Shown here: piece by piece, positions 1 through 64,000 of the stretch | How the letters are laid out: every line of letters begins with the position of its first letter | Numbering within the stretch: position 1 is the stretch's first letter | Assembly (NCBI GenBank): GCA_001775395.1 | Contig: MEWP01000069.1 | Location: 16,114 to 80,113 of the forward strand | Length of the DNA stretch: 64,000 nucleotides | Reading direction: 5' to 3' | Source: a candidate division Zixibacteria bacterium RBG_16_53_22 | Lineage (GTDB): Bacteria; Zixibacteria; MSB-5A5; UBA10806 | Made by a program: the position numbers and the translations under genes | Notes under the pieces: generated by a model | Told to the model about the DNA's origin: nothing | Databases searched by the model: none | The model's input: only the letters and a program-made list of their open reading frames with translations

Positions 1-43
1 ATTAGGTGAGGACAGTAACATATTATTTAGATATGGAGAAATC

Positions 44-352
44 ATGGAAAAGAGACGCGATCTTGAAGCCAAAGACAGAAAATGGCATCAGAAAATGATT
101 GAAATCAAAGTCAGGTTTTGGACTAATGATTTAGGCGATGAACCCGAGAAAGTGAGACCAAAGCATGCCTGGACGAGCGGTGTGGTCCGTGTCAGAAGAA
201 ACGATACGCATGGTATAATGCCAAAACATCCAATCCCGTTCAATAGCTTGATGGAGTTGCCTGGAATAATAGAAAGGGCACTGATTGACCATAGTATTGT
301 GCTTCATCCAGGCGTAAGAATGAAAAAATACCTGAACATTGATACAAAATAA
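44..352 (+). CDS. hypothetical protein (102 aa)
   Basis: Clean ORF with a GGAG RBS-like sequence upstream; no motif I can assign a function to. Confidence 0.6.
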   Translation: MEKRRDLEAKDRKWHQKMIEIKVRFWTNDLGDEPEKVRPKHAWTSGVVRVRRNDTHGIMPKHPIPFNSLMELPGIIERALIDHSIVLHPGVRMKKYLNIDTK

Positions 353-551
353 AACGCTCGAAGTATTATGCGGCATTGAATCGCCTGGTCCGAAACTTTG
401 TTGCCATAAATAAAGCCGTCAAGTGAGTCCACTGGACGGCACATTAGACTTCCCGCTGGTGATGCCGGCGCCAACGGTGTCACCTGCGCATGACTTTCCT
501 GGTTTCATATCTCAAGGGTTATCGGGGGCCGCTGATTAGGGGGGATTGTGA

Positions 552-593
552 TTCGTAACCGGCAGGTGGACGGTTCAAGCCCGCCCGCTGGCT
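552..593 (+). pseudogene. 3' half of tRNA-Thr(CGT), probable att-site remnant
   Basis: TTCGTAA anticodon loop, GACGG-TTCAAGC-CCGCC T-arm (one mismatch) and CGCTGGCT acceptor 3' strand. No D-arm or 5' acceptor strand upstream, and the 5' anticodon stem (TGTGA) cannot pair with CCGGC. Confidence 0.7.
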
Positions 594-988
594 GTTTGTT
601 TTGGGGCAGCGACTTACGAGGGCTGCCAACCCCTGATTCTGGATGAGTCAAAGGCTCTCTGTGAACAATCATATAATAAGCCTTATCATCCATTTGTCGA
701 GAAAATAATCAGCACATCAAAAGAATATAGCTTTCTGTTCGATATTATTTAGCCATCGTGTGGGCATCTCTTCGCCACAGGTCTGTATTAGCGTCTATAA
801 AGCTTTAGCACGGAATTTCGTACGCGAAGCGATCGATTTGCGACCTGCCGGAATGAGGCCACTGGCATTCCATGGACCTCGCTTTGCCGCCCTGCTCTAC
901 GGCCAGACTAAGGGGAGGATTGCCGCATGAATATAAGGGCGTATTCGCTGCCTACCCCTGTGCTATACACCCCGAAAACCAATCAAGA

Positions 989-1040
989 CCGTCTCTAAAC
1001 ACAAATCCTCCGTCTGCCCAAATTCCTCTGGACCGAAACA
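989..1040 (-). mobile_element. orphan IS3-family left end (copy 1 of 6)
   Basis: TGTTTCGGTCCAGAGGAATTTGGGCAGACGGAGGATTTGTGTTTAGAGACGG aligns without gaps to the 52-mer directly upstream of the IS3 orfA at 16252. Confidence 0.7.
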
Positions 1041-1209
1041 GTCTTAAAATAAGGATTCATTGTTTCCGAATTGTCCGACGACGCACATTGTAGATATATC
1101 ACACAAACCAACGTTGACATCAGCCCTGACCGCGGCAGAGCAAAGCACAACCGACAGCAAAGCCGACGCAATGTGAGTTCTCCTGATCATCTCCAACCCC
1201 CTAATTGGA

Positions 1210-2595
1210 TTATAAATTCAGTCCTATGTGTCTTTTTATGAATTTACCATGGCCAATGTCGCCTATGAATTTGCCTTTTTTGGCGACTAATTTGCCCCGG
1301 CTTATCGTCGTATCCGGATATCCTGTCAGCTTTGCGCCCTCGAATGGCGACCAGTCGCAATTGGTTTGAAGATTCCTATATGATAGAGTGACTTTCCTTT
1401 GTGGATCAAACAAAACAAGGTCGGCATCGGAACCAACTGCGATTGTGCCTTTTTCCGGATACATCCCCATTAGCTTGGCAGGGTTGGTACAAAGTGCCCG
1501 CACAAGCTGATTTTCCGTGATGCGTTTCTTGCCAATCCCGTAAGTATACATCAACGGCAAGAGAGTCTCTACGCCGGGCAATCCGAATGGTATTTTCGTG
1601 AAATCGCCCTGCCACATCGCCTTCTGCTTAGTGGTGAAAGTGCAGGTGTCGGTCGCGACCGTAGAAACATCCCCGTCGGCAATTGCCTGCCATAATCGCT
1701 CCGAGTCGTCTTTCTTTTTTATCTGCGGGCAGGTGGCATAGAGGTGTCCGTTAGGCTTTTTGAAAACGGAATCGTCCAGCAAGAGATACTGCGGGCAGGT
1801 TTCGGCATAGACATTTAGCCCGCGCGCCTTTGCCTTGCTGATGATCTCTGCGCCATCAGCAGTTGACATATGCACTATATAGAGCTTGCCACCAGTCGCC
1901 TCTGCCCATGTCACGGCACGAGAGATAGCCTCGGCCTCGATGTAATTGGGGCGCGACAGGACGTGGCAATAAGCGCCGTATTTCTTCATGTCATTGGGAT
2001 TATGATAGCGGTTGATCAGAAGATCAAGCACCCTTACGGACTCCGCATGAACGCCCACCATGCCGCCAAATGTGGCGGTTTCCTCCAACGCTGCATAGAG
2101 CGCATCATCATCACTGATCATGCCCTCTTTGGCATATATCATGAACATCTTGAAGGTCGTGACCCCGTCGGCGGCAAGCTTCTTCAATTCATTCCTGGTT
2201 CTTTCATTCCAATCGGTTGGCACGGCATGCACAGCATAATCGACAGCGACCTTGCCGTCCGCCTCAGCACGACGAGCTTCGACAGCCTCACGAAGTGTCT
2301 TGCCTTTCTTCTGAATGGCGAAATCAATGACTGTGGTCACCCCGCCGCAGGCCGCCGACTTGGTGCCGTTTTCAAAATCGTCGGCCGACACAGTGCCGCA
2401 AAACGGCAACTGCAAATGCACATGCACATCGATTGCGCCGGGAAATATCATCTTGCCGTGCGCATCGATCGTCATACCGGCATCACCGGGAAGCGTCTGC
2501 GCGATGGCCGTGATTTTGCCCTTCTTTATACCAATGTCGGCCTTGTAGCTTCCCTCGGATGTTATGATTCGTCCGCCCGTGATCTTGAGGTCCAT
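1210..2595 (-). CDS. hydA: dihydropyrimidinase (D-hydantoinase)
   Basis: IDVHVH metal motif, GGVTTVIDF, FKMF carbamylated-Lys region, TDTC and GSDADLV; sits in a pyrimidine degradation operon. Confidence 0.93.
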   Translation of the reverse strand: MDLKITGGRIITSEGSYKADIGIKKGKITAIAQTLPGDAGMTIDAHGKMIFPGAIDVHVHLQLPFCGTVSADDFENGTKSAACGGVTTVIDFAIQKKGKTLREAVEARRAEADGKVAVDYAVHAVPTDWNERTRNELKKLAADGVTTFKMFMIYAKEGMISDDDALYAALEETATFGGMVGVHAESVRVLDLLINRYHNPNDMKKYGAYCHVLSRPNYIEAEAISRAVTWAEATGGKLYIVHMSTADGAEIISKAKARGLNVYAETCPQYLLLDDSVFKKPNGHLYATCPQIKKKDDSERLWQAIADGDVSTVATDTCTFTTKQKAMWQGDFTKIPFGLPGVETLLPLMYTYGIGKKRITENQLVRALCTNPAKLMGMYPEKGTIAVGSDADLVLFDPQRKVTLSYRNLQTNCDWSPFEGAKLTGYPDTTISRGKLVAKKGKFIGDIGHGKFIKRHIGLNL

Positions 2596-2619
2596 AGATC
2601 CTCCTTATATTGATAGTCT

Positions 2620-3846
2620 TTATGCCGCAACTAATTTAGCACAATCCCAAACAGGGCAGACCTGGACACAAAGTGAACAGCCCGTGCATCGGTTTCGATC
2701 AACCTTCGGAATTCTGTCGGGGCCGGCTGTCAGCGCCTGGTAGCCGGCATCACGGCAGGAGATCACACAGCGATCGCATTTTACGCAGGTTGCCTCGTCA
2801 ATCTGTGAAATCATTTTCCTTTCGCGGTCAAGATTGATGTGATCGGTGAGGAATGGAAGAGACTTGCCGATGAACTCCTCTATCCGAGTAAAACCATGAT
2901 CTTCCATGAAACCAGCGAACCCATCTTTCAATTCCTCGATTATTCCAAAACCATGAAACATGACAGCGGTGCAGAGTTGAACATTGGTGGCTCCCAAAAG
3001 GATGAACTCCACAGCGTCGCTCCAGGTCTCGATTCCGCCTATGCCGGAGACCTGAACCTGCAGGTCTAACGAAATGCCGGCGACCGCCTTCAAGGCGATT
3101 GGTTTTATCGCTGGGCCGGAGTATCCGCCATGAGTGCTTTTCCCGAAAACGTTGGGAAGAGGGGCCAATGTCTCCAGATCAACTCCTGCTATTACTGCCA
3201 CCGTGTTAATAGCTGAGATTGCATCAGCGCCAGCCTTGACCGCCGCCTTTGCCGGGACACGGATATCGGCGATGTTGGGCGTCATCTTGGCAATCACCGG
3301 AATTGTTGACACGCTTTTCACCCAGTCGGTCACCCTGGCCGTAACCTCGGGGTCCTGGCCAATTGCCATACCCATCCCTTTTTCGGGCATCCCGTGCGGG
3401 CAGGAAAAGTTGAGTTCGAGCATGTCGGCGCCGGCGTTCTGGCACATCCTGACAAGCTCCTGCCAGCCGACGCGATCGTTCCCGCCAGCCATGATACTTG
3501 CCACAAGTAGCTGCCGCGGGAATTGCGTCTTGATGTCGCCGATCTCTTTAAGCCAGATATCTAATGGCCGATCCGTGATAAGCTCGATATTCTCCAGCCC
3601 GTAGAGCTTCTTCGCCTCATCGGAACGGCCGGCGAATGATAACGATGCCAGCCTCGGAGTGACATTCGCCAGCAGGTCGCGGTCATGGGCCAACGTCTTC
3701 GTTACGGCGCCACCCCAGCCGGCCTCAAACGCCTGTTTTATCATTTCCCCTGTGCCTGTTGGCGGAGCTGAAGACAAGATGAATGGATTCGCCATCTCGA
3801 ATCCGCAGAACCTGACCGAGAGATTTGTCTGGGTGGCCATTCTCAT
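2620..3846 (-). CDS. preA: dihydropyrimidine dehydrogenase, FMN/Fe-S subunit PreA
   Basis: NPFILSSAPPT, GWGGAVTKT, LYGLENIELI, ELNFSCPHGM, GGYSGPA; C-terminal CVKCDRCVISC and CTGCSLCVQVC clusters. Confidence 0.92.
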   Translation of the reverse strand: MRMATQTNLSVRFCGFEMANPFILSSAPPTGTGEMIKQAFEAGWGGAVTKTLAHDRDLLANVTPRLASLSFAGRSDEAKKLYGLENIELITDRPLDIWLKEIGDIKTQFPRQLLVASIMAGGNDRVGWQELVRMCQNAGADMLELNFSCPHGMPEKGMGMAIGQDPEVTARVTDWVKSVSTIPVIAKMTPNIADIRVPAKAAVKAGADAISAINTVAVIAGVDLETLAPLPNVFGKSTHGGYSGPAIKPIALKAVAGISLDLQVQVSGIGGIETWSDAVEFILLGATNVQLCTAVMFHGFGIIEELKDGFAGFMEDHGFTRIEEFIGKSLPFLTDHINLDRERKMISQIDEATCVKCDRCVISCRDAGYQALTAGPDRIPKVDRNRCTGCSLCVQVCPVWDCAKLVAA

Positions 3847-3858
3847 AACAATGCTCCT

Positions 3859-5166
3859 TTATCGGGATTGCCTGTTTTCCGTGATGAATTTGTCGATTCC
3901 AAGCGCGGCGCATCTGCCATCCGCTACCGCTTGTACGGCCGTCGCACCACCATTGATAGCATCGCCGCCGGCAAAAACGCCCGGCATTGAAGTCGCGCCC
4001 GTTTCCTTATCGACAATGATCAAACCACGTGAATCGGTGGCTATTCCGCAGTTTCCTTCGAATGTTGCCTCCTGGCCTATGGCGAGAAGAATGTTGTCGG
4101 CTTCATAATCCTCTCCTGAAGAATCGATCATGATTGGCGCCGGTCGCCCAGTATCGTCAGGAGAACCAGGCATGGTCTTGGCAAATGTCACAACAAGCCT
4201 GCCGCCAGTCACAGAGAATCTGAGGGGCATATGGTTGAAATGGAATCTGACCCCGTTCTTTTTCGCCGATTGGATTTCTGATTTGAAAGCCGGCATGTCA
4301 TTTTCACTTCGTCGATAGAAAATCTCAACTTCGCATCCTGCAAGGCGCGCGCTCTGCGCAGCATCGATGGCGGTATTGCCCCCGCCAATAACGATGACAT
4401 TCCTGCCGAGATTGATCATGGGCGGTTTCCCGTGAAGCTCAGCGATTCTTCTATCCTTGAGAAATGATGCCGCCTGATACACGCCATCGATATCTGCCCC
4501 CTCTATGCAAAGAGGGGTTGCGCGATACGCGCCGATTCCAATGAAAATAGCGTCATATTTTTCCGAGAATTCTGCTAATTTTCCGATTTTCGAGCCCGTT
4601 ATGATCTTCGCGCCCATAGCCTTCACGTATTCGATTTCATCTTTGACCATTTCGGGGCTAAGGCGATACGATGGGATGCCATAGGTCAGAATTCCGCCGG
4701 GGAGATCTTCGGCCTCATGAATTTCTACGTCATATCCCAGTCTGCAAAGCTCAAATGCAGCCGAAAGCCCGGCCGGGCCGGAACCGATAATTCCTACCGA
4801 GAAACCGTTTGGTTCTTTGACAGGAAGGAGGCTCATGCCGTGCTGCCTGTCGTATTCCGCCACAAAGCGCTGCAACGCCCCAATCGCGATCGGCTTCTGA
4901 AGCTTCGTTGTGCACCTGAATTCGCAAAGCTCGCCGACCGGGCAGATCAACGCGCATGTTCCGGCGAGAACGTTGGACTCGCGCACGGTCTTGATCGCTC
5001 CCCGGAAGTTTCGTTGTGCGATCTGACGGATGAATTTCACTATATCGTTTGCCGCCGGGCATCCTTGACGGCAGGGGGCGTCAGCGCAAGAAAGACAGCG
5101 CGAAGCCTCTACGACCGCCTCCTGCGCGCTCATCAGGGGAGGAAGATAATTGTCGGCGTTCTTCAT
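3859..5166 (-). CDS. preT: dihydropyrimidine dehydrogenase, FAD/NAD(P)H subunit PreT (GltD-like)
   Basis: EASRCLSCADAPCRQGCP and CALICP Fe-S motifs; IGSGPAG and IGGGNTA Rossmann motifs; adjacent to preA. Confidence 0.88.
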   Translation of the reverse strand: MKNADNYLPPLMSAQEAVVEASRCLSCADAPCRQGCPAANDIVKFIRQIAQRNFRGAIKTVRESNVLAGTCALICPVGELCEFRCTTKLQKPIAIGALQRFVAEYDRQHGMSLLPVKEPNGFSVGIIGSGPAGLSAAFELCRLGYDVEIHEAEDLPGGILTYGIPSYRLSPEMVKDEIEYVKAMGAKIITGSKIGKLAEFSEKYDAIFIGIGAYRATPLCIEGADIDGVYQAASFLKDRRIAELHGKPPMINLGRNVIVIGGGNTAIDAAQSARLAGCEVEIFYRRSENDMPAFKSEIQSAKKNGVRFHFNHMPLRFSVTGGRLVVTFAKTMPGSPDDTGRPAPIMIDSSGEDYEADNILLAIGQEATFEGNCGIATDSRGLIIVDKETGATSMPGVFAGGDAINGGATAVQAVADGRCAALGIDKFITENRQSR

Positions 5167-5178
5167 CTGCGCTGGTTC

Positions 5179-6462
5179 TCAAAATACTTTTTTGAACGCC
5201 TGCTCCAAAATCGCAAGGGCTCTATCGATGTCGTCGTTTTCGATGCTAAGCGGTGGCGCTATCCTGATGACATTTCCATAGAGCCCGCCCTTGCCGATCA
5301 AGAGCCCCGCCTCTTTGGTCAGCTCGAAAATCTTCACGACTGTCTCGGAATCTGGCACTTTTTTGTCACCGATGATTTCAAGAGCAATCATCAGCCCCAT
5401 GCCGCGGACCTCCCCAATGAAGGGATATTTCTTCTGCATCCGCTTGAGTCTGTCCATGAAATAGCTTCCGGCCTCGGCGGCGTGAGCCGGAAGGTTCTCT
5501 TTCTCGACAACCTCGATCGTGGCCAGTGCCGCAGTGCAGGAAACAGGATTTCCTCCGAATGTCGAAATAGAAAAACCAGTCAATGATGATGCAACTTCAG
5601 ATGTCGTGATCGTCCCACCAATTGGGAAACCGTTGCCCATTCCCTTGGCGAATGTCATTATTTCGGGCTCGACATTCCAGTGCTCGATGCCGAACATCTT
5701 GCCGCCTGTTCGTCCAAAGCCCGTCTGCACCTCATCGCAAATGAAAACCCCGCCATATTTCCTGATGATACCCACCGCAACTTCAAAATACTCTTTCGGA
5801 GGGGTGACAAAGCCGCCGACGCCTTGTATCGGCTCAGCCAGGAAGGCGGCGACCCTGCCCGATGTCGTCGTCTGAATCAGCTCCTCCAGATCACGCGCGC
5901 AGGCTAAGTCGCATGATGGATACTCCAAATGGAATGCGCATCGATAGCAGTAGGGCGAATGCGCGTGCTTGATCCCGGCAACGGTGCTTCCAGCCTGACG
6001 CCACTTGCTGTGTGCCGTGAGATTGAGCGCCAGATTGGAGCGGCCGCTGTAGGCATGGCGCAGAGCGATCACCTCATCACAGCCGGTATGTTTCCGCGCC
6101 AGTAAGACTGCCGTCTCATCGGCCTCAGTTCCCGAATTAGTAAAGAAGCTTTGTTTGAGCTTTCCTGGAGTGATCACTGCCAGTTTCTCCGCCAGCTGCA
6201 CCTGCGGAATCGTCTGATACAGGGTTGACGTATGTTGGAGTCTGCCTATCTGCTCGATGACTCTGCCATTGACATGTGGATGTGAATGGCCGAGCATGGT
6301 TGTCAGAATTCCTCCAAAAAAATCGAGATACTCTTTGCCGTCGTTGTCATAAACGTGCTGGCCCCTGCCTTCCGTCAGCACCAACGGCTCAGCGTAATAA
6401 TTCTGCACACACGGCATCAAGAATTCTTTGTTCTTTTTTCTGATCTCTGTAGAATCCATCAA
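5179..6462 (-). CDS. class III PLP aminotransferase, probable beta-alanine aminotransferase
   Basis: NSGTEA, AEPIQGVGG, DEVQTGFGRTG, FAKGMGNG (PLP Lys), STFGGNP; lies between beta-ureidopropionase and preT. Confidence 0.85.
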   Translation of the reverse strand: MMDSTEIRKKNKEFLMPCVQNYYAEPLVLTEGRGQHVYDNDGKEYLDFFGGILTTMLGHSHPHVNGRVIEQIGRLQHTSTLYQTIPQVQLAEKLAVITPGKLKQSFFTNSGTEADETAVLLARKHTGCDEVIALRHAYSGRSNLALNLTAHSKWRQAGSTVAGIKHAHSPYCYRCAFHLEYPSCDLACARDLEELIQTTTSGRVAAFLAEPIQGVGGFVTPPKEYFEVAVGIIRKYGGVFICDEVQTGFGRTGGKMFGIEHWNVEPEIMTFAKGMGNGFPIGGTITTSEVASSLTGFSISTFGGNPVSCTAALATIEVVEKENLPAHAAEAGSYFMDRLKRMQKKYPFIGEVRGMGLMIALEIIGDKKVPDSETVVKIFELTKEAGLLIGKGGLYGNVIRIAPPLSIENDDIDRALAILEQAFKKVF

Positions 6463-6477
6463 TCATCACTCCATTAG

Positions 6478-7356
6478 TTATGGCAATAGCCGCTCTATGT
6501 CGCCATACGTTTCCGGCCTGCGGTCGCGGTAGAATTGCCAGACATTTCGGACCTCAAGTATCATGTCGAAATCGATCTCCGCCACAACCACTTCATCGAC
6601 ATCGCGTTTTGCTTGCGCCACGATACGTCCACGCGGGTCGCAGAAATAGCTTTTGCCGTAAAACTCGCCGATATTCCACGGCATCTCGCGCCCCACACGA
6701 TTGATCGCGCCCACGAAATAGCCGTTGGCCACAGCGTGGGCCGGCTGCTCTAACTCCCAGAGATATTCTGAGAGGCCTGCCACTGTCGCCGACGGATTAA
6801 ATACAATCTCGGCGCCGTTCATGCCGAGTATGCGCGCCCCCTCGGGAAAATGGCGATCGTAGCAAATGTAGACACCCACTGTTCCGTAGTGAGTCTGGAA
6901 AACCGGATATCCGAGATTCCCAGGCTTGAAATAGAACTTCTCCCAGAACCCTGGATGAACATGTGGAATATGATTCTTCCTGTATTTCCCCAGGAATTTG
7001 CCGTCGGCGTCGATCACGGCTGCTGTGTTATAATACACTCCAGCCATGACATTCTCGTAGATTGGCACGACCATCACGATACCGTGTTTTCGGGCGAGCT
7101 CTTGCATGAGCTTTGTTGTTGGCCCTTCGGGGATTTTTTCAGTCAATTCGTACCATTTCGGATTTTGCTCGGCGGGGAAATAGGGACCGTAAAAAAGCTC
7201 CTGCAGGCATAGAATCCTGACACCTTTTGCCGCCGCCTGCTCGATCAGGCTCAGATGTTTTTCAATCGCATCAGATTTTATCTTCTCCGGCAGGTCGTCG
7301 GTGGTGAACAGAGGATTTGACGCCTGGATCAGGCCGCACGTGATCTTTCTTGCCAT
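6478..7356 (-). CDS. pydC: beta-ureidopropionase (nitrilase superfamily)
   Basis: E-K-C triad in CLQELF, YRKNHIP and ICYDRHFPEG; WEKFYFKPGN is typical of N-carbamoyl-beta-alanine amidohydrolases. Confidence 0.88.
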   Translation of the reverse strand: MARKITCGLIQASNPLFTTDDLPEKIKSDAIEKHLSLIEQAAAKGVRILCLQELFYGPYFPAEQNPKWYELTEKIPEGPTTKLMQELARKHGIVMVVPIYENVMAGVYYNTAAVIDADGKFLGKYRKNHIPHVHPGFWEKFYFKPGNLGYPVFQTHYGTVGVYICYDRHFPEGARILGMNGAEIVFNPSATVAGLSEYLWELEQPAHAVANGYFVGAINRVGREMPWNIGEFYGKSYFCDPRGRIVAQAKRDVDEVVVAEIDFDMILEVRNVWQFYRDRRPETYGDIERLLP

Positions 7357-7377
7357 AACAGGTCTCCCTCGAAATTG

Positions 7378-8838
7378 TCAAAACCAACGGGAAATTATGA
7401 TTCTCTTGTCTGTGTAGAATTCGATGCCGTCGCGGCCGTACGCCTTCAAGTCGCCAAAGAACGACCGTTTGGCACCGCCAAACATGAAAAATGCCATCGG
7501 CGCCGGCACCCCGATGTTGACGCCGATCATTGAAATGCCAGCCTCATACTTGAATTTGCGGACAGCCTTACCGCTTTGTGTGAAAATAGATGTGGCATTG
7601 CCATATTCGCCTTGTTGAATGACCCTCAGCGCTTCATCGATATCATTGACTTTCATCAAACAGGCGACCGGGCCAAAGATCTCTTCGCGGGAAATTGTCA
7701 TCTCCGGTGTGACGTTGTCGAAAACGGAAGGCCCAAGGAAAAACCCCCTGAGATTTCCTGCAACTTGAGGCTTACGGCCGTCGAGAACCAACGCTGCCCC
7801 GTCTTTGATACCCTGTTCGATATATGATATCACCCGCTCTTTGTGTTTCTGAGAAATGACCGGGCCCAATGTCACTGATTCACTAAGGCCATTGCCAATC
7901 TTAAGCTTCTTGGCTGCCTCAACCAGCTTTCTTTTCAGCGGTTCATGAATATCTCCTACAGTCAAGACGATGCTTGCCGCCAGGCACCGCTCGCCGGCGC
8001 ATCCATAAATCGAATCGATGAGGTTGGCGACCGACTTGTCCAGATCGCAATCGGGCATGACCACCACGAAATTCTTGGCGCCGCCCAATGCTTGCACACG
8101 TTTGCCTTTAGCTGATGCCTCGCGATATACCGATTCCGCAATCTTGGAAGAGCCAACAAATGATATACCGACGACGTCAGGATTGGCAATTAGCGCCCTC
8201 GCCGCGTCGCCTGCTCCGTTGATTAGATTGATGACGCCTGGTGGGAAACCAACCTCGTCAACCAGCTCGAAGATCTTCTTCTGAGACATCGGTGTTTGTT
8301 CCGATGGCTTTACAACAAAAGTGTTGCCGCAGGCCACAGCCAACGGGAAAAACCATAACGGCACCATGGCTGGGAAATTGAAAGGCGTAATGCAGGAAAA
8401 TACCCCCAGGGGTTGTCGGACGACTTCGCAATCAACACCCGAGGCGACATCCTCAAGATTGGCCCCTTGCATTAAGCTTGGCACACCGCAAGCGACCTCG
8501 ACATTCTCGATCCCCCGACGTACCGAACCGCGCGCCTCAGCGATCGTCTTGCCGTTTTCGCTGGTCAGGATTTGAGAAATCTCCTCGAAATCCCGTTCCA
8601 GCAGCTCCCTGAGCTTGAAGAAATACCTGGCCCGAACAATAGGTGGCGTCTGCCGCCACTGCGTGAAGGCTCTTTTTGCTGCCCTGACAGCCTCGTCGAC
8701 TTCGGCTTTAGCTGCAGGCTTGACTATTGCCAGTTGTTCGCGTGTAGCCGGATTAATGACCTCAAGGCACTCTGTTGATATAGATTCGATCCATCTTCCA
8801 TCCACGTAATTTGGCACAACGGGGGAAACAGCTTTCAT
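7378..8838 (-). CDS. mmsA: CoA-acylating (methyl)malonate-semialdehyde dehydrogenase
   Basis: ITPFNFPAMVPLW, KPSEQTP, GGAKN, GERCLA (catalytic Cys), EEIFGP, IGVNIGVPAP. Confidence 0.92.
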   Translation of the reverse strand: MKAVSPVVPNYVDGRWIESISTECLEVINPATREQLAIVKPAAKAEVDEAVRAAKRAFTQWRQTPPIVRARYFFKLRELLERDFEEISQILTSENGKTIAEARGSVRRGIENVEVACGVPSLMQGANLEDVASGVDCEVVRQPLGVFSCITPFNFPAMVPLWFFPLAVACGNTFVVKPSEQTPMSQKKIFELVDEVGFPPGVINLINGAGDAARALIANPDVVGISFVGSSKIAESVYREASAKGKRVQALGGAKNFVVVMPDCDLDKSVANLIDSIYGCAGERCLAASIVLTVGDIHEPLKRKLVEAAKKLKIGNGLSESVTLGPVISQKHKERVISYIEQGIKDGAALVLDGRKPQVAGNLRGFFLGPSVFDNVTPEMTISREEIFGPVACLMKVNDIDEALRVIQQGEYGNATSIFTQSGKAVRKFKYEAGISMIGVNIGVPAPMAFFMFGGAKRSFFGDLKAYGRDGIEFYTDKRIIISRWF

Positions 8839-9048
8839 TGAACCTCCAGGAGGTGAAATTATAGATATGCGCGGACCTCAAATTACATAAAAGCCTCCCA
8901 TAAACCAAATGATTTTTCCCGAGCCTTCCGGCTCTCATCTGGCCTGAGGCATTTTCTCCTGCTCCAATCGTTATTACACAAACTCAGATTGACGCGGCAT
9001 AATTGGCGCATTTAATACCAGATGAAAGTTTCTTTTAGGATATAGGAT

Positions 9049-9100
9049 TGCTTCGGTTCGGATGAATTTGGACAGACGGAAGGTTTGAGGTAAGAGACGG
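9049..9100 (+). mobile_element. orphan IS3-family left end (copy 2, opposite orientation)
   Basis: TGCTTCGGTTCGGATGAATTTGGACAGACGGAAGGTTTGAGGTAAGAGACGG; similarity to the region upstream of orfA continues about 20 nt further. Confidence 0.72.
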
Positions 9101-9202
9101 TTCTGATTTGCTCTTGGGGTGGAATGGAGGATCTTGTGCCCGCGGCAAGCCCACGAGCATTTGTGAGATTACCATAAGGGTCGTAACTCCTTGAAAGACA
9201 AA

Positions 9203-9247
9203 TAGCGGCGCAGGGATTCGAACCCCGGACACGAGGATTATGATTCC
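9203..9247 (-). repeat. tRNA-Met 3' fragment, att core (distal end of island III)
   Basis: Exact 45-bp match to 62697-62741 (anticodon stem through discriminator base). Confidence 0.93.
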
Positions 9248-9536
9248 AAGCCAAAGATCTACAGTAAGTTAAAAGGATATAATAGCATGCGAAATGCGAG
9301 TGGAAAATATTTGCTCCGGAGTCTTAACTTAAAGAAACAACACACTACCAAGGTGATTCAGAACGTGGCCAGAATGCCAAACAAAACGCTTTTGAGCACC
9401 ATGGAAAAGCAGACGAGTGCATTCGTTTCAATTCGCCGCCAAACGCTGGATCGCCCGACAAAAGCCAAAGGCGTGTATCAAATTTGTGCTATGAAGTCAT
9501 GTAAAATACAACCCTCCTCTATAATACCTGACTAAG

Positions 9537-9588
9537 CCGTCTCCTAACTCAAATCTCCTATTTATGCAAATTCATTTGAACCGAAACA
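9537..9588 (-). mobile_element. orphan IS3-family left end (copy 3)
   Basis: TGTTTCGGTTCAAATGAATTTGCATAAATAGGAGATTTGAGTTAGGAGACGG; gapless alignment with the other copies. Confidence 0.65.
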
Positions 9589-9905
9589 GTGCCAGGCGTG
9601 TTACGGATTCGCACCGGATCTTCCATAGTTTTTGACTGGCATTGGGCGACCCTTGTTGCAACCCGGTTGCGGAACTCGTCTCGTAGCTCCCGCCATGAAT
9701 AATCATTATTATTTTAGAATATCGTTAGCCGGTCGGAAATTCTTATAATTAGCTCTGTAGCTCAAAAAAATAATTAGTGCTGGGAAAAGACCGATCGGAG
9801 CGGCCCGATGAATCGGCATAGCCCTGGAGGGAATAAATTTATAGATCGGGATTGCCAGCGAATATACAATCCAAAAAACGACGAATAGAGAAATGTAACG
9901 GAATC

Positions 9906-12158
9906 CTAATCAGTTATACCTAATCGTGTGAGCATTCTCACAAATTGTGGTTTTAGGCGGACATTGTCAAAAACCGGCTCGACATTAATTTCGCACAACC
10001 AGCTATCTCTCATTTGCCATGCTTTCTCCAGCCATCGGAAACCCTGTTCTTCGTTACCCAAAACAAAGCACATTAATGAGAGGCTATACGGTGAGATATA
10101 GGCCGAAGCGGATTTCTCCAGCAGGTTTTTGAGCAGATCTTCCGCATTTTCGTTCCTGCCCATTTTCGTAAAGGCAATTCCTATCCATGCATCCAGAACG
10201 GGTCTCCGGTTCAGGTTGCTATTTTTCTCTTGATGAAATTCTTTAAGGGCCGCTTCATGCATGTCTTTTTCCAGATATACCCTGCCTAGCAATTCATGAA
10301 CCAAACTGAAATTGGAATCTAGTTCGACCGTTTTTTGAAGCGCGTCAATGGCTTCATCATACCGTCCCGAATAATAATAGATAGTGCCTAAATCACGATT
10401 AATGGCCAATGACAGAGGATCCAATGACAATGCCTTCCTGATTTCGGCGATAGCCTCACTGAACTGGGCCTTATACATAAAATATAAGGCATACCAGTGA
10501 TGGGCTGTAGCGTATTCGGGGTTAAGGTCAATGGCCTTCTGAAATTCTCTTTTGGCGCCGGCCCAATCAAAGCCATAGTTGAGGACAACAGCTAATGATG
10601 CATGAGCCTCTGCCAGAGTATCGTCTATCTCAATTGCCCTGATCGCCATCCTTTTTGCTTTTTCGTAAGCCTCATTCGGATCACATTCGGCATAATCCGG
10701 TAATGCCCTGAAAGCATCCGACAGGCCTGTATAGGCAGAAGCATACTCATTGTCCAATTCGATCGCTCGTTCGAAGTAGGATATCGCTTTTCCTAAACTC
10801 TCTGCAGTTCTCATATTCCAGAAATATCTGCCTTTCAGATATAGGCAATATGCATCAAGGTTTCCGGTAGGGCATTTGACTTTCTGCCATGTGTTATCAT
10901 CCTCCATTTTTACCTCGAGCTTATCCGCAATTGAAAGAGCAATTTCTTCCTGAATCGCAAACATATCTCCCATCACCCTGTCGTACCGCTCAGACCAAAT
11001 ATGATATCCGCTTTCAGCGTCAATCAATTGCGCCGTAATTCTCATCCGGTTATCAAAATAGCGAACACTACCTTCCAGAATTGATTGAACGGCTAGTTTT
11101 CGTCCGACTTCCTTAATATCGAATGATGAATCCTTGAAGGTAAATGATGATGTTCGGGCGACGACGCGAATGCCCTTCATTTTCGCCAAGCCATTGATTA
11201 TCTCTTCTGCGATACCCTCCCCGAAATATTCCTGGCTTCTCTGCGGGCTCATGTCGCGGAAAGGCAGGACTGCGATCGATGGTATGAGCTTTTCAGCGAC
11301 TGCGGCTGCCTCATGTTCTATTTTATCAATGTTTTCGCGCAGTAACTTCAGGTCGGCGGTGATTTCGTCTGCACTTTGATAACGGGATGCCGGATCCTTC
11401 CTTAACGCCTTATCGAGTATTTGCTGAAATCCATCGGGGGCGTTCAGGACAAACGTCATGATGGGCGGGGGATGTTCGTTAATTATCGAATAGAGAATGG
11501 CGGCCTGGTGCGCATCCTTGAAAGGCAGCTGACCAGTTGTCATCTCGTACAGAACGATACCGGTTGAAAACAGATCCGAACGTGCATCGACTTCTTCACC
11601 TCGCGCCTGCTCCGGTGACATGTAGGAATATGTCCCGGCTATCGATTCCTGTCTTTCGGGACATGCTATATTCAAGCGCACAGCCAGGCCGAAATCCATT
11701 ATCTTGATTTGATCCCCGGTTGTAACCATTATATTGTCTGGCTTGATATCTCGATGAATGATCCCTGCTTTGTGCGCTGCGGATAATCCGCAGCACAGCT
11801 GGATGGCAAAATCCAATATCTGATTGAAAGACAAATTACTTTCTTTGATCAGGCTGGAAAGCCGGCGACCCCTGACGTACTCCATGGAAATGACTGGATA
11901 GCCCTGGTAATTGAATATCTCATAAATCGTAACTATATTGGGATGATTGAGAGACGCCGCGGTCTGAGCTTCGATTTCGATAGTTGATTCCGGGTCGCAT
12001 TTGGAATCGCTGGTCAGACGAAAAAGCTTGAGGGCCGCCTGGCGCTTGAGATTGAGATCTTCCGCCAGGTAGACCTCGCCTAAGCCACCGTGACCGACTA
12101 GTCCCTGGATACGGTAGTGGGAGATGATGAGACCGGCCTCAAGTCTGCAGGAATTCAC
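9906..12158 (-). CDS. Hanks-type Ser/Thr protein kinase with TolB-N-like domain and TPR repeats
   Basis: GHGGLGEVY, AALK, HRDIKPDN and DFG motifs; SIAVLPF...QEYFGEGIAEEII domain; C-terminal TPRs. The GTG start is uncertain. Confidence 0.9.
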   Translation of the reverse strand: MNSCRLEAGLIISHYRIQGLVGHGGLGEVYLAEDLNLKRQAALKLFRLTSDSKCDPESTIEIEAQTAASLNHPNIVTIYEIFNYQGYPVISMEYVRGRRLSSLIKESNLSFNQILDFAIQLCCGLSAAHKAGIIHRDIKPDNIMVTTGDQIKIMDFGLAVRLNIACPERQESIAGTYSYMSPEQARGEEVDARSDLFSTGIVLYEMTTGQLPFKDAHQAAILYSIINEHPPPIMTFVLNAPDGFQQILDKALRKDPASRYQSADEITADLKLLRENIDKIEHEAAAVAEKLIPSIAVLPFRDMSPQRSQEYFGEGIAEEIINGLAKMKGIRVVARTSSFTFKDSSFDIKEVGRKLAVQSILEGSVRYFDNRMRITAQLIDAESGYHIWSERYDRVMGDMFAIQEEIALSIADKLEVKMEDDNTWQKVKCPTGNLDAYCLYLKGRYFWNMRTAESLGKAISYFERAIELDNEYASAYTGLSDAFRALPDYAECDPNEAYEKAKRMAIRAIEIDDTLAEAHASLAVVLNYGFDWAGAKREFQKAIDLNPEYATAHHWYALYFMYKAQFSEAIAEIRKALSLDPLSLAINRDLGTIYYYSGRYDEAIDALQKTVELDSNFSLVHELLGRVYLEKDMHEAALKEFHQEKNSNLNRRPVLDAWIGIAFTKMGRNENAEDLLKNLLEKSASAYISPYSLSLMCFVLGNEEQGFRWLEKAWQMRDSWLCEINVEPVFDNVRLKPQFVRMLTRLGITD

Positions 12159-12282
12159 TGCAAATCCAACTTCATTATCTCTGTATTGCCGCCCATTCGA
12201 ACCGGCAATTCTGAGATTGGGATATTATATTGTTCCGACGGATTCCCCACGTCGGGATTTAAGATGACATGGGGATCAACCT

Positions 12283-12582
12283 CTATTGCAAGGGATTCTG
12301 CACTATGGCATGAATCCCATACTCGGCAAGATTATCATGTTTGGTAATGTCATTACCCCCGCTGTCAACACCAACCAAGACGACGGTTGATGGTGCTGCG
12401 GCATTCTGGGGATTTTGGGCGAAATAAATCCTTACAGAGACACATTGATCTTGGCTAATAATTGAAAGAATTTTCTTTGCGTCAAATAAAATACCCTCAT
12501 TTTTTTGAAAACTCTTAGCTTGCGCCCCGTTATAGGCAGCCACCCAATTTCTTGCGGTAGCCGCGTCAATATCATGCGGCAT
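12283..12582 (-). CDS. small hypothetical protein (99 aa)
   Basis: AGGAG RBS before the ATG at 12582; sequence AxxWxxxY...ILFD...VRIYF...VVLVGVDxxGND looks like a real fold; function unknown. Confidence 0.65.
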   Translation of the reverse strand: MPHDIDAATARNWVAAYNGAQAKSFQKNEGILFDAKKILSIISQDQCVSVRIYFAQNPQNAAAPSTVVLVGVDSGGNDITKHDNLAEYGIHAIVQNPLQ

Positions 12583-13013
12583 CTGCTTTCTCCTTTCCAA
12601 GAGGAATTTTCTTGAACATTCGGGCGACCTTTGATGGCCGCATAATCCAATAAATAATTCGAGCGGGGTCGAATTTGACCTGTCGATGCTGCGGCGACCA
12701 GCAATCTAAATCGATCTCCGGATCAATTCCAGAAATCAATCCGCTTTAGTCAAAGGACCAGAACCATAGAAAACTATTCGGCGGTTATAACTTAAATCTA
12801 TTACAAATAAATCCGTAATTAGTGATTTAGTCAAGAGTTATTTTGAGTATTTCTCTGCATCAGAGCCGAAATTTCGAATCCCAGCGAGAAATTAAGAGAA
12901 AGGCTATGGGCCCTGCAAATGATAAGGTTGGGGCCGGCATTAGCCAATTTCAAAATTCGCGAGTCAAAAAAGAACCGCCCGAACCAATCCTCAAGCGGCA
13001 ATTTACAGAAAGG

Positions 13014-14615
13014 CTACCCCTCCGAGACGATCCGCTTGTAGTCGAGCACAATGTTGTATCGATTGATCTTGTTGACAAGCCCCTTGCGGGTTAGGCCCAA
13101 CACCCGCGATGCCTGCAGGACATTCCCCCGGCTCTCAGCCAGGGTCTTGATGATGAGGTCCCTTTCCACCTTTTCGACAACCGCCTTAAGTTCACCCTTA
13201 TATAGGCCGCTTGGGGCCTCGGACGCAGCGGCCTGCGCTATGCCCGGCGAAAGGTCTCGAACCCCGATGATCCCGTTCGAACCGCAGGTAACCGCGGCCC
13301 GTTCGATCTCGCTTTCCAGTTCTCTGATATTGCCCGGCCAGTTGAATTGCATCAGCAGGTCCAGGGCCCCGGGCGATATAGATAATTGGCCTCTGTTTAA
13401 TTTGATCTTTATCTTATTGACAAAATGATTGACCAAGAGGGGGATGTCCTCGCGGTGCTCGCGCAAGGAAGGCAGCTCGATCGCGAAAGTGTTCAGCCGG
13501 TAGAACAGGTCCTCGCGGAAGGTCTTAGCCGCGATCTGCTCGGCCAAGTTGCGGTTGGTGGCGGAGATGACACGGACCTTAACCGTCTCGGTCTTGGTGG
13601 CGCCGATCGGGCGGATCTCGCCGTTTTGGATGACCCGCAGGATGGCGACCTGAGTGGATAGTGGGGCGTCGCCAATCTCGTCGAGGAAGATCGCGCCACC
13701 ATCGGCCTCCTTGAAGAGGCCGATCTTGTTTCTGATCGCCCCGGTGAACGAACCTTTCATGTGCCCGAACAGCTCCGATTCGAGCAGCGTCTCGGTCTTC
13801 AGGCCACAGTTGATGATGACCAAGGGCTTGTCGCGCCTGTCGCTGTTGTAATGAATCGCCCTGGCGACCAGGTCCTTACCGGTGCCGGTCTCGCCGGTGA
13901 TCAGAACCGGGGCATCGGTAACGCAGTAGCGCGAGACCAGCGACAGAACCCGCTTCATCCCCGCCGATTTTCCGATGATGTTCTCGAAAGCGAAACTCGA
14001 TCCGAGCTCGCTTTTTAACTGAAGATTCTCCTGTTTCAGCTTTTTCCGCGTCATTTCCAGGAGCTCGTTGGCCCGGGTTAATTCCTCGAGGAGCCTGGCG
14101 TTGACGAGGATCTGTGCCGACTGCGGGACGAGGATGCCCATCAGCCGGCAATGTTTTTCCTCAAACGCGGGCTTAGCGGTGTTTCTAATCAATATGGTAA
14201 GCCCGATGATTTCCCCGCGGACGGTCAGGGGATAGCATAACGCGCGCTTATGCAACCCTCCGCGAGAATCCATCCCATAGAAACGGGGGTCTTGGTCCAG
14301 GTCATCGATTTTAAGGACGCCCCCGTTTTTGAGCATCCACCCGAGGAATTGGCTGCTGATCTGACCCGGAAGATCATCTCGCTTGCTGTCCCGAAATCGC
14401 ACTACCGTGGACAAGGCGTCCATCCGCGAATTTACGACGAGGCTGATCGTGCCCTGGTCGGAATCGGTGAGCGCCACTATCTCCGAAATCAAAACATCCA
14501 TAATATGATTGGTTTCACGAATTCCGCAGATCTTGTCGATCACGTTGTTGATGGCGATGAGGTGATCGAGCTTTTCTTTAGCGTTTGCATCCACCATGGT
14601 TTCGTCGGGCATCAT
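13014..14615 (-). CDS. GAF-domain sigma54-dependent activator (NifA/FhlA-like, Fis HTH)
   Basis: GETGTGKD, ESELFGHMKGSFTGA, FLDEIG, WPGNIREL, C-terminal HTH; N-terminal GAF domain. Confidence 0.92.
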   Translation of the reverse strand: MMPDETMVDANAKEKLDHLIAINNVIDKICGIRETNHIMDVLISEIVALTDSDQGTISLVVNSRMDALSTVVRFRDSKRDDLPGQISSQFLGWMLKNGGVLKIDDLDQDPRFYGMDSRGGLHKRALCYPLTVRGEIIGLTILIRNTAKPAFEEKHCRLMGILVPQSAQILVNARLLEELTRANELLEMTRKKLKQENLQLKSELGSSFAFENIIGKSAGMKRVLSLVSRYCVTDAPVLITGETGTGKDLVARAIHYNSDRRDKPLVIINCGLKTETLLESELFGHMKGSFTGAIRNKIGLFKEADGGAIFLDEIGDAPLSTQVAILRVIQNGEIRPIGATKTETVKVRVISATNRNLAEQIAAKTFREDLFYRLNTFAIELPSLREHREDIPLLVNHFVNKIKIKLNRGQLSISPGALDLLMQFNWPGNIRELESEIERAAVTCGSNGIIGVRDLSPGIAQAAASEAPSGLYKGELKAVVEKVERDLIIKTLAESRGNVLQASRVLGLTRKGLVNKINRYNIVLDYKRIVSEG

Positions 14616-14826
14616 TTCTCCGGGTAATGTATTATCACTATATTATGACCGTTAATTGGATTGTCAAGCGAAAGTACCCCTCCACTGCAATGCAGCACCG
14701 GCACCCACCGCCGGACCCAAATTAGATACTAAGTACCTAAATTTCTCGGCCCGACGCTCTCGCGCTCCCGTATGCAAGTTTCTGATTATCAATGAATTAT
14801 GGGCGAATCCTCCGGAGCATTCGGTT

Positions 14827-14842
14827 TGGCACGCACTCTGCA
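14827..14842 (+). promoter_or_regulatory. sigma54 -24/-12 promoter
   Basis: TGGCACG-CACT-CTGCA, one mismatch to TGGCACGNNNNTTGCW; divergent from the sigma54 activator and 85 nt upstream of the lipoprotein ATG. Confidence 0.75.
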
Positions 14843-14926
14843 ATTAATGCGGGCGACAGTGAAAGAGAAGAAAGAGCCGAAGGTCAAATAACCGAACCAA
14901 CAAACCAACAAAAACGGAGGAACGAA

Positions 14927-15595
14927 ATGAACACTAAGAGAACAGTACTGAAGGGCATCGCGGTCATCGCGATCCTCGCGGCTGGCTGCTCGAACAACGG
15001 CGGGATCACCGGCCCGCAAGCCCCCATCGAGGAAAGCTCCTATGTCTCTAACACCACCCCTACCCCGACCGTGGCGAAGGATGCGGCCCAAGCACCCCGG
15101 CAGTGGCTGGAGCTCACCGGCAAGATCGTCCGCAGCGAGATCGAGGGCGGCTGCTGGTACTTCGAAACTGAGAAGGAGCGTTACGAGCCCCGCTTCGACC
15201 GTTTCGACGCCACCATCTTCTCCGGGGCGACTCTGAAAGTCAAGGGTTACGTCGATGACCTGGTCACCAGCATCTGCATGATCGGCCCAGTGCTACAAGT
15301 CGTGGCATACGAGGTTTTCTACCCGGCTGCCAAAACGATGCCGAGTGGGGGGAATCTGGTTACCCTTACCGGCACGCTCGGCTTGACCAAGGACGGGTGC
15401 TACTTCGTCGCCACCACCAAGGAACACATTGCGCTGGAGCTTCCTATCTGCCCGTCCCCGCCACTCCTGGGATCCCTGATTGTCGTCACGGGGACCTGGA
15501 GCATGCTCGACTATGTGCCGTGCGGCATGGAGCGCCTCTTGAACGTCGAAACCATCACCTTCATCGGCCCACCGCCCACGCCTGTCTATTGGTAG
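14927..15595 (+). CDS. lipoprotein with two tandem Cys-pair domains (DUF5818-like by my recognition)
   Basis: GGAGG RBS, MNTKRT...LAAG-C lipobox; repeated LTGxxxxxxxxGCxxxxT...xxVxG...C units. Confidence 0.8.
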   Translation: MNTKRTVLKGIAVIAILAAGCSNNGGITGPQAPIEESSYVSNTTPTPTVAKDAAQAPRQWLELTGKIVRSEIEGGCWYFETEKERYEPRFDRFDATIFSGATLKVKGYVDDLVTSICMIGPVLQVVAYEVFYPAAKTMPSGGNLVTLTGTLGLTKDGCYFVATTKEHIALELPICPSPPLLGSLIVVTGTWSMLDYVPCGMERLLNVETITFIGPPPTPVYW

Positions 15596-15614
15596 AACCG
15601 AACCCGACTTTTTC

Positions 15615-15640
15615 AGGCGGCCCCAGAGGCCGCCTTTATT
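15615..15640 (+). terminator. probable intrinsic terminator
   Basis: AGGCGGCC-ccaga-GGCCGCCT hairpin followed by TTATT, 20 nt after the lipoprotein stop. Confidence 0.65.
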
Positions 15641-15790
15641 ATTTTATCCAAACGCGGTTTCCGGCATACGAAGAAGATTCCCAATTTGAGTATTAAGTAC
15701 ACAAACCAGGCAACAGGTCCAACCATCCTGCGCTGTCATAATCCCATGCCATCACCAATCTTAATTCTATGTTTGTCTAGCCGCGGAACC

Positions 15791-15805
15791 GGGCACGAAG
15801 CATGC
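15791..15805 (+). promoter_or_regulatory. possible second sigma54 promoter
   Basis: GGGCACG-AAGC-ATGC keeps GG-N10-GC spacing with two mismatches to consensus; 55 nt upstream of a small ORF. Confidence 0.4.
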
Positions 15806-15859
15806 GTCATACATCACCGGAAACGGATAAGATACCGATTAGGAGAAACGGAGGAAAAA

Positions 15860-15985
15860 ATGTTTACTAAGTTTAGTTACCTGGATGAGGATTCGAAGTT
15901 TTTCATCGTGGCCTCAGTTGTGTGTACGCTGATACTTTTGGCCATCGCCGCCTCTGCGATTCTGCCCGGCATTCGACGATTCTAA
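15860..15985 (+). CDS. 41-aa single-pass membrane peptide
   Basis: GGAGG RBS; MFTKFSYLDEDSKFFIVASVVCTLILLAIAASAILPGIRRF has one hydrophobic helix followed by basic residues. Confidence 0.5.
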   Translation: MFTKFSYLDEDSKFFIVASVVCTLILLAIAASAILPGIRRF

Positions 15986-16048
15986 ATCCGGGCGCATCGC
16001 TCGGCCGAGCAGGGGTTGATGCCACCGGCCCGATTGAGCAGCCGTCTT

Positions 16049-16252
16049 GCTGGTGTTGGCCCCCCGCTCGGTGTCGCCCTTGAGCCTCTTCTTGCCGGCC
16101 TCCAGGAAAGCCTTGCTCCAACGATAATACAAATTGGGGATGATCCCTTCACGGCGACAAAGCTTGGCAATGGAAGCCTCCCCCTTGAGCCCCTCTAAGA
16201 CTATCCGGATCTTCTCGTCGGTGGAAAACTTGCGGCGGGTCTTCCTCTCCAA
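16049..16252 (-). pseudogene. IS3-family transposase OrfA, truncated (no OrfB)
   Basis: RKFSTDEKIRIVLEGLKGEASIAKLCRREGIIPNLYYRWSKAFLEAGKKRL is a typical IS3 OrfA HTH; similarity stops after about 68 aa. Confidence 0.85.
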
Positions 16253-16270
16253 CCCAAAAGCTAATCACAA

Positions 16271-16322
16271 CCGTCTCTAAACTGAAACCCTCTGTCTGTC
16301 CGGATTTATTAGAACCGAAATC
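16271..16322 (-). mobile_element. IS3-family left end (copy 4), still attached to orfA
   Basis: GATTTCGGTTCTAATAAATCCGGACAGACAGAGGGTTTCAGTTTAGAGACGG lies 18 nt before the orfA start; this linkage identifies the motif. Confidence 0.78.
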
Positions 16323-16450
16323 CCTCTCAAATACTCGCCCGGCCTACTTGATATATTGAGTAACTTGAATAGACGGAAGGACGGCAAAGTCTTCGGCACA
16401 TTTACCAAACGAGGGAAAGAGCTTCCCCAGTGGTCCGAATGGTGGGTGGG
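16317..16450 (+). pseudogene. internal fragment of tyrosine integrase
   Basis: About 94% identical (8 mismatches in 134 nt by manual alignment) to 62224-62357; the catalytic C-terminus is replaced by 45 unrelated nt. Confidence 0.85.
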
Positions 16451-16495
16451 AGCGTAAGCTTCCCTGTCAAGTAGACAATTCATAAGTAGAGGTTT

Positions 16496-16629
16496 TGGCG
16501 GTTTTTTGTTCTCAAAGTGTTCCCATAATGTTCCCACGGAGGATTTTGCCGATATGGAAAGGCTTGTAAGTCCTTGAAAGATGATAGCGGCGCAGGGATT
16601 CGAACCCCGGACACGAGGATTATGATTCC
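16496..16629. repeat. tRNA-proximal island end (alpha), copy 2
   Basis: 134-bp direct repeat of 62608-62741 with 2 mismatches; includes TGTTCCCA x2 and the att core. Confidence 0.92.
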
Positions 16630-16793
16630 CAGCCGAAGAAATATAATAAATTACGGGTAATCATCGACTTGTATACGGCCAGAGAAAAATGAGGATTTTT
16701 GCTGATGGCATTAAGAGGACCATTCATGCTCGATGAAATGCAGAGAATGGCCAATTAAGTATTTTGAGCACCAGGCAGCACCGGAAAGCAGCA
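16563..16793. repeat. 231-bp direct repeat spanning the att core and tRNA-distal island end (beta), copy 1
   Basis: Matches 55172-55402 with 3 mismatches. Confidence 0.93.
16585..16629 (-). repeat. tRNA-Met 3' fragment, att core (island II/III junction)
   Basis: Exact 45-bp match to 62697-62741. Confidence 0.93.
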
Positions 16794-16819
16794 TTGCATA
16801 TCAGGCTGCAACCTCCGTC

Positions 16820-16996
16820 TTACTTCATCAGCACCATCTTCTTCGATTCGACCTTATCGCCAGCCTTGAGCCTATAAAAGTAGATTCCCGATGACTGCCC
16901 GCCAGCATCCCAAATCACCTGATGCTCTCCAGCGGGCATTATTCCTTCAGTCAACGTCTCGATCTTGCGGCCGAGGATATCGAAGATGTCGATGGA
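16820..16996 (-). pseudogene. orphan C-terminal FlgD-Ig/T9SS-type-A-like secretion tail fragment
   Basis: Translates SIDIFDILGRKIETLTEGIMPAGEHQVIWDAGGQSSGIYFYRLKAGDKVESKKMVLMK*; preceded by an in-frame stop with no start. Confidence 0.8.
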
Positions 16997-17340
16997 TTAA
17001 TCAAAACGGCCCCAACCTCACTCTCCCAGAAATCCGGCGAGCTTTGAATTCAAGGCTGTGTCCCAATATAAAGCCATTAACGGTAAAAGCTTAAGGATAG
17101 TGGGGTTGATAGGTTGGGCAGGGCCCTCAAAAGGCCTCGGGACTGTTAGCCGCCGCCGCGATGACGTTGGTCGGCGAGGGAAGCACCCTGACCCCGGCAG
17201 GTCGCGACAGATGGAGGTGAAAAGTCCCTCCGCGGCCGATTTTGCCTTTCCAGGCTCCCACGACATGCAAATCCGCGACGCCCGAACGGATTGACGCCAT
17301 TATCCGGGCCGTGGCGCAAACATGTCCCGTCGCTATGATA

Positions 17341-17369
17341 TTGACAATCGTTACTTCTATCGTTATTCT
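17341..17369 (+). promoter_or_regulatory. sigma70-type promoter for the two-component operon
   Basis: TTGACA-17 nt-TATTCT, 33 nt upstream of the kinase ATG. Confidence 0.7.
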
Positions 17370-17402
17370 CCCGCATGAACCTTCAGTCCCGGTCGGCTTG
17401 AA

Positions 17403-19295
17403 ATGAAAAAAAGAATTTCCGAAAGCCTTCATCTCAAGATAGCTCTCTTGATACTTTCGATTCTTACATTCTCCGCCGCGACCATATTCTATACGCAATA
17501 TCGCCTGAGCAAAAGCCATCTTACCAATTCCCTCAAGGTGTCAACCACGCACCTCAGCAATACGCTCTTGCGGAGTTTCGAAATCGCCATGCTGGGACGG
17601 CGGTTGGAGGAGATCCAGCAGGCCCTGGAGGAAATAGGGCAGGAGCCGCAGATTGACAGGATATTCATTGTGAATAAATCGGGCGAGGTCAAAGTTTCAT
17701 CCGACCGCTCGCAGCTTGGCAGAGTGATCCATATTTCGGAAAGGACCTGCCAGGTATGTCATGAATTCAGGCCGGCCGATCGAGAGCAATCAATCATAAT
17801 AAAAGACGATCGCGTCAGTTTCCTTCGCAGTGTCAATCCCATCAGGAAAAAGCCGATTTGCGAAAAATGTCACCGCGGCGACGAAACGATGCTCGGGATG
17901 CTGGTTACCGATGTTTCCGTGAAGGATATCGAGGCCCTGACGAGGAGCAATCTGAATATAACATTTGTAATGATTGTGGCCACCCTGCTTTTCATGGCGG
18001 GAGCCTTCAGGCTGGGGTTCAAGAAAATCATCCTCGATCGCCTGGCCTTGCTGAAGGCCGCGGCCGGAAGGCTGGAGAAAGGTGATTTCTCGGCGCGGGC
18101 GGCGCTGGATACCGGCGATGAGCTTGGAAGGCTGGCCGGGACCTTCAACCGCATGGCCGATAACCTGACGCAATCGCTGGCCCGGATCGAGCGGGCACGA
18201 GCCTATCTCGAAAACCTGATCAATAGCATCGATGACGGTGTGGCCGTAATCAAGAGAGACCGAACGCTGGTCATGGTAAATGACGCTTACCTTCGGATGT
18301 TTGACAGCGACAAACGCGATCGAAGCGAATATCTTAATTCACCCCTTGAACATTTGAACCCGTTTCATGGCGAATGGTGCCGAATCCCGGAGAAAAGATG
18401 CAATGTCTGCACGGTATTCGAGACCGGTGAATTTTCCAACAGAATCGTCTCGCTGGTCTCCAGGGACGGCGCCCAGAAAGTCTACGAATCTTATATTTCG
18501 GTCCTCAGCAAGGACGAACAGGGGGTCGTGGAGATCGTAGAGGATCTTCGAGATACGACTATCAGGAAGAAGTTCGAAACGCAGATGATAGAGGCGGAAC
18601 GGCTTGTCTCGGCAGGCAAGTTGGCCGCCGGAGTTGCCCACGAGATTAATAACCCCATGGCTTCCATTTCAACATGCGCCGAGGGCCTGCTTAAGATGAT
18701 CGACGATTTTCCGGCCGTGAATGAGCAAAAAAGCCTGCTGCGGGAATATTTGGAGACGATCCGAGACTCCGCCTTCAGATGCAAAGCCATCACCCAGCGC
18801 CTATTGAATTTCGCATCGATTCAAAGCAGTGAATTTGAGCCTCTTGACTTCAATGAGGTAATCGAGGATGCCGTCAGGCTTGTCCAATACGATATCTCCG
18901 CAAAGGGGGTCGATCTCGAATTGAAGTTATCCCGCGAAATGCCCAGCGTAAGGCTTTCACGGACATCGTTTCCTCATGCGGTCGTGAATCTCATTTTGAA
19001 TTCGCTTTATGCTGTCGAGAGAAGGGGCAAGATAACAATCACCACTCTCCTGCAGGGACAACGTGCGGCTTTGAAGGTGGAAGATAACGGCTGCGGCATA
19101 GACGGGCGTCACCTGCAGCGCGTGTTCGAGCCTTTCTTCACAACCAAGAAAGTCGGTGAGGGCTCCGGCCTGGGCCTATTTATTTGCCGCAACATCGTAA
19201 ATAACCATGGCGGCGAGATCGACATTCAAAGCGAGGCCGGCAAGGGCACGGTCGTAACCATCAGGATACCAGTGACGGAAGAAGCCAATGGATAA
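17403..19295 (+). CDS. sensor histidine kinase with periplasmic di-heme c domain, HAMP and PAS
   Basis: Two TM segments flanking CQVCH and CEKCH; HAMP (DELGRLAGTFNRM); AHEINNP H-box; GSGLGL G-box. Confidence 0.92.
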   Translation: MKKRISESLHLKIALLILSILTFSAATIFYTQYRLSKSHLTNSLKVSTTHLSNTLLRSFEIAMLGRRLEEIQQALEEIGQEPQIDRIFIVNKSGEVKVSSDRSQLGRVIHISERTCQVCHEFRPADREQSIIIKDDRVSFLRSVNPIRKKPICEKCHRGDETMLGMLVTDVSVKDIEALTRSNLNITFVMIVATLLFMAGAFRLGFKKIILDRLALLKAAAGRLEKGDFSARAALDTGDELGRLAGTFNRMADNLTQSLARIERARAYLENLINSIDDGVAVIKRDRTLVMVNDAYLRMFDSDKRDRSEYLNSPLEHLNPFHGEWCRIPEKRCNVCTVFETGEFSNRIVSLVSRDGAQKVYESYISVLSKDEQGVVEIVEDLRDTTIRKKFETQMIEAERLVSAGKLAAGVAHEINNPMASISTCAEGLLKMIDDFPAVNEQKSLLREYLETIRDSAFRCKAITQRLLNFASIQSSEFEPLDFNEVIEDAVRLVQYDISAKGVDLELKLSREMPSVRLSRTSFPHAVVNLILNSLYAVERRGKITITTLLQGQRAALKVEDNGCGIDGRHLQRVFEPFFTTKKVGEGSGLGLFICRNIVNNHGGEIDIQSEAGKGTVVTIRIPVTEEANG

Positions 19296-20649
19296 GCCCG
19301 ACAAGAAAGAGACGCAGAAACCGCTCATTCTGCTTGTAGATGACGACGCCACCTTCTCCAATGTTTTCCGCCGCGAGCTGACCCGAATGGATTTCGAGGT
19401 GGATTATGAAAGCGATTCGAAGAGGGTTCTGCAACTCCTGGGAGAACGCAGTTACGATGTCTTGCTTCTGGATATTTTTCTGCCGGAAACGGACGGCATT
19501 GCCGTCCTGCAGTCCGTCAAGAAATTAAACACGGAATTGCCGGTCATCATGCTGACCGGCTATGCCACCATCGACACGGCCATTAAGTCCATGAAGATGG
19601 GAGCCTTCGATTATCTATCCAAGCCCTTCCGATTAGATGAGGTCAGGGTCGTCATAGATAAGGCTATGGAAAATCGAAAACTCTCCGAATCCAACGCCAG
19701 ATTAAGGGAGGGACTCTCTGAGCGGCTGTATTCCAAGATGATTGGAAAGTCCAAAGCCATGTTGGATACGATCGCCATGATTAAGAAAGTGGCCCCGTCG
19801 GATTCAACCGTTCTTTTGATGGGAGAATCCGGCACCGGCAAGGAATTGGCCGCTCGGCTTATCCACCGGCTCTCGCACAGGGCCGAGGAGCCGTTCGTCA
19901 TTGTCGATTGCAGCACCCTGCATGTCAACCTTGTGGAGTCGGAGCTTTTCGGCCATGAGAAGGGAGCCTACACGGGGGCATCCAAGCGAAAACATGGCTT
20001 GTTCGAAGTCGCCAATGGCGGTACTACTTTCCTCGATGAGATAGGCGAGATCAATCCACTCACCCAGTCCAAACTTCTAAGAATCATTGAGACGGGGGAA
20101 TTCAGAAGGCTCGGAGGAACCGAGGGGATCTCGGTCGATGTCAGAATAATAGCGGCCACCAACCGAAACCTGGGAATAATGGTTACTGACAACCTTTTTC
20201 GAGAAGACCTGTTCTATCGGATAAATGTCTTTTGTATAAAGATACCGCCTTTGCGCGAGAGAAAAGAGGATATCGTCGAACTGGCTAATTATTTCGTGGA
20301 AAAGAGAAGCCAGTCTATGCGCCAGCCAAAAGAGTTTTCAGACAGCGCCATAATCATGATGCAGAACTATGATTGGCCCGGCAATATCCGCGAGCTGGAA
20401 AATGTAGTTGAGCGGGCCCTGGTTTTGTCGGAAACGAGCGTTATCGATGTCGATGACCTGCCGTTGAATATCCGGGGCAATTTCAATTTCGCTGCCCGCG
20501 ATAAGGATTTCAGAAGCTTATCTGAAATAGAAGGTGATTATATCAGATTTATCTTAAATAAATGCAATGGCAACCAGGCCCAGGCAGCCGCCATCCTTGG
20601 CGTTGACCCCAAAACTTTGTATAGGCATCTGAGAAAAAATCGGGAATAA
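19288..20649 (+). CDS. NtrC-family sigma54-dependent response regulator
   Basis: REC domain (LLVDDD, LLDI, KPF), GESGTGKE, ESELFGHEKGAYTGA, HTH. Confidence 0.93.
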   Translation: MDKPDKKETQKPLILLVDDDATFSNVFRRELTRMDFEVDYESDSKRVLQLLGERSYDVLLLDIFLPETDGIAVLQSVKKLNTELPVIMLTGYATIDTAIKSMKMGAFDYLSKPFRLDEVRVVIDKAMENRKLSESNARLREGLSERLYSKMIGKSKAMLDTIAMIKKVAPSDSTVLLMGESGTGKELAARLIHRLSHRAEEPFVIVDCSTLHVNLVESELFGHEKGAYTGASKRKHGLFEVANGGTTFLDEIGEINPLTQSKLLRIIETGEFRRLGGTEGISVDVRIIAATNRNLGIMVTDNLFREDLFYRINVFCIKIPPLRERKEDIVELANYFVEKRSQSMRQPKEFSDSAIIMMQNYDWPGNIRELENVVERALVLSETSVIDVDDLPLNIRGNFNFAARDKDFRSLSEIEGDYIRFILNKCNGNQAQAAAILGVDPKTLYRHLRKNRE

Positions 20650-20966
20650 TGCCCGATTACTGCAATTTCGCCGACTTTCTCCGAAGTCATCAAGTTTCAT
20701 AAACTTGGAATGACAACCGGCGCCTGATCGGGCAAAATGCCCTTTTGGGTTTGTAATGTCCAATAATCCGTCCGTCTAACTTGTTAAACCGCAATCATAT
20801 ATTTTCTCGACATACCGGCACATTATTTTCTTATGACTTGAACTTGAAGCTCCATAAGGGCACTGGTCGCTAATGACTTGATGAGGCGGCCAAATGGAAT
20901 ATTCAAGCCAGCGTCCGCCGCCAAATTCACAAGATACTATGCGCGCCGAAAGGATGAACATCTAAG

Positions 20967-21479
20967 GTGAATAAACAGACCGTTTTCTCGGCAGCCGCGA
21001 TACTCATTCTCGTTATCTGCATTTCGGTTCTGGCAGTTGGCAAGCGTTCATTCGATCAGCCTATAGAATTTAACCATTATAAGCATTTTGTCGAATTGGA
21101 CGTCGAATGTCAATTTTGTCATCAGACCGTGGAGGCCAATGACGTTGCCGGTCTGCCCAATGTAGAGATTTGCATATTCTGCCACGAAGAAGGCGTGGTC
21201 AGTGAAAATCCCCGATTTCATGAAGTGGTTCAGATAATCCGGGAGTATTCTCGACGCCAGGAGAAGATAAAGTGGAACCGTATCTACGATTTACCGTCGC
21301 ATGTCATTTTTTCACATCGAATTCATATCGGCGCCGGGGTCGAATGCGAAAGCTGCCATGGAATAACCGGCAAGTCGAAGCGGCCATCGGGCCAACCGGA
21401 ATTGATAAGCATGGATAGTTGTATGGATTGTCACCGCAGGAATAACATCGAGACCGATTGCCTGGTCTGTCATAAATGA
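20967..21479 (+). CDS. pentaheme cytochrome c (QrcA/ActA-like)
   Basis: N-terminal TM segment, QPIEFNH, five CxxCH motifs, HVIFSHRIH; GTG start. Confidence 0.85.
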   Translation: MNKQTVFSAAAILILVICISVLAVGKRSFDQPIEFNHYKHFVELDVECQFCHQTVEANDVAGLPNVEICIFCHEEGVVSENPRFHEVVQIIREYSRRQEKIKWNRIYDLPSHVIFSHRIHIGAGVECESCHGITGKSKRPSGQPELISMDSCMDCHRRNNIETDCLVCHK

Positions 21480-21480
21480 T

Positions 21481-23835
21481 ATGGAAATAGATAGAAGAAA
21501 TTTCTTCAAAGTGGGAATCTTCACGGCCGGGACATTGATCGCTCCGCGTCTCTGGGGTGATATTGGGTTGGAAACTGTGGCAGAACAGCCATGGGAAGGC
21601 CCGCCCGGGCATGAAAATGAAGTCTTATCGGTTTGCCAAATGTGTCCCAACGGATGCGGCATCCGTGTCAGAATTTATGAGGGTCGAGCGGTGAAAATCG
21701 AGGGTATCCCCGGTCATCCTCTGAATAATGGAAGCTTATGCCCCAGGGGACAATCAGCGCTTCAACTGTTGTACCATCCCCACCGGCTGGCATACCCGGT
21801 TCTAAACAAAGGCGCCAGGGGCAACGGCAGCTTGCAGAGGATGACTCACGAGGAAGCCGTCGGTTTGCTGGCGGAGAAAATCGGCGATTTAGTGCGCCGA
21901 AGGCAAACTCATCGATTGGTCATTGTCTCCGGAAGCCATAGCGATACGGATGAGTTGATTTTACGCAGATTCTGTGATTCCGTGGGGACGCCCAACTATA
22001 TCAAAATTGAGAGCCTGGGACGCCGGTCGAGATCCATGGCAATGGGACTTTCCCAGGGGATATTCAAGCCGCCCAGCATAGATTGGAGCAACTGCAATTT
22101 CGTAATGCTGTTCGGTTCGGAACCGGGAACCTCGGATATCTCGCCGATGTGGCTCTTGCGCGGTTTTGGCGAATTGCGTCAAGGGCGAGCCGGGCGACGC
22201 GCAAAAATCGTGCATGTTTCCACCCATTTCTCTCCTTTTTCGTCAAAGGTTGATGATTGGATTAAGATTAAACCGGGCACGTACGGAGCATTGGCGCTGG
22301 GGATCGCCCATATCATCATTAGCGAAGAAAAGTACGATGCCGACTTTATAGAACATTTTACGCTTGGCTTTGAGGAATTCAAAGAAGTCGATGGCACGTT
22401 AAGGCCGGGTTTTAAGGAACACGTCCTCAATAATTACGAACCCGCGAAAGTCTCCTCCATAACCGGCGTGCCGGAAGAGGTCATAATACGTCTGGCCGAC
22501 GAGTTTTCATCAAATCGCCCGGCGGTCGCCTACGGCGGGGATGGCCCGGCATCCTATTCCAACGCCGTCTCCGAGCTTGTAGCGATTCATTCGCTCAACG
22601 CGCTCATCGGAAGCATCGATGTCCCCGGAGGAGTATTGATTCAACGGGATCCGCCGCTCAGGATGCCCGAAAGAGTATCAAACAACTCATTATTCACGCA
22701 CAACCTGAGCCAGCCTCCGGTGGATGACTCAATCAGGAGTTCAAACTTGCCTGTCTATATGGCCGGGTCGAATTTACCGATGCGACTCTCAGACAGCTCC
22801 CCATATCCAGTGGAAGTGCTGGTATTGGTTGATTATGACCCTCTGGAAGAGGCCCCTGGACCAAATTATTGGCGCGAAGCTTTCAAGCAGATTCCCTTCG
22901 TAGTAAGTTTCTGCAATTTCAGCGATGAGTCTTCACGAATATGCGATCTCGTTATACCTCCTGGCACCTTCCTTGAGAGATGGGATGGGAAATCCGTCGA
23001 TTCCAGTGTTGGATTTCCAGTGTGGGGACTTTCGCGTCCTGTCCTCGAGACTCCCCTGGACGGCATGGACCCATCCAGCTTCTTCATGAAACTCGCAAAA
23101 AGCATGGGGCATCAGATTGCCGGCGCATTCCCCTGGCAATCGATAGAAGAGCTGCTAAAGGAAATAGCCATGGACCTCAATCCTTCTCCCGGGCAGGTCA
23201 ATCCCTGGGACGAGATAGCCGCCAAGGGGTACTGGTCTCAAAGCCCTTACAGGTTCGGAAGGCAGCGGGAGGTATACCAGACCCGAGGAAATCGCTTCAA
23301 CTTTTTCATGTATTCGATGGAGGCCGCGGCATCGCACCTTCGCTCCGCCGGATATGCCAATTTAGATAAAACCGGAACGGATTTGGCTCAATCGGCTTTC
23401 CTGCCCAATCATAATTCTGCCGAATTTGAAAACTGGGATAATCGAGAACTTTTCTTTTTGGAGCTGTTTGGCACGACGTTAAGCGGACATGGCCGCCATT
23501 TTTCGCTTGAGGGGCTTCGCGAATTGCAGGAGCTCGACCTCAACAAAAGCTGGGGGCTATGGCTGCTGATAAATCCTCGGACGGCATCGAAACTCAATCT
23601 ATCTAATAATGAAATAGTTTGGGTGGAATCTAACCACGGCAAATTATCCGCCCGTGTGAAAAAGGTCGAGGGGATCAGCGAAGATTCAGTCGGCATGATA
23701 TTCGGGCAGGACAAGGGCACGGAACATAGCGACACACTATCCAATTCAGCGATGTCCCTGGTTGGCGAAAATATCTCTCCTCTGGGCGGCGGACTTTGCT
23801 GGGGAACAACAAAAGTTAGAATTTACAGGGCATAA
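21481..23835 (+). CDS. Tat-exported molybdopterin-oxidoreductase-family subunit (QrcB/ActB1-like, probably non-catalytic)
   Basis: RRNFFK Tat motif; CQMCPNGC...C FS0 motif; MGD-binding motifs degenerate (STHFS for DPR, PGTYG for PGTD). Confidence 0.82.
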   Translation: MEIDRRNFFKVGIFTAGTLIAPRLWGDIGLETVAEQPWEGPPGHENEVLSVCQMCPNGCGIRVRIYEGRAVKIEGIPGHPLNNGSLCPRGQSALQLLYHPHRLAYPVLNKGARGNGSLQRMTHEEAVGLLAEKIGDLVRRRQTHRLVIVSGSHSDTDELILRRFCDSVGTPNYIKIESLGRRSRSMAMGLSQGIFKPPSIDWSNCNFVMLFGSEPGTSDISPMWLLRGFGELRQGRAGRRAKIVHVSTHFSPFSSKVDDWIKIKPGTYGALALGIAHIIISEEKYDADFIEHFTLGFEEFKEVDGTLRPGFKEHVLNNYEPAKVSSITGVPEEVIIRLADEFSSNRPAVAYGGDGPASYSNAVSELVAIHSLNALIGSIDVPGGVLIQRDPPLRMPERVSNNSLFTHNLSQPPVDDSIRSSNLPVYMAGSNLPMRLSDSSPYPVEVLVLVDYDPLEEAPGPNYWREAFKQIPFVVSFCNFSDESSRICDLVIPPGTFLERWDGKSVDSSVGFPVWGLSRPVLETPLDGMDPSSFFMKLAKSMGHQIAGAFPWQSIEELLKEIAMDLNPSPGQVNPWDEIAAKGYWSQSPYRFGRQREVYQTRGNRFNFFMYSMEAAASHLRSAGYANLDKTGTDLAQSAFLPNHNSAEFENWDNRELFFLELFGTTLSGHGRHFSLEGLRELQELDLNKSWGLWLLINPRTASKLNLSNNEIVWVESNHGKLSARVKKVEGISEDSVGMIFGQDKGTEHSDTLSNSAMSLVGENISPLGGGLCWGTTKVRIYRA

Positions 23836-23836
23836 A

Positions 23837-24529
23837 ATGACTCGCTGGGGAATGGTAATAGATCTCGATCGCTGCAGCGGTTGCCAGGCATGCGTAGTCG
23901 CCTGTCGGCAAGAGAATAATATTCCCGTTGTCGGCCGGGAACAGGCGGCCATGGGGCGGGCCATATTCTGGATGCAGATAATCGAGGAACGGGAGGGCGG
24001 GCACAATGAGGGACGCACCAGGTATCTGCCAAGACCATGCATGCATTGTGACAATCCACCCTGTGTCAAGGTCTGCCCGGTCGGGGCAACATACCGAAAC
24101 CCGGAGGGATTGGTAGGTCAGATATATGCCAGATGTATCGGATGCCGTTATTGCACGGCTGCCTGCCCTTATACGGCCAGGTATTTCAACTGGTATGAAC
24201 CAAGCTGGGAACCGCCGCGGGAGAAATCGCTCAATCCCGACGTCTATGTCCGTCCCAAAGGCGTGGTCGAAAAATGCAGTTTCTGCGTGCATAGGATCAG
24301 GAAGGCCCAGAGGAAAGCAAAGGACGAGAACAGGGAAATCGAAGACGGGGAGGTAATCCCCGCCTGCGCCGAAACCTGCCCGTCCAAGGCGATACATTTC
24401 GGGGACCTTGACGATCCCGACAGCGAGGTCTCCAAACTGGCCGGGAGCCGGCGAGCGTTCCGCTTGGAGGAATTCTTGGGCACGGACCCCAAAGTGATTT
24501 ACCTGAGAGAAGGAGAATGGAGTGAATAA
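23837..24529 (+). CDS. 4Fe-4S dicluster subunit (QrcC/NrfC/ActB2-like)
   Basis: WGMVIDLDRCSGCQAC, CMHCDNPPCVKVCP, CIGCRYCTAACPY, KCSFC...CAETCP. Confidence 0.9.
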   Translation: MTRWGMVIDLDRCSGCQACVVACRQENNIPVVGREQAAMGRAIFWMQIIEEREGGHNEGRTRYLPRPCMHCDNPPCVKVCPVGATYRNPEGLVGQIYARCIGCRYCTAACPYTARYFNWYEPSWEPPREKSLNPDVYVRPKGVVEKCSFCVHRIRKAQRKAKDENREIEDGEVIPACAETCPSKAIHFGDLDDPDSEVSKLAGSRRAFRLEEFLGTDPKVIYLREGEWSE

Positions 24530-25868
24530 TAGAAGCGCCTCGATTGCCGTGGCGATTTCGGTGGATCATCCGCTCGTAAAGCCCGTCTCGACATCCGGGG
24601 GGGGGTTCTATGTTACCGCCTTTGCCCTGTTGATTGTCATGGGCTGGGCGTTTATCGCCTGGCTTACGCAATATATTCGAGGGCTCGGAGTTAGTGGTCT
24701 GGACCGGCCGGTTTACTGGGGCGTATATATAACAAATTTCGTTTTCTTCGTGGGGATAAGCCACGCTGGAACCTTGATTTCAGCCATTCTTCGCGTTACC
24801 GGATCGGAGTGGCGCCGGCCGATCACCAGGGCGGCGGAGGCGATAACCGTTTTTGCGCTCATGGTCGGGCCCATCAATGTCTTTTTTGATTTGGGCAGGC
24901 CTGACCGGGTGCTGAACATGTTCCTGCACGGGCAACTGAAATCGCCGCTCATGTGGGATGTCATTTGTATCTCGACATATCTCGTCTCGAGCCTTGTCTA
25001 TCTATACCTGCCACTGATACCGGACATCGCGGAGCTTCGCGATACCGGGATCAGACCGAGATGGTTCTACCGTTTGCTTTCCCTGAACTGGCGCGGGACA
25101 GAAAAGCAGAAACATATCTTAGAGAAAATGATAAGAGTCATGGCTATTGCAATAATACCCATTGCCGTCTCCGTGCATACGGTCGTGTCATGGGTGTTCG
25201 CCATGACAATTCAACCCATGTGGCATTCGACCATATTCGGCCCTTATTTTGTGGTCGGGGCCATATTCTCGGGCATAGCCTCGATAATCATCGCCATGGC
25301 TATATTAAGGAAAGTCTATCATCTCGAGGACTACTTAAAACCCATACATTTCAACAACCTCGGTATCCTGCTTCTGGTGATGACCTGCCTTTGGGTGTAC
25401 TTCACTTTTGCAGAATATCTCACCACCTTCTATGGCGGCGAACCGGCTCACATGGCGGTTTTTTATTCGAAGTTGACAGGCGAATTTGCGCCGATGTTTT
25501 GGTCGATGGGAATCTTATGCTTCATAATACCGTTTGTTATCCTGGCGGTCGGGCGATTCCGCACCATCACCGGAACCGTGATCGCGTCAATCTCGGTCAA
25601 TATCGGCATGTGGCTCGAACGATACACCATAGTAGTACCATCGCTTTCCAATCCCAGGCTTCCCATAAGTGAAATTACATACTACCCCTCATGGGTGGAG
25701 ATTTCGATAACCGCCGGATGTTTTGCCGGATTGACGTTCTTCTATGTTATGTTCTCCAAAATATTTCCCATCATCTCAATATGGGAATTAAAGGAAGGCG
25801 GAGTCGATGTGGCGGCGGGAGAGGTAATTTCCAGCGCCGCCACCTCGGGAAAAAAGAGGATGCAATGA
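24522..25868 (+). CDS. nrfD: NrfD/PsrC-family quinone-interacting membrane subunit (QrcD/ActC-like)
   Basis: WGVYITNFVFFVGISHAGTLISA, RAAEA, DLGRP, SPLMWD; multi-TM. Confidence 0.9.
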   Translation: MNNRSASIAVAISVDHPLVKPVSTSGGGFYVTAFALLIVMGWAFIAWLTQYIRGLGVSGLDRPVYWGVYITNFVFFVGISHAGTLISAILRVTGSEWRRPITRAAEAITVFALMVGPINVFFDLGRPDRVLNMFLHGQLKSPLMWDVICISTYLVSSLVYLYLPLIPDIAELRDTGIRPRWFYRLLSLNWRGTEKQKHILEKMIRVMAIAIIPIAVSVHTVVSWVFAMTIQPMWHSTIFGPYFVVGAIFSGIASIIIAMAILRKVYHLEDYLKPIHFNNLGILLLVMTCLWVYFTFAEYLTTFYGGEPAHMAVFYSKLTGEFAPMFWSMGILCFIIPFVILAVGRFRTITGTVIASISVNIGMWLERYTIVVPSLSNPRLPISEITYYPSWVEISITAGCFAGLTFFYVMFSKIFPIISIWELKEGGVDVAAGEVISSAATSGKKRMQ

Positions 25869-26827
25869 GCAAAGCTGTCATTCAACTGGTCTTGTCCGTT
25901 ACATTTCTGGCAATTACTTTTCAACCCCTGATTGAGGTCTGGGCCGGAAGCCCGGAGGAGGGGCGCAAGTTATTCCTGGCCTTCTGTTCGGCCTGCCATG
26001 GCGCGGTCGGCAAAGGCGACGGAGAGGCGTCCAAGTATCTCGATATTAAGCCTCAGGATTTTACAGATCAAAGCGTCATGGTAAAGTTATCCGATCAGGA
26101 CATCTTCAATTTCATTCATGGAGAAAATAACCGGTTCCACGGGGCCCGATTCCTGCCGGGATTTCAACTGCAGCTGACAGAAATGCAAATTTGGGACCTC
26201 GTCTCATTCATCAGGACACTTCATACCAAGCCCAAGGGCGATCCGGTCAGCGGCCGAAAGCTGTATCTCATTTATTGCTCCACCTGCCACGGCAAGGATG
26301 GTCAGGGCAAGGGTGAGGCGGCGGAATTTCTCGAACGCAAACCCGCCGACCACAGCGATAACGATCGAATGACACAGAAGACCGATGATGAATTATATAA
26401 CGTCATTTCGCAGGGAGGAGCCGCAGCGCACCGGTCGGGTTCGATGCCGCCCTGGACCACGACGTTATCCCCGCAGCAAATCTGGGATATCGTATCATTT
26501 ATCAGGCTATTGCATCGTCAATCGAAATATGAGGGCGTGGCATCGAACGCAACCGCCAATTTCAATAAATATTGCAGCGTTTGTCACGGGCAAAATGGAG
26601 GCGGCAATGGCGCAATTGCGGCGGCATTTACTCCCCGGCCGCAAAACCTGGCCGACTCGGATTATCTGCGCGCCCATTCGCGCCTCGATATCTACTTCGC
26701 CATTATGGGCGGCGGAAATGCGGTCGGAAAAACGCAGTATATGCCTCCCTGGGGCGACGTCTTATCCCAGCAGGAGATCTGGGACTTGGTCGGCTATATA
26801 GAAAAACTCTCCAGGTCGAGCAGGTAA
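25865..26827 (+). CDS. exported cytochrome c with three monoheme domains
   Basis: Signal peptide; CSACH, CSTCH and CSVCH, each followed by P(Q/A)xx..MPPW-like segments (the first lacks the distal Met motif). Confidence 0.85.
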   Translation: MSKAVIQLVLSVTFLAITFQPLIEVWAGSPEEGRKLFLAFCSACHGAVGKGDGEASKYLDIKPQDFTDQSVMVKLSDQDIFNFIHGENNRFHGARFLPGFQLQLTEMQIWDLVSFIRTLHTKPKGDPVSGRKLYLIYCSTCHGKDGQGKGEAAEFLERKPADHSDNDRMTQKTDDELYNVISQGGAAAHRSGSMPPWTTTLSPQQIWDIVSFIRLLHRQSKYEGVASNATANFNKYCSVCHGQNGGGNGAIAAAFTPRPQNLADSDYLRAHSRLDIYFAIMGGGNAVGKTQYMPPWGDVLSQQEIWDLVGYIEKLSRSSR

Positions 26828-26831
26828 TCGA

Positions 26832-28004
26832 ATGGTCCGCAAGATTCTTCTCATATCAAGAGCCATTGCATTCTGCCTGTGCGCAGGTCTGCTTCTGATC
26901 CGCTGTGAAGCGGCGAGCAAAGACAGCACCGAGGGCGCTCCCATAAGAATCGGAGTCGTGCTTTCGCTAAGCGGCGAGAGATCGACCTATGGAAAGGACT
27001 GCCTGAAAGGCATCAACATGGCCCTCGACCTCGCCAATGATATGGGGGGTATCAAGGGAAGAAAAGTCGAATTAGTCGTGCGGGATGACAACTCATCGGT
27101 CGTCAAGACAATGCAAGCGACACAGGATCTGAGCCAGAGCCCTTCGGTGCTGGCGGTTCTCGGGGGGACCGGAAGCAAGCTGGCTCTGGCGGGCGCCAGT
27201 ATAGCCCAGGAACTAAAGATCGCTTTCATGACTCCACTGGCGACAAACACCGATGTGACGGATATCGGTACTTATATCTCGAGAATTTGTTTCAGCGATT
27301 CATATCAGGGACCGGCCCTGGCCGATTATTCATTCAAATTCCTGAAACTGAAGTCAGCCGGCATAATATTCAATCCCGAGGATGAGTATTCTCTGGGCCT
27401 CGCGACATCATTTAAGAGACACTATATGGAAATTGGCGGCGAAGTGCTTCTGGAAATTTTTCAATCGCCTGCAGAATCAGATTCCGCCATGATCATCAGA
27501 GCCATAATGAACAAGAAGCCCGATGCCATATATATGCCCGGATATCACGCCGAGGCGGCAAATTTGGCCGTGCTGTTGAAGCACAGCGGCATGAATGTCG
27601 CAATGCTTGGAAGCGACGGCTGGGAATCCCCCGAGTTTCTGGAAAAGACGTCCCCCATTCTTACCGACACCGACCGGGTTTATATCACAACACATTTTTC
27701 TCCGGATGATAATCATCCGTTGGTACAGCGCTTCGTTGCCGATTATAAGGGGCTGTACGGCGAGCTGCCGACAGCCCCCGCGGCTCTGGGTTACGATGCC
27801 GCCGGTGTGCTTTGCGAGGCTCTGCGACGGACTCCCCAGCTGGAACGCCGCGCCATCTCGGAATCAATCAACTCCATCAGCGATTTCGAGGGCGTTACGG
27901 GAAACATCACAATAGATGAAAAAAGAAATGCCGTCAAGGATGTAGTGATCCTCAAGGCCTACGGGGGCCGGTTTGTATTTGAGACCACTACCAGGATAAG
28001 ATAA
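26832..28004 (+). CDS. LivJ/LivK-type periplasmic substrate-binding protein
   Basis: IRIGVVLSLSG, GINMALD...GGIKGRKVELVVRDD, ALGYDA, FEGVTGNI; no ABC permease or ATPase nearby. Confidence 0.88.
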   Translation: MVRKILLISRAIAFCLCAGLLLIRCEAASKDSTEGAPIRIGVVLSLSGERSTYGKDCLKGINMALDLANDMGGIKGRKVELVVRDDNSSVVKTMQATQDLSQSPSVLAVLGGTGSKLALAGASIAQELKIAFMTPLATNTDVTDIGTYISRICFSDSYQGPALADYSFKFLKLKSAGIIFNPEDEYSLGLATSFKRHYMEIGGEVLLEIFQSPAESDSAMIIRAIMNKKPDAIYMPGYHAEAANLAVLLKHSGMNVAMLGSDGWESPEFLEKTSPILTDTDRVYITTHFSPDDNHPLVQRFVADYKGLYGELPTAPAALGYDAAGVLCEALRRTPQLERRAISESINSISDFEGVTGNITIDEKRNAVKDVVILKAYGGRFVFETTTRIR

Positions 28005-28027
28005 TAATTTTGGGAAAGGAGACCGTT

Positions 28028-29344
28028 ATGGGACTCCAAGCCATTATCTGCCCGCTCGTTTGCCTGATAACTGTGACAACCCGGGCAAACGGCGAAAACA
28101 GCAATCCGGCATTCTATGGTATATCAACTTATTCTTATACATCAAGCGAAGTCTGCGCCCGGTGTCATAAAGATATCTATGATTTGTGGGAAAATTCCAT
28201 GCACGCCAAAAGCGTCGACGACCCGGTCTTCGTGGCCGATTTCATCATGGTTCAACTGGCGCGCGGCTCCGATATCAAGGCCTACTGCCTGAGTTGTCAC
28301 GCCCCCACCACCAGCTTAACAAAGGATTATGATCTTAGAAACGGAATTTCCAGCGAGGGTGTGACATGTGATTTCTGTCACTCGGTCAGCGCCCTGGGCA
28401 CCTCCCCGGAGCAGGCCTATTATACTCTGGACCCGGGCCAGATGAAATACGGGCCTTTTCGCGATGCTTCTTCACCGGCTCATGAGACTGCATATTCGGA
28501 AAACCACACCAAATCCGAATTCTGTGCCGGATGCCATGAACTGGTGAACAAGCATGGCGTGGCCGTGATGGCTACTTACAGCGAGTGGAAGAATAGCGCT
28601 TATGCCAAGGAAGGTATACAGTGCCAGAATTGCCACATGCCGATAACATACAACCTGAATGTCGTCGACAAGGTTGTAAAGGAGTCCGACCATTTTCTCA
28701 CGGCCCATGAATTCCGCGGAGGACATTCCCTGATAAACCTTCAGCATTCCTCAACAATAGAAACCGAGGTCACCCGGAATGGAAATGTTGCCAAAGTGAT
28801 AACAAGGGTGACGAATTCAGAATCCGGTCACAAGTTGCCAACCGGCACGCCGGGAAGGAAAGTGATACTCAATACGAAGATTCTGGACAAGGGCGGAAAC
28901 CTGCTGGCCGAGGTGAACAAAGTTTACAGGAAAGTACTGGTGGACGATAACGGCGTCATCATCGAGGATAACGCCGGCATGATTCTCGATGCGGCGCAGA
29001 TTTTCAGCGACAATCGTATCGCTCCCAAGGAAACCAGAATTGAGACTTTCGAATTTGACGTGCCCGATGCCATCGATTATTTCACCGTGCAAAATACGCT
29101 TCAATACGAATTTTCCAGGCCTGTCCTCAAGACGGAAAAGGTCGTTTTTCAGATGGCGCAGGATGTGATAGATGTCAAGGGTGATCACGCATATGCCAAG
29201 GCGCTCATGCTGTCAGGGGAAAATTCGCGGACATGGGGTGTGATTATTTCGCTCGGGGTGATCGTATTGAGCCTCCTGGCGTTCTCATTTTTCGAGAGAA
29301 AAAAATGGGGCGCCCGGGAAGAAATCAACAAAGCCACCCCCTAA
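28028..29344 (+). CDS. pentaheme c554/c-552-like multiheme cytochrome with C-terminal TM anchor
   Basis: AAGGAG RBS; signal peptide; CARCH, CLSCH, CDFCH, CAGCH, CQNCH; GHKLPTG; C-terminal hydrophobic helix. Confidence 0.85.
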   Translation: MGLQAIICPLVCLITVTTRANGENSNPAFYGISTYSYTSSEVCARCHKDIYDLWENSMHAKSVDDPVFVADFIMVQLARGSDIKAYCLSCHAPTTSLTKDYDLRNGISSEGVTCDFCHSVSALGTSPEQAYYTLDPGQMKYGPFRDASSPAHETAYSENHTKSEFCAGCHELVNKHGVAVMATYSEWKNSAYAKEGIQCQNCHMPITYNLNVVDKVVKESDHFLTAHEFRGGHSLINLQHSSTIETEVTRNGNVAKVITRVTNSESGHKLPTGTPGRKVILNTKILDKGGNLLAEVNKVYRKVLVDDNGVIIEDNAGMILDAAQIFSDNRIAPKETRIETFEFDVPDAIDYFTVQNTLQYEFSRPVLKTEKVVFQMAQDVIDVKGDHAYAKALMLSGENSRTWGVIISLGVIVLSLLAFSFFERKKWGAREEINKATP

Positions 29345-29494
29345 GATCGCAGGCGATCAATTTCCCGGCACCGATAATCATGCCCGGCATCGGCAAAAGA
29401 TCCGGGGGCCATTCACCACAACCACATAGGGCGGTCTAGAGACCGCCCTATGGCATCCTATGAGCAAGGCAGCAAAACGAAAGGAGAAAAAGAC

Positions 29495-30376
29495 ATGACG
29501 ATTCGGGATCTTCAATTCAACGTATTCACGTTGATCTTCGCTGGATTACTTCTATTTGGCGCGGTTGGATGCGGTGAAGATAAGAACGGGACATCCCCGC
29601 CTGCCGACCCGGCTGGCTACATCAATGCCGACGGAATGAGAGGCGGCAGGCTTTACGACGAGTTCTGGGCGACCGAGACCGGATGGAGTCAGTCAGATAC
29701 CAATCTGGCTACCTACGACAGCCATTCCGATTTCTTCCGATGCAAGCAATGTCATGGGTGGGATCTTCTCGGCAGCACGGGCGCCTACATCTCACGCGCA
29801 CCCAGAATGACCCGTCCGAATGTTTCATCCCTGAACCTTCGCTCAATCGCCGCCAGTAGGACGCCTCAGGAGCTTTTCGATGCTCTGAAGCGTTCGAACG
29901 GCAGACGCGCTATCAGCGCGGATCTGTCGACTTACGATCCGGGCACGAATCCCACAATTGGCGACCAGATGCCCGACTACGGCACCATCTTCACCGATGA
30001 ACAGATCTGGGATCTGGTCCGGTTCTTGAAACTTGATGCAATTGATATTTCCATACTCTACGATTTCCAAACGACGGGAACCTACCCAACCGGCTCGATC
30101 ACGTTTTCCAACATCGGCGAAGACGGGAACGCGAGCAGTGGAGACTCAATCTTTGCAGCAAAGTGTGTGGGTTGTCATGGAGCGGATGGTGCTGAGTTTT
30201 TGGTCGACGGTGGAAGTTACACGGTCGGTAGGCATCTGCGCGAAAAACCGAATGAAGATCAGCACAAAATAAAATTCGGGCAACTCGGATCTATTATGGG
30301 CAGCCAGGTTACCGATGAAAATGAGATGAAGGATCTCTATAGGGCCCTCACGGATCAAACCAGGTATCCCGATTAG
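29495..30376 (+). CDS. di-heme cytochrome c lipoprotein
   Basis: AAGGAG RBS; AVG-C lipobox; GGRLYDEFW...FRCKQCHGWD and CVGCH. Confidence 0.82.
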   Translation: MTIRDLQFNVFTLIFAGLLLFGAVGCGEDKNGTSPPADPAGYINADGMRGGRLYDEFWATETGWSQSDTNLATYDSHSDFFRCKQCHGWDLLGSTGAYISRAPRMTRPNVSSLNLRSIAASRTPQELFDALKRSNGRRAISADLSTYDPGTNPTIGDQMPDYGTIFTDEQIWDLVRFLKLDAIDISILYDFQTTGTYPTGSITFSNIGEDGNASSGDSIFAAKCVGCHGADGAEFLVDGGSYTVGRHLREKPNEDQHKIKFGQLGSIMGSQVTDENEMKDLYRALTDQTRYPD

Positions 30377-30892
30377 CGGTAGGCTTGGGTCATCTCCAGG
30401 GTCTATTTTTTCCAAGGGCGACAGCACCGAATCTGTCGCTGAATCCCGCGACTATCCATTAGAAGATGGTCGCGGGTTAATAGCACCTCGCAGACAAAGG
30501 CACTTTCAGGATCGTCAAAATAACTCTATGCAATTGTCAGGTGTGGTCAAATAAAATGAGGTTGCGAAATCAAATACTATCTTTTAATTTGTTATAACAG
30601 TTGTCCAGGAAATTCTGACGACGCAGATTTCGTATGTAGTTGAATTTGCCTAAATAAAAAACCCTCCGGACCCTGCTATTCCAGGCGGATCAAAGGGACT
30701 CTACGGCATGGGAAGCAATTCCATGACTTGCCGGTTTGCCACAGGAATCCGATTTTCGAAATCACTTATCATGATCTCTGCAAAGATACCCTAATGAAAG
30801 AAGAACAGCAAAATTTAAATGATCGATTTACCGCGGCGATCCTTATTGCCAGCGACAGGGCAAGCGAAGGAGTTCGTCCAGATGCCACCGGG

Positions 30893-30944
30893 CCGGCTCT
30901 TAATTCAAACTCTCCTTCTGTCCAAATTCCTCTGAACCGAAACA
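30893..30944 (-). mobile_element. orphan IS3-family left end (copy 5)
   Basis: TGTTTCGGTTCAGAGGAATTTGGACAGAAGGAGAGTTTGAATTAAGAGCCGG; its terminus abuts the truncated acyl-CoA dehydrogenase exactly. Confidence 0.75.
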
Positions 30945-31487
30945 CCCAAGGGGAATCTTCTGGGCGTCGAAGGTGAGGGATTCAAGATTGCCATGCTCTG
31001 CCTGGAGCATGGGCGATACACCGTGGCCTCCGGATCGACCGGGTTGATCCGCGCCTGCGTTGATGCCTCTGTACAGTATTCACACGCCAGGAAGACATTC
31101 GAGGTCCCCATCGGCGAGCATCAGCTTGTTAAGGAAATGATTGCCGGGATGGCGGCAGGCTACGAGTTCTCACGTCTCCTCTGGCTCAAGGCCGGTTGGC
31201 TTCGCAATACAGGGAAACGCGCCACCAGGGAAACCGCCCTGGCCAAGTGGATTGCCTGTGAGCAGGCCGAGAAGGCCGCCGCCGAAGCTGTGCAGGTGCA
31301 TGGAGCTTATGGATTTTCGGATGAATTCCCGGTCGAAAGATTCTACAGAAACTCCAAAGGCGCCTCGATTTATGAAGGAACCCGCGAGATTCAAAAACTC
31401 ATGCAGGCCGATTATGCCCTCGGTTTCCGTCAGGATAAGCCCCGCCGACATAACCTGCCCCCCTGGCCCTTCGGCAATGATGTTTAG
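30945..31487 (+). pseudogene. acyl-CoA dehydrogenase, C-terminal fragment (5' part lost at the IS end)
   Basis: PKGNLLGVEGEGFKIAM...AVQVHGAYGFSDEFPVERFYRNSKGASIYEGTREIQ; the reading frame begins at the base after the IS terminus. Confidence 0.88.
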
Positions 31488-31670
31488 GCTCGGACTTCAT
31501 CTAATTTTATCATAATCAGACAAAGATCATATTTGATATGCGCCGCTTTGTCGCAAAAGGCAGTGTAGCTGGGGATGTGAAAAATACTTGCAAATAGCAA
31601 TGGTATTAATTATCAATTCGCAACAGGCAATTAAATTTCCGGCTACCGGCAGTGGAGATTAATTAAAAAC

Positions 31671-32816
31671 GTGATAGAGATTCCCAAGCGCATCAAAAAT
31701 TTGATACCATATAAGGCGGGTAAGCCGATTTCCGAATTGGCCGGAGAAAAGAAGTTGGGAAAAATCGTAAGGCTTGCCTCCAACGAAAATCCTCTTGGTC
31801 CATCACCAAAAGCCATGCAAGCTATCAGGGAAAATATCTCCTGGGCGCATCTTTATACCGATCCAGCCTCGGCTGAATTGGTCGAGGCAATTGCAGAAAA
31901 GTACGGCAAGAAATCAGATCAAATAATATGCGGCCATGGGATCGATGCATTGTTGGCCGATATAATTATTGCTTTCACCGAAGAAAGCGATGAAGTTTTA
32001 TGCTTCAACGGGTCATTCATTGGAATATATGTCAACGCCAGGAAGCTTGGCCGAAAATTGTCTCTGCTTGAGCTGAAAGATTACGAATTGGATTTAAGCG
32101 CCATCCCGGAAAATATTTCCCCTCAAACCCGAATCATTTACCTGGCAAATCCCAATAATCCAACAGGCAGCATCTTTTCCAGGAGTCAATTCGAGATTTT
32201 GATGTCACGAATTCCGCAGGAAATTCTGGTGATTTTGGATGAAGCTTATGCGGAGTATGCATTGTCTTATTGCCCCGATTTTCCAACAGGGTTGAATTAT
32301 GATTATGAGAATTTAATTGTTGCCAGATCATTTTCCAAATTCCATGGGTTGGCGGGCCTTCGCATTGGATTTGTGTTTGGTCCCGAACGCCTTGTCAAGG
32401 AACTCTATAAAGTCAGACTGCCCTTTGAGCCGAATTTTCTTGCCCAGAAGGCGGCCATTGCGGCATTGGACGATAATGAATTTATGGCCAGGACGCTTGC
32501 GGCAAACAAGGAGTCGCTGGATCTGATGATTTCAAGATTTAATGAACTGGGAATAAGGCTCCTGCCGACTTATGCCAATTTTCTACTTTTGGTGATGCCG
32601 AGCGAAGAGTTTGCCCGGACATTTTATGAAGAATGTCTAAACAATGGTCTGATCCTCAGGCATGTCAAACCCTTCGGTATGCCCAACGGAATCAGGATCA
32701 GTTCAGGCTCCAAAGATGAAACATTGTTTGCTCTGAAGATAATCGAAGAGGTCTATCAAAACATGACGAATTCGTTATGCGAGGAGACCGTCATACAATC
32801 CGAGGACAATATTTAG
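31671..32816 (+). CDS. hisC: HisC-family PLP aminotransferase (histidinol-phosphate/aromatic amino acid transaminase)
   Basis: LASNENPLGPS, ANPNNPTG, LDEAY, RSFSKFHGLAGLRIG; no other his genes nearby. Confidence 0.85.
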   Translation: MIEIPKRIKNLIPYKAGKPISELAGEKKLGKIVRLASNENPLGPSPKAMQAIRENISWAHLYTDPASAELVEAIAEKYGKKSDQIICGHGIDALLADIIIAFTEESDEVLCFNGSFIGIYVNARKLGRKLSLLELKDYELDLSAIPENISPQTRIIYLANPNNPTGSIFSRSQFEILMSRIPQEILVILDEAYAEYALSYCPDFPTGLNYDYENLIVARSFSKFHGLAGLRIGFVFGPERLVKELYKVRLPFEPNFLAQKAAIAALDDNEFMARTLAANKESLDLMISRFNELGIRLLPTYANFLLLVMPSEEFARTFYEECLNNGLILRHVKPFGMPNGIRISSGSKDETLFALKIIEEVYQNMTNSLCEETVIQSEDNI

Positions 32817-32840
32817 CCCTTATTATATGGTAATGAGAAA

Positions 32841-33875
32841 ATGATTTTGCCCCGTTTCGATGTGCTTGTGCCCGAGTCATTAGAGGAAGCTCTTGAAATG
32901 CTTGGGGAGCACGCCGATAAGGGTGTCAGGATTTTGGCGGGAGGAACCGATCTTCTTGTTGATCTTAGGAGACCGATTATTCCAGTGCACGTCCCTCGCT
33001 GCGACGGCTGTGCCAAGCATCCCGGGGGTATGGTATACTCGACCATCGATTGTGAGTTATGGTTATCGGAGCCAACCGCTCACGCCGGGGGATCGCTACG
33101 GAATGCTCTGCAAGATTCCCGGAGGATTTCTCCGCAATATTTGATTTCACTGCATTTGCTAAGAGAACTTAAAGGCATCAAAAGGCTTGATAACGGCAGT
33201 TTATATATTGGGGCCACAACAACCATAAGGGAAATTGCACATTCAGAGAAGGTACGTAGGTGCTGGACGGCCCTTGCAGAGGGGGCCGACAATCTGGGCA
33301 GCCCTCTTGTTCGCAACAGGGGCACTTTAGGCGGCAACATCGCCAATGCCCGCCCCGCCGCCGATATGTTTGTGCCGACAATTGGCCTTAATGGAATATT
33401 AAAATTACAGAGCCTTGGTGGCGAGCGTCTTCTTCCTGCCAGAGATTTTGCAAGTGGGCCTGGTCTTACAGTCATCGAACCCCTTGAAATACTAACGGCT
33501 GTTATATATCCCGCCCCGCTTTCCTATTCAGGAAGTTCCTATTATAAGCTTGCCAATCGAAAAGCGCTCGAGATTTCCACGGTCGGCGTATCGGTTTCGT
33601 TGACGCTGGAAGCGCCTGACGGCCCCATCACGGACGTACGGGTTGCCTTGGGTGCTGTCGGTCCCACTCCGATTTTGGCAGAGTCTGCAAAAGGCATCCT
33701 CCTCGGAGAAACTCCCGATGAGCCTCTTTTCAAGAAGGCCGCGCAGGCAATCAGAAAAGATGCGCGTCCCATTGATGATCATCGTGGTTCCGCCTGGTAT
33801 CGTTCAAATATGGTCCAACTCCTTTCGGAACGCCTCTTGAAAATCGCTTATATTCGGGCCAAGCGAAATAAATGA
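32841..33875 (+). CDS. xanthine-dehydrogenase-family FAD subunit (positional HcrB analogue) with a Cys-containing insertion
   Basis: AGGTDL, RNRGTLGGNIANA and DDHRGSAWYR motifs. Confidence 0.88.
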   Translation: MILPRFDVLVPESLEEALEMLGEHADKGVRILAGGTDLLVDLRRPIIPVHVPRCDGCAKHPGGMVYSTIDCELWLSEPTAHAGGSLRNALQDSRRISPQYLISLHLLRELKGIKRLDNGSLYIGATTTIREIAHSEKVRRCWTALAEGADNLGSPLVRNRGTLGGNIANARPAADMFVPTIGLNGILKLQSLGGERLLPARDFASGPGLTVIEPLEILTAVIYPAPLSYSGSSYYKLANRKALEISTVGVSVSLTLEAPDGPITDVRVALGAVGPTPILAESAKGILLGETPDEPLFKKAAQAIRKDARPIDDHRGSAWYRSNMVQLLSERLLKIAYIRAKRNK

Positions 33876-34348
33876 AGAAACTAATTTCCCTGAATGTGAA
33901 CGGAATTGCTCATGAATTGGCGGTCGAGCCTCGCCGCACGCTGCTTGAGCTTTTGCGTGAGGATTTGGGCCTCACCGGCACAAAAAAAGGCTGTGGAATA
34001 GGAGATTGTGGCGCCTGCACAGTTTTGGTTGACGGGGTTGCCACATTCAGTTGTTTGACACTGGCTATTCAGGTCAACGGCTGTTCGGTGGAGACGGTAG
34101 AGGGACTGACCAAGGATGGCAAATTAAGCCGCCTGCAACAAGCCTTCGTTGATCACGGGGCAATTCAATGCGGTTATTGCACGCCGGGGATGCTCATGAC
34201 AACCACCGAGCTATTGAGGCGGAATCAACATCCGAAGGAGCAGGAAATCAGGAAGGCAATCTCGGGCAATCTTTGCCGTTGCACCGGATATCAGAAGATT
34301 GTCGAGGCTATTCAAGAGGTTGCTCGGAGTGAGAATGAAGAAATATAG
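33872..34348 (+). CDS. xanthine-dehydrogenase-family [2Fe-2S] subunit (HcrC/CoxS-like)
   Basis: GCGIGDCGACTV, QCGYC, GNLCRCTGY. Confidence 0.92.
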   Translation: MKKLISLNVNGIAHELAVEPRRTLLELLREDLGLTGTKKGCGIGDCGACTVLVDGVATFSCLTLAIQVNGCSVETVEGLTKDGKLSRLQQAFVDHGAIQCGYCTPGMLMTTTELLRRNQHPKEQEIRKAISGNLCRCTGYQKIVEAIQEVARSENEEI

Positions 34349-36719
34349 CATACTTAACAGCCGTGTTCCCCGAGTCGACGCTGTCGATAAAGTTACGGGC
34401 AAGGCGCTCTATACCGATGACATCAAGATGCCCGGCATTCTGATTGGCGCTATCTTGCATAGCCCATTGGCCCATGCCAGAATATTAAATATTGATACAT
34501 CGTTGGCGGAACGGCTGCCGGGCGTAAAAGCAGTCGTAACACATCGCGAGGCGGGGACAACTCCTTACGGGGTTAGCCCGGCCCGATATGATGAGACCAT
34601 ATTCTGTCATGACAAGGTGCGATATGTGGGCGACGAGATAGCGGCGGTGGCTGCGATTGATCTTGACACTGCCTTGGAGGCGGTGAGCCTCATCAAAGTT
34701 GATTTCGAAGAGTTGCCGGTGGTTTTGGATGGCCGCCGGGCCATGGAAGAAGGCCGTCCTTTGCTTCATGACATATATAAAAATAACATTTGCGCCGAGG
34801 TCCACTGGCATTTTGGCGATATCGAGCAAGGCAAAAAGGAATCCTATATAGTACGCACCGATCATCTGACCAGCAAAATGCAGGACGCTGCCTTTTTAGA
34901 GCCGCAGAGCGTGATTGCCGAAGTCGATTCCCATGGCAATTTGACGATGTGGAGCTCAACCCAGGCGCCGCACTATATCCAGCGAACTTTAGCCATGGCC
35001 CTCAACATTCCTTTGCATAAGGTGCGGGTAATCAAGCCCGCAGTCGGTGGTGGATTCGGCCCCAAGGCCTCCTGCTCCACGGCCGAGCTGGCCACATGCC
35101 TGCTTGCCATAAAGACCGGCAAGCCGGTGAAGCTCACGTTTGACCGCGAGCAGGTTTTTCTGCATTCGCGTGCCCGTCATCAGTTCTTCCATACTATGAC
35201 CACGGGAGTGAAAAAAGACGGGACGCTGGCCTTTTTGGATCATCAATGTATCCTTGATGGCGGAGCATACGCCAGTTTCGGCATCGCCACGATCTACTAC
35301 GCCGGTTCGCTTTTGGGGGGACCATACCGGCTGAAGAATATGAAATATGACGGCTACCGGGTTGTCACGAATAAGCCTGCTTGCGGAGCCCAGCGCGGAC
35401 ATGGTGCCGTAATTGCCCGGGCGTTGTTCGAGGTGCAACTTGACCGTATTGCCGAGGAGTTGGGGACCGATCCTATTGAGCTTCGGCTAAAAAATGTCAT
35501 GGAGGCCGGGGAGACTACCTGTAATGAGCTTTTTGTTTCAAGTTTCGGAATGCGGGAAGCGCTTGAGGCGGTCCGCGATTCGGCGGCCTGGAAGAAGAAG
35601 CGTTCATTGAGTGGAAAAACGCGCGGCCAGGGCAGGGGAATCGGTGCTGCCTGCGGTTTCTTTGTCTCGGGGGCAGGCTATCCGATTTACCGGTCCCGAA
35701 CCTATCACTGCACAGTGGTGACAAAGGTCGACGATGTCGGCGGTGGTGTGACAGTATCATCAGGTGCCGCAGACATCGGCCAGGGTTCAGATACGGTGCT
35801 TGCCATGATTACCGCCGAGGAATTAGGCCTGCCGCTTGATGATGTCAAGGTGATATCAGGTGATTCCAATCTCAGCGTGGATTTGGGCGCCTATTCCAGC
35901 CGCACCACTCTTATGACAGGCGCCGCCTGCCGCGATGCCGCCAGGGATGTAAAGCGTCAAATCCTCGAGGCCATAGCCGGAGTTCTCTGTGTGCCTCCTG
36001 AAACGCTTGACCTGAAAGACGGCAAAGTCGAAAGCCTAAGTGGCGAATTGGATTTTTCAAAAATTCGCGAAGAATACCTTCGGGAACATAAGGGTTTTAT
36101 AGACCTTCCTAATGAGTTATGTCTGACCTTTCGGGAAGCAAGCCGAATTGCCTTCCTCGAACGAGGCAGCATCGTGGGAGTGGGCATGTATCGTCCTCCT
36201 CCATTGGGTGGCTCATTCAAGGGGGCAACAGTTGGCACTTCACCTGCTTTTGGATGTTCAGCGCAGGTGGCCGAGGTTTCAGTTGACCTGGGGACCGGAG
36301 AAATTACGGTGGAAAATATCACCGGAGCGCACGATTGCGGTTTCGCCATAAATCGCACACAGGTCGAGGGGCAGATGCAAGGCTCGATGATGATGGGAAT
36401 GGGCGAGGCCCTTATGGAACAGATAATATATGATAAGAAGGGTCGCATTGTAAACGCCAACCTCGCCGAATATAAAATCCCGACCGCAATGGATATGCCG
36501 CATCTTGAGGCGATCATTGTCGAATCCAATGAACCTCATGGACCTTATGGGGCGAAGGAAGTCGGCGAAGGGGCGATAATGCCAGTCATTCCTTCCATTC
36601 TCAACGCCGTTTACGATGCCACCGGCGTGCGCATCGAGGAGTTGCCTCTCACTCCAGAACGGTTGGTGGCAGCAATGGAAGAAGCAAAGAAAAAGCCATC
36701 CCTCCAAGAGAATCCTTAA
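34335..36719 (+). CDS. hcrA: Mo-binding large subunit, 4-hydroxybenzoyl-CoA reductase alpha-like
   Basis: CGAQRGHG, FFVSG, GAADIGQGS, GAYSSR and GPYGAKEVGEG resemble HcrA as I recall it; adjacent to bcr genes. Substrate unproven. Confidence 0.72.
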   Translation: MKKYSILNSRVPRVDAVDKVTGKALYTDDIKMPGILIGAILHSPLAHARILNIDTSLAERLPGVKAVVTHREAGTTPYGVSPARYDETIFCHDKVRYVGDEIAAVAAIDLDTALEAVSLIKVDFEELPVVLDGRRAMEEGRPLLHDIYKNNICAEVHWHFGDIEQGKKESYIVRTDHLTSKMQDAAFLEPQSVIAEVDSHGNLTMWSSTQAPHYIQRTLAMALNIPLHKVRVIKPAVGGGFGPKASCSTAELATCLLAIKTGKPVKLTFDREQVFLHSRARHQFFHTMTTGVKKDGTLAFLDHQCILDGGAYASFGIATIYYAGSLLGGPYRLKNMKYDGYRVVTNKPACGAQRGHGAVIARALFEVQLDRIAEELGTDPIELRLKNVMEAGETTCNELFVSSFGMREALEAVRDSAAWKKKRSLSGKTRGQGRGIGAACGFFVSGAGYPIYRSRTYHCTVVTKVDDVGGGVTVSSGAADIGQGSDTVLAMITAEELGLPLDDVKVISGDSNLSVDLGAYSSRTTLMTGAACRDAARDVKRQILEAIAGVLCVPPETLDLKDGKVESLSGELDFSKIREEYLREHKGFIDLPNELCLTFREASRIAFLERGSIVGVGMYRPPPLGGSFKGATVGTSPAFGCSAQVAEVSVDLGTGEITVENITGAHDCGFAINRTQVEGQMQGSMMMGMGEALMEQIIYDKKGRIVNANLAEYKIPTAMDMPHLEAIIVESNEPHGPYGAKEVGEGAIMPVIPSILNAVYDATGVRIEELPLTPERLVAAMEEAKKKPSLQENP

Positions 36720-37078
36720 AATTTTGCGTTGGAATCGACATCAAACATGGCCGAGCCGATATAAGGCTTCCTAATATTTGTGCTGACTTGTCCTAAATAA
36801 TTCTCTGACGCAAATTAGCTTGACACCGCCGTTGCTAATAGTTTTATTTACTGTTAAGTGCTACAGGACTCCCTGAAGTCGGTAAAGCTCGCTTTCCGTA
36901 GGGTTTTTTCGAGGGGATAGGGATGAATACACCGTGATAATTTACACGGAGTGAAGTGCAGAATGAGAATCATTCGATTTCCATTTGTGGCAGGCCTTTC
37001 TTGTGGGCATAAATGCATCGCGCTATCTATTCTTGATGGCTGGGCGCATTTGTCGGGAATGCCGTCTTTTCATCCTAA

Positions 37079-38269
37079 TTGACAACTATAAAAACCGATA
37101 TGGGAAACGTCACTTACGCCCAGACGATGTCAAGTATCGAAAAGCTCTTCGACGACCTGACATTTGAATATGTCAGACAATGGAAAGCGAAGTTGCCATC
37201 GCGCCGCGTGATAGGATTTCTGCCAATATACATTCCCCGTGAAATTATTCATGCCTGCGGCATGCTGCCTGTGGGCATTTTTGGCGCCGGTGATCGCATT
37301 CCCGTTGTCCGCGGCGATGCCTATTTTCAGTCGTATATCTGTCATCTTCCCAGAACGGTCGTGGAATTGGCGTTATGTGGCAATTTCGGCGATTTTGATG
37401 GCTTCCTGTTTCCCTCGATCTGCGATGTTATTCGTAACTTATCCGGAATATTCAAGCTGCAGTTCGAAAATAAACTCGTTCGCTATCTCGATTTTCCGCA
37501 AAATTTCGATCCCGAAGTCGGAGGCGTCTTTTATCGCCGCATTTTGGACGATCTGATCAATGACCTATCCTCCCTCAATGGCCTTCGTCCAACTAATAAC
37601 AACCTCAATGAATCGATCGCCGTTTACAACCGAAGCCGCCGGCTTTTGCTGGACCTGGTTCGGCTCCGCACCGAAAAACCTCACCTTTTAAGCGCTGTCG
37701 ATTTCTACAAGCTGCGGCGGGCCGGAAACACTCTGTCGGTTGAGGATTTCAATGCCCTGCTTGAGAATCTGCTTCAATTCGTGGGGCAAATTGACGCGGA
37801 GCCCGAAGACAAAATCCGGGTAGTCGTAACGGGAGCCTTCTGCGAACAACCGCCTTTGGGGCTTATCAAGACCATCGAGAATGCCGGTTGTTACATTGTG
37901 GATGACGATTTTCAACTTGGGCTGACCTGGTTTTCCCAGGATATCCCCGATTATTCTGACGATCCGCTGGGCGCCCTTGTGGAAAGCCTCCTGGAACTTA
38001 AGACTTTCTCGTCGGCCGTGTTCGAGGATGATCGAATGCGGGGCGAGCTTTTGGCGGAACGAGTATTGGAGCGCAAGGCCGATGGAGTCATATTCTGCGC
38101 TCCCAGTTTCTGCGATCCCGCTCTCCTTGACAGGCCGATCCTGGAACGGGCCATGAACAAACATCATATCAAGCATACAAGTCTCCAATACCATGAAAAT
38201 CTCGGCCAGTTCCATGTGATCAAAGAACAAGCCGGGGCATTTTCCGACATGATTAAGCTCTGGGAGTGA
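37079..38269 (+). CDS. bcrC: class I benzoyl-CoA reductase subunit C
   Basis: PIYIPREIIHA, GDAYFQSYICHLPR, FPSICDVIRNLSG, FCEQPPL, APSFCDPALL, EQAGAFSDMIKLW. The start may be 37100 or 37127. Confidence 0.92.
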   Translation: MTTIKTDMGNVTYAQTMSSIEKLFDDLTFEYVRQWKAKLPSRRVIGFLPIYIPREIIHACGMLPVGIFGAGDRIPVVRGDAYFQSYICHLPRTVVELALCGNFGDFDGFLFPSICDVIRNLSGIFKLQFENKLVRYLDFPQNFDPEVGGVFYRRILDDLINDLSSLNGLRPTNNNLNESIAVYNRSRRLLLDLVRLRTEKPHLLSAVDFYKLRRAGNTLSVEDFNALLENLLQFVGQIDAEPEDKIRVVVTGAFCEQPPLGLIKTIENAGCYIVDDDFQLGLTWFSQDIPDYSDDPLGALVESLLELKTFSSAVFEDDRMRGELLAERVLERKADGVIFCAPSFCDPALLDRPILERAMNKHHIKHTSLQYHENLGQFHVIKEQAGAFSDMIKLWE

Positions 38270-39576
38270 ACGTGGAAGTGCAAAAAGAAAGCAGCATGAT
38301 AAAACAAAAGCAGATGCTTGCCGAGCATTTCATGGAACTATCCCAGGTGCGCGAAACCGGGCGCAAAGTGGTCTATACCTTTGTTCCAGGCAATCTGGCC
38401 GAATTCGTTTCAACCTTCGACATGCTTCCAGTCTATCCTGAAATTAACGCCCTGCAATCGGGGATGCGAAAAAAATCGGAGGAATATATCCGTGAGGCCG
38501 AAGATATCGGCTATTCCGAAGATGTTTGCTCCTATGTCAAGTGCGATATCGGCATGATGCTCCAGGGCAACATCGGCCCTACCGGCCAGCGGCTTCCCGC
38601 GCCTGACATCCTGCTGTTGAGTTACACAGGCTGTTTTGTTTTCATGAAGTGGTTTGAGAACCTAAGGCATCTTTATCCCAACACCGAGATCGCCATGCTC
38701 CACGTCCCCTATCAGGAGGCCGGACGGATTGAACCAGCGGCGGTCAAATATGTCAAGGACCAGCTTATTAAAAGTGTCATACCGAAATTTGAGAAGGTCA
38801 GCGGTCAAAAGTTTGATATTGACAAGCTTGGCCGGAAATTGGAGCTGGCGGCCCAGGCCGAAAATCTTCTGGTAGATATTTTTGATTCCGCCAGGCATCG
38901 ACCCTCGCCGATTGACGCCTATTTTGGCGGGGTCTACTACATCGGCCCGATTTTTACCGCCTTCCGCGGTAATGAAGATTGCATCGATTATTACCGGGAA
39001 TTGAAAGCGGAAGTTGATTACCGCGTTGCCAAAAAACTTGGCCCCATCACGCCCGAAGGGCATTTGGAAAACGAGCGCTTCCGGCTGGTGGTCGAGGGGC
39101 CTCCCAATTGGACGCATTTCCGGGATTTTTGGAAAATGTTCTACGACAGAGGGGCAGTGTTTGTCGGCTCAAGTTACACGCGAGTGGGTGGCGTCTACGA
39201 TGACGGTTTCAGGCATTCGTCAAAGGATCCCCTGGCAAGCCTGGCTGAGTATTGCATGGGCTGTTATACTAATCGCAGCCTGCCACAAAGGATCAGCCTC
39301 TTGGAGAGATTCATTAAAAACAATCACGCTGATGGGCTGTTAGTCAACTCGATTAAAAGCTGCAATTCTTTCTCGGCTGGCCAACTTGTAATGATGCGTG
39401 ACCTTGAGGCAAGGCTCGGCATTCCGGTCGGATTCATCGAAACTGATCTTGTCGACCCCCGATATTATTCGTTTTCGAACATCAAAAATCGCCTCGATTC
39501 ATTTTTCCAGATGCTCGAGCAGCGGCAATCGATATGGATTGGCGATGACTCATTATCGGATGATGTCCTGGCATGA
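38266..39576 (+). CDS. bcrB: class I benzoyl-CoA reductase subunit B
   Basis: TFVPGNL, EDVCSYVKCDIG, LLLSYTGC, EGPPNWT, SIKSCNSFSAGQ, ETDLVDPRY. Confidence 0.92.
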   Translation: MNVEVQKESSMIKQKQMLAEHFMELSQVRETGRKVVYTFVPGNLAEFVSTFDMLPVYPEINALQSGMRKKSEEYIREAEDIGYSEDVCSYVKCDIGMMLQGNIGPTGQRLPAPDILLLSYTGCFVFMKWFENLRHLYPNTEIAMLHVPYQEAGRIEPAAVKYVKDQLIKSVIPKFEKVSGQKFDIDKLGRKLELAAQAENLLVDIFDSARHRPSPIDAYFGGVYYIGPIFTAFRGNEDCIDYYRELKAEVDYRVAKKLGPITPEGHLENERFRLVVEGPPNWTHFRDFWKMFYDRGAVFVGSSYTRVGGVYDDGFRHSSKDPLASLAEYCMGCYTNRSLPQRISLLERFIKNNHADGLLVNSIKSCNSFSAGQLVMMRDLEARLGIPVGFIETDLVDPRYYSFSNIKNRLDSFFQMLEQRQSIWIGDDSLSDDVLA

Positions 39577-39625
39577 GAGGTAAGCATATGATATCGGCGA
39601 AAATTAGATCGCAAGAGGGCCTGCG

Positions 39626-40918
39626 ATGAAAGTATTCTTAGGCATTGACTTGGGCTCAACGACATCGAAAGCGGTGCTGGTGGATGCCACCGGAAAGATC
39701 ATTGGCCGGGGCATCACCAATACCCGTTCCAACTATGCGGCGGCTGCCAAAATTGCACAGGTCGAGGCCGAATTCAATTCGCGTTTTACTCTTCTGGGTC
39801 GAAAGCTAAAAGAGAACGCCTCCAACGGCTTTCAATGGGATACCCTGATTTCCGTTCTTGAAAACAGATTCTACTACCTGCAATTTCTGGCACGCTACGA
39901 CCAGCTCTTGGAAGCGATGACCCGCGAGGCCGAAAATATTTCGCGGCCGGATATTCGGGAGAAGATAATTGAGATTCTTCCTGCGGTGGCCGATCAGGTC
40001 CGCGAACGTGTGCGTGGTCTCTTTTTTGACGGCAGCGTATCTACCACCTCGCAGTTCTTCCGCGATCTGTTCAGCACTGCCTATGCGAGGGTTATCGAAA
40101 GCTTCGAGGCCGGTTTATTCGATCAACTTCTGGCCCTCTATGACCGCTGCATTACGCCTATTGAGAATCATCAGGCCGACTGCGAGTTTGGCACGCTCGT
40201 GGGGCAGGCATTAGATGAATTGCCCGAAGAATATAAGAATCAGCGAGAAAAAATCGGATCCTGCCTTGGCGAAATATCGCAAATCGATCTAAATCCGGCC
40301 GATCATGTGGGCACCGGCTACGGCCGCCAGCTTTTGCCTTTTGAAGAGAAGCATATCAAGTCGGAGATTCTCTGTCATGCCATGGGGGCCCACGATATTT
40401 TCCCCGGGACGCGCACGGTTTTGGATATTGGCGGCCAGGATACAAAGGCGATTCAAGTCGACCAATATGGCCTTGTGACCAGTTTCCAGATGAATGACCG
40501 CTGCGCGGCCGGCTGCGGCCGCTATCTCGGATATATAGCGGACGAGATGAGTCTAAGCGTCGGCGAGTTGGGAACGCTGGCGGCCCAAGCCAATCATGCG
40601 ACTAACATTTGCAGCACCTGCACGGTGTTTGCGGGAGCGGAACTTCGCGAATACCTGAATCTGGGCGAACGCAAGGAAAACATATTGGCGGGGCTGCATC
40701 GGGCGATTGTTCAGAGGGCTTTCGCGCTTATCGCCCGTTCCGGAGGGGTTCGCAATGAGTTCACCTTCACTGGTGGAGTAGCGCGCAACCCGGCGATAGT
40801 AAAATATGTCGGCCGTATGGTAAAAGAAAATTACGGTGAAATAACTATCAACTGTCACCCTGATTCGATATTCATGGGCGCTTTAGGAGCCGCTCTGTTC
40901 GCAACCAGGAGAATATGA
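39626..40918 (+). CDS. bcrA: class I benzoyl-CoA reductase subunit A (ATP-dependent activation module)
   Basis: GIDLGSTT, GRGITNTRSNY, long helical insert, GTGYGR, DIGGQDTK, MNDRCAAGCG, STCTVF. Confidence 0.92.
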   Translation: MKVFLGIDLGSTTSKAVLVDATGKIIGRGITNTRSNYAAAAKIAQVEAEFNSRFTLLGRKLKENASNGFQWDTLISVLENRFYYLQFLARYDQLLEAMTREAENISRPDIREKIIEILPAVADQVRERVRGLFFDGSVSTTSQFFRDLFSTAYARVIESFEAGLFDQLLALYDRCITPIENHQADCEFGTLVGQALDELPEEYKNQREKIGSCLGEISQIDLNPADHVGTGYGRQLLPFEEKHIKSEILCHAMGAHDIFPGTRTVLDIGGQDTKAIQVDQYGLVTSFQMNDRCAAGCGRYLGYIADEMSLSVGELGTLAAQANHATNICSTCTVFAGAELREYLNLGERKENILAGLHRAIVQRAFALIARSGGVRNEFTFTGGVARNPAIVKYVGRMVKENYGEITINCHPDSIFMGALGAALFATRRI

Positions 40919-41745
40919 ATTCGCCAAATCTGACACTTGGAATCGATGTGGGCAGCAGCGCCGTTAAGATGGCGCTCGTCGACTATGGAGCCTTGCCTGA
41001 AGTCATCGAAGTGATCAATGAAAGGATTCGCAAACGGAATCCCGCCCATGTCATCGCAACCGGGCTTCAGCGATTGCTGGAGTGTCATGGGCTTGTTTAT
41101 GAGGATTTGCTTTATGTGGCATCAACGGGCGAAGGCGAGCTTGTCTCAAGAAAGCGCGGTCATTTCTACAGCATGACTACCCATGCCAAAGGAGCCTATC
41201 ATTATCATCCCGAGGCGCGCACGGTGGTCGATATGGGAGCCTTATTTTGTCGCGTAATCTCTCTTAACGGCTCCGCTCAGGTGCACAGCTATGCCATGAC
41301 CGGTCAATGCGCCTCAGGATCCGGTCAGTTCCTCGAAAATATCACTCGTTATTTGGGTGTTACAATCGATGAGGTCGGGCCGCTTTCGCTTCGCTCGATG
41401 AATCCGGCGCGGACCAGTGGCATCTGTGCAGTGTTGGCCGAAACAGATGTAATTAATATGGTCTCACAGGGTATTCCCACACCCGACATCATCAAAGGAA
41501 TTCATCTTTCGATCTCGGGCAGGATAATTCAGCTCTTAAGCCGCTTCAAAGCCAAATCACCCGTAGTGCTTACAGGCGGCATGGCGCAGGATCCCGGACT
41601 CTTGGCCGCCTTGAAAGAACAGGCTCAGGACCGTAACTTGAAATTAGAAATATACCCCGCGAAAGATTGTGTGGCCGCCGGAGCTATCGGCGCCGCCCTC
41701 TGGGGTGGTTTCAGGCACTTCAAGCTTCTGCAGGCCAAATCATGA
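40915..41745 (+). CDS. bcrD: class I benzoyl-CoA reductase subunit D
   Basis: STGEGE, GHFYSMTTHA, QCASGSGQFLENI, ICAVLAETDVINMVS. Confidence 0.92.
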   Translation: MNSPNLTLGIDVGSSAVKMALVDYGALPEVIEVINERIRKRNPAHVIATGLQRLLECHGLVYEDLLYVASTGEGELVSRKRGHFYSMTTHAKGAYHYHPEARTVVDMGALFCRVISLNGSAQVHSYAMTGQCASGSGQFLENITRYLGVTIDEVGPLSLRSMNPARTSGICAVLAETDVINMVSQGIPTPDIIKGIHLSISGRIIQLLSRFKAKSPVVLTGGMAQDPGLLAALKEQAQDRNLKLEIYPAKDCVAAGAIGAALWGGFRHFKLLQAKS

Positions 41746-43466
41746 GCGGGCCCAGAATATGGCAGGCCGATAAGCCCTTGCCGGAATACCCGCAAAACCT
41801 GGCGTTGATGCTAAATCGGAACGTTGAGCGCCTTGGAGACAGGCCGCTCTATCAGGAGGCACTTAACGGCCCGTACACGACATTGAGTTGGCGGGATTTT
41901 CAGCGGGATATCGTTTCCATTCAGGATTCGCTGACCGAGCATGGCTTAAAGCCCGGTGACAGGGTGGCAATCCTTTCGCCTAATCGGAAGGAGATGCTGG
42001 AATTTGAACTTGCAGTGATGTCGATGGGAGCTGTAGCGGTCCCCATTTTTGCTGGATACCCGTCCCACCAAGCAGAGATGTTGATTGAATTCTGTGACCC
42101 GCTGATGATTGCGGTTGCCGACACCGAACAATACCGAAAGTTGGCATTTCCCCATAAATATCGACTTATTGTCCACTTCGATAAGCTTGAATGCCAATTG
42201 CACCACAATACAATTTTGCTCTCGAAGCTTATATCGAGCGCCTCTTCCGGAAAAATTCTGGGGGAGGAAGTGGCCAGGGACACAACCTGTCTCATGATGT
42301 ATACCTCCGGAACAATGGGGAAACCCAAATGCGTACAATTGACTCATGATAATATCATTTCTCAGCAAGCAGCAATGCAGATGCTGTGGCAAATTGATAA
42401 CAATGACCGGCTGCTTTCCTATTTACCATGGCATCACAGTTTCGGAGGCATCTTTGAAAAATATGCGGCCTTGTACAACGGCGCCCTCCTATCGCTTGAG
42501 CATGGCTATGGCAAAAATATCGAGGTGCTTCTTGAAAACTGGATCCGGGTCAAGCCAACCACATTTTTCAGTGTCCCCAGAGTTTACCAGCAGCTTACTA
42601 CCCAGGTTCTCCGGAATCCATCCCTGGAGCGGGAGATATTTCACGACCAATTGCGCTTCATTTTCACGGCGGCGGCGCCTCTTCCCAAGAGCATTTCAGA
42701 TCACTTTCAAAATCGCGGCATTCCGGTTTATGAGGGCTGGGGTCTCACTGAAACATCGCCCTGCTGCACGATCTCAGATCCTTCTATTCCGCGCGAGCCG
42801 GGGGTAGTTGGAAAACCTATACCGGGCGTTATCCTGAAGCTGGCGGAGGATGGCGAGATTTTCGTAAAAGGGCCTAATGTCATGAGGGGGTATTTTCGAA
42901 ATCCCGAGGCAACCGAAATCGCTATCACCAAGGATCACTGGTTTGCCACAGGCGATGTTGGCGATTTTGTCGATGCCGGACTGCGTTTGATATCCCGTAA
43001 GGACCGGATTTTCAAATTGAGCAACGCCGAGAAGGTGGTGCCGACCGAGATAGAAAACCTCATATTGGAAAACTGCTCTTTTCTGTCGCACGCTTATGTG
43101 ACGGGAAGCGGCAGGGATTTTCCCGTTGCTCTCCTTTTTCCCAATAAGGCAATGCTTGCCGGAAAACCGGATGAATCTCGAATAAAATCAGGCTGCCACT
43201 GTCCGGAAAATATGCCCGATTTGGCGCATTGCCTGGAACACTGCCTGAAAAAGCTAAGTGAAAATATCGATGCCAGATATATGCGGCCTCTGGCGGCGAT
43301 GTTGATCGACTATGAGCTTTCAATTGAAAAAGAGGAATTGACGCCGTCGATGAAACTGGCTCCAAATACCATCGCCAGTGTTTTTAAAGCCAAAATTGAA
43401 TTGCTCTATAACGGAAACGGCCAAGTCAACGACTCTAAAGACGTCTATATCCTGATTTGGGAGTGA
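41742..43466 (+). CDS. AMP-forming acyl-CoA ligase (long-chain FACL-like)
   Basis: MYTSGTMGKPK, YLPWHHSFG, EGWGLTETSP, ATGDVG, SRKDRIFK. Confidence 0.88.
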   Translation: MSGPRIWQADKPLPEYPQNLALMLNRNVERLGDRPLYQEALNGPYTTLSWRDFQRDIVSIQDSLTEHGLKPGDRVAILSPNRKEMLEFELAVMSMGAVAVPIFAGYPSHQAEMLIEFCDPLMIAVADTEQYRKLAFPHKYRLIVHFDKLECQLHHNTILLSKLISSASSGKILGEEVARDTTCLMMYTSGTMGKPKCVQLTHDNIISQQAAMQMLWQIDNNDRLLSYLPWHHSFGGIFEKYAALYNGALLSLEHGYGKNIEVLLENWIRVKPTTFFSVPRVYQQLTTQVLRNPSLEREIFHDQLRFIFTAAAPLPKSISDHFQNRGIPVYEGWGLTETSPCCTISDPSIPREPGVVGKPIPGVILKLAEDGEIFVKGPNVMRGYFRNPEATEIAITKDHWFATGDVGDFVDAGLRLISRKDRIFKLSNAEKVVPTEIENLILENCSFLSHAYVTGSGRDFPVALLFPNKAMLAGKPDESRIKSGCHCPENMPDLAHCLEHCLKKLSENIDARYMRPLAAMLIDYELSIEKEELTPSMKLAPNTIASVFKAKIELLYNGNGQVNDSKDVYILIWE

Positions 43467-44671
43467 TGATGAGCCGCCTACGTTCACAGGATAAACTTAA
43501 ATCGATCCTTAAGGATTATTTTGTCTGCCTCTCATCTCCTTTGGCCTGGTGTACAAGTGTCGGTCCGGCGGAAATACTGCGGGCGCTTGGATTTAACGTG
43601 TATTTTCCGGAAAATCATGGGGCGCTTTTGGGAGCCTCGCGCACGGCAGGAAAGTATATACCCAGAGCGCATCAAGCGGGCTATGATGACGAAATCTGTT
43701 CGTATTTGACAGCTGACATCGGCGCCTACCTCATGGGTGAAACCCCGCTCTCCCAGGCCTACGGCTTGCCCTCGATACCCCGTCCCGATCTCATCGTTTT
43801 CAATACCAATCAATGCCGCGAGGTGGCGGAGTGGTTTGGATTTTTCGGACGGGAATTTGGCTGCCCGGTGGTCGGCATTATGCCTCCCAGACACATAACT
43901 GAAGTATCTCAAGCCGACATCGACAACGTTGTCGGGCAGTTTGAAAAGGCAATAAAGATCGGCGGCGAGATTATGGGTAGGCCCTTGGATTACGGCCGGC
44001 TAAAGGAAACTGTCGCCCTAAGCAAGCAGGGCGCGGTCCTCTGGAGGGAGGTCCTGGAAACGGCGCGAAAGGCGCCCTCTCCCCTAACTTTCTGGGATGG
44101 GACGATCCTCATGGCTCCCATCGTCATGCTACGCGGGACACAGGTTTGTGTTGATTTCTACCAGGAGATGCTTGATGAGCTGCGGCAGCTCATGAATGCC
44201 AAACAGGCCGCCGTACCCGATGAGCAGGTCCGGCTGTTTTGGGAAGGCATGCCCATCTGGGGACGTCTTCGCGCCCTATCTGATCTTTTTGCCGAAAACC
44301 ATGCTGCTGTTGTGGCCTCAACCTACTGCAACAGTTGGGTCTTCGATTGCTTCAACCCGGAAGACCCTTTGAGATCGATGGCCGAGGCCTATACCAGGGT
44401 TTTCATCAATCGCAGCGAGGATGCCAAGCTCGGCATATTACGCGAATTACTTGATAACTATCATATCGATGGCATAGTTTTCCATGACTCAAAAACATGC
44501 TTTAATAACACCAATAGCCGATTTAACCTTCCGGGGAGATTGCAGAAAGCAACAGGTGTGCCGTCGCTGACGATCGATGGCGACTTGAATGATCTTCGCT
44601 TTTTCTCAGAAGGGCAGGTTCGGACAAAAATTGAGACGTTCGTTGAATTACTGAAAACGCTAAAGCAGTAA
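43466..44671 (+). CDS. 2-hydroxyacyl-CoA dehydratase-family subunit (HgdA/FldB/BcrB superfamily)
   Basis: PENH, ICSY, NQC, EGMPIW and KTC Fe-S Cys set; TIDGDLND. ATG overlaps the ligase stop (TGATG). Confidence 0.85.
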   Translation: MMSRLRSQDKLKSILKDYFVCLSSPLAWCTSVGPAEILRALGFNVYFPENHGALLGASRTAGKYIPRAHQAGYDDEICSYLTADIGAYLMGETPLSQAYGLPSIPRPDLIVFNTNQCREVAEWFGFFGREFGCPVVGIMPPRHITEVSQADIDNVVGQFEKAIKIGGEIMGRPLDYGRLKETVALSKQGAVLWREVLETARKAPSPLTFWDGTILMAPIVMLRGTQVCVDFYQEMLDELRQLMNAKQAAVPDEQVRLFWEGMPIWGRLRALSDLFAENHAAVVASTYCNSWVFDCFNPEDPLRSMAEAYTRVFINRSEDAKLGILRELLDNYHIDGIVFHDSKTCFNNTNSRFNLPGRLQKATGVPSLTIDGDLNDLRFFSEGQVRTKIETFVELLKTLKQ

Positions 44672-44697
44672 GAAAATGCGAAGCGGGAGCAGAGTAA

Positions 44698-45672
44698 ATG
44701 AACCAGAATAACAACAACGGTAATTTGCGGGTGGGGATTATCGGTACCGGCCCCGTGGGAACGATCCTTACCGCCCACCTCAAGGAAGCCGGTGCCCTGG
44801 TGGTGCCCTGTGATGTATTTGCCCATAAAATCAATGCCATCAAGAAGAAAGGCATTCGGCTCACTCACACAATCGAGAAGAAGGTGGCTATCCATGAAGC
44901 CTGTTATTCCGTTCAAGAGCTTGGTATGTATGATCTAGACCTGGTCATTATCGCGGTAAAGACCCCTGATCTCAAGAAGGTAATAGGCCAGATTAAGGAT
45001 ATTGATAATGGCAGGCTGTATGTGATGTGCGCCCAGAACGGGATCGATAATGAAATTGAAATCGGTCGCGAATTTGGGGATCATCGCAGCCTTCGCATGG
45101 TGATAAATTTCGCTGGCAATGCGGCTGACGATCATACCATTCATGTGAGCTTTTTCAACCCGCCAAATTATGTGGCGGCTCTCGCCGACGGCGGCAATGA
45201 AATGGCGCGGCGCTTTGCAGATATGCTCAATTCGGTGGGTCTTGAAACCGAGATTCCCCTCGATATCCAAGACCATGTCTGGGCCAAGGCGATCTTAAAT
45301 GCCGCCTTGAGCGCCGTCTGCGCCATCACACGCCAGACGATGAAGGAGGTTATGGACTTCCCTGCCACCTTCGAACTGGTCGAGGGACTCATTGATGAAT
45401 CTGTGCGCGTGGCCGAGAAAGAAAGGATTGACCTTGGCAGCAAGTTCACGCGATTCAGCATTCGTTATTTGAAGAATGCCGGCCACCACAGGCCGTCGAT
45501 GCTTGTCGATCTGGAAAATGGGTATCCAACGGAGGTCGATCAGCTCAATGGCCGGATAGTGCAATACGGCAGGAAACATTGCCTTCCCACCCCCTTAAAT
45601 CAATCGGTCACAGCCTTGGTTCATTTGCTCGAACATGCCGCCAAGAAAAATTGCGAGAGCGAAGCAAAATGA
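44698..45672 (+). CDS. PanE/ApbA-family 2-oxoacid reductase (ketopantoate reductase-like)
   Basis: GTGPVG, AVKT, AQNG, WAKAILN, PSMLVDL...TEVDQLNG. Confidence 0.85.
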   Translation: MNQNNNNGNLRVGIIGTGPVGTILTAHLKEAGALVVPCDVFAHKINAIKKKGIRLTHTIEKKVAIHEACYSVQELGMYDLDLVIIAVKTPDLKKVIGQIKDIDNGRLYVMCAQNGIDNEIEIGREFGDHRSLRMVINFAGNAADDHTIHVSFFNPPNYVAALADGGNEMARRFADMLNSVGLETEIPLDIQDHVWAKAILNAALSAVCAITRQTMKEVMDFPATFELVEGLIDESVRVAEKERIDLGSKFTRFSIRYLKNAGHHRPSMLVDLENGYPTEVDQLNGRIVQYGRKHCLPTPLNQSVTALVHLLEHAAKKNCESEAK

Positions 45673-46484
45673 ATGGGTCTTTCCTTGGCATAGATCTTGG
45701 CTCATCCTACACCAAATTCATCGTCATTGATGAAGGAGCAATAATTGTCGATGCCGAGGTTATCCCCACTCTGAGCAGGCGCCGCGAAGTTCTAGATAAA
45801 GCCATGTCCGGAATACTGAGTCGTTTTAACATCCAGTGCATCTGCGCTACGGGTTATGGCCGGCGAAATGTTCAGGCGGACCTGCATAAAACTGAATTGA
45901 TATGCGCCGCGGCCGGAGTCTCTGTAACTCACAAGATGCACAAGAGTATTCTGGATATCGGGGGCGAGGACATCAAGATAATCGAAAGCGATGCCAACGG
46001 AAGCGTAGTTGATTTCTATATGAACAACAAATGCTCGGCGGGGACCGGCACTTTTATCACAGAAATTGCCGATCGGGCCGAACTGGATATTGCCGAGATG
46101 AGCACGCTGGCAAGTAAATCAAAATCGGATCGCACCATCAACAGCTTTTGCACGGTATTCGCCAAAAGCGAAATTTTAGGCTGGAAATTCGGCGGAGTCC
46201 CTATTGAGGACATCGCACGAGGAATTTATCTGGCGGTTGTTGATCGGGTGCACAAGTTGCCATTAAAAAAGGGAATGCCATTGTTTTTATGCGGCGGCGT
46301 AATTGCGCATCATCCTTTCCTGGCTGGGCTTTTGGCGGAAAGGCTCCAGGCGGATATCAGGGTGGTAGAGCAGCCGCAGTACGCCGTGGCTCTGGGGGCG
46401 GCCCGGTTGGCTCAAGAGGAAATGATGTCAGCAAAGCCGGTGCGCGAATCACCCTGGATAACACGAAAATTGTCAAAGACATGA
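45669..46484 (+). CDS. ATP-dependent [4Fe-4S] activase (HgdC/FldI/HadI-like)
   Basis: GIDLGSS, ATGYGR, DIGGEDIK, MNNKCSAGTG, NSFCTVFA. Confidence 0.88.
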   Translation: MNGSFLGIDLGSSYTKFIVIDEGAIIVDAEVIPTLSRRREVLDKAMSGILSRFNIQCICATGYGRRNVQADLHKTELICAAAGVSVTHKMHKSILDIGGEDIKIIESDANGSVVDFYMNNKCSAGTGTFITEIADRAELDIAEMSTLASKSKSDRTINSFCTVFAKSEILGWKFGGVPIEDIARGIYLAVVDRVHKLPLKKGMPLFLCGGVIAHHPFLAGLLAERLQADIRVVEQPQYAVALGAARLAQEEMMSAKPVRESPWITRKLSKT

Positions 46485-46528
46485 ATTCTAAGGCAAAAGG
46501 AATTGATATTGTGGGGAGGAACAAGCAC

Positions 46529-47599
46529 ATGATGAAAATTACGGGATATCAGATGACCGCCAAGGATGCGCCATTTGAAAAAGTGGAATTGCCGGTTTCC
46601 GAAATAAAGGAGGGGGAAGCCCTGGTCGAGGTAGCCGGATGTGGGGTATGCCATACCGATGTAAGTTTCTGGCATCATGGCGTGCCCACCCGCCACCAAT
46701 TGCCGTTGATTTTGGGCCACGAGATTGCCGGCACCGTAATCGAAGGACCGGCGCCTTTGAAAGGGAAGCCTGCCATTGTGCCGGCGGTTCTGCCTTGTGG
46801 TGAATGCGGGCTCTGTAAAAGAGACCGCAGCAATATCTGCCAGAGCCAGAAGATGCCAGGTAACGATTTCCATGGCGGCTTCGCCAGCCATGTACTGGTT
46901 CCTTCGCGCTTCCTTGTGCCTGTCCCAGAATCTGCCCTGGCCGACCATTCGCTGGCTGAACTTGCGGTAATTGCCGATGCCATCTCGACGCCCTATCAGG
47001 TAATCGTCAAAAGCTCTCTGATGCCGGGTGATCTGGCAATCGTAATAGGTGTCGGCGGAATAGGCATTTACGCTGCACAACTGGCGAAAATAATGGGCGG
47101 CAAGCTTATCGCCATAGATATTGCCCAGGAAAAACTGGATCAACTTAAAGCATTCGGCGTTGAAACCACAATCAACGCCAAAGAACTTGACATCAAAGGC
47201 ATCAAGAATCGTGTCAAGGAATACTGCAAGGAATTAGGGGCGCCATCGCATAGTTGGAAAATATACGAAACCTCCGGCACCAAGGCAGGCCAGGATTTGG
47301 CCTTTGCCCTGCTTGGCACAGCCGGGACATTATCTGTTGTCGGCTTCACGCTCGATAAACTGGAACTTCGCTTAAGCAACCTCATGGCATTCGATGCGAC
47401 TCTCATCGGAACCTGGGGTTGTAAGCCGGAACTCTATTCATGCGTCATCGATCTGGTCTCCCAGAAAAAGCTGGCCATCAAGCCGTTTACTGAAACGCGG
47501 CGTCTGTCGCAAATAAATGAGGTGTTTCAGGAGACCATTGGCCATAAGCTCTTAAAAAGAACTGTCCTGGTTCCTGATTTTTTGGATCGGCGACCTTGA
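46529..47599 (+). CDS. had: 6-hydroxycyclohex-1-ene-1-carbonyl-CoA dehydrogenase
   Basis: GCGVCHTD, LGHEIAG, QKMPGNDFHGGFASH, WKIYETSGT, RLSNLMAFDA, WGC; GGAGG RBS. Confidence 0.92.
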   Translation: MMKITGYQMTAKDAPFEKVELPVSEIKEGEALVEVAGCGVCHTDVSFWHHGVPTRHQLPLILGHEIAGTVIEGPAPLKGKPAIVPAVLPCGECGLCKRDRSNICQSQKMPGNDFHGGFASHVLVPSRFLVPVPESALADHSLAELAVIADAISTPYQVIVKSSLMPGDLAIVIGVGGIGIYAAQLAKIMGGKLIAIDIAQEKLDQLKAFGVETTINAKELDIKGIKNRVKEYCKELGAPSHSWKIYETSGTKAGQDLAFALLGTAGTLSVVGFTLDKLELRLSNLMAFDATLIGTWGCKPELYSCVIDLVSQKKLAIKPFTETRRLSQINEVFQETIGHKLLKRTVLVPDFLDRRP

Positions 47600-47655
47600 T
47601 TGGAAAATCATGTGAAGATATTAGGCAATTCAATTGGGAAAAGAGGGATGAAATT

Positions 47656-48753
47656 ATGAATCATGGGCTTTTTAGTCATAACATCGTCGAAACTCAGTTT
47701 AAAGAGATCCTCTACGAGCTTCGCCCCTGCCTTGATAAAAAAGGGAATCCAGCCCCAGGGCTATACAATGCCTGGATAAGTCTGAACAATCCGGCCCAGT
47801 ACAATTCATACACTACGGCTGCAGTGAAGGAAATTATTCTGGCCATGCGCCAGGCCTCAAATGAGCGTTCTGTCGTGGCTATCATCTTTACTGGGGCAGG
47901 CGATAAGGCCTTCTGCACCGGGGGAAACACCAAAGAATATGCCGAATACTATGCCGGTCGGCCCCTTGAATATAAGCAATACATGCGGCTTTTCAATGAC
48001 ATGATAACATCGATTTTGATGAACGATAAGCCCGTGATTTGTCGGGTCAATGGCTTGCGAATAGCCGGAGGCCAGGAGTTAGGCATGGCCTGCGACCTGA
48101 CAATCGCCAGCGACATGGCGGTCTTCGGCCAGGCGGGTCCCAAGCACGGCAGCGCCCCCGATGGCGGCAGCACAGACTTTTTGCATCTTTTCGTAGGCGT
48201 TGAGCGGGCTATGCAAAGCTGCACCTTATGCGAAATGTGGAGCGCCTATGAGGCCAGACAGCTTGGCCTGATCAGCGAAACTGTGCCCGTGCTTAATGTG
48301 AATGGAAAATTCGTCCGCAACCCTCTTGTTACCACCGATCGCTGGCTGGATGATGCGGGAGATATAATCTATGGACACCGGAAGACTGGTGAGGCTTTAA
48401 AGGCGGCCAAGGAGTTGATTTCCCAGGGATGTATCGACCTAAAACCCCTGGATGATGCCGTTAATTCATTGGCAACAAAATTATTATATACCATGCCCGA
48501 TTGTATCAGCAAAACCTTAAATAGTCTCCGAAAGAAAAAACTTGAACATTGGGATCGCAATCAGCAAAGCAATCGCGACTGGCTGGCTTTAAACATGATG
48601 ACCGAGGCCAAGGCCGGTTTTCGGGCATTCAACGAGGGTCCTAAAGACAACCGCGAGGTCGACTTTGTGAAGCTTCGTCAGATGCTCTCAGAGGGGCATC
48701 CCTGGGATGATGAGCTTGTCGAAGCGATCCTGCCGAGGAAAACTGATGGCTGA
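47656..48753 (+). CDS. oah: 6-oxocyclohex-1-ene-1-carbonyl-CoA hydrolase
   Basis: NNPAQYNSYTT, CTGGNTKEYAEYYAG, GSAPDGGSTDFL, WLALNMMTEA. Confidence 0.93.
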   Translation: MNHGLFSHNIVETQFKEILYELRPCLDKKGNPAPGLYNAWISLNNPAQYNSYTTAAVKEIILAMRQASNERSVVAIIFTGAGDKAFCTGGNTKEYAEYYAGRPLEYKQYMRLFNDMITSILMNDKPVICRVNGLRIAGGQELGMACDLTIASDMAVFGQAGPKHGSAPDGGSTDFLHLFVGVERAMQSCTLCEMWSAYEARQLGLISETVPVLNVNGKFVRNPLVTTDRWLDDAGDIIYGHRKTGEALKAAKELISQGCIDLKPLDDAVNSLATKLLYTMPDCISKTLNSLRKKKLEHWDRNQQSNRDWLALNMMTEAKAGFRAFNEGPKDNREVDFVKLRQMLSEGHPWDDELVEAILPRKTDG

Positions 48754-49522
48754 CAAAATTCTCACAGAATATTTTTGCGATCGTCAGGTGGTGCGCATTA
48801 CGCTTAATGCCCCCAAGGCGAATATTCTAGATGCCGCTATGATGAGCGAGATAGCGGCCGAACTGCGCGCTCTAAAGAGCGAACCTGCGGTCAAGCTTTT
48901 GGAATTTTGCGCGACGGGCGATCATTTCAGTTTTGGGGCCAGTGTCCAGGAGCACACCCGCGAACAGGCTCCGCGAATGCTTGATCAATTCCATGGCCTG
49001 TTTCATTCACTTATCGATCTGGCTATTCCCACAGCGGCCCTGGTTTCGGGGCAATGCCTCGGAGGGGCGCTGGAATTGGCCCTGATGTGCAATTTCCTCT
49101 TTGTCGATGAGACTGCCAAGCTTGGACAGCCCGAAATTAATCTGGCCGTTTTCGCGCCGCCCTCGTCTCTTATTCTCCCGCTTAAGATCGGGCAGGCAAG
49201 GGCCGATGCGCTTTTGCTTACGGGCGCCAGCATCAGTGCGGCGGAGGCCCTTGCGGCCGGCCTGGCATTCAGGGTATTTGCATCTCGGGAGGTCATGCAG
49301 CAAAAGGTAGACGAATGGGTTCAAAAGGAAATTCTCCCGAAAAGCGCTTCTTCGCTTCGCTTTGCGGTAAAAGCGGCACGACATTTATTCAACGATGCTC
49401 TCACGGAGCGCCTTAAAAAAGTCGAACGGATGTATTTGTCGGAACTAATGAATACGCATGACGCCAATGAGGGAATTGCGTCGTTTCTGGAGCGCCGTCC
49501 GCCGATCTGGGAAAACAGGTGA
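48746..49522 (+). CDS. dch: cyclohexa-1,5-diene-1-carbonyl-CoA hydratase
   Basis: PKANILD, HFSFGASVQEH, QCLGGALE, GQPEINLAVFAP, THDANEG. Confidence 0.88.
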   Translation: MADKILTEYFCDRQVVRITLNAPKANILDAAMMSEIAAELRALKSEPAVKLLEFCATGDHFSFGASVQEHTREQAPRMLDQFHGLFHSLIDLAIPTAALVSGQCLGGALELALMCNFLFVDETAKLGQPEINLAVFAPPSSLILPLKIGQARADALLLTGASISAAEALAAGLAFRVFASREVMQQKVDEWVQKEILPKSASSLRFAVKAARHLFNDALTERLKKVERMYLSELMNTHDANEGIASFLERRPPIWENR

Positions 49523-49531
49523 ATCTAATAT

Positions 49532-50269
49532 ATGGAATTTGAGGGAAAATCAGTCATTGTCACAGGCGGTGCCCAGGGAATCGGGCAGGCAATCGCCTTG
49601 CGATTTGCATCCGCGGGAGCGCGAATTTCGATATTGGACGTCGACGTCAGCAATGCTTCATTTCCAGGGTTTGAGGATTCGATTTGCCTGTTCTCCGGAG
49701 ATGTCGCCAATTCGCTCGACGTTGAAAGGTTTGTATCAGATGTGGCCAAGAGAACCGGCCGCATTGATATATTGGTAAATAACGCCGGTATCATTCGCGA
49801 CAACGTTATCTGGCGGATGTCCGAAGATGAATTTGATTCGGTTTTGCGGGTAAATCTCAAAGGTCCGTGGCTCTTAAGCAAACAGGTGATTCCCATTATG
49901 AAAGGCCAGGATTACGGGCGAATCGTCAATATTGTCTCGCGCGCCTGGCTTGGAAATTTCGGCCAATCCAATTATTCCTCGTCAAAGGGGGGGCTGGTTA
50001 GTTTAACGCGGGTGTTGGCCCTGGAACTGGCCCGCTTCAATATCACTGTCAATGCTGTGGCTCCAGGATTGATTGATACGCCGATGACCCGAAGCCTTTC
50101 GCCAGAGACATTCGATAAACTTATAGCGGCCCAGCCCGGCAAACGTGCCGGCAAACCCGAGGATATCGCCCACGCGGTGGCCTTTTTTGCATCTCAGGAG
50201 GCAGGCTTTATCTCCGGCCAGGTGCTCCATGTCGATGGTGGCAAGAGCATTGGATCGACAGTTTTCTAA
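49532..50269 (+). CDS. SDR-family 3-oxoacyl-CoA/ACP reductase (FabG-like)
   Basis: TGGAQGIG, NNAG, YSSSK, NAVAPG. Confidence 0.88.
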   Translation: MEFEGKSVIVTGGAQGIGQAIALRFASAGARISILDVDVSNASFPGFEDSICLFSGDVANSLDVERFVSDVAKRTGRIDILVNNAGIIRDNVIWRMSEDEFDSVLRVNLKGPWLLSKQVIPIMKGQDYGRIVNIVSRAWLGNFGQSNYSSSKGGLVSLTRVLALELARFNITVNAVAPGLIDTPMTRSLSPETFDKLIAAQPGKRAGKPEDIAHAVAFFASQEAGFISGQVLHVDGGKSIGSTVF

Positions 50270-50296
50270 AATGGAGATGATAGGAGGCACGAAACT

Positions 50297-51472
50297 GTGA
50301 GAAATGTCTATCTGCTTGATGGCTGTCGGTCTCCGATTGGCCGGGGGCATCCCGAGAAGGGAATGTACCGTAATATCCGGGCCGATGACCTCCTGGCACA
50401 AATTCTAATAAGACTTCTCAATAGACTACAAGTTGATCCTGCCAAGATCGATGATTTCTATCTGGGATGCGTCGGTCAGCATCTGGAACAGGGGAAAAAT
50501 CTGGCGCGATTAGTCATATTGCTTGCCGGTCTGCCGGAGACTATTCCCGGTGTCACCATAAATCGTCTGTGTGCCTCAAGCCTTACCGCCCTACAGATGG
50601 CTGGCGACAGCATTCATTCTGGAACCAACGAGCTTGTCATGGTGGCCGGCGTCGAACACATGGGGCATATCCCCATGGCCGCAGCACTCGATTATCATCC
50701 CCGGCTTTTTGCCGAAAGCGAATTTCAATGGACCAATATGGGTTTAACTGCGGAAAAGCTTGCCACCAGGTATTGTATCTCGCGGGATGAACAGGACGAT
50801 TTCACATTGGAGAGCAATCGCCGCTATTTCAAATCCCGCGAAAATGGCCATTTCGATAACGAAGTTGTTCCCGTGGTATCGAAGGACGGCACCCTCATTT
50901 CTACCGACGAAGAACCACGCTTATCAACTTTGGAAACGCTTTCGATGCTGAAGACGGCATTCAAAGAGAATGGTACGGTAACTGCCGCAAATAGCTCTGG
51001 CATATCCGATGGAGCCTGCGCCGCGTTGGTTTGCGGCGAGGATTTTGCCGATGCCCTGTCAATCCAACCGCTTGCGAGAATAACGACCACGGCCAATATC
51101 GGCCTTGACCCCACGATGATGGGACTTGGCCCCGTGCCTGCCATCAGGAAACTCCTAAAGAATACCGGATTGTCGCTTGACGACATCGATTTGTTTGAAA
51201 TAAACGAAGCTTTTGCAGTTCAAGTGCTGGCCTGCCAAAGGGAACTTGGTATTGACTCCAACCGCCTTAATATCAAGGGCGGAGCAGTGGCCCTGGGGCA
51301 CCCACTCGGCATGTCGGGGCTGAGGATAGCTGTTTCATTGGCTCATACAATGAAAAGCAGCAATGTTAGCCGGGGCATTGCCGCCATGTGCGTCGGGCAC
51401 GGCCAAGGCGTGGCAATGCTTTTGGAAAGAGGCCCAAGTATCAATTCCACCCTTCCGGGGGCCAACGAATGA
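50297..51472 (+). CDS. thiolase (acetyl-CoA C-acyltransferase)
   Basis: NRLCASS, NEAF, GHPLG, MCVGHG; GTG start with GGAGG RBS. Confidence 0.9.
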   Translation: MRNVYLLDGCRSPIGRGHPEKGMYRNIRADDLLAQILIRLLNRLQVDPAKIDDFYLGCVGQHLEQGKNLARLVILLAGLPETIPGVTINRLCASSLTALQMAGDSIHSGTNELVMVAGVEHMGHIPMAAALDYHPRLFAESEFQWTNMGLTAEKLATRYCISRDEQDDFTLESNRRYFKSRENGHFDNEVVPVVSKDGTLISTDEEPRLSTLETLSMLKTAFKENGTVTAANSSGISDGACAALVCGEDFADALSIQPLARITTTANIGLDPTMMGLGPVPAIRKLLKNTGLSLDDIDLFEINEAFAVQVLACQRELGIDSNRLNIKGGAVALGHPLGMSGLRIAVSLAHTMKSSNVSRGIAAMCVGHGQGVAMLLERGPSINSTLPGANE

Positions 51473-51503
51473 CTAAATCAATGAGGACGAACTCCCGAGG
51501 AGG

Positions 51504-52721
51504 ATGGGAATGAAAGATATCCCCGTAGCTTATTCGCGGGCTCGCATACCTTATGGAACATGGGGCAGCAGCTATTTCCCGGCCTGGCAAACATCCCCCC
51601 TGGCTGAGGTCAATATCGGCCAGTTTGCAGGAGAGTCGATGAATCGAATCATGGGATTGAGAAAAGTCCCAATCGATGAAATGGATATTCTGATAATTGG
51701 CTCGACCATCCCCTGGCACTGGAAATTTTGGACAGCCCCCGTGGTGGCTAGTTGTATGGATCACCGAATTCCTGGTTATCATGTCGAACAAGCCTGCGCC
51801 ACCGGGCTTCAGGCTGTAATGGTTGCCGCTGCCGAAGTTGAATCCGGCTCTCATGATGTTGTCGGCGTGCTGACATTCGATCGCACCTCCGATTCGCCGG
51901 TGGGGGTATTCCCAGAACGGCGTACATATCAACGTACATACGCGCTTTCCGATGTCTGGGACAATTTCGGTTTCGACCCCGCCACCGGCAAGGCCATGCT
52001 CACTTGTGCGGGCTTGGCAGCTCGAAAATACCGCCTCGATCGACGGGAAGTTGATGAGTCAGCGGCGTTCCGCTATGAGCAATATTTTAATGCCAAGGCC
52101 AAGGGATTCTTAAATAAGGTCCTTGTTCCCCTTGAGATATTGAATATTCAGGGCAAATCAATGGGCTGGATTGATGATGACCTTGGTGTCCGCCGGGTTA
52201 CTGTAGCCGGCTTAACGTCTATGAGGGAGCTTGATACCTGCGTGACACCGGGAACACAAACTCACGCTTCCGATGGTATGGCAACGCTTCTTGTCACCGG
52301 CCCCGAAAAAGCCCGGCAGCTCAGCCTTAGGCCCGAGATCGATATTCAGTTTGTCGGCAAAACTGAAATCCGCGCCTATCCAAGCCTGATGCCTGAAGCC
52401 CCGGCTCTGGCAGTTCAAAAGCTGCTCCAGCGCACGGGCCTGACCATGTCCGATATAGTGGTTGCCAAAGATCATAATCCATTTGCCGTCAATGATATCA
52501 TTTTCTCAAAGCTTCTTAATTATGATTGGAAGAATATGAACAACAACGGCTGCCCATTAGTCTGGGGTCATCCACAGGGTCCGACTCTGACCCGGGTTAT
52601 CATTGAGGGCCTGGAAGAGGCCGTGGAATTAGGCGGCGGCTATGTCCTGATATTTGGTTGTGCTGCAGGCGATGTCGGCATAGCGGCAATCTTCAAAGTG
52701 AGCGATGGAGGCATGAGATAG
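51504..52721 (+). CDS. divergent thiolase-family protein
   Basis: QACATG, HNPF in place of NEAF, GHPQGPT, GCAAGD. Confidence 0.8.
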   Translation: MGMKDIPVAYSRARIPYGTWGSSYFPAWQTSPLAEVNIGQFAGESMNRIMGLRKVPIDEMDILIIGSTIPWHWKFWTAPVVASCMDHRIPGYHVEQACATGLQAVMVAAAEVESGSHDVVGVLTFDRTSDSPVGVFPERRTYQRTYALSDVWDNFGFDPATGKAMLTCAGLAARKYRLDRREVDESAAFRYEQYFNAKAKGFLNKVLVPLEILNIQGKSMGWIDDDLGVRRVTVAGLTSMRELDTCVTPGTQTHASDGMATLLVTGPEKARQLSLRPEIDIQFVGKTEIRAYPSLMPEAPALAVQKLLQRTGLTMSDIVVAKDHNPFAVNDIIFSKLLNYDWKNMNNNGCPLVWGHPQGPTLTRVIIEGLEEAVELGGGYVLIFGCAAGDVGIAAIFKVSDGGMR

Positions 52722-54802
52722 TGAAAGCGATGAGACAATCGACCCTCGAAACGTTGGGATTGGGAACGGTTTTGGAGATATTCCGGCGAGGCTCATTGCC
52801 TGCTAATATCAATACATTGACTGACGAGATATTTGGCGATGCTAATTCGCGCGGCGCCTTAGTTATCTCAGGTGCTAATGGAATTGTCGGCGCTGGGAAA
52901 ATGATGCAACTGGGCTCGCGTCTCATCCCCTCTGGCGTTACCATGGTAGGGCTTGATTTCGCCGGTGCGCCCGATGGCATCGGACAGCAGTATCAGTCGC
53001 TTATGGCGGCATTCGGGAAGCCAAAGGCCGACGCCATTATGTCGGATATCATAAGATTCAATTATGACGGCCGCTCGCTGCCGAGGAGGCTCCGCGAGCT
53101 TCGTCCGCGCTTCTTGCTCGAGGCCATACCAGAGATAATTGACGTCAAAAAATCCCACTATGCCATCTTCAGACAAACTTTTCCCGATATTGAGATCCGC
53201 TCGGTCACATCCGGATTTCCCAGCGCCGAGCTTGGTGTGGGTATAGCTCATCCGGCCTTCCCCCACGAAATCAATAAAATCTGGGAGACTGTCGAGGAAA
53301 AGCCCTCGGCCATCACCCACCTTTTCTGGGCAATGGGACTGGTGCCAATTCCTGTCAGCGACCACTGGTCTTTTGTGCTTGATGTTCTTTTCTGCGGCCT
53401 GACCCTTGCCGCTCTTCGCTACCATAAAGTATCAAATACGCCCTACTGGAAAATTGACAAATATGTCCGCCGCACCCTGGGCCCAAACCCCTTCAGGGCC
53501 CACGACGCCATTGGCGCCAGGGGAGCGAATTTCCTAACCTGGTCATGTCTCTATCACCTTTCCCAGGAATACGGCCCTCTCTTTGCTCCCAGCAAAGATT
53601 TGGAGTACCATAAGGATTCCGGCCAGGATTGGTACCCCCTCAATCATTTCCGGCCGTTAGTGAACTGGCAATTATCAAACGAGGCGAACGATGAATTTTC
53701 AGATTGGATTTTGGGGCCGATTATCCAGATGACCAGCCTTATGCTTTACGAGAAACGCTCCCACTTATCGCATATTAATGCCATAGGCGAATTGTGCGCC
53801 CAATTCCGCAAGGGCATCCTCGCAGTCATCCGAAATATGGGGGCGGATGCGGCCATTGAGAGAGTGCAGGCCTATCACCGGCTCTATCCTCAGGCAGCTA
53901 CCGGATGCTGGTATCCCCAAACTCTGGCTTCGCTTGACGAGGCTTCATGGCAGCAGCTTTATGTCAACGCCGAACATGATGGCGAGGTTGGGGTAATAAG
54001 CATTAGCCGTGAAAGCTATAATTCCGATGTCGATGCCGAGCTTAACAGGGCAATCGATTGGCTTAAATCCGAAAAAATCGCTAATGTGATTATAACAAGC
54101 GATTTTCATCTTTCAACTCAAATGGTCGGCGCCGATACAGACGAGTTCTATCCGGCGCTAAGGGATGCCGCTCGTGGAATTGCCATCTCAAGTTCATGGT
54201 CGAAAACCGCCAGACGATTGTATGAGGATTTTAGTATTTCAGTGGGCGTTATCAATGGCAAGCGCTGCCTGGGCGGGATGCTGGAGCTTATGATGCATTG
54301 CCATTACCTGATAGCTGTCGAGGATGCCTCTTTGGGCATGCCGGAGGTGACTCTACCTGTCATTCCCGGCATGGAAGGGTGCCACTGGCCCCTGCGTAAG
54401 GCCTCAAGCAAAGATCGTCCGAAGATACTTCATATGCTCTTGACCGGGCAGAATGTGAAAGCCAAAGACGCAATGGAATGGCTTGTCGATTTTGCAGGCC
54501 CGATTGATGATTGCCTAAAAATGGCCTGGAAACTTGTCGTCACGAAAGATCAAAGATTGGTTTCAAGAAGCGTATACGAGGATACAATCGATATTGTTGT
54601 TGATATTAATCTGCCTGTAGCGCAAAATCCGGCGATAGAATCAGCACGCAAAGCCATAATCGACTGTATTCGCCAATCATGCAATGTGCCTTTAAAAGAA
54701 GCGTTGGCAATTCAGGCCAAGCATTCTGGCGTTTTCATGGCTGGCCCAATATGCAATAATGGGGTTATCGGCAACGATGCAGCCAAGGTTTTGGGAGCCT
54801 AG
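52721..54802 (+). CDS. 3-hydroxyacyl-CoA dehydrogenase-like / enoyl-CoA hydratase fusion (N-terminal HADH-like, C-terminal crotonase)
   Basis: GANGIVG, EAIPE, SVTSGFP; C-terminal CLGGMLE and GMPEV crotonase motifs; GTG start overlapping the upstream TAG, GGAGG RBS. Confidence 0.72.
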   Translation: MKAMRQSTLETLGLGTVLEIFRRGSLPANINTLTDEIFGDANSRGALVISGANGIVGAGKMMQLGSRLIPSGVTMVGLDFAGAPDGIGQQYQSLMAAFGKPKADAIMSDIIRFNYDGRSLPRRLRELRPRFLLEAIPEIIDVKKSHYAIFRQTFPDIEIRSVTSGFPSAELGVGIAHPAFPHEINKIWETVEEKPSAITHLFWAMGLVPIPVSDHWSFVLDVLFCGLTLAALRYHKVSNTPYWKIDKYVRRTLGPNPFRAHDAIGARGANFLTWSCLYHLSQEYGPLFAPSKDLEYHKDSGQDWYPLNHFRPLVNWQLSNEANDEFSDWILGPIIQMTSLMLYEKRSHLSHINAIGELCAQFRKGILAVIRNMGADAAIERVQAYHRLYPQAATGCWYPQTLASLDEASWQQLYVNAEHDGEVGVISISRESYNSDVDAELNRAIDWLKSEKIANVIITSDFHLSTQMVGADTDEFYPALRDAARGIAISSSWSKTARRLYEDFSISVGVINGKRCLGGMLELMMHCHYLIAVEDASLGMPEVTLPVIPGMEGCHWPLRKASSKDRPKILHMLLTGQNVKAKDAMEWLVDFAGPIDDCLKMAWKLVVTKDQRLVSRSVYEDTIDIVVDINLPVAQNPAIESARKAIIDCIRQSCNVPLKEALAIQAKHSGVFMAGPICNNGVIGNDAAKVLGA

Positions 54803-54923
54803 AAAGCGGTGGTCTGATATATATCTTTTGCAATAATGTGAATGAATCAAGCCTGCTGATTGGCATCTGAATTATCAATTTCAGTTTTTGCAATTCAAAA
54901 AGCACAAATTATACGCCAGTACC

Positions 54924-55137
54924 TATGATACTTCATACTGCCGATGACACCGTTTGTCCAGCCGTTAATTTGCCTTTGAGCACTTCATAAGAAGCTTTCC
55001 CGTTTGAGGATCAGAGTCGCGTAATTTAAGACCCTTAGCTTCCAGCGTATTTCCCAGTCAGTCTTCACCGTCATGCCTGCCACCAGTTAACCCTCCAAAT
55101 CTTATCAATAGTGTCAATCGAAATCAGAAGTTTCGCA
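54924..55137 (-). mobile_element. internally deleted IS481-family-like element (about 214 bp)
   Basis: Minus strand reads MAGMTVKTDWEIRWKLRVLNYA (IS481-like N-terminus), then in another frame GKASYEVLKGKL (C-terminus-like); imperfect 26-bp inverted ends ending in TGACA. Confidence 0.5.
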
Positions 55138-55171
55138 GTTGACGTGGCGGTATTATGGATAAATGTAACTT

Positions 55172-55402
55172 CTTGTAAGTCCTTGAAAGATAATAGCGGC
55201 GCAGGGATTCGAACCCCGGACACGAGGATTATGATTCCCAGCCGAAGAAATATAATAAATTACGGGTAATCATCGACTTGTATACGGCCAGAGAAAAATG
55301 AGGATTTTTGCTGATGGCATTAAGAGGACCATTCATGCTCGATGAAATGCAGAGCATGGCCAATTAAGTATTTTGAGCACCAGACAGCACCGGAAAGCAG
55401 CA
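55172..55402. repeat. 231-bp direct repeat (beta end), copy 2
   Basis: Matches 16563-16793 with 3 mismatches. Confidence 0.93.
55194..55238 (-). repeat. tRNA-Met 3' fragment, att core (island I/II junction)
   Basis: Exact 45-bp match to 62697-62741. Confidence 0.93.
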
Positions 55403-55611
55403 GTCAATGGTATTGTAAAGCAAGCGGTTGAACTCTTTGTGAATTAGCCGTAACAAAGGGCGACCGGCATACTCTGATCCTCTGCCGACTGGTTTTTGCC
55501 CACTTGAACATTATGATTCTCATATTACTGACTTTCGGGTCCCAATCCCGAAATACTCTTTCCAGAGCTATATTCAATGTGCCACTGACAACTACTGTCA
55601 GTGGGCAAAAT

Positions 55612-55645
55612 AAAAAACGGGCACCCGAAGAAATCCTGGTGCCCG
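55612..55645 (-). terminator. probable intrinsic terminator of the Rrf2 gene
   Basis: CGGGCACC/GGTGCCCG 8-bp stem followed by T6 on the minus strand. Confidence 0.6.
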
Positions 55646-55668
55646 CCCGAATGACTAAAAGAGGGGCC

Positions 55669-56124
55669 TTAAGCCTTGAGAACTTTCGCCTTGCGGCCAT
55701 TGCGGCCCGGGTAGAACTTCTCGTAAGGGATATTCCCGAAGTTGACGGCCCCCAAATCCCGCACTAACCCTCGTTTAATCCGATCAAACTGCTTAAAGGC
55801 CGGGCATCTGCCCTTGCGGTGGCCGGACCGCTTGGCCTCAGGTATGGTGCAGTTGGCTGGCTCAAGGGGGCCGTCGATGGCCTCGATGACCTGCAGGAAA
55901 GTAATATCCTTCCGCGGCCGGGCCAGTTGGTAACCCCCCGCCACCCCCCTTACGCTCTTCAGGAATCCCTGCCGAACCAGCGCCTTGAGGACCTTGGCCA
56001 GGTATTCCCGGGGGATACCCTCGGCTCGGGCGATCTCGTTGATCGAGGCCAGCCCCCTGTCCTCCAGGGAGGCCACGAAGAATAGGGCGTGCAGGGCGTA
56101 GTCAGCTTTCTTGGTGATTCTCAT
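55669..56124 (-). CDS. Rrf2-family transcriptional regulator (RsrR-like ligand pattern)
   Basis: ADYALHAL, YLAKVL, SVRGVAGGYQLAR wHTH; D8, H12, C92, C107. Confidence 0.9.
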   Translation of the reverse strand: MRITKKADYALHALFFVASLEDRGLASINEIARAEGIPREYLAKVLKALVRQGFLKSVRGVAGGYQLARPRKDITFLQVIEAIDGPLEPANCTIPEAKRSGHRKGRCPAFKQFDRIKRGLVRDLGAVNFGNIPYEKFYPGRNGRKAKVLKA

Positions 56125-56254
56125 CGCGATTCTCTCCCTATTTAGACAATTTCAAGGTTCTTCTCCCAAACGATTTATGGCGGTAACGGGCGGGCGATGT
56201 CAATGAAAATCAGCGGCCCGTTGCCACTAACACGGGTTTAGTGGCAATCAAGAC

Positions 56255-56276
56255 GGGCCGCTCTTGCGAGCGGCCC
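56255..56276 (-). terminator. hairpin downstream of the FG-GAP gene
   Basis: GGGCCGCTC-GCAA-GAGCGGCCC on the minus strand; weak U-tract. Confidence 0.5.
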
Positions 56277-56298
56277 AGCAACCCGGTATGGACAATTT

Positions 56299-58836
56299 TC
56301 AGTCAGAGGTTCCGGTCTTGCCTCTTGATTTTAATACCGGGCGCAGAATCGGAGCTATCGGCTTTTCCTCCTTGACGGGCTCCGAAATGACCTTTTCAGG
56401 CGTTTCTTTGCCTTTGAGTTCGCGTGAAATGACTGGCCCCCTGCCTGCTGGAGTGCAATCGTCGCAATAGAGCAGCGCAGGCTGGCCCCCCTTGAGGTAT
56501 GACACATAGTATGTAATGTCTATCCCATTGGTGCTGCAGGTGCCGTTGACATCCATGGCGGCATAGAACGGGAATATTAGCGGCGGGCAGTCGCAGGAGT
56601 CTTTGGGAGCGCTGCCGCCTTTAAGATAGGTGACTCCGTATGTAACATCGATACCGTTCGGCGCGCCGCTGCCGTTGATATCACCGGGGAGATAGGGGCA
56701 GCCGCCACCGAGAAGATTGATTAAGATCGAAACATTGTTGGAGTTCTCATTTGCCACTGCCAAATCATTATCCCCATCGCCGTCAAGATCGGAGGCGAAT
56801 ACAGAGCGGGGATATTTATCCGCGCCATAATTGCCTCCCGGGTAGTATGTGCCAGAACCGCCATTTATTAAAACCGTGACGTTACCCGACCAATTGTTTG
56901 CGGTCGCCAGGTCATTATCGCCGTCACTATCAAAATCGGAGGCAATAATAGAATTGGCACCATCCGCAGCCAAATAGTTGACTGCCGCCTGATAGGTTCC
57001 ATCGCCATTGTTTATCAGGACGGACACGTTGTCGGAAATCCAGTTTGCCACCGCCAGGTCGTTATCACCATCGCCATCAAGATCGGAGGCAAAAATGGAT
57101 TGGGGATCATTCCCTACCCCGTAATTGACTGCCGCCTGAAATGTCCCGTTACCATAGTTCTTCAGAACCGAAATGTTGTCGGAATTTGAATTTGCTACCG
57201 CTAAATCTTTATACCCATCGCCGTCGAGGTCGGATGCGAAGATGGAATAAGGCCAGGATCCCGCACCATAATTGACCGCCGCCTGAAAAGTCCCATCACC
57301 ATTGTTTCTCAAAATGGAGACATTACCGGAAGTTCTGTTTGCTGTCGACAGATCGTTATCGCCATCGCTATCCAGATCAGTGGCAAAGACGGAGGCGGTG
57401 CCGGGTCCGGCAGGATAATTGACGGCAGCCTGGTATGTCCCGTTGCCGTTGTTTATCAGGACTGATACATTATTGGAATTCAGATTTGCAACAGCCAGAT
57501 CATTATCCCCATCACCGTCAAGATCGGAGGCGTACACCGAATAAGGATTGTCTCCGGTCCTATATTTGATAGCCGGCAGATATATCCCATCACCGTTGTT
57601 CATGAGGATCGAGACGCTGTCGTAAATTGCATTTGTCACGGCCAGGTCGTTATCTCCATCACCGTCAAGGTCGGATCCAAAAACGGACCGTGGGGCGTTT
57701 CCGGCGGCATAATTAACTGCCACGCGATATGTTCCATTTCCGTTGTTATTAAAGACCGAGACATTGCTGGAAGCGACATTTGCCGCCGCCAGGTCATTAT
57801 CTCCATCGGCGTCAAAATCGGTAGCGACGATGAAACGGGTACCGGATCCCGCTCGGTAATTGACAGCTGTCTGATATGTCCCATCACCGTTGTTCTTCAA
57901 GACCGACATGTCGCTGTTATTCCAATTGGCTGTCGCCAGGTCATTATCCCCATCACCATCAAGGTCGGAGGCATATATGGAAAAGGGGGCGTCACCCGTC
58001 TCGTAATTAACGGCTGTTTGAAATGTACCGTTTCCATTGTTCTTCAATATCGAGGCGGAGCCCATTGCTATAAAATTTGCCACAGCCAGGTCGTTATCGC
58101 CGTCACCATCGAGGTCGGAGGCAAAGACTGCGGCGGAACCGTCACCCGCATCATAATGTACCGCCGGTATATACGTGCCATTGCCGCTGTTTATCAAAAT
58201 GGCGACGTTGTCAGAATCACCATTTACAGATGCCAGGTCTTTGTCGCCATCGCCGTCAAGATCAGAAGCAAAGACGGAAACAGCGCTGCCTCCAGTCATG
58301 TAATTTATGGCCGCCTGGTACGTGCCATTGCCGTTGTTCTTCAGCACCGAGATGTTGTTAGAAATGCTGTTTGCCACGGCAAGGTCGTTATCCAAATCGC
58401 CATCAAGATCGGAGACATAAATGGAAGCGGGGTAGTCTCCCGCCCCATAATTGACAGCCGACAGATATGTGCCATTACCGAAATTCAACAGGATAGAGAT
58501 ACTATCGGAAGATGAATTTGCCACCGCCAGATCATTATCACCATCGCCGTCAAGATCAGAGGCAAAGACGGACAAAGGACCATCTCCCGCAGCGTAATTG
58601 ACAGATTGCAGAAAAGTGCCATCACCGATGTTCATCAGGACCGAGACGTCGTCGGTATAACCATTTGCCGTGACCAAATCTTTGTCTCCGTCGCTGTCAA
58701 GATCGGAGGCAAAGACGGAATAAGGAGAGGTTCCCGTCCCATAGTCTATCCGTGCGCTGAAGATAGGCTCGAAGCCAAGAGAACTGGCAACAATGGCAAG
58801 CATTGCGATAAGCAAATTAATCACAAGGCGTTTCAT
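56299..58836 (-). CDS. secreted FG-GAP/VCBS repeat protein (14 repeats) with C-terminal dockerin-like domain
   Basis: Signal peptide; 14 DxDxDGDxDLxxxN units (two 7-blade propellers inferred); GDINGSGAPNGIDVTY...DVNGTCSTNGIDITY. Confidence 0.9.
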   Translation of the reverse strand: MKRLVINLLIAMLAIVASSLGFEPIFSARIDYGTGTSPYSVFASDLDSDGDKDLVTANGYTDDVSVLMNIGDGTFLQSVNYAAGDGPLSVFASDLDGDGDNDLAVANSSSDSISILLNFGNGTYLSAVNYGAGDYPASIYVSDLDGDLDNDLAVANSISNNISVLKNNGNGTYQAAINYMTGGSAVSVFASDLDGDGDKDLASVNGDSDNVAILINSGNGTYIPAVHYDAGDGSAAVFASDLDGDGDNDLAVANFIAMGSASILKNNGNGTFQTAVNYETGDAPFSIYASDLDGDGDNDLATANWNNSDMSVLKNNGDGTYQTAVNYRAGSGTRFIVATDFDADGDNDLAAANVASSNVSVFNNNGNGTYRVAVNYAAGNAPRSVFGSDLDGDGDNDLAVTNAIYDSVSILMNNGDGIYLPAIKYRTGDNPYSVYASDLDGDGDNDLAVANLNSNNVSVLINNGNGTYQAAVNYPAGPGTASVFATDLDSDGDNDLSTANRTSGNVSILRNNGDGTFQAAVNYGAGSWPYSIFASDLDGDGYKDLAVANSNSDNISVLKNYGNGTFQAAVNYGVGNDPQSIFASDLDGDGDNDLAVANWISDNVSVLINNGDGTYQAAVNYLAADGANSIIASDFDSDGDNDLATANNWSGNVTVLINGGSGTYYPGGNYGADKYPRSVFASDLDGDGDNDLAVANENSNNVSILINLLGGGCPYLPGDINGSGAPNGIDVTYGVTYLKGGSAPKDSCDCPPLIFPFYAAMDVNGTCSTNGIDITYYVSYLKGGQPALLYCDDCTPAGRGPVISRELKGKETPEKVISEPVKEEKPIAPILRPVLKSRGKTGTSD

Positions 58837-59041
58837 AACGACCTCCGGGATGAGGAAAATTTATGGCCTAAAGTTATTTCTTTCCTTTAAGTATTAATAA
58901 GGTACTGCCACGCCCAAAGATGTAAGATCAAGGATGTAATATTAATATAATATCGTTTCAAAAATTAACAAGAGGATTTAACGGATAGCGTTACCTCCAA
59001 GGTATCATTTCGGTGCCTTCGGGTCACCCTACCCGGTTTTT

Positions 59042-61897
59042 CTATGGCGCCGGAGGGCAATCCTGGCAATAAAGCAGGGCCGCCTGCTGGCCTTTTAGGT
59101 ATGTTACGAAATAGACGATATCTATACCATTGAAGGCACAGTTGCCGTTTACGTCTCCAGCAGCATAGAAGGGGAACGCCATCGGCGGGCAATCGCAGGA
59201 GTCTCTGGGAGCGTTGCCGCCTTTCAGATAGGTGACTCCGTATGTAACATCGATACCGTTCGGCGCGCCGCTGCCGTTGATATCACCGGGAATGTAGAGA
59301 CATCCAAATGATTCCCGAACGACCAGGGAAACCGGCATCGGGGCTGAAGGCGTTCCCGGGTCGTTCGAATTTATCTGGATATGACCGTTATAGATGCTGT
59401 CGGGAACGGACGTAGCATCAAGCGTGATCTGACCGACCAAACTATCGCCCGGGGCGATCGTGTCGGCGGACGGGGAAACGAATAGCCAGGTGTTGAGGGC
59501 CGGCGATGACTCGATGGCAGATAAGGATACAAAAAGCGGGGCCTGGCCCGAATTTTTGACAACAAAATCGTGCGACTCAATTTCACCCTGCAAAAGTGTA
59601 TCGATTATCGAAGCGGGGTAAAATGACATGTGGGGTGCCATACTCAACTCAATCGAAACATCATCGATATATATGCCATCCTCTTGGCTTGATCCGTCGG
59701 AATCGAGGCGAAAACGTAGACGAGCATCGGATTGCCCAACCAGGGCCGCCAGATCGAAACTGCGCTCCACAAATGCCGGCATGGAACCGGTAATCGGCGG
59801 GCCGAGTCGAATCCAGTTTATGCTATCCGGAGAACCCTCGACATGGAGCGAATCCCCTCCGGCCGGTAGCGTACCCCTGACCTGAAATCTCAAATTGGCG
59901 GCTGCTGCATGGCTCAGGTCGAGATCAAAAAGCGATTCCAGGAAGCTGTCCGTATTGTCCCGGTATTGCGTGTTCGGGGAATCAGCAACGGAGAGGTTTC
60001 CTGTAGATGAGTAAAGAGCGGTCAGGCCCCAGAAAGCAAATGTCCCTCCGGTTTTCCAATAACCCAGGCCGTCTTCAAATGAATCGGCAAACGAAGACGC
60101 CCCTGGCGAGACAGTGTATGGGTGCATCTGGCCCCCGAGCGGCCAGAAGGCGTGGGTTTCCCCGTTCCGGACGGCCTTGATAAAATAGTAAATGGTGCCG
60201 CCGAGTTCGCCCGGTATCTGGGACGTGAAATTAAAGCTATCGACAGATATCATCGCAAGCCGGACAAAATCCCCGACTTCCCCCGCCCGGTAATAGAGGA
60301 AAACGCTGTCGAGTTCCCCTGTAACGGCGGTATTGATAATCAGCGGGTCATTGGGGGTGGCGAATATTATGGGACGGTGATCGATGATAATATCGCCGGC
60401 GGGATGGGAATAAATGGCCCGGCCGACATCGAGGATCCCGGAACCATAGGCGTTATCGGGGGCATCGAACCTGTCCGCAGTTGCCATCAGAGCCTCGCGG
60501 ACCATCATAGGAGTCCAATTGGGGTGCGCAGAAAATAGCACGCCGCATGCGCCTCCGACAAGGGGCGTTGAGAGCGATGTGCCGGAGGCGGTGTAGTAGC
60601 CATGAATATCGTAAGGACTTACACAAGTTGTGCCGACTCCCCGGGCGCAAACCTCGGGCTTGATACGCCCATCATATGTAGGGCCCCATGATGAGAAGCC
60701 GGCAAGTATGCCTTGCGAGTCGACAGCTCCACAGGCAATGACAGAATCGCCATCAGCGGGGGCGACGATGGAGCCGCTTATATTACCCTCGTTGCCCATG
60801 GCAGTGGCCACGGCAATTCCATTGTAGGCGGCCAGGTCGGCGGCGATTGTCACGATAGTGGAATTGCCATCGATCTGGCTGTAATCGTAATCGCCTTGCC
60901 CGGAGTCGAACCAGCGATATCCCAGAGAAGCAGAGATAACGGAAGCGCCGATGGAGTCGGCCCACTGCGCCCCGGCGGCCCAGTTGTCCTCCTCGATATG
61001 CCGCTCGCTGGAAATATCCTCCGTCTTGGCCAGGACGAAATGGGCCAAGTACGAGGGCCCATATAAAAATCCGCTGGCCTCACCACCGAGCGTGGACCAG
61101 GTCATGGTGCCGTGATCAGGTTGCCCGCCAAGATCCTGGCTGGGATCGTAGTCAGTGTTATTGTCATGGTTAATGAAATCGTATTGGGCAATCAGCCGTC
61201 CGCCGGAGATGATCGCCTGGAAAGCATCATGCCCTTGCCTGTAGCCGGTGTCCATCATACAGACGATCACGCCCTGGCCTTTGAATCCCAGCTCGTGCGC
61301 CGAGATGACATTAATCTGTTCAAGCTGGGCTTGCGACTGCCCGTAGTTGAGCGATATAAGGTTAGCATCAGGAATGATCGGCTCGGTGGGCAGCTCGGCG
61401 CCCATGCGCGCATATGAAACCGGTTTTATATAGCGCACGAATGGGAAAGCCGCTATGGCTGCAAGCTGCCCGCCGGTAGCGTAAACCGAGATGGCATTGA
61501 ACCATTTAAGCTCATGCCGCAATTCGGCGCCGGTGGAAAGCACGGCATCGATATGCGACCGGCTGAGAGGCAAGTCACGGAAATCGAGGATATTTTCCTT
61601 TCCGCGGGATTTGAGCCGGCGATCCAACGTTGAAGGGGAAAGGGTTGACTGCGCCAAATTGAGGGCATTTATGTATTGAACCTGACCTGAAATTCCCTTA
61701 TCAGTGAAAAAGACGATGACAGGAATTGTGGACTCAATCGGAATTTGACTAAGGCTCAGAGCCAATCCTGGTGAGATTGTCGGAATCTCCTTTTCCATGA
61801 AAAGCGTAGTGGCATCATTCCATGAAAGGGGAACATCGCTTCCCACAACCGATAATGGACAGAGCAACGTCAAAAATATAAGAGCATGTCGAATCAT
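59042..61897 (-). CDS. secreted S8 (subtilisin-family) protease with C-terminal dockerin-like domain
   Basis: Signal peptide; MMDTG (Asp), DHGT (His), GTSLSTP (Ser); dockerin-like tail. Confidence 0.92.
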   Translation of the reverse strand: MIRHALIFLTLLCPLSVVGSDVPLSWNDATTLFMEKEIPTISPGLALSLSQIPIESTIPVIVFFTDKGISGQVQYINALNLAQSTLSPSTLDRRLKSRGKENILDFRDLPLSRSHIDAVLSTGAELRHELKWFNAISVYATGGQLAAIAAFPFVRYIKPVSYARMGAELPTEPIIPDANLISLNYGQSQAQLEQINVISAHELGFKGQGVIVCMMDTGYRQGHDAFQAIISGGRLIAQYDFINHDNNTDYDPSQDLGGQPDHGTMTWSTLGGEASGFLYGPSYLAHFVLAKTEDISSERHIEEDNWAAGAQWADSIGASVISASLGYRWFDSGQGDYDYSQIDGNSTIVTIAADLAAYNGIAVATAMGNEGNISGSIVAPADGDSVIACGAVDSQGILAGFSSWGPTYDGRIKPEVCARGVGTTCVSPYDIHGYYTASGTSLSTPLVGGACGVLFSAHPNWTPMMVREALMATADRFDAPDNAYGSGILDVGRAIYSHPAGDIIIDHRPIIFATPNDPLIINTAVTGELDSVFLYYRAGEVGDFVRLAMISVDSFNFTSQIPGELGGTIYYFIKAVRNGETHAFWPLGGQMHPYTVSPGASSFADSFEDGLGYWKTGGTFAFWGLTALYSSTGNLSVADSPNTQYRDNTDSFLESLFDLDLSHAAAANLRFQVRGTLPAGGDSLHVEGSPDSINWIRLGPPITGSMPAFVERSFDLAALVGQSDARLRFRLDSDGSSQEDGIYIDDVSIELSMAPHMSFYPASIIDTLLQGEIESHDFVVKNSGQAPLFVSLSAIESSPALNTWLFVSPSADTIAPGDSLVGQITLDATSVPDSIYNGHIQINSNDPGTPSAPMPVSLVVRESFGCLYIPGDINGSGAPNGIDVTYGVTYLKGGNAPRDSCDCPPMAFPFYAAGDVNGNCAFNGIDIVYFVTYLKGQQAALLYCQDCPPAP

Positions 61898-62177
61898 CGC
61901 GGCTCCCTTAAAGTGAGTGAAGTCAAAAAAGCAAAGCTACTCCAAAGATAATACCGTTTGATGGTTTGTCAAGCCAACCTCAACAGGTATTGGATGACTG
62001 GGCAATGGCATTAATGGGCCCTTTATTAATTTAAATTATATTTAATTGACGCAAATTCAACTATTGGCTGGGGACAGTTATTTGAAGCCTGTTTCCTATA
62101 TTGTCTGGCAACAAGTTACGGGCGGTGTCCCAAATTCGTGCTATAAAATTAGGCGCAAAATACTGAGCTACCCAAAT

Positions 62178-62229
62178 CTTTCTCTTAATTCAAACCCTCT
62201 ATCTGTCCAGATTCATCTGAACCGAAATA
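62178..62229 (-). mobile_element. orphan IS3-family left end (copy 6)
   Basis: TATTTCGGTTCAGATGAATCTGGACAGATAGAGGGTTTGAATTAAGAGAAAG; fused to the integrase remnant. Confidence 0.7.
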
Positions 62230-62571
62230 CCTCTTAAATATTCGCCCGGCCTAATTGATATATTGAGTAACTTGAATAGACGGAAGGACGGCAAAGTCTT
62301 CGCCCCCTTTACCAAACGAGGGAAAGAGCTTCCCCAGTGGTCCGAATGGTGGGTTGGCCGATACATCTCAAATACGTTAACATCTATCGGACTACCATGG
62401 GCCACTTGTCACACATTCAGGCACACGTTCGCCAGCCATTTGGTGATGGCCGGGGTGTCGCTATTTACAGTCCAGAGATTATTGGGCCATGCCCAAATAG
62501 ACACCACGATGATCTACGCCCATCTTGCCGAGGATCACAGTGCAGAAATGATGGCTAAATTGCCGTATTGA
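62224..62571 (+). pseudogene. tyrosine integrase, C-terminal catalytic fragment (N-terminus lost at the IS end)
   Basis: [14 protein letters not shown]...[40 protein letters not shown] has HxxR, H and Y but lacks the first catalytic Arg; in-frame TGA at 62218. Confidence 0.9.
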
Positions 62572-62591
62572 AGGGGGCAAAAAGAGGGGCA

Positions 62592-62619
62592 AACCGCTGT
62601 CGAAAGATGGCGGTTTTTT
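62592..62619 (+). terminator. intrinsic terminator between the integrase and tRNA (possibly bidirectional)
   Basis: AACCGCTGTC-GAAA-GATGGCGGTT followed by T-tract. Confidence 0.7.
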
Positions 62620-62741
62620 GTTCTCAAAGTGTTCCCATAATGTTCCCACGGAGGATTTTGCCGATATGGAAAGGCTTGTAAGTCCTTGCAAGATAATAGC
62701 GGCGCAGGGATTCGAACCCCGGACACGAGGATTATGATTCC
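62608..62741. repeat. tRNA-proximal island end (alpha), copy 1
   Basis: 134-bp direct repeat of 16496-16629 with 2 mismatches. Confidence 0.92.
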
Positions 62742-62770
62742 TCTGCTCTGACCAACTGAGCTACGCCGCC
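62697..62770 (-). tRNA. tRNA-Met(CAT), elongator type; CCA not encoded
   Basis: GGCGGCG TA GCTC AGTTGGTCA GAGC A GAGGA ATCATAA TCCTC GTGTC CGGGG TTCGAAT CCCTG CGCCGCT A folds as a full 74-nt cloverleaf. No C1:A72 mismatch or three G:C anticodon-stem pairs, so not initiator; Ile2 is not fully excluded. Confidence 0.95.
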
Positions 62771-62801
62771 AAATAATCGTATATGCCATTTAACTCGGCT
62801 C

Positions 62802-62829
62802 AATTTATCAACTTCGACCCCCAAGTCAA
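62802..62829 (-). promoter_or_regulatory. possible sigma70 promoter of the tRNA
   Basis: TTGACT-16 nt-TAAATT on the minus strand, about 31 nt upstream of G1. Confidence 0.4.
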
Positions 62830-63186
62830 GCCATTTTCCATTATTCCCGGATACTTGAAATTGACAATGCCATAAGCGGATTTAAATTGTCCGCTCAGTA
62901 GAGTATTGAACAACGCCCCGAAATTCTCATAAAATGACCCCCCATCGGATTTTGACAATTTATTATTACCTAAAATGAAAATTTGAAATATCTCGATTCG
63001 AGGCTTGACGATAATATCACGGTTAGTATCTCGGGCCGCGGCTTGTCCGAAGGCTGTTAAAAAATAATCTTGCAAAAGCCCCGGCGGCATATTAACGTTA
63101 TGCAAAGCGATTAAATTATCACGCTCGATACCGATTCTTTGACAATTGCCATGATTGATCACCGCGCTGTTATGGCGCGAGAATGG

Positions 63187-64000
63187 ATGGTTCAAGTGAA
63201 GGGGTCGATAGGTTGTACAGGCTGGGCGGCGCTTCTTATCATTGCGATCATCTCGCCAGCGGCCGCATCCGATTTTGTAATTGATGTCCTCCCCAACGGC
63301 GCCAGATACTATTCCAGCAAGATCATTGTCATGAATGAAAATGATTCCCCGCCGTACCAAACCGGCGTTTCATCGGCGGGCATAGCCTATGCCGGCGTGC
63401 CATCGGTCGACGGGCTCTGCCGCCAATGCGGCGTGGTCCGGATCGAGCCTTTTTATCCGGGGAATTTACGCAATTCCAAGCTGGCGCGCCTGGCCGAAAG
63501 TCTCTACATATTCACCCTGGCGGATGATTTAGATGCGAGCGACCTGCTCGAAAAATTCACCGCCGATCCTAATATAAAGTTGGCCGATCTTTACTCGGCG
63601 CCGGAGCTTTGTTACATTCCAAACGACCCGGATATTATCGACCAGTGGCATTTGAACCAGGTCTTCGCTTATCAGGCCTGGGATATTGTCAGAGGCGACA
63701 CCACCAGGCATTCGGTGATCGGTATAATCGATACCGGCGTGCACTGGGACCACCCCGATCTGACGGCCAATATCTGGATTAACGATGCCGAGGATGTCAA
63801 TGACAACGGCCTGTTCGACCCGGCCGATAACGACGGCATCGATGCCGACAGCAACGGATTTGTTGATGACGTGGTTGGCTGGGATTTCGGGGCCAATGAC
63901 AACGATCCTGTCGACGATGCCTTGCCGCATGGAACTGCCGTGGCCGGGTGCGCCTCCGAGGTCACCGATAACGGGCTTCGAGGCGCCGCAATCGGCTTTT
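63187..64000 (+). CDS. secreted S8 protease, N-terminal part (runs off the window end)
   Basis: Open frame from ATG 63187 (alternatives 63172, 63196): signal peptide, PNDP..QW, VIGIIDTGV (Asp), HGTAVAG (His). Confidence 0.88.
   Translation, partial: MVQVKGSIGCTGWAALLIIAIISPAAASDFVIDVLPNGARYYSSKIIVMNENDSPPYQTGVSSAGIAYAGVPSVDGLCRQCGVVRIEPFYPGNLRNSKLARLAESLYIFTLADDLDASDLLEKFTADPNIKLADLYSAPELCYIPNDPDIIDQWHLNQVFAYQAWDIVRGDTTRHSVIGIIDTGVHWDHPDLTANIWINDAEDVNDNGLFDPADNDGIDADSNGFVDDVVGWDFGANDNDPVDDALPHGTAVAGCASEVTDNGLRGAAIGF

Follow-up and report, generated by a model that had tools for sequence, protein, structure and literature searches.

Orphan left ends of an IS3-family element, probably inert scars, in a decayed tandem island array at a tRNA-Met gene

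What brought together the gene clusters of this 64,000-nucleotide stretch of DNA (the window), and what part was played by the insertion sequence (IS) ends scattered among them? A 52-nt motif recurs at 989, 9049, 9537, 16271, 30893 and 62178 (c1 to c6), and the original prediction took it for an IS3-family left end. We recovered it at all of these positions in a gapless alignment, with exactly six copies in the window. A detection profile made from all six 52-nt copies, run on the window and on 20 shuffled windows, returns these six only (E = 1e-16 to 8e-14), the next match in the window having E = 0.078 and the best in the shuffled controls E = 2.5; by this search the window holds no seventh copy, and a scan of the window with the 28-nt tip alone, which would catch right ends too, yields no additional one. 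Written as TGTTTCGG, the motif lies on the minus strand in five copies and on the plus strand only at 9049–9100. Pairwise identity among the six is 36–43/52 (69–83%), and from this divergence of 17–31% the copies appear to be old, or to stem from different sublineages.

Intact relatives were reached through the orfA fragment of c4, which as a query retrieves thousands of transposase OrfA proteins of 115–118 aa (best 90–94% identity); the metagenome contigs encoding two of these relatives contain complete elements. The intact element of contig L015 (1,538 bp) carries a 118-aa orfA, an A-AAA-AAA-G slippery site and a 338-aa rve transposase from orfB, which lies in the −1 frame and is open across the orfA/orfB overlap in which the slippery heptamer sits. 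Its OrfB passes the NCBIfam IS3 model NF033516 (162.8 bits, cutoff 160) and can be aligned over its full length to the IS481 model NF033577, at 214.3 bits just short of the cutoff of 224, so the element is a member of the IS3 family near its IS481 border. In intact elements the left inverted repeat (IRL), TGTTTGACTTCAGATGAAATTGGACAGATAGAGGGTTTGAACTAAGAGACGG, sits ~40 nt upstream of orfA, and the flanking sequences of the contigs cease to agree precisely at its TG. Intact copies start with TGTTTGAC and end in ACATACA, the true right end (IRR) reading TGTATGTCTTCAAAC.AATTTGGACAC..., and the two ends agree in about the first 27 nt only (25/52 overall), differing from nt 28 inward. The flanks of intact metagenome copies never match as a target duplication, the assemblies being unreliable across the repeat; several contigs with intact copies have one flank in common and the other different.

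The IS3 family (IS911, IS2, IS3 and IS150 types) matches this element in its orfA (HTH_Tnp_1), −1 frame orfB, A-AAA-AAA-G site, rve/DDE transposase, imperfect terminal repeats (TG...CA) and length of ~1.5 kb, but differs in that OrfB here carries an HTH region of its own and matches the IS481 model along its whole length, in that the terminal repeats here agree so briefly, and in that the window holds left-end fragments alone. The IS481 family is similar in its HTH plus rve transposase architecture and TGT termini, but is built on a single ORF, unlike the separate orfA and frameshift site found here, and its curated cutoff is missed. The element represents an undescribed IS lineage. Candidate division Zixibacteria metagenome-assembled genomes (MAGs) hold the nearest named homologs of orfA, and also those of the dehydrogenase described below.

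Window copies match the L015 IRL at 36–43/52 and the L015 IRR at 20–26/52; over nt 29–52, all six match the IRL at 17–21 of 24 positions and the IRR at 4–8. All six are thus IRL-type ends of an IS3-family element, and the original identification is upheld both by this match to an intact member, as it had anticipated, and by the orfA leader. Its appeal to a TG...GGACA pattern typical of IS3 repeats needs adjusting: a TG start is present in four of the six, and is missing from c4 and c6, whose tips read GATTTCGG and TATTTCGG, because their final 2–3 'motif' bases belong to a native Ile codon of the integrase that they abut. The tip variant of the window, TTTCGGTTC, is also found in stubs of contigs L050 and L028, which match window copies at up to 46/52. 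A search of a genome collection with the pattern TTCGGTYCNNANNAATNNGGNCAGA, which is over-specific to the window tip variant, gave 12 matches, all attributable to chance, with nothing similar outside the pattern, and a scan of viral contigs with IRL and IRR patterns gave zero matches.

How much of the element survives differs from copy to copy. The original prediction had the IS body missing behind five copies and reduced to a truncated orfA behind c4. The latter is indeed present as an HTH_Tnp_1 fragment on the minus strand (E = 3.5e-11), the only match in the window (16040–16252) to OrfA or OrfB by tblastn, and orfB is absent from the whole window by the same search; homology to the IS, however, extends beyond 52 nt in five of the six copies, c1, c2, c3 and c6 being those in which a remnant had been overlooked. 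BLAST against the L015 element places the last IS nucleotide at 73 in c1, 85 in c2, 55 in c3 and 64 in c6, with c5 stopping at exactly 52, these extents being lower bounds for copies this diverged. Accordingly c1 (968–1040, minus) is an orphan IRL with leader, IS nt 1 to ~73, and c2 (9049–9145, plus) an orphan IRL with leader and decayed orfA start, lengthened by gapped alignment to about IS nt 96. In c3 (9399–9588, minus) the orphan IRL at 9537–9588 is followed inward by ~140 strongly decayed nucleotides, and a stub in contig L027 with different outer flanks matches the entire 190 nt at 87% identity. The longest, c4 (16040–16322, minus), comprises an IRL without terminal TG, the leader and about two-thirds of orfA, with homology to IS nt 342 and ~280 nt kept; an internal deletion of ~60 nt has removed the orfA start codon. 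c5 (30893–30944, minus) is an orphan IRL of 52 nt whose inner end abuts a 33-codon open frame (30794–30892), and c6 (62166–62229, minus) an orphan IRL without terminal TG, spanning IS nt 1–64 by BLAST; ~150 nt of it recur in contig L028 at 76% identity, the flanks beyond the tip differing.

The leader of intact elements (~30 nt after the IRL) is conserved behind c1, c2 and c4. A motif, TATAGCAC-AATTTG, is common to c1, c3 and c6; we considered whether it was a right end nested in the stubs or the core of a MITE, but a nine-way alignment places it, with a weak match, under the intact orfA start, and this weak alignment suggests that c1, c3 and c6 also retain a decayed start of orfA. Other candidates were likewise set aside. 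By BLAST the stub lengths seemed to cluster at 50–85 nt, as some special mechanism might produce, but the window stubs really span 52 to ~280 nt. The 33-codon frame beside c5 was tried as the N-terminus of a MogA/MoaB protein, for which Pfam, NCBIfam and PDB searches were empty, and tRNA-like fragments near c1 (~530–600) and within the unit shared by c6 and L028 find no support in Rfam. The right end is absent from the window by the 28-nt tip scan, and local alignments of the sequence behind the stubs to the IRR score no better than shuffles, in agreement with the earlier report of no matching right end.

The boundaries of the islands themselves are of a different kind. A tRNA-Met (CAU) gene at 62696–62771 (minus) is the attachment site of an island array. 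The 3′ 46 nt of the tRNA and ~24 nt downstream form att repeat 1 (62671–62741), and this ~70-nt segment recurs in direct orientation at 55172–55238, 16559–16629 and 9176–9247 (att repeats 2 to 4; all four on the minus strand), the last of these closing the array distally. The four have an identical, sharply bounded core of ~66–70 nt, and their flanks diverge. Such repeats are the signature of successive site-specific integrations by a tyrosine integrase, and they point to that origin at this tRNA gene. Between them lie three tandem units (55239–62670, 16630–55171 and 9248–16558), which makes the region a decayed array of three integrative islands in tandem at tRNA-Met, bounded by att repeats. 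The tRNA-distal arms are homologous between units (16630–16793 versus 55239–55402; 228/231), the unit 16630–55171 has no integrase, and the first and third units each carry the C-terminal part of a tyrosine recombinase at the end nearer the tRNA.

Integrative islands are known to accrete in tandem at tRNA genes, and integrase-less units with att sites on both sides (CIME-like) can be among them. The array is alike in its four tRNA 3′-end direct repeats, an integrase beside the tRNA, homologous arms and an integrase-less unit; it is unlike in that its integrases are pseudogenes cut by IS ends, and in the unusually small size of their intact ortholog. The first pseudogene (62227–62571, plus) retains the last 114 codons of a gene for a small tyrosine recombinase, including the C-terminus of the catalytic domain, and is cut at codon 65 by c6. 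The second remnant (16320–16450, plus) shows the same junction with an IS end, here c4, and is further deleted downstream. The intact ortholog, in contig L069 (178 aa, 90% identity), adjoins tRNA-Met and carries no IS; homology between the window and L069 integrases begins exactly at the IS tip, at codon 65, and the first 64 integrase codons are found nowhere in the window. The IS ends lie ~75–440 nt from att repeats: c6 at ~440 nt and c4 at ~235 nt, both within the integrase remnants, c2 just outside the last att repeat, with its inner end ~30 nt away, and c3 within the third unit, ~290 nt from its distal end. Neither c1 nor c5 has any relation to an att site.

The outer flanks of c4 and c6 are the same integrase sequence, joined to the IS at the same nucleotide, and the two IRLs have two derived substitutions in common (positions 2 and 20). 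Given this common junction, c4 and c6 are not independent and probably descend from one ancestral insertion. Identity between them falls with distance from the att repeat, from 132/134 beside it to 121/128 in the integrase remnant and 41/52 in the IRL; the drop at the IS boundary (121/128 versus 41/52; Fisher p = 0.004) is not what simple co-descent predicts. Conversion of the IRLs by other IS copies, or two insertions at one site, are both possible sources of this excess divergence.

These observations bear directly on the mechanism first put forward, in which the IS lineage assembles islands through one-ended transposition or adjacent-DNA rearrangement and leaves its left ends as module delimiters. 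In its favour are the truncated genes that abut the tips, the position of all stubs between functionally different gene clusters and the fact that the window shows left ends only. One-ended transposition (ISEcp1, IS91 and Tn3 types) needs an intact transposase beside the end and gives a mobilised unit flanked by a target duplication. Such systems resemble the window in having a single recognisable end beside cargo, but no window end has an adjacent transposase or a flanking target duplication. The islands are bounded by tRNA-derived att repeats and not by IS ends, and tblastn with OrfA and OrfB finds only the orfA fragment, hence no functional transposase gene beside any end in the window. The triplets outside the tips (GTC, GAT, GTG, CCT, CCC and CCT, plus strand) pair in no inverted combination, no target duplication is visible around any copy, the c4/c6 junction represents one event and lacks the TG, and relatives have orphan right ends too. 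IS3-family transposition, moreover, proceeds by copy-out/paste-in through a figure-eight and then a circle joining both ends, for which both ends are required (PMC3299598, PMC2909936). A single left end without transposase cannot move DNA, and we consider one-ended assembly of the islands very improbable.

The arrangement of stubs around the cargo bears on another possible role for the IS. Between c1 and c2, which are inverted with their tips facing inward, lies an ~8-kb reductive pyrimidine-catabolism operon (1210–8838) encoding an amidohydrolase, DPD-like subunits, an aminotransferase, a CN hydrolase and an aldehyde dehydrogenase; the c1 tip (1040) points to its 3′ end and the c2 tip (9049) to its 5′ end. 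A second region (17403–30376) holds a two-component system, a cluster resembling alternative complex III by its domain set, and several cytochrome c genes, and c5 divides this respiratory cluster from one for anaerobic aromatic degradation. The first gene of the latter is an acyl-CoA dehydrogenase of the glutaryl-CoA type, of which the 3′ part remains (30945–31487, plus); ~200 N-terminal codons are gone and the frame is open to the abutting c5 tip. Together with the two integrase remnants, this gene bears out the earlier observation that the tips cut genes. Its nearest homolog, an acyl-CoA dehydrogenase in contig L058 that is complete but for an assembly frameshift, was examined as an empty site for c5 and proved not to be syntenic. 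Type IX secretion C-terminal domains are also encoded in the region; with the Zixibacteria homologs of orfA and of the dehydrogenase, they make a Zixibacteria-like genome the probable source of the window.

Full IS copies could once have served as the arms of a composite transposon, or as substrates for homologous recombination, that brought these modules together before decaying to stubs. The inverted pair around the pyrimidine operon would suit such a history, as would the direct orientation of c3 to c6, which separate other clusters, and the place of c5 between the respiratory and aromatic-degradation clusters. An orientation pattern of this kind is, however, expected by chance one time in four, and with the outer ends and any target duplications gone nothing specific is demonstrable. 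The stubs all separate clusters of different function or fall in a pseudogene, which is where surviving insertions are expected regardless; within the window the remnants occupy dispensable DNA at or near gene-cluster boundaries. We therefore hold a composite or recombinational origin to be unlikely.

Orphan ends are not peculiar to the window. An IRL-specific pattern scan of metagenomes gave 33 loci, many of them contig ends inside intact copies, with left-end stubs of ~40–140 nt in L027 (two), L028, L036, L037, L038 (two), L041, L042, L046 and L050. Right-end stubs of 68 and 59 nt occur in L027, and in L070 the orthologous integrase is joined, at its codon 61, to a 16-nt IRR tip. Orphan ends, right ends included, are thus a general feature of this IS group. 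Five independent events in the window yield a left:right ratio of 5:0, which is not significant (two-sided p ~0.06); that all five are left ends is marginally unlikely, and to that extent counts against reading them as simple scars.

Might the stubs still be acted on in trans, as MITE-like non-autonomous elements or as sites kept for transposase binding or targeting? c2 and c3 face opposite ways at a distance of 540 bp, the units of c3 (190 nt) and c6 (~150 nt) recur in L027 and L028 with different outer flanks, and at three loci an intact IS has inserted into a resident IRL at its nt 77, directly oriented in L044, inverted in L047, and in L030 as judged from a contig that breaks at this nucleotide. 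Yet the c2–c3 pair lacks a target duplication and spans an att site and two different units, no second end was found for c1, c3 or c6, and the copies differ by 17–31% where near-identity would be expected; the inner sequence common to c3 and c6 may, on the weak alignment described above, be a decayed orfA start. This activity in trans we judge to be very unlikely. A related idea, that the IS lineage selects targets resembling its own ends, is hinted at by the nested copies at nt 77, by the recurrent cutting of the integrase and by the native sequence there: in two lineages, orthologous small integrases beside tRNA-Met are interrupted at points no more than 12 nt apart, in the window by an IRL stub and in L070 by the IRR stub, and the cut adjoins a native CGAAACA, a match to the IS tip. 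We regard such targeting as doubtful. If true, an IS of this kind would repeatedly knock out island integrases and so lock islands in fixed tandem arrays, and the end stubs left behind would attract further insertions as hot spots, which would make a modestly interesting case of an IS immobilising integrative elements.

The reading that we favour, and consider probable, is that the six repeats are old, independently decayed left-end remnants of insertions into the island array, followed by deletions and by duplication of one arm. It draws support from the IRL match, the lack of orfB and IRR, the att repeats, the L069 ortholog, the c4/c6 junction and the orphan stubs of related contigs. A tyrosine integrase would first have built the array at tRNA-Met. 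Old IS insertions, for which at least five separate events are the best explanation, would then have landed in its dispensable DNA and disrupted the island integrase and the acyl-CoA dehydrogenase gene. Ordinary deletions would have taken the transposase genes, right ends and adjoining DNA, leaving stubs of 52 to ~280 nt, and one stub, with its integrase remnant and att segment, may later have been duplicated within the array to give c4 and c6. As the window has no transposase and two stubs have no terminal TG, the stubs would now be inert scars. Solo inverted repeats and IS remnants of IS-rich or decaying genomes are alike in being transposase-less, mutually diverged and situated in pseudogenes or intergenic DNA; nothing essential sets the window apart from them, its sole oddity being that all its remnants are left ends.

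In annotation, the six repeats are best entered as remnants of IS3-family left ends, and the region as a decayed array of tandem islands at tRNA-Met that contains two integrase pseudogenes disrupted by the IS. They form an ordinary set of IS relics and reveal no new mode of island building. What the locus does document is that uncultured sediment bacteria, probably Zixibacteria-like, harbour an undescribed IS lineage at the border of IS3 and IS481, and it shows metabolic clusters of such bacteria sitting in old mobile DNA.

Three integrative units (9176–62771) lie in tandem at the tRNA-Met gene, delimited by four att repeats of ~70 nt each, direct repeats of the tRNA 3′ end. The middle unit (16630–55171, 38.5 kb) is without an integrase; its cargo includes respiratory clusters and clusters for aromatic degradation. 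The aromatic-degradation genes (32841–44671) are headed by a truncated glutaryl-CoA-type dehydrogenase and include a CoA ligase, subunits of a xanthine-dehydrogenase-type molybdoenzyme resembling 4-hydroxybenzoyl-CoA reductase, and three HGD-D plus two BcrAD/BadFG proteins resembling class I benzoyl-CoA reductase. Adjoining att repeat 2, a non-coding segment (54923–55141) is ~75% conserved in two related contigs (L038, 8790–8896; L050, 6454–6576), and its L038 counterpart directly adjoins a left-end stub on that stub's inner side. The middle unit also retains, just within its distal arm, part of a decayed type IX secretion C-terminal sorting domain (16820–16993, minus strand; E = 1e-4); at the corresponding position in L050, an intact secreted protein with LVIVD repeats ends.

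For an integrase, that of the islands is unusually small: its intact ortholog in a related contig (L069, 2583–3119) comprises 178 aa and the catalytic domain only, and all 39 homologs found are ≤189 aa. The genes preceding it in L069 are a ThiS/SAMP2-like gene, a 400-aa gene that matches no family and a gene with weak JAB-like similarity, and these neighbours may represent ubiquitin-like conjugation cargo.

Remnants of this integrase abut two of the six decayed IS3-family left ends (IRLs), c4 and c6. Comparing these two copies (16271–16450 versus 62178–62357) reveals a sharp fall in identity at the IS/integrase boundary, where the IRLs share 41/52 positions and the integrase remnants 121/128 (p = 0.004). 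The orthologous integrase of another lineage is also cut, at codon 61; there a 16-nt right-end tip interrupts it, with the inner side of the tip joined to the integrase gene (L070, 1532–1560). This cut lies 12 nt from the junction in the window (compared with window 62227 and L069 2760–2790), and at its position the native integrase gene contains CGAAACA, which matches the IS tip.

Two further contigs each have a left-end stub downstream of a tRNA gene, at a distance of 26 nt from tRNA-Asn in L036 (994–1162) and of ~300 nt from tRNA-Ser in L042 (123–596), placements that resemble the tRNA-linked sites of c2, c4 and c6. Window 530–600 (GGTTCAAGCCC...), ~400 nt inside c1, looked by eye like a tRNA 3′ half; neither ARAGORN nor Rfam supported this candidate. 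Copies c1 and c2, both with their outer termini inward, flank a reductive pyrimidine catabolism operon that looks complete (1210–8838, minus strand). Elsewhere, a gene for an 845-aa FG-GAP repeat protein (56299–58836, minus strand) contains twelve 147-bp tandem units (56748–58749) and is adjoined by genes for an S8 peptidase (59042–61897) and an Rrf2 regulator (55669–56124).

At three loci with differing flanks (L044, 1–156; L047, 5806–5883; and, as judged by a contig break, L030, 3082–3158), intact copies of the IS sit exactly after nucleotide 77 of a resident left end, immediately before the ribosome-binding site of orfA, the first transposase ORF. This recurrence suggests that nucleotide 77 of the resident left end is a hot spot for self-insertion.

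Follow-up and report, generated by a model that had tools for sequence, protein, structure and literature searches.

A probable tandem array of decayed integrative islands at a tRNA-Met gene of a Zixibacteria genome

Introduction

How did three exact copies of the 3' part of a tRNA gene come to lie in a 53-kb row beside the intact gene, separating intervals of unrelated content? We addressed this question in a 64,000-nt stretch of the candidate division Zixibacteria bacterium RBG_16_53_22 (the window; contig MEWP01000069.1). Tandem arrays of islands at tRNA and tmRNA genes are a familiar phenomenon with a textbook mechanism. In Islander, 2083 of 3919 islands are anticodon-centred and 125 tandems are recorded (PMC4383910, which cites the sublocation scheme of Williams 2002). 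A tandem is counted there only where each member has its own integrase, and only 4 arrays comprise three or more members (PMC4383910). We found no paper on genomic islands in Zixibacteria. Our preferred reading, to which we assign a probability of about 0.8, is a tandem array of decayed integrative islands resulting from repeated integration of one tyrosine-integrase family at an anticodon-centred site in tRNA-Met.

Results and Discussion

Only one tRNA gene was called in the window, a tRNA-Met(CAT) at 62697-62770 on the minus strand (ARAGORN and Rfam, with ends at 62696/7 and 62770/1; RF00005 score 65.4 bits). A 41-nt probe from its 3' part matched exactly at 9203, 16585, 55194 and 62697, always in the same orientation; in shuffled sequence the probe had 0 matches, which sets the chance expectation at 0. 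The exact repeat block measures 45 nt, terminates in ...GATTATGATTCC and, in the sense of the tRNA, begins within the anticodon stem, 3 nt into its 5' strand, and reaches the discriminator base. Core 1 (62697-62741; junction j1) constitutes the 3' 45 nt of the intact gene, the regenerated target, and cores 2 (55194-55238; j2), 3 (16585-16629; j3) and 4 (9203-9247; j4) are exact displaced copies, all on the minus strand. A conserved trailer of ~25 nt extends leftward from each copy. No further decayed tRNA copies were found in the window. Core-to-core spacing is 7382, 38609 and 7503 nt (9203 to 16585 to 55194 to 62697), and by Pfam the three intervals (islands III, II and I, respectively) carry wholly different cargo. 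The preliminary description of this locus had reported exact 45-bp copies at 9203, 16585 and 55194, starting in the 5' strand of the anticodon stem and delimiting islands of 7.5, 38.6 and 7.3 kb with entirely different cargo; probe matches, block boundary, spacings and Pfam annotation all agree with it. Thus, the locus combines an intact target tRNA with displaced 3' fragments in direct orientation, as in known islands.

Identity to the tRNA is lost at one common base, GATTCC, at three window junctions and at six non-tRNA junctions from other assemblies (L001, L095, L097, L102, L107 and L108). This fixed boundary lies at the anticodon stem-loop, marking the site as anticodon-centred.

Outside the cores, the junctions carry P and P' arms that are homologous across an element family. 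The P arm has a conserved layout in 15 family loci, consisting of a terminator, tandem repeats at a fixed distance, the 25-nt trailer and the core. The island I P arm (62572-62696, plus strand) follows this layout, with a terminator hairpin at 62591-62616, tandem GTTCCCA repeats at 62631-62637 and 62642-62648, and the ~25-nt trailer adjoining the core. The island III P arm (16496-16584, plus) is 97.8% identical to it, with GTTCCCA repeats at 16519-16525 and 16530-16536, and has the left half of its terminator deleted. Island II ends in a P-arm remnant of a GTTGACG repeat type (55060-55193, plus), which can be aligned with the corresponding arms in L096 and L103. On the other side of the cores, the P' arms of islands I (55239-55402) and II (16630-16793), both of type a and on the plus strand, are 98.8-98.9% identical; the latter is 78% identical to an arm in L108. 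The P' arm of island III (9248-9420, plus; type b) is 82-83% identical to an arm in metagenome contig L107. Over 177 nt, the arms to the right of 16585 and 55194 are 98.9% identical and that to the right of 9203 is a diverged relative. This relationship among the distal ends had been recognised before; the motifs quoted for it are present and the arm alignment agrees.

A further P-arm remnant lies to the left of 9203 (9122-9202, plus), composed of TGCCCxCGGCAxGCCCACGAGCA repeats and the trailer. It is cut by an IS-like end (9049-9124, minus), and the P arm and core of L104 match the segment 9131-9247 at 84% identity. Each of the four junctions is accordingly bordered by a family P arm at its tRNA-distal flank. 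Judged from these flanks, at least four integrations are recorded at tRNA-Met, not three, and the array continues beyond core 4 to a far end outside our view. Three islands had been taken to define the array, and this part of the preliminary description has to be revised. The related claim that one family repeatedly targeted the site holds with respect to the family, given the intact relatives, the common boundary base and the homologous arms, but not with respect to a single arm type: four P arms with three repeat types indicate that several family members were involved.

Intact relatives occur in Zixibacteria MAGs and metagenomes. They encode a 351-aa tyrosine integrase (Int_N/SAM_5 and Phage_integrase domains), an HTH_17 excisionase and a D5-like primase-helicase (D5_N/DUF5906). 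In L002, L096 and L099, full-length int and xis genes adjoin tRNA-Met in the layout seen in the window, and L003 has the same tRNA-Met layout, cut at the contig start. Where an integrase lies beside the core, about 40% of the family junctions are internal, with sequence other than that of the tRNA coming next. By Pfam, no relaxase, coupling protein or type IV secretion genes and no capsid, portal, terminase or tail genes were detected among the ~55 window ORFs and the ORFs of the intact relatives. These elements form an integrative family that is specific to tRNA-Met, had not been described before and occurs in Zixibacteria as well as neighbouring uncultured lineages; its attP layout is clear and its arm repeats are lineage-specific.

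Comparison of the tRNA locus across related MAGs thus recovered the same layout with intact integrases but no shared flanks: among 14 genomes bearing a tRNA-Met with the same 45-mer, none shared the flanks of the window, and neither an empty site nor a presence/absence polymorphism was found. The missing empty site would fit a reading in which no integration took place, the cores being tRNA fragments duplicated by homologous recombination or IS elements and the intervals being native chromosome. A Ser/Thr kinase directly downstream of tRNA-Met in the related MAG L088, 49% identical to the island III kinase, points the same way, but this level of identity is compatible with a paralogue. Moreover, family-specific P and P' arms flank every core and also occur beside intact integrases elsewhere, and the boundary base is constant in independent assemblies. 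We consider this reading exceedingly improbable.

In the preferred reading of repeated integration, the incoming circle would carry P'-core-P, with the integrase gene adjoining P. Recombination within the 45-nt block would rebuild the tRNA from the element copy, and each event would displace the older 3' half and the older islands away from the tRNA, as in the known mechanism. Later IS insertions and deletions would have eliminated all integrases and excisionases, including the integrase gene of island II, and reshuffled the cargo. The array would now be immobile unless a related integrase elsewhere in the genome acts on it. To call the locus a cargo-accumulation platform, as had been done, is a fair description of a concept that is already established.

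Searching the window by tblastn with the full-length family integrase of L002 revealed integrase-like sequence only at 62227-62568 and 16320-16451. The island I fragment (62227-62571, plus) encodes residues 238-351 of the 351-aa tyrosine recombinase. It retains the HxxR and Tyr region, lacks the first catalytic Arg, the Lys and the N-terminal domains, and covers only positions 124-170 of the Phage_integrase profile (Pfam). The island III fragment (16320-16451, plus) encodes residues 238-281 and is followed by a deletion of ~205 nt. Each fragment abuts an IS-like end: in island I a solo end of a 77-nt repeat family (62152-62229, plus), and in island III an IS3-like remnant (15914-16322, minus) made up of the IS-like end 16245-16322 and an orfA with HTH_Tnp_1 (Pfam) that runs out of frame after ~70 aa. 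No IS3-like orfB is present in the window. Thus, the only integrase sequences are, as proposed earlier, two IS-truncated fragments. The same tblastn search showed no integrase remnant in the fourth element or in island II, the latter a point against the preferred reading, and no working integrase, excisionase (xis), transposase or N-terminal part of an integrase was found in the window. Other IS-like ends lie at 9516-9589, in the orientation opposite to that of the 9049-9124 copy, and at 30868-30945 (plus). Note that the IS-like element shows one kind of end only, with a ...CA terminus in 4 of the 6 copies.

The two integrase fragments start at the identical base (residue 238), are gap-free across the junction and are ~95% identical. 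From this comparison they appear not to be independent remnants: the shared start and the high identity suggest either a single truncation followed by duplication or mobilisation of the dead element, or an insertion hotspot that was hit twice. In the first case, the integrase would have been cut once by an IS, and an integrase-less element, or a circle containing 16585, would have been copied to the tRNA by a related integrase in trans, giving rise to island I. This is a refinement of accretion rather than an alternative to it, and we regard it as plausible, if short of even odds. Besides the common start base without gaps, it draws on the structure of j3, whose left flank resembles j1 and whose right flank resembles j2; junction 16585 unites the j1 P arm (81 exact nt) with the j2 P' arm (162 exact nt), and so combines the ends of the tRNA-proximal island at ~98-99% identity. 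Bearing both arms, it resembles a full attP. Identity between islands I and III is complete in the core (100%) and declines outward through the P arm (97.8%) to int' (95.2%), and the three displaced window cores are still perfect, compared with 3 mismatches in the core of L108. Integrase-less, cis-mobilisable islands are documented elsewhere (PMC3146451). In contrast, comparison of the island I and island III IS-like ends gives just 76-82% identity, a value that does not exceed that between unrelated copies and is significantly below that of the adjoining int' (p = 0.013). Nor is a helper integrase known: a near-identical intact integrase was not found in the protein database, where the closest relatives are at most 90% identical and are fragments.

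The divergence of the IS-like ends is better accommodated by independent decay at a hotspot, in which two closely related, at that time functional elements were struck at the same site by different copies of one IS and lost their N-terminal parts; the two ends are as diverged from one another as from other copies. A CTTAAAT-like motif occurs in the flanks of several IS-like copies, and the integrase sequence GAAACGAAA resembles the IS end GAACCGAAA, 8 nt ahead of the junction. In addition, integrase fragments in L107 and L122 end no more than ~10 codons from the window truncation point and do so without this IS end. However, the target motif is weak and missing at three IS-like copies, and the hotspot would require two insertions at one base and in one orientation, plus two matching N-terminal losses. 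We view it as possible, though less likely than not.

Whichever route was taken, P type a occurs with P' types a and b, and P' type a with P types a and d. This variable pairing of arms, a point against the preferred reading, suggests that the three intervals do not simply correspond, one to one, to intact copies of an element. An integrase-P-arm module is common to islands I and III (95-99% identical, with the same cut base) and a P' arm to islands I and II, suggesting that island I was built from, or homogenised with, sequence around 16585.

Could the junction at 16585 be an assembly artefact? Variants or an excised circle might have been threaded through near-identical junction repeats, leaving fewer islands or another order in the chromosome. 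The 162 exact nt common to j2 and j3 exceed usual short-read k-mers, and an alternative join would leave III-I in the chromosome and put island II on a circle. All other junction pairs share only 46-52 exact nt, however, and the copies are distinct, with 5% difference and the 205-nt deletion in int' and two differing positions in the P' arms. Furthermore, the independent assembly L108 has the same int'-P-core-P'-island II order, with 17012-23904 being 87.6% identical over 6.9 kb. A chimera is thus quite improbable.

It is also conceivable, though we think it unlikely, that the array is recombinationally active without an integrase of its own, internal junctions that bear both arms, such as 16585, serving as complete attP sites and island I being one product. 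A circle with an internal junction, formed for instance by recombination between IS copies, would be reinserted at the tRNA by a sibling integrase, and the lineage-specific tandem repeats of the P arm would decide which helper acts. If true, catabolic modules of several kilobases would be handled like cassettes in an uncultured phylum.

Among known systems, the window resembles Islander islands in its regenerated tRNA, direct-orientation 3' fragments and anticodon-stem-to-3'-end block; the tyrosine integrase beside the tRNA is present as a C-terminal fragment in the window and as a full-length gene in L002, L096 and L099. In contrast to Islander tandems in the strict sense, every member has a tRNA fragment but none its own integrase gene; none has a working integrase, and one has no integrase sequence at all. 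The ssrA islands of Dehalococcoides likewise lie in tandem downstream of one small-RNA gene, with 3'-end direct repeats and catabolic or respiratory cargo; for many, which have no integration module, cis-mobilisation through accretion has been proposed (PMC3146451). They use a CcrB-like serine recombinase and a 20-bp repeat at the tmRNA T-loop (PMC3146451), whereas the window has tyrosine-integrase remnants and a 45-nt repeat at the tRNA-Met anticodon loop. Prochlorococcus tycheposons, compared here by description, share a tyrosine recombinase at tRNA genes, older elements pushed inward by successive integrations, fragmented integrases, partial tRNAs, helicase/primase modules and adaptive cargo (bioRxiv 10.1101/2020.12.28.424599); they belong to another phylum, and the cargo in the window is much larger (38.6 kb). 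As in the CIMEs of the ICESt1 family, to the extent described in PMC3146451 (citing Pavlovic et al. 2004) and the IME review PMC5704250, the islands have att sites on both sides, have no recombination or transfer genes and stand in tandem with relatives. As a difference from that family, conjugation or mobilisation genes were detected neither in the window nor in the intact relatives.

With a textbook mechanism, the locus is of value for annotation and ecology and does not introduce a new concept. Island I (cargo 55404-61897, minus) encodes a 98-aa ORF, an Rrf2 regulator, an 845-aa FG-GAP repeat protein and a 951-aa subtilase, and island III (9906-14615, minus) a 750-aa Ser/Thr kinase with TPR repeats, a 105-aa ORF and a GAF sigma-54 activator (Pfam). 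Island II contains a pseudogene relic (16796-16990, minus; by translation), the C-terminal sorting-domain end of a secreted-protein gene, which matches the terminal part of the L095 LVIVD gene at 73% nucleotide identity. Two modules on the plus strand follow (Pfam, NCBIfam). Module a (17403-30376) contains a histidine kinase, a sigma-54 response regulator and a molybdopterin oxidoreductase/4Fe-4S/NrfD/multihaem cytochrome complex. At the seam, the IS-like end at 30868-30945 precedes a 5'-truncated acyl-CoA dehydrogenase gene (30993-31487, plus). This truncated gene and the relic indicate that cargo turnover was in part IS- or deletion-driven and not integrase-driven.

Module b (31671-54802) is devoted to anaerobic aromatic degradation, with genes for a 4-hydroxybenzoyl-CoA-reductase-like enzyme, class I benzoyl-CoA reductase BcrCBAD, a CoA ligase, Had, Oah, Dch and thiolases. 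The presence on one island of a complete class I benzoyl-CoA cluster and a molybdoenzyme respiratory module suggests that anaerobic aromatic degradation in Zixibacteria may be horizontally acquired. The class I (Bcr-type) pathway set, BcrCBAD with Dch, Had and Oah, is fully represented: BcrB, Had and Oah exceed the NCBIfam equivalog cut-offs, and for BcrC, BcrA, BcrD and Dch the corresponding NCBIfam models are the best match, with scores just under the cut-offs.

Copies of the tRNA-Met 3' part mark probable successive integration junctions

The only tRNA gene in the window is a tRNA-Met(CAT) on the minus strand (62697-62770), and an Rfam scan of the window returned nothing besides this tRNA. 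A probe consisting of the tRNA 3' part matched exactly at 9203, 16585 and 55194 in addition to the tRNA itself, with no match in shuffled sequence, confirming the exact 45-bp copies listed in the preliminary description. In the tRNA sense, the 45-nt block (core) extends from 3 nt inside the 5' strand of the anticodon stem to the discriminator base; the reported start of the copies at this strand is thus borne out. All core copies have one orientation and are found on the tRNA's 3' side, which is where displaced fragments of it should be. Their spacings from the tRNA outward are 7503, 38609 and 7382 nt, delimiting island I (55194-62696), island II (16585-55193) and island III (9203-16584). A sensitive search across the window for more decayed cores or arms found none. 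Scanning 185,579 genomes with the 45-mer for an empty site yielded 14 tRNA-Met loci, none of them syntenic with the window flanks.

The left flanks of the four junctions (j1-j4, at 62697, 55194, 16585 and 9203) were aligned with loci of a family of tRNA-Met-specific tyrosine-integrase elements from other MAGs and metagenomes (contigs with L numbers). Each flank is a P arm, the integrase side of the core. The P arms of j1 and j3 carry GTTCCCA repeats, and the counterparts of the j2 arm (55060-55193) in the alignment are those of L096 and L103, both of the GTTGACG type. For the j4 P arm (9122-9202) the match is the ATGCCCA-type arm of L104, at 84% identity across 117 nt, core included; a 77-nt IS-like end cuts this j4 arm at ~9125. 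Because a family P arm lies to its left, the core at 9203 is an internal junction too. Integration has therefore occurred at least four times, by elements of three arm types. Where the array truly ends distally is either deleted or beyond the window; a core search of positions 1-9202 found no further copy. Accretion at one tRNA-Met had thus been described correctly in outline, but the array is larger and more mosaic: the three intervals between cores stand, whereas the count of three does not, since the left flank of j4 is the P arm of a fourth element.

Similar junctions occur in relatives. In L001, L095, L097, L102, L107 and L108, DNA other than the tRNA follows the integrase-P-core unit, and identity to the tRNA breaks off at the very base where it ends in the window. 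Because non-tRNA DNA follows the core, these cases, ~40% of the family junctions with a core-adjoining integrase, represent internal array junctions (or attP of free circles). L108 contains, in order, a very small integrase remnant, a P arm, a core with 3 mismatches and a P' arm (right of the core) that shares 78% identity with 16630-16793; the 6.9 kb after it match 17012-23904 at 87.6% identity. This order matches j3, so the j3 join is reproduced in an independent assembly from a related organism, and it predates the split of the window and L108 lineages. Misassembly across the junction repeats could be envisaged, as the 162-nt exact repeat shared by j2 and j3 might mislead a short-read assembler and the alternative join would put island II on a circle; however, the junction copies are separate loci and the j3 join finds support in L108, making this explanation improbable. 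The neighbor of L108 across its j3-like junction differs from the island III of the window. Judged by eye from the translations, the far side of that junction (L108 2516-4466) appears to encode MobA-, MobB- and FdhD-like molybdenum-cofactor proteins, adjoining the molybdoenzyme island.

Architecture and decay of the element family

The closest relatives of the integrase fragment are found in Zixibacteria MAGs and sediment metagenomes, which makes this phylum the probable source of the window. Intact integrases with Int_N/SAM_5 and catalytic domains are present in L002, L095, L096, L097 and L099, directly preceded by an HTH_17 excisionase in 4 of the 5; L002 and L099 also encode a D5_N/DUF5906 primase-helicase. 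In 11 loci (L002, L003, L096, L098-L101, L103, L104, L122 and L123) the integrase ends ~130 nt from the 3' end of a full, opposite-strand tRNA-Met, a layout that exactly matches the window.

In all of these, the space between integrase and core comprises a terminator hairpin, two to three tandem 7-8-nt repeats at fixed distance and a ~25-nt conserved trailer. The tandem repeats, located ~55-75 nt from each core (j1-j4 of the window and L001-L108), are putative arm-type binding sites for the integrase. They vary by integrase lineage (GTTCCCA, GTTACCG, GTTGACG, TTGTTGTC, ATGCCCA, GTTAGCG), which makes them a possible specificity code for arm binding. On the opposite side, the P' arm of j4 is 82-83% identical to the L107 arm. 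P' arms that are otherwise unalignable have in common a motif CCAnnG...GCAGAGnnTGGCCA ~120-145 nt from the core (window 16730-16760, 55339-55369 and 9345-9375; also L095, L097 and L102).

Decayed integrases outnumber intact ones in the family (9 versus 5). Their cut points lie at about residues 155, 218, 229, 238, 238, 240, 265, 288 and 308 (L001, L102, L106, L107, L108, L122, L123 and window islands I and III), and most remnants retain the last 45-135 residues only, L123 being the exception with ~197. In this sample, which is biased by the search query, the cut points fit a stepwise loss that advances from the cargo end, the arm next to the tRNA being protected. In the closest MAG, an integrase fragment (residues 218-351) and a decayed core occupy L001 9905-10527, in the middle of a 704-kb contig. 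We rejected this fragment as the same truncation as in the window, as it starts at residue 218. The real tRNA-Met of this MAG is on another contig (L088 3667-3742); the L001 remnant reflects either a very long array or movement by rearrangement.

No paper on genomic islands in Zixibacteria was found in the literature, and the family therefore appears undescribed. The kind of system is known, and accretion is an established phenomenon; identity as an ICE, IME or prophage was rejected on gene content. Among Islander entries, anticodon-centered tRNA sites form the largest class (2083 of 3919 islands), and tandem arrays are recorded there too (PMC4383910). Islands at the Dehalococcoides tmRNA gene also form arrays; some have an integration module and others lack it, their cargo is catabolic or respiratory, and cis-mobilisable elements and accretion have been considered (PMC3146451). 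Prochlorococcus tycheposons show successive integrations, leftover partial tRNAs and fragmented integrases (bioRxiv 10.1101/2020.12.28.424599). The window locus works like all three but, since none of its members retains an integrase, it would not count as a tandem array under the strict Islander definition.

Origin of the two integrase fragments

The ORF at 62263-62571 matches the Phage_integrase profile over the last 47 positions only. When the 351-residue L002 integrase was used in tblastn, residues 238-351 aligned to 62227-62568 (island I) and residues 238-281 to 16320-16451 (island III). Searching the whole window by tblastn with an intact family integrase and excisionase revealed no N-terminal integrase part, no xis and no third integrase match. 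Judged from the L002 alignment and domain layout, the 62227-62568 fragment retains the HxxR and tyrosine region, but its first catalytic arginine, its lysine and both N-terminal domains are missing. The sole transposase trace in the window is an orfA with HTH_Tnp_1 whose reading frame is lost after ~70 residues, and no orfB remnant was found. With integrase fragments only, no xis and no orfB, the window encodes nothing able to move this DNA, in agreement with the earlier view that a working integrase is missing. In island III, ~205 nt are deleted, including half of the terminator. Over 44 residues, the two fragments differ by 3 amino-acid changes, which show no constraint.

Both fragments had been described as IS-truncated, and both indeed adjoin an IS-like end; their shared start base is compatible with one truncation or with two separate hits. 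The first base is identical in the two fragments, each of which follows immediately on a 77-nt end of one kind, and the junction aligns gap-free. Identity between islands I and III drops with distance from the core: 100% in the core, 97.8% in the P arm, 95.2% in the integrase fragment, 81.6% in the IS-like end and none beyond it. The identical junction, this gradient and the perfect cores argue for one truncation followed by duplication or mobilization of the dead element with outside help, to which we assign a probability of roughly 0.4. It is also possible, if somewhat more doubtful, that two sibling elements were each hit independently at a hotspot. In favor of this, the IS-like ends of islands I and III resemble each other no more than unrelated copies do (76-82%, versus 95% for the adjoining integrase fragments; p = 0.013). 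Moreover, several insertion flanks contain a weak CTTAAAT-like motif, the integrase sequence GAAACGAAA 8 nt before the junction resembles the IS end, and the L107 and L122 fragments terminate within ~10 codons of the same point. As for the outside help invoked under a single truncation, a protein database search for a near-identical intact integrase (possible helper) found none; the best matches were 90% identical and all fragments. Note that j3 combines the j1 P arm (81 exact nt) with the j2 P' arm (162 exact nt), and is the attP that excision of island I would form.

The 77-nt IS-like repeat

Copies of the 77-nt repeat are located at 961-1041, 9049-9124 (minus strand), 9516-9589, 16245-16322, 30868-30945 and 62152-62229, four of the six within 500 nt of a core. 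The repeat family terminates in ...GAACCGAAACA, no other kind of end being seen, and orfA adjoins just one copy. An nhmmer search with the IS-like end recovered additional copies in L106 (2345-2413) and L095 (5290-5356, minus strand) only, both inside family elements of other metagenomes, and neither the full-length IS nor its other end; a pattern scan of public genomes gave chance matches only, in unrelated taxa. The repeat could represent solo IS ends or a small mobile unit favoring att regions. Two copies in opposite orientation bracket 540 nt (9049-9589) containing the fourth P arm, its core and the island III P' arm, an arrangement resembling a miniature composite. In a Zixibacteria MAG, an orfA belonging to this IS type (80% identity; L084 88-342), opposite in orientation to the window copy, lies ~230 nt from a tRNA-Met (572-645).

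Cargo of the islands and the left flank

Island I encodes an Rrf2 regulator, an 845-aa FG-GAP repeat protein and a 951-aa subtilase. The FG-GAP gene is composed of twelve 147-nt (49-aa) repeats (56748-58749). The 3' ends of the FG-GAP and adjoining subtilase genes (56447-56703 and 59049-59305) are 79% identical over 257 nt, indicating a C-terminal domain common to both proteins.

The first module of island II comprises a histidine kinase, a sigma-54 response regulator and a molybdopterin oxidoreductase/4Fe-4S/NrfD/multihaem cytochrome set. Between it and the second lie an IS-like end and, after this, an acyl-CoA dehydrogenase gene truncated at its 5' end. A complete anaerobic aromatic pathway makes up the second module, with a 4-hydroxybenzoyl-CoA-reductase-like enzyme, BcrCBAD, CoA ligase, Had, Oah, Dch and thiolases. 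The NCBIfam equivalog cut-offs are exceeded by BcrB, Had and Oah; BcrC, BcrA, BcrD and Dch fall slightly short of them. A second HGD-D/BcrAD pair (43457-44671 and 45579-46484) adjoins the BcrCBAD genes and could form an additional reductase or dehydratase together with the corresponding activator.

Genes in island III encode a GAF sigma-54 activator and a TPR-repeat Ser/Thr kinase. In a related MAG, an 866-aa Ser/Thr kinase gene (L088 714-3314), 49% identical to that of island III, lies directly downstream of tRNA-Met. Island III was nevertheless rejected as native chromosome, given identity of only 49% and the position of the window kinase between two cores. The left flank of the array (1210-8838) is a coherent operon for reductive pyrimidine catabolism. 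Directly after the island II P' arm, a relic of a secreted-protein gene end (16796-16990) is related to the cargo of L095.

Follow-up and report, generated by a model that had tools for sequence, protein, structure and literature searches.

A putative ACIII/Qrc-related quinone-cytochrome complex with a probably cofactor-less molybdoenzyme-fold subunit on a tRNA-Met island of a Zixibacteria bacterium

Organization of the respiratory locus and its island

Five close-set genes on the + strand, located at positions 20967-26827 of the 64,000-nucleotide stretch of Zixibacteria DNA analysed here (the window), are predicted to encode a membrane-bound redox complex. The first, cytA5 (20967-21479), codes for a membrane-anchored pentaheme cytochrome c similar to ActA and QrcA, with five CxxCH motifs and a single N-terminal transmembrane (TM) helix. 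It is followed by MoB (21481-23835), whose product is a Tat-exported subunit (motif RRNFFK) of the Mo-bisPGD fold that keeps the cysteines of the FS0 [4Fe-4S] cluster and lacks the Mo ligand and the acidic residues of the MGD motifs, and by FeSC (23837-24529), which encodes an iron-sulfur subunit without a signal peptide, containing sixteen Cys residues in four groups of four. NrfD (24522-25868) codes for a predicted ActC-like integral membrane quinone-binding subunit with ~10 TM helices by hydropathy, and cyt3 (25865-26827) for a protein of three class-I cytochrome c domains in tandem, which has a signal peptide or signal anchor but lacks a lipobox. The FeSC reading frame most likely starts at the ATG at 23837, two bases past the MoB stop codon, rather than at the TTG at 23762. 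The start codon of cyt3 (ATG 25865) overlaps the NrfD stop codon as ATGA and is preceded by GAGG ~8 nt upstream, and the translational coupling of these genes is therefore considered real. The gene calls and motifs agree with the order pentaheme cytochrome c, Tat-exported Mo-family subunit, 4Fe-4S subunit and NrfD, with split B and C genes, given in an earlier sequence-only reading of this DNA. Its claim that ActD and ActF are missing also held, as the core genes are spaced by -8 to +5 nt, with no room for a further gene in any gap, and tblastn of the contig recovered one NrfD-type gene only.

Upstream of the operon lies a gene for a sensor histidine kinase (17403-19295, + strand) with HAMP-PAS-HisKA-HATPase architecture (Pfam) and two CxxCH motifs (residues 116 and 153) in a periplasmic loop between TM segments ~11-29 and 184-202. 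It adjoins the operon in relatives at 61-91% identity and also in wider-family loci, several of which encode two-heme kinases. The adjacent gene (19288-20649, + strand) encodes a sigma-54-dependent response regulator with receiver, AAA+ and Fis HTH domains (PF00158: 222 bits) and is likewise conserved beside the operon. No clean sigma-54 promoter was found for this locus. A candidate element with a non-canonical -12 element, CGGCAC-N5-TTTC (20816-20830, + strand), is situated ~150 nt upstream of cytA5; TGGCAC-N5-TTTC occurs at the same position in two 88%-identical loci (L021 and L022) and was not found in the 58% clade, which makes for weak evidence of a sigma-54 promoter.

Downstream of cyt3, an orphan periplasmic binding protein of the LivJ/Peripla_BP_6 type is encoded (26832-28004, + strand; PF13458: 179 bits; PDB 3td9: 192 bits), with no ABC transporter genes in the cluster. 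The next gene, MHC5 (28010-29344, + strand), codes for a pentaheme cytochrome of the PHC/ExtKL/c552 family with five CxxCH motifs, a signal peptide and a C-terminal TM helix (410-428); its product matches the Thermochromatium pentaheme c552 (PDB 5ze8; e-value: 9e-17) and scores 78 bits against the ExtKL NCBIfam model, under the cut-off. Finally, cyt2 (29450-30376, + strand) encodes a diheme class-I cytochrome c lipoprotein (Pfam; two CxxCH motifs; lipobox AVGC), the true start of which is likely ATG 29495. The ten-gene order is kept whole in metagenome contigs down to 58% MoB identity, showing that the arrangement is not due to chance. The heme-sensor kinase, the sigma-54 regulator, the LivJ-type protein (in relatives from the Zixibacteria phylum) and the pentaheme cytochrome are conserved partners of the core genes, while cyt2, which was not found downstream of the pentaheme gene in locus L023, is the least conserved member of the module.

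The module is part of an island delimited by direct repeats that share 95-99% identity. The left junction repeat (16496-16793) has copies at 55105-55402 and at 62608-62741, the latter overlapping a tRNA-Met gene (62696-62771), and in L021 the same repeat precedes the kinase gene by ~0.6 kb. In keeping with an island, no MoB match was found in the two genomes of the same genus, which are 69% and 86% complete. Genes for a class-I benzoyl-CoA reductase (BcrCBAD), a 4-hydroxybenzoyl-CoA-reductase-like alpha subunit and Had are located downstream of the operon (34299-47599); the respiratory module and the aromatic genes both lie within one 38.6-kb repeat-bounded unit.

Relationship to ACIII, Qrc and Arr/Psr complexes

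Relatives of the window's NrfD are encoded on 473 genome stretches. The best 80 of these (59-86% identical) all come from MAGs, spread over many phyla, and have their genes in the order A-MoB-FeS-NrfD-multidomain cytochrome. The hosts comprise hundreds of species-level genomes belonging to the Zixibacteria, Acidobacteria, Thermodesulfobacteriota, Planctomycetes and other phyla. Family members were delimited by NrfD identity of at least ~57%, FeS subunit identity of at least ~58% and the same five-gene order; the window's operon shares this order with members from many phyla, to which its NrfD and FeSC proteins are 59-89% and 58-85% identical, respectively. In the phylogeny that the sequence-only reading had called for, the family forms its own NrfD clade, in which the window's protein is nested and to which ActC is nearest by path length (in a polytomy), with QrcD far removed; the MoB trees were star-like. 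On these comparisons, the operon is a member of a conserved family related to ACIII and Qrc that is neither a true Qrc nor a true ACIII. The label of a Qrc/ACIII hybrid is thus apt as a description, but not as that of a one-off, given the large conserved family. Two canonical ACIII loci (contigs C18 and C112) are present in the same genome as the operon. Genome papers do note the family, and no biochemical study or purification of it was found in the literature.

As in the ACIII (ActABCDEF; 6F0K, 6BTM, 6LOD, 8K9E), the pentaheme subunit has an N-terminal anchor, and the best PDB matches of CytA5 are ActA chains (76-87 bits; 8k9e_A: 87; 6f0k_A: 80). FeSC shares 45-46% amino acid identity with ActB2 (225 bits against the C-terminal domain of 6f0k_B), and NrfD aligns over its full length with ActC (6f0k_C; phmmer: 243 bits), with 36-38% identity to the ActC proteins of the same genome; PsrC gave no match to NrfD in phmmer. 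Both systems have a class-I cytochrome c partner in the ActE position and a molybdoenzyme-derived subunit that looks non-catalytic. However, B1 and B2 are separate genes here, whereas the genome's own ActB proteins are fused (999 and 1005 aa). MoB does not resemble ActB1 (34 bits) and retains FS0, while ActB lacks both FS0 and Mo. The operon further lacks ActD, ActF and ActG, in contrast to the canonical loci on C18 and C112, which have two NrfD-type genes.

The likeness to QrcABCD, the menaquinone reductase of sulfate reducers, lies in the order multiheme, Mo-like, FeS and NrfD subunit, with B and C split, and in a Mo-family subunit without a Mo ligand. FeSC shares 49-51% identity with the FeS subunit of true Qrc operons and obtains its highest family-library score with QrcC (293 bits), and MoB is 25-33% identical to proteins passing the QrcB cut-off. 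The proximal-cluster motif of FeSC is CIGCRYC, as in QrcC, where its Tyr is essential (PMC13059093), unlike the C-x-G-T-R-Y-C of ActB, including both ActB copies of this genome, in which the CxGTxxC motif belongs to a [3Fe-4S] cluster. The proximal cluster of FeSC is thus predicted to be a [4Fe-4S] cluster, matching Qrc and Psr, where the ACIII has a high-potential [3Fe-4S] cluster. In NrfD, the ActC quinol-site residues His139 and Asp253 are replaced by Asp and Val, respectively, while the equivalents of Ser164, Asp169 and Arg395 are retained; D123, S141, D146 and R367 are invariant in the family, and the roles of the quinone-site and gate residues are known from the literature (PMC8076601, PMC13059093). 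The Asp at the His139 position, in TMH2, is also found in QrcD (PMC8076601). In contrast, NrfD and QrcD share only 20-27% identity, and the scores against all four Qrc NCBIfam models fall under the curated cut-offs (QrcA: 81 vs 180; QrcB: 228 vs 440; QrcC: 293 vs 400; QrcD: 44 vs 570), with true Qrc operons in Thermodesulfobacteriota scoring 469-970 against the QrcB model. FS0 is kept in MoB and lost in the Desulfovibrio-type QrcB, and a multi-domain class-I cytochrome constitutes a fifth subunit here.

The sequence-only reading had regarded this tri-domain cytochrome as added to a Qrc-like core. It is indeed coupled to NrfD, but a cytochrome with four CxxCH motifs occupies the position after nrfD in 49/55 family loci, and thus belongs to the family as a whole. 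The window's protein, with three CxxCH motifs and three Cytochrome_CBB3 domains (Pfam), the first of which lacks the Met of MPPW, is by this comparison a clade-specific reduction of the usual four-domain form. In line with the suggested likeness to ActE, a monoheme or diheme lipoprotein, its domains weakly match ActE and CcoP (~31 bits).

The closest counterparts of MoB itself are found among the Arr/Arx and Psr/Phs enzymes (ArrAB 6CZ7; PsrABC 2VPW), which share its Tat signal and FS0 and the same A-B-C layout, in which a catalytic-like subunit is joined by an FeS subunit and anchored by NrfD. The operon differs from these in its ActC-like, rather than PsrC-type, NrfD with ~10 TM helices and in its additional cytochrome subunits. 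The Zixibacteria RBG-1 locus (L104/L175) has the same order, A-MoB-FeS-NrfD-tetraheme (NrfD: 65%; FeSC: 63%; MoB: 31% identity), and is presumably the cluster whose product was described as an undescribed DMSO-reductase-family oxidoreductase (PMC3903129). 'ACIII-like' clusters with a four-heme ActE-like protein have also been described in MBNT15 SHF-111 (PMC9386147). The window's clade differs from the RBG-1 and MBNT15 clusters in having three rather than four cytochrome domains, a far more degenerate MoB, and a module located on an island.

The MoB subunit and alternative functions of the complex

The AF2 model of MoB (pLDDT: 87; pTM: 0.89) shows a confident and intact four-domain Mo-bisPGD fold with an N-terminal FS0 domain, with ArrA (TM: 0.84) and PsrA (TM: 0.75) as best fold matches. 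The same ranking is seen in sequence (ArrA: 173 bits; PsrA: 145 bits). As had been read from the sequence, all four FS0 cysteines (C52, C55, C59 and C87) are present; they are invariant, or nearly so, across the family. Near-universal conservation of FS0 is hard to account for if the FeS wire ends in nothing. The remaining motif states read from the sequence were also borne out by the alignments. Gly180 (ESLGRRS), which is invariant throughout the MoB clade, aligns with the Mo-ligand Cys of ArrA (6cz7; HSSVCAEAH) and PsrA (2vpw; SLCTAPR) in the HMMER alignments, STH (247-249) sits in place of DPR, and PGTY (265-268) in place of PGTD/PGQD, with S/G-T-R/H and PGTY as the clade motifs at these MGD sites. 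Both MGD-motif acids are kept in 152/180 family MoB proteins, and both are absent from at least 12 family members and from the window's clade. Moreover, 23/142 family-conserved columns are changed in this clade, ~10 of them in domain IV, and E696, P740, H745 and N756, conserved in the wider family, are replaced. The PF00384 score of MoB (61 bits) is the lowest among the compared proteins matching this Molybdopterin model, as compared to 76 bits for a Desulfovibrio-type QrcB and 137-145 bits for Cys-bearing relatives; PF01568 scores 37 bits. The stem branch of the clade is long (0.96-1.05 substitutions per site). Nevertheless, a dN/dS of 0.12 indicates purifying selection and, together with the invariant FS0 and the intact predicted fold, argues that MoB is still functional.

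Taken together, the Gly at the ligand position, the loss of the motif acids, the changed conserved columns, the low PF00384 score, the long stem branch and the lower conservation of MoB relative to FeSC and NrfD support the earlier suspicion of a cofactor-less subunit as far as the window's clade is concerned: its MoB has probably lost the molybdenum cofactor and keeps one iron-sulfur cluster. Since arsenite oxidase holds Mo-bisPGD with no ligand from the protein, the missing Cys by itself proves nothing about the cofactor. The MGD motifs are also imperfect reporters of cofactor binding, since ActB1 is known to lack the cofactor, yet both of its copies in this genome keep E-x-R (FESRMS and IESSFS) and one keeps PPGE. 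A rival reading is that MoB is still a catalytic Mo- or W-bisPGD reductase or oxidase of the Psr/Arr type, of unassigned substrate, in the periplasm. FeSC and NrfD would wire it to quinone, the cytochromes would form a side branch, and the binding protein would deliver the substrate or sense it. Such an enzyme would fit the ArrA/PsrA fold, the invariance of FS0 cysteines that normally feed a Mo site, the retention of [DE]xR and PGT[DE] in most of the wider family and the ligand-free Mo site of arsenite oxidase, and Castelle et al. (2013) interpreted the RBG-1 homologue as catalytic, in a new DMSO-reductase clade that is sister to Arx/Arr (PMC3903129). We nonetheless consider it improbable: besides the losses in the window's clade, including those in domain IV, the ArrA substrate residues (RGRY, His, Ser and Lys) all differ in MoB, the loop that holds the ligand position is hypervariable, with Cys there in only 29/180 family members, which sets it apart from every catalytic family, MoB shows the lowest conservation of the subunits (58-61% identity where FeSC shares 81-85% and NrfD 79-89%), and no TorD/DmsD-type chaperone gene is found in the cluster. 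An equally long shot is that the emptied Mo pocket has taken on a new role, as a redox site or as a docking port that accepts a non-pterin cofactor, a small substrate molecule or another protein. FS0, the last cluster of a five-cluster FeS wire, would then not be vestigial, and the co-conserved LivJ-type protein might deliver or present the ligand. If so, the family would represent periplasmic redox enzymes of a new kind, with a molybdoenzyme shell as their scaffold, and an extant intermediate linking Arr/Arx-type enzymes with ACIII/Qrc.

The same doubt attaches, somewhat less heavily, to a functional Qrc, that is, a cytochrome c:menaquinone oxidoreductase passing electrons from periplasmic donors to the quinone pool, as the Qrc complex does in reducing menaquinone with electrons from type I cytochrome c3. 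Its A-B-C-D order with split B and C, the top QrcC score and CIGCRYC motif of FeSC and the QrcD-like Asp of NrfD speak for this unlikely assignment; the sub-threshold Qrc scores and the distance of NrfD from QrcD, in identity and in the tree, speak against it, as does the lack of hydrogenase, formate dehydrogenase and cytochrome c3 genes in the cluster. Class-I Met-ligated cytochromes are, furthermore, generally too high-potential for unaided menaquinone reduction, which argues for quinol oxidation. That the complex supplies or removes electrons for the island's benzoyl-CoA reductase in aromatic catabolism, as the sequence-only reading proposed from their shared island, is highly improbable despite the common repeat-bounded unit. 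No aromatic gene was found beside the module in the relatives' loci, of which only L023 extends past the pentaheme gene, by ~2 kb, and its conserved partners are regulators, a binding protein and cytochromes. Class-I benzoyl-CoA reductases also draw on cytoplasmic low-potential ferredoxin, not on periplasmic cytochromes.

Proposed electron flow and significance

We consider it reasonably likely that the genes at 17403-30376 constitute one sigma-54-regulated respiratory module on an island integrated at tRNA-Met, the core of which is an ACIII/Qrc-related quinone-cytochrome complex with MoB as a non-catalytic cap devoid of Mo-bisPGD. Menaquinol would be oxidized at a periplasm-facing site between Asp123, Ser141 and Asp146 of NrfD on one side and the CRYC-motif Tyr of FeSC on the other. 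The electrons would first enter FeSC's proximal [4Fe-4S] cluster, then the five hemes of CytA5 and next the three hemes of Cyt3, which would pass them on to partners in the periplasm or anchored in the membrane, for example the PHC-type pentaheme cytochrome and the diheme lipoprotein. Proton movement may be coupled by NrfD through a pathway involving the conserved Arg367, and the reverse reaction, as in Qrc, is possible. The PHC-type pentaheme family has a low-potential member, according to the reference list of PMC11976967; this and the predicted [4Fe-4S] proximal cluster count against a firm assignment of the direction of electron flow. MoB would be exported by the Tat system with FeSC as passenger and, in the window's clade, act as a structural cap whose FS0 terminates the FeS wire. 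The heme-binding kinase, perhaps aided by the orphan binding protein, may sense the periplasmic redox state or a ligand and switch on the operon via the sigma-54 regulator.

NrfD-based complexes provide one of the main links between quinones and the electron carriers of the periplasm. Among those that have yet to be purified, this family seems to be one of the most widespread. Its members have a membrane subunit like ActC together with an unfused, FS0-bearing Mo subunit of Arr/Qrc-like character and a predicted [4Fe-4S] proximal cluster. This combination agrees with ActB having been placed next to ArrA in the literature (PMC10100899), and the ancestor of ACIII and Qrc may have looked so. The location at tRNA-Met demonstrates that horizontal transfer of such respiratory units is possible, as one unit with their own regulators. 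With the MGD-motif acids mostly kept across the family, both lost in at least 12 members and in the window's clade, and FS0 always retained, the family provides a natural experiment on cofactor loss.

Gene organization and subunit affinities

An uninterrupted run of ten genes is located on the + strand of the window (17403-30376). At its 5′ end, a sensor kinase whose periplasmic loop contains two CxxCH motifs (17403-19295) and a sigma-54 response regulator (19288-20649) are encoded. These are followed by the five subunits of the redox complex, namely the pentaheme cytochrome cytA5, with an N-terminal anchor and five CxxCH motifs (20967-21479), the Mo-family subunit MoB, with the Tat motif RRNFFK (21481-23835), the FeS subunit FeSC, with sixteen Cys in four groups (true start at ATG 23837, to 24529), NrfD, with approximately ten hydrophobic segments (24522-25868), and cyt3, with three class-I cytochrome c domains (true start at ATG 25865, to 26827). 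A LivJ-type binding protein (26832-28004), a pentaheme cytochrome with a C-terminal anchor (28010-29344) and a diheme lipoprotein (29450-30376) complete the run. The translational coupling of nrfD and cyt3 proposed in the sequence-only reading is borne out by the ATGA overlap of the two genes and a GAGG upstream. A search for sigma-54 promoters yielded a single, non-canonical candidate, which is kept in near-identical relatives only.

Among solved structures, NrfD best matches ActC of alternative complex III (ACIII) over its full length (6f0k_C; 243 bits) and shows no match to PsrC, while FeSC best matches the C-terminal FeS domain of ActB (225 bits) and cytA5 matches ActA (87 bits). The best sequence matches of MoB are ArrA (173 bits) and PsrA (145 bits), with ActB marginal (34 bits). 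NCBIfam Qrc models match all four subunits, each below its curated cut-off (81 vs 180, 228 vs 440, 293 vs 400 and 44 vs 570). No QrcB scored above the cut-off in five Thermodesulfobacteriota genomes carrying related operons, and the true Qrc reference operons (QrcB: 469-970 bits) were taken from a wider genome sample. Identity to these operons is 25-33% for MoB, 49-51% for FeSC and only 20-27% for NrfD. The source genome itself carries two canonical ACIII loci (contigs C18 and C112), with ActF and a fused ActB of ~1000 aa, and the window NrfD is 36-38% identical to their ActC proteins. Since the subunit scores and identities point to different known complexes, the complex is, as judged by sequence, a chimera in its affinities, with ACIII-like membrane and cytochrome parts, an Arr/Qrc-like MoB and FeSC in between. 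The observation underlying the earlier description as a Qrc/ACIII hybrid was confirmed, while its interpretation holds in part: the mixed subunit affinities agree with it, and the proposed benzoyl-CoA reductase link is unsupported.

A canonical ACIII was rejected, as MoB and FeSC are separate genes and MoB barely matches ActB, and so was a canonical Qrc, all four model scores being under the cut-off. In the NrfD tree, the family of related operons (cytA5, MoB, FeS, NrfD and a multi-domain cytochrome) forms a compact clade far from QrcD, with ActC nearest by path length, within an unresolved polytomy. Both MoB trees are star-like, with QrcB, the Psr-like sequences and the clade of the window MoB and its close relatives each on long branches out of a family "bush", and with no resolved sister group for the latter clade. 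Its stem measures ~1 substitution per site in both MoB trees, versus 0.15-0.24 for the matching stem of the NrfD tree. The Psr-like references are sub-cut-off, Cys-bearing relatives and not validated enzymes, because no PhsA or ArrA passed the cut-off in the five family-carrying Thermodesulfobacteriota genomes.

The ActB on C112 (L002:1261-4278) has an N-terminal four-Cys motif resembling that of FS0, the [4Fe-4S] cluster of Mo-family subunits, and the C18 copy (L004:544-3543) is without it. Contig C56 of the source genome (L003:1363-3450 and downstream) harbors a third NrfD-type cluster, in which a 695-aa Tat Mo-family protein is followed by a 161-aa ORF, an FeS protein and NrfD; no adjoining multiheme gene was seen. 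The ligand loop of the 695-aa protein includes a Cys (GGYCSDAAY), and DPW and PGSD are also present. It lies at the end of a very long branch in each of the two trees and may be a catalytic enzyme.

Cofactor motifs of the Mo-family subunit

The sequence-only reading had proposed that MoB is probably cofactor-less, and the sequence features it invoked were confirmed. MoB has the full set of four FS0 Cys, and alignment with ArrA and PsrA places Gly180 at the Mo-ligand Cys, STH at DPR and PGTY at PGTD/PGQD. Across 180 family sequences, FS0 is essentially invariant (176-178 sequences per Cys), while the ligand loop is hypervariable, with a Cys anywhere in the loop in only 29/180. [DE]xR is found in 161 of these sequences and PGT[DE] in 159. 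Losses of the two acids are correlated across the family, both being absent from 12 sequences versus ~2 expected by chance, a comparison of related sequences that does not amount to a formal test. The window clade shows S/G-T-R/H and PGTY, both acids being gone, and Gly in the ligand position. Of 142 alignment columns with a family-wide conservation of 85% or more, 23 are changed in the clade, and approximately ten of these 23 fall in domain IV (E696, P699, P734, P740, H745, G754 and N756). Furthermore, every one of the ArrA substrate residues (RGRY, His, Ser and Lys) is different in MoB.

Scores against the Pfam Molybdopterin domain (PF00384) are 61 bits for the window MoB, 82-94 bits for its clade relatives, 76 bits for Desulfovibrio-type QrcB, 87-137 bits for other family members and 145 bits for a Psr-like relative, while the ActB of the source genome gave no match at all. 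Desulfovibrio-type QrcB, which is reported to carry no redox cofactor (PMC13059093), is without both motifs, like the window clade, and DPR and PG[ST]D are retained in the Psr-like relatives that bear the Cys. The AlphaFold2 model of MoB is confident (pLDDT 87; pTM 0.89), with ArrA (TM 0.84) and PsrA (TM 0.75) as best structural matches in what is a fold-level comparison, and the dN/dS value of MoB against L021, a locus with 88% identity, is 0.12, compared with 0.10-0.12 for the neighbouring genes. The model and the dN/dS value provide evidence that MoB is still in use.

Identity as a catalytic Psr/Arr enzyme was rejected in view of the Gly at the Mo-ligand position and the lost acids of the MGD motifs. 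A protein ligand to Mo is dispensable in arsenite oxidase, and the MGD motifs are imperfect reporters of the cofactor, since ActB1, which has none, keeps E-x-R in both copies of the source genome and PPGE in one. In the window clade, MoB is probably a constrained non-catalytic scaffold that retains FS0.

Four proteins scoring above the NCBIfam QrcB cut-off (L225-L228, from genomes G366, G400, G328 and G399) have a complete FS0 motif (CxxCxxxC...C), E/D-x-[RYQ] and PGTE, while the two best-scoring Desulfovibrio-like QrcBs (L223-L224) are without FS0 and both motifs. Because the former carry FS0 and the motifs, the absence of redox cofactors stated for QrcB may, on sequence grounds, not be valid across the whole QrcB family.

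Quinone site and putative electron path

Quinone-site residues of ActC and QrcD are present and family-invariant in NrfD, with Ser141 and Asp146 corresponding to ActC Ser164 and Asp169, and the likewise invariant Arg367 corresponds to the proposed gate Arg395 of ActC; roles for these residues have been mapped in ActC and QrcD, according to a review of NrfD complexes (PMC8076601). In contrast to ActC, His139 is replaced by Asp123, the residue type of QrcD, DsrP, HybB and Wolinella PsrC, and Asp253 by Val. In the proximal-cluster motif CIGCRYC, FeSC shares with QrcC the Tyr that lies between two Cys and is essential in QrcC (PMC13059093). As all four Cys of the motif are present, the proximal cluster is predicted to be a [4Fe-4S] and not an ACIII-type [3Fe-4S] cluster.

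Quinol would be oxidized at the NrfD/FeSC interface, with electrons passing from the proximal cluster to cytA5, cyt3 and periplasmic acceptors. This direction is argued for by domains 2 and 3 of cyt3, which are of class I and have the Met ligand of an MPPW motif. FS0 and the other FeS clusters would form a wire into MoB. In domain 1 (residues ~28-125), FLPGF takes the place of the MPPW of domains 2 and 3 and is preceded directly by an FHG that is conserved in all clade members, which suggests that heme 1 differs in axial ligation and potential. Of 55 family loci, 49 have four CxxCH motifs in the cytochrome 3′ of nrfD and six have three, four of these six belonging to the window's own clade; domain-to-domain scores against four-domain cytochromes were too weak to single out the domain lost by cyt3.

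The downstream pentaheme cytochrome, likely a partner of the complex, shows similarity to Thermochromatium c552 (5ze8) and to the ExtKL/PHC family, for which a link to extracellular electron transfer is reported (PMC11976967). No ABC partner for the LivJ-type binding protein is encoded in the cluster; by analogy with AioX/AioS/AioR (PMC5908839), this protein may act in sensing together with the kinase and the sigma-54 regulator.

Distribution, mobility and significance of the family

An alignment search of one-genome-per-species contigs identified 473 genome stretches encoding an NrfD relative. The best 80 of these (59-86% identity) are all from MAGs, belonging to Zixibacteria, Acidobacteria, Thermodesulfobacteriota/Syntrophales, Myxococcota, Planctomycetes, Verrucomicrobia/Lentisphaerae, Nitrospirota, Nitrospinota, Aminicenantes, Poribacteria, Binatia and Omnitrophota. 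The family gene order is cytA5, MoB (~800 aa), FeS (~228 aa), NrfD (~445 aa) and a multi-domain class-I cytochrome. A two-heme kinase and sigma-54 regulator recur beside many family loci, while the binding protein and PHC-type pentaheme cytochrome recur mainly in loci of the phylum Zixibacteria. The kinases adjoining the family operon in L101, L105 and L107 have two CxxCH motifs each, like that of the window.

A protein of Zixibacteria RBG-1 has been described with a [4Fe-4S] motif, a Tat signal and a non-conserved Arx/Arr pocket (Castelle et al.; PMC3903129). The RBG-1 genome carries a family locus (L104/L175), which fits this description and is putatively its subject. For MBNT15, an "ACIII-like" cluster that includes an ActE-like protein with four hemes has furthermore been reported (Begmatov et al. 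2022; PMC9386147). The family is absent among the complexes named in the abstract and sections of the NrfD-complex review (PMC8076601), and no biochemical study of it was found in the literature.

Other modules adjoin the operon in particular lineages. In Thermodesulfobacteriota/Syntrophales MAGs (L115, L118, L123, L124, L130, L133, L137, L145 and others), a three-gene module encoding a tetraheme cytochrome, an FeS protein of ~301 aa and an NrfD lies directly 5′ of it; this NrfD is 25-28% identical to that of the window and groups in the tree with QrcD, not the family. In Acidobacteria MAGs (L125, L135, L140 and L164), a decaheme cytochrome and a 700-900-aa ORF flank the operon in an MtrA/MtrB-like arrangement.

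Close relatives of the window complex (MoB 56-90% identical) are limited to contig L112, a few metagenome contigs and a single further Zixibacteria MAG, which is from another taxonomic family (G024/L111); MoB and the close-clade alignment gave no match as queries against the species-genome contigs. The order kinase, regulator, A, MoB, FeS, NrfD, cyt3, binding protein and pentaheme cytochrome is intact at 58% MoB identity. Among the subunits of the complex, MoB varies most within the clade (58-61% identity, versus 81-85% for FeSC, 79-89% for NrfD and 69% for cyt3), and the contrast is sharper against the wider family (25-34% for MoB, 60-65% for NrfD and 58-66% for FeSC).

Three att-like copies of a direct repeat (16496-16793, 55105-55402 and 62608-62741), the last overlapping tRNA-Met (62696-62771), bound tandem islands integrated at this tRNA. 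The 38.6-kb repeat-bounded unit contains both the redox module, starting ~0.6 kb inside the left repeat, and an aromatic-catabolism module. In L021 the same repeat lies ~0.6 kb upstream of the kinase gene, with unrelated DNA beyond, and two same-genus genomes (69% and 86% complete) gave no MoB match. In view of the repeats, the L021 junction and these genomes, the module appears mobile. The presence of aromatic genes was confirmed, with BcrCBAD, Had and a 4-HBCR-like alpha subunit encoded. The suggestion that the complex serves benzoyl-CoA reductase is, however, unsupported, as no relative's locus contains an aromatic gene, with only L023 reaching past the pentaheme gene, by ~2 kb.

The complex represents a divergent clade, carried on an island, within an ACIII/Qrc-related family that is uncharacterised. 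While its outline will not surprise a specialist, it is useful that the family is widespread and unstudied, that it appears to stand midway between Arr-type enzymes and ACIII/Qrc (compare PMC10100899), and that it allows the loss of cofactor motifs to be compared within one family.
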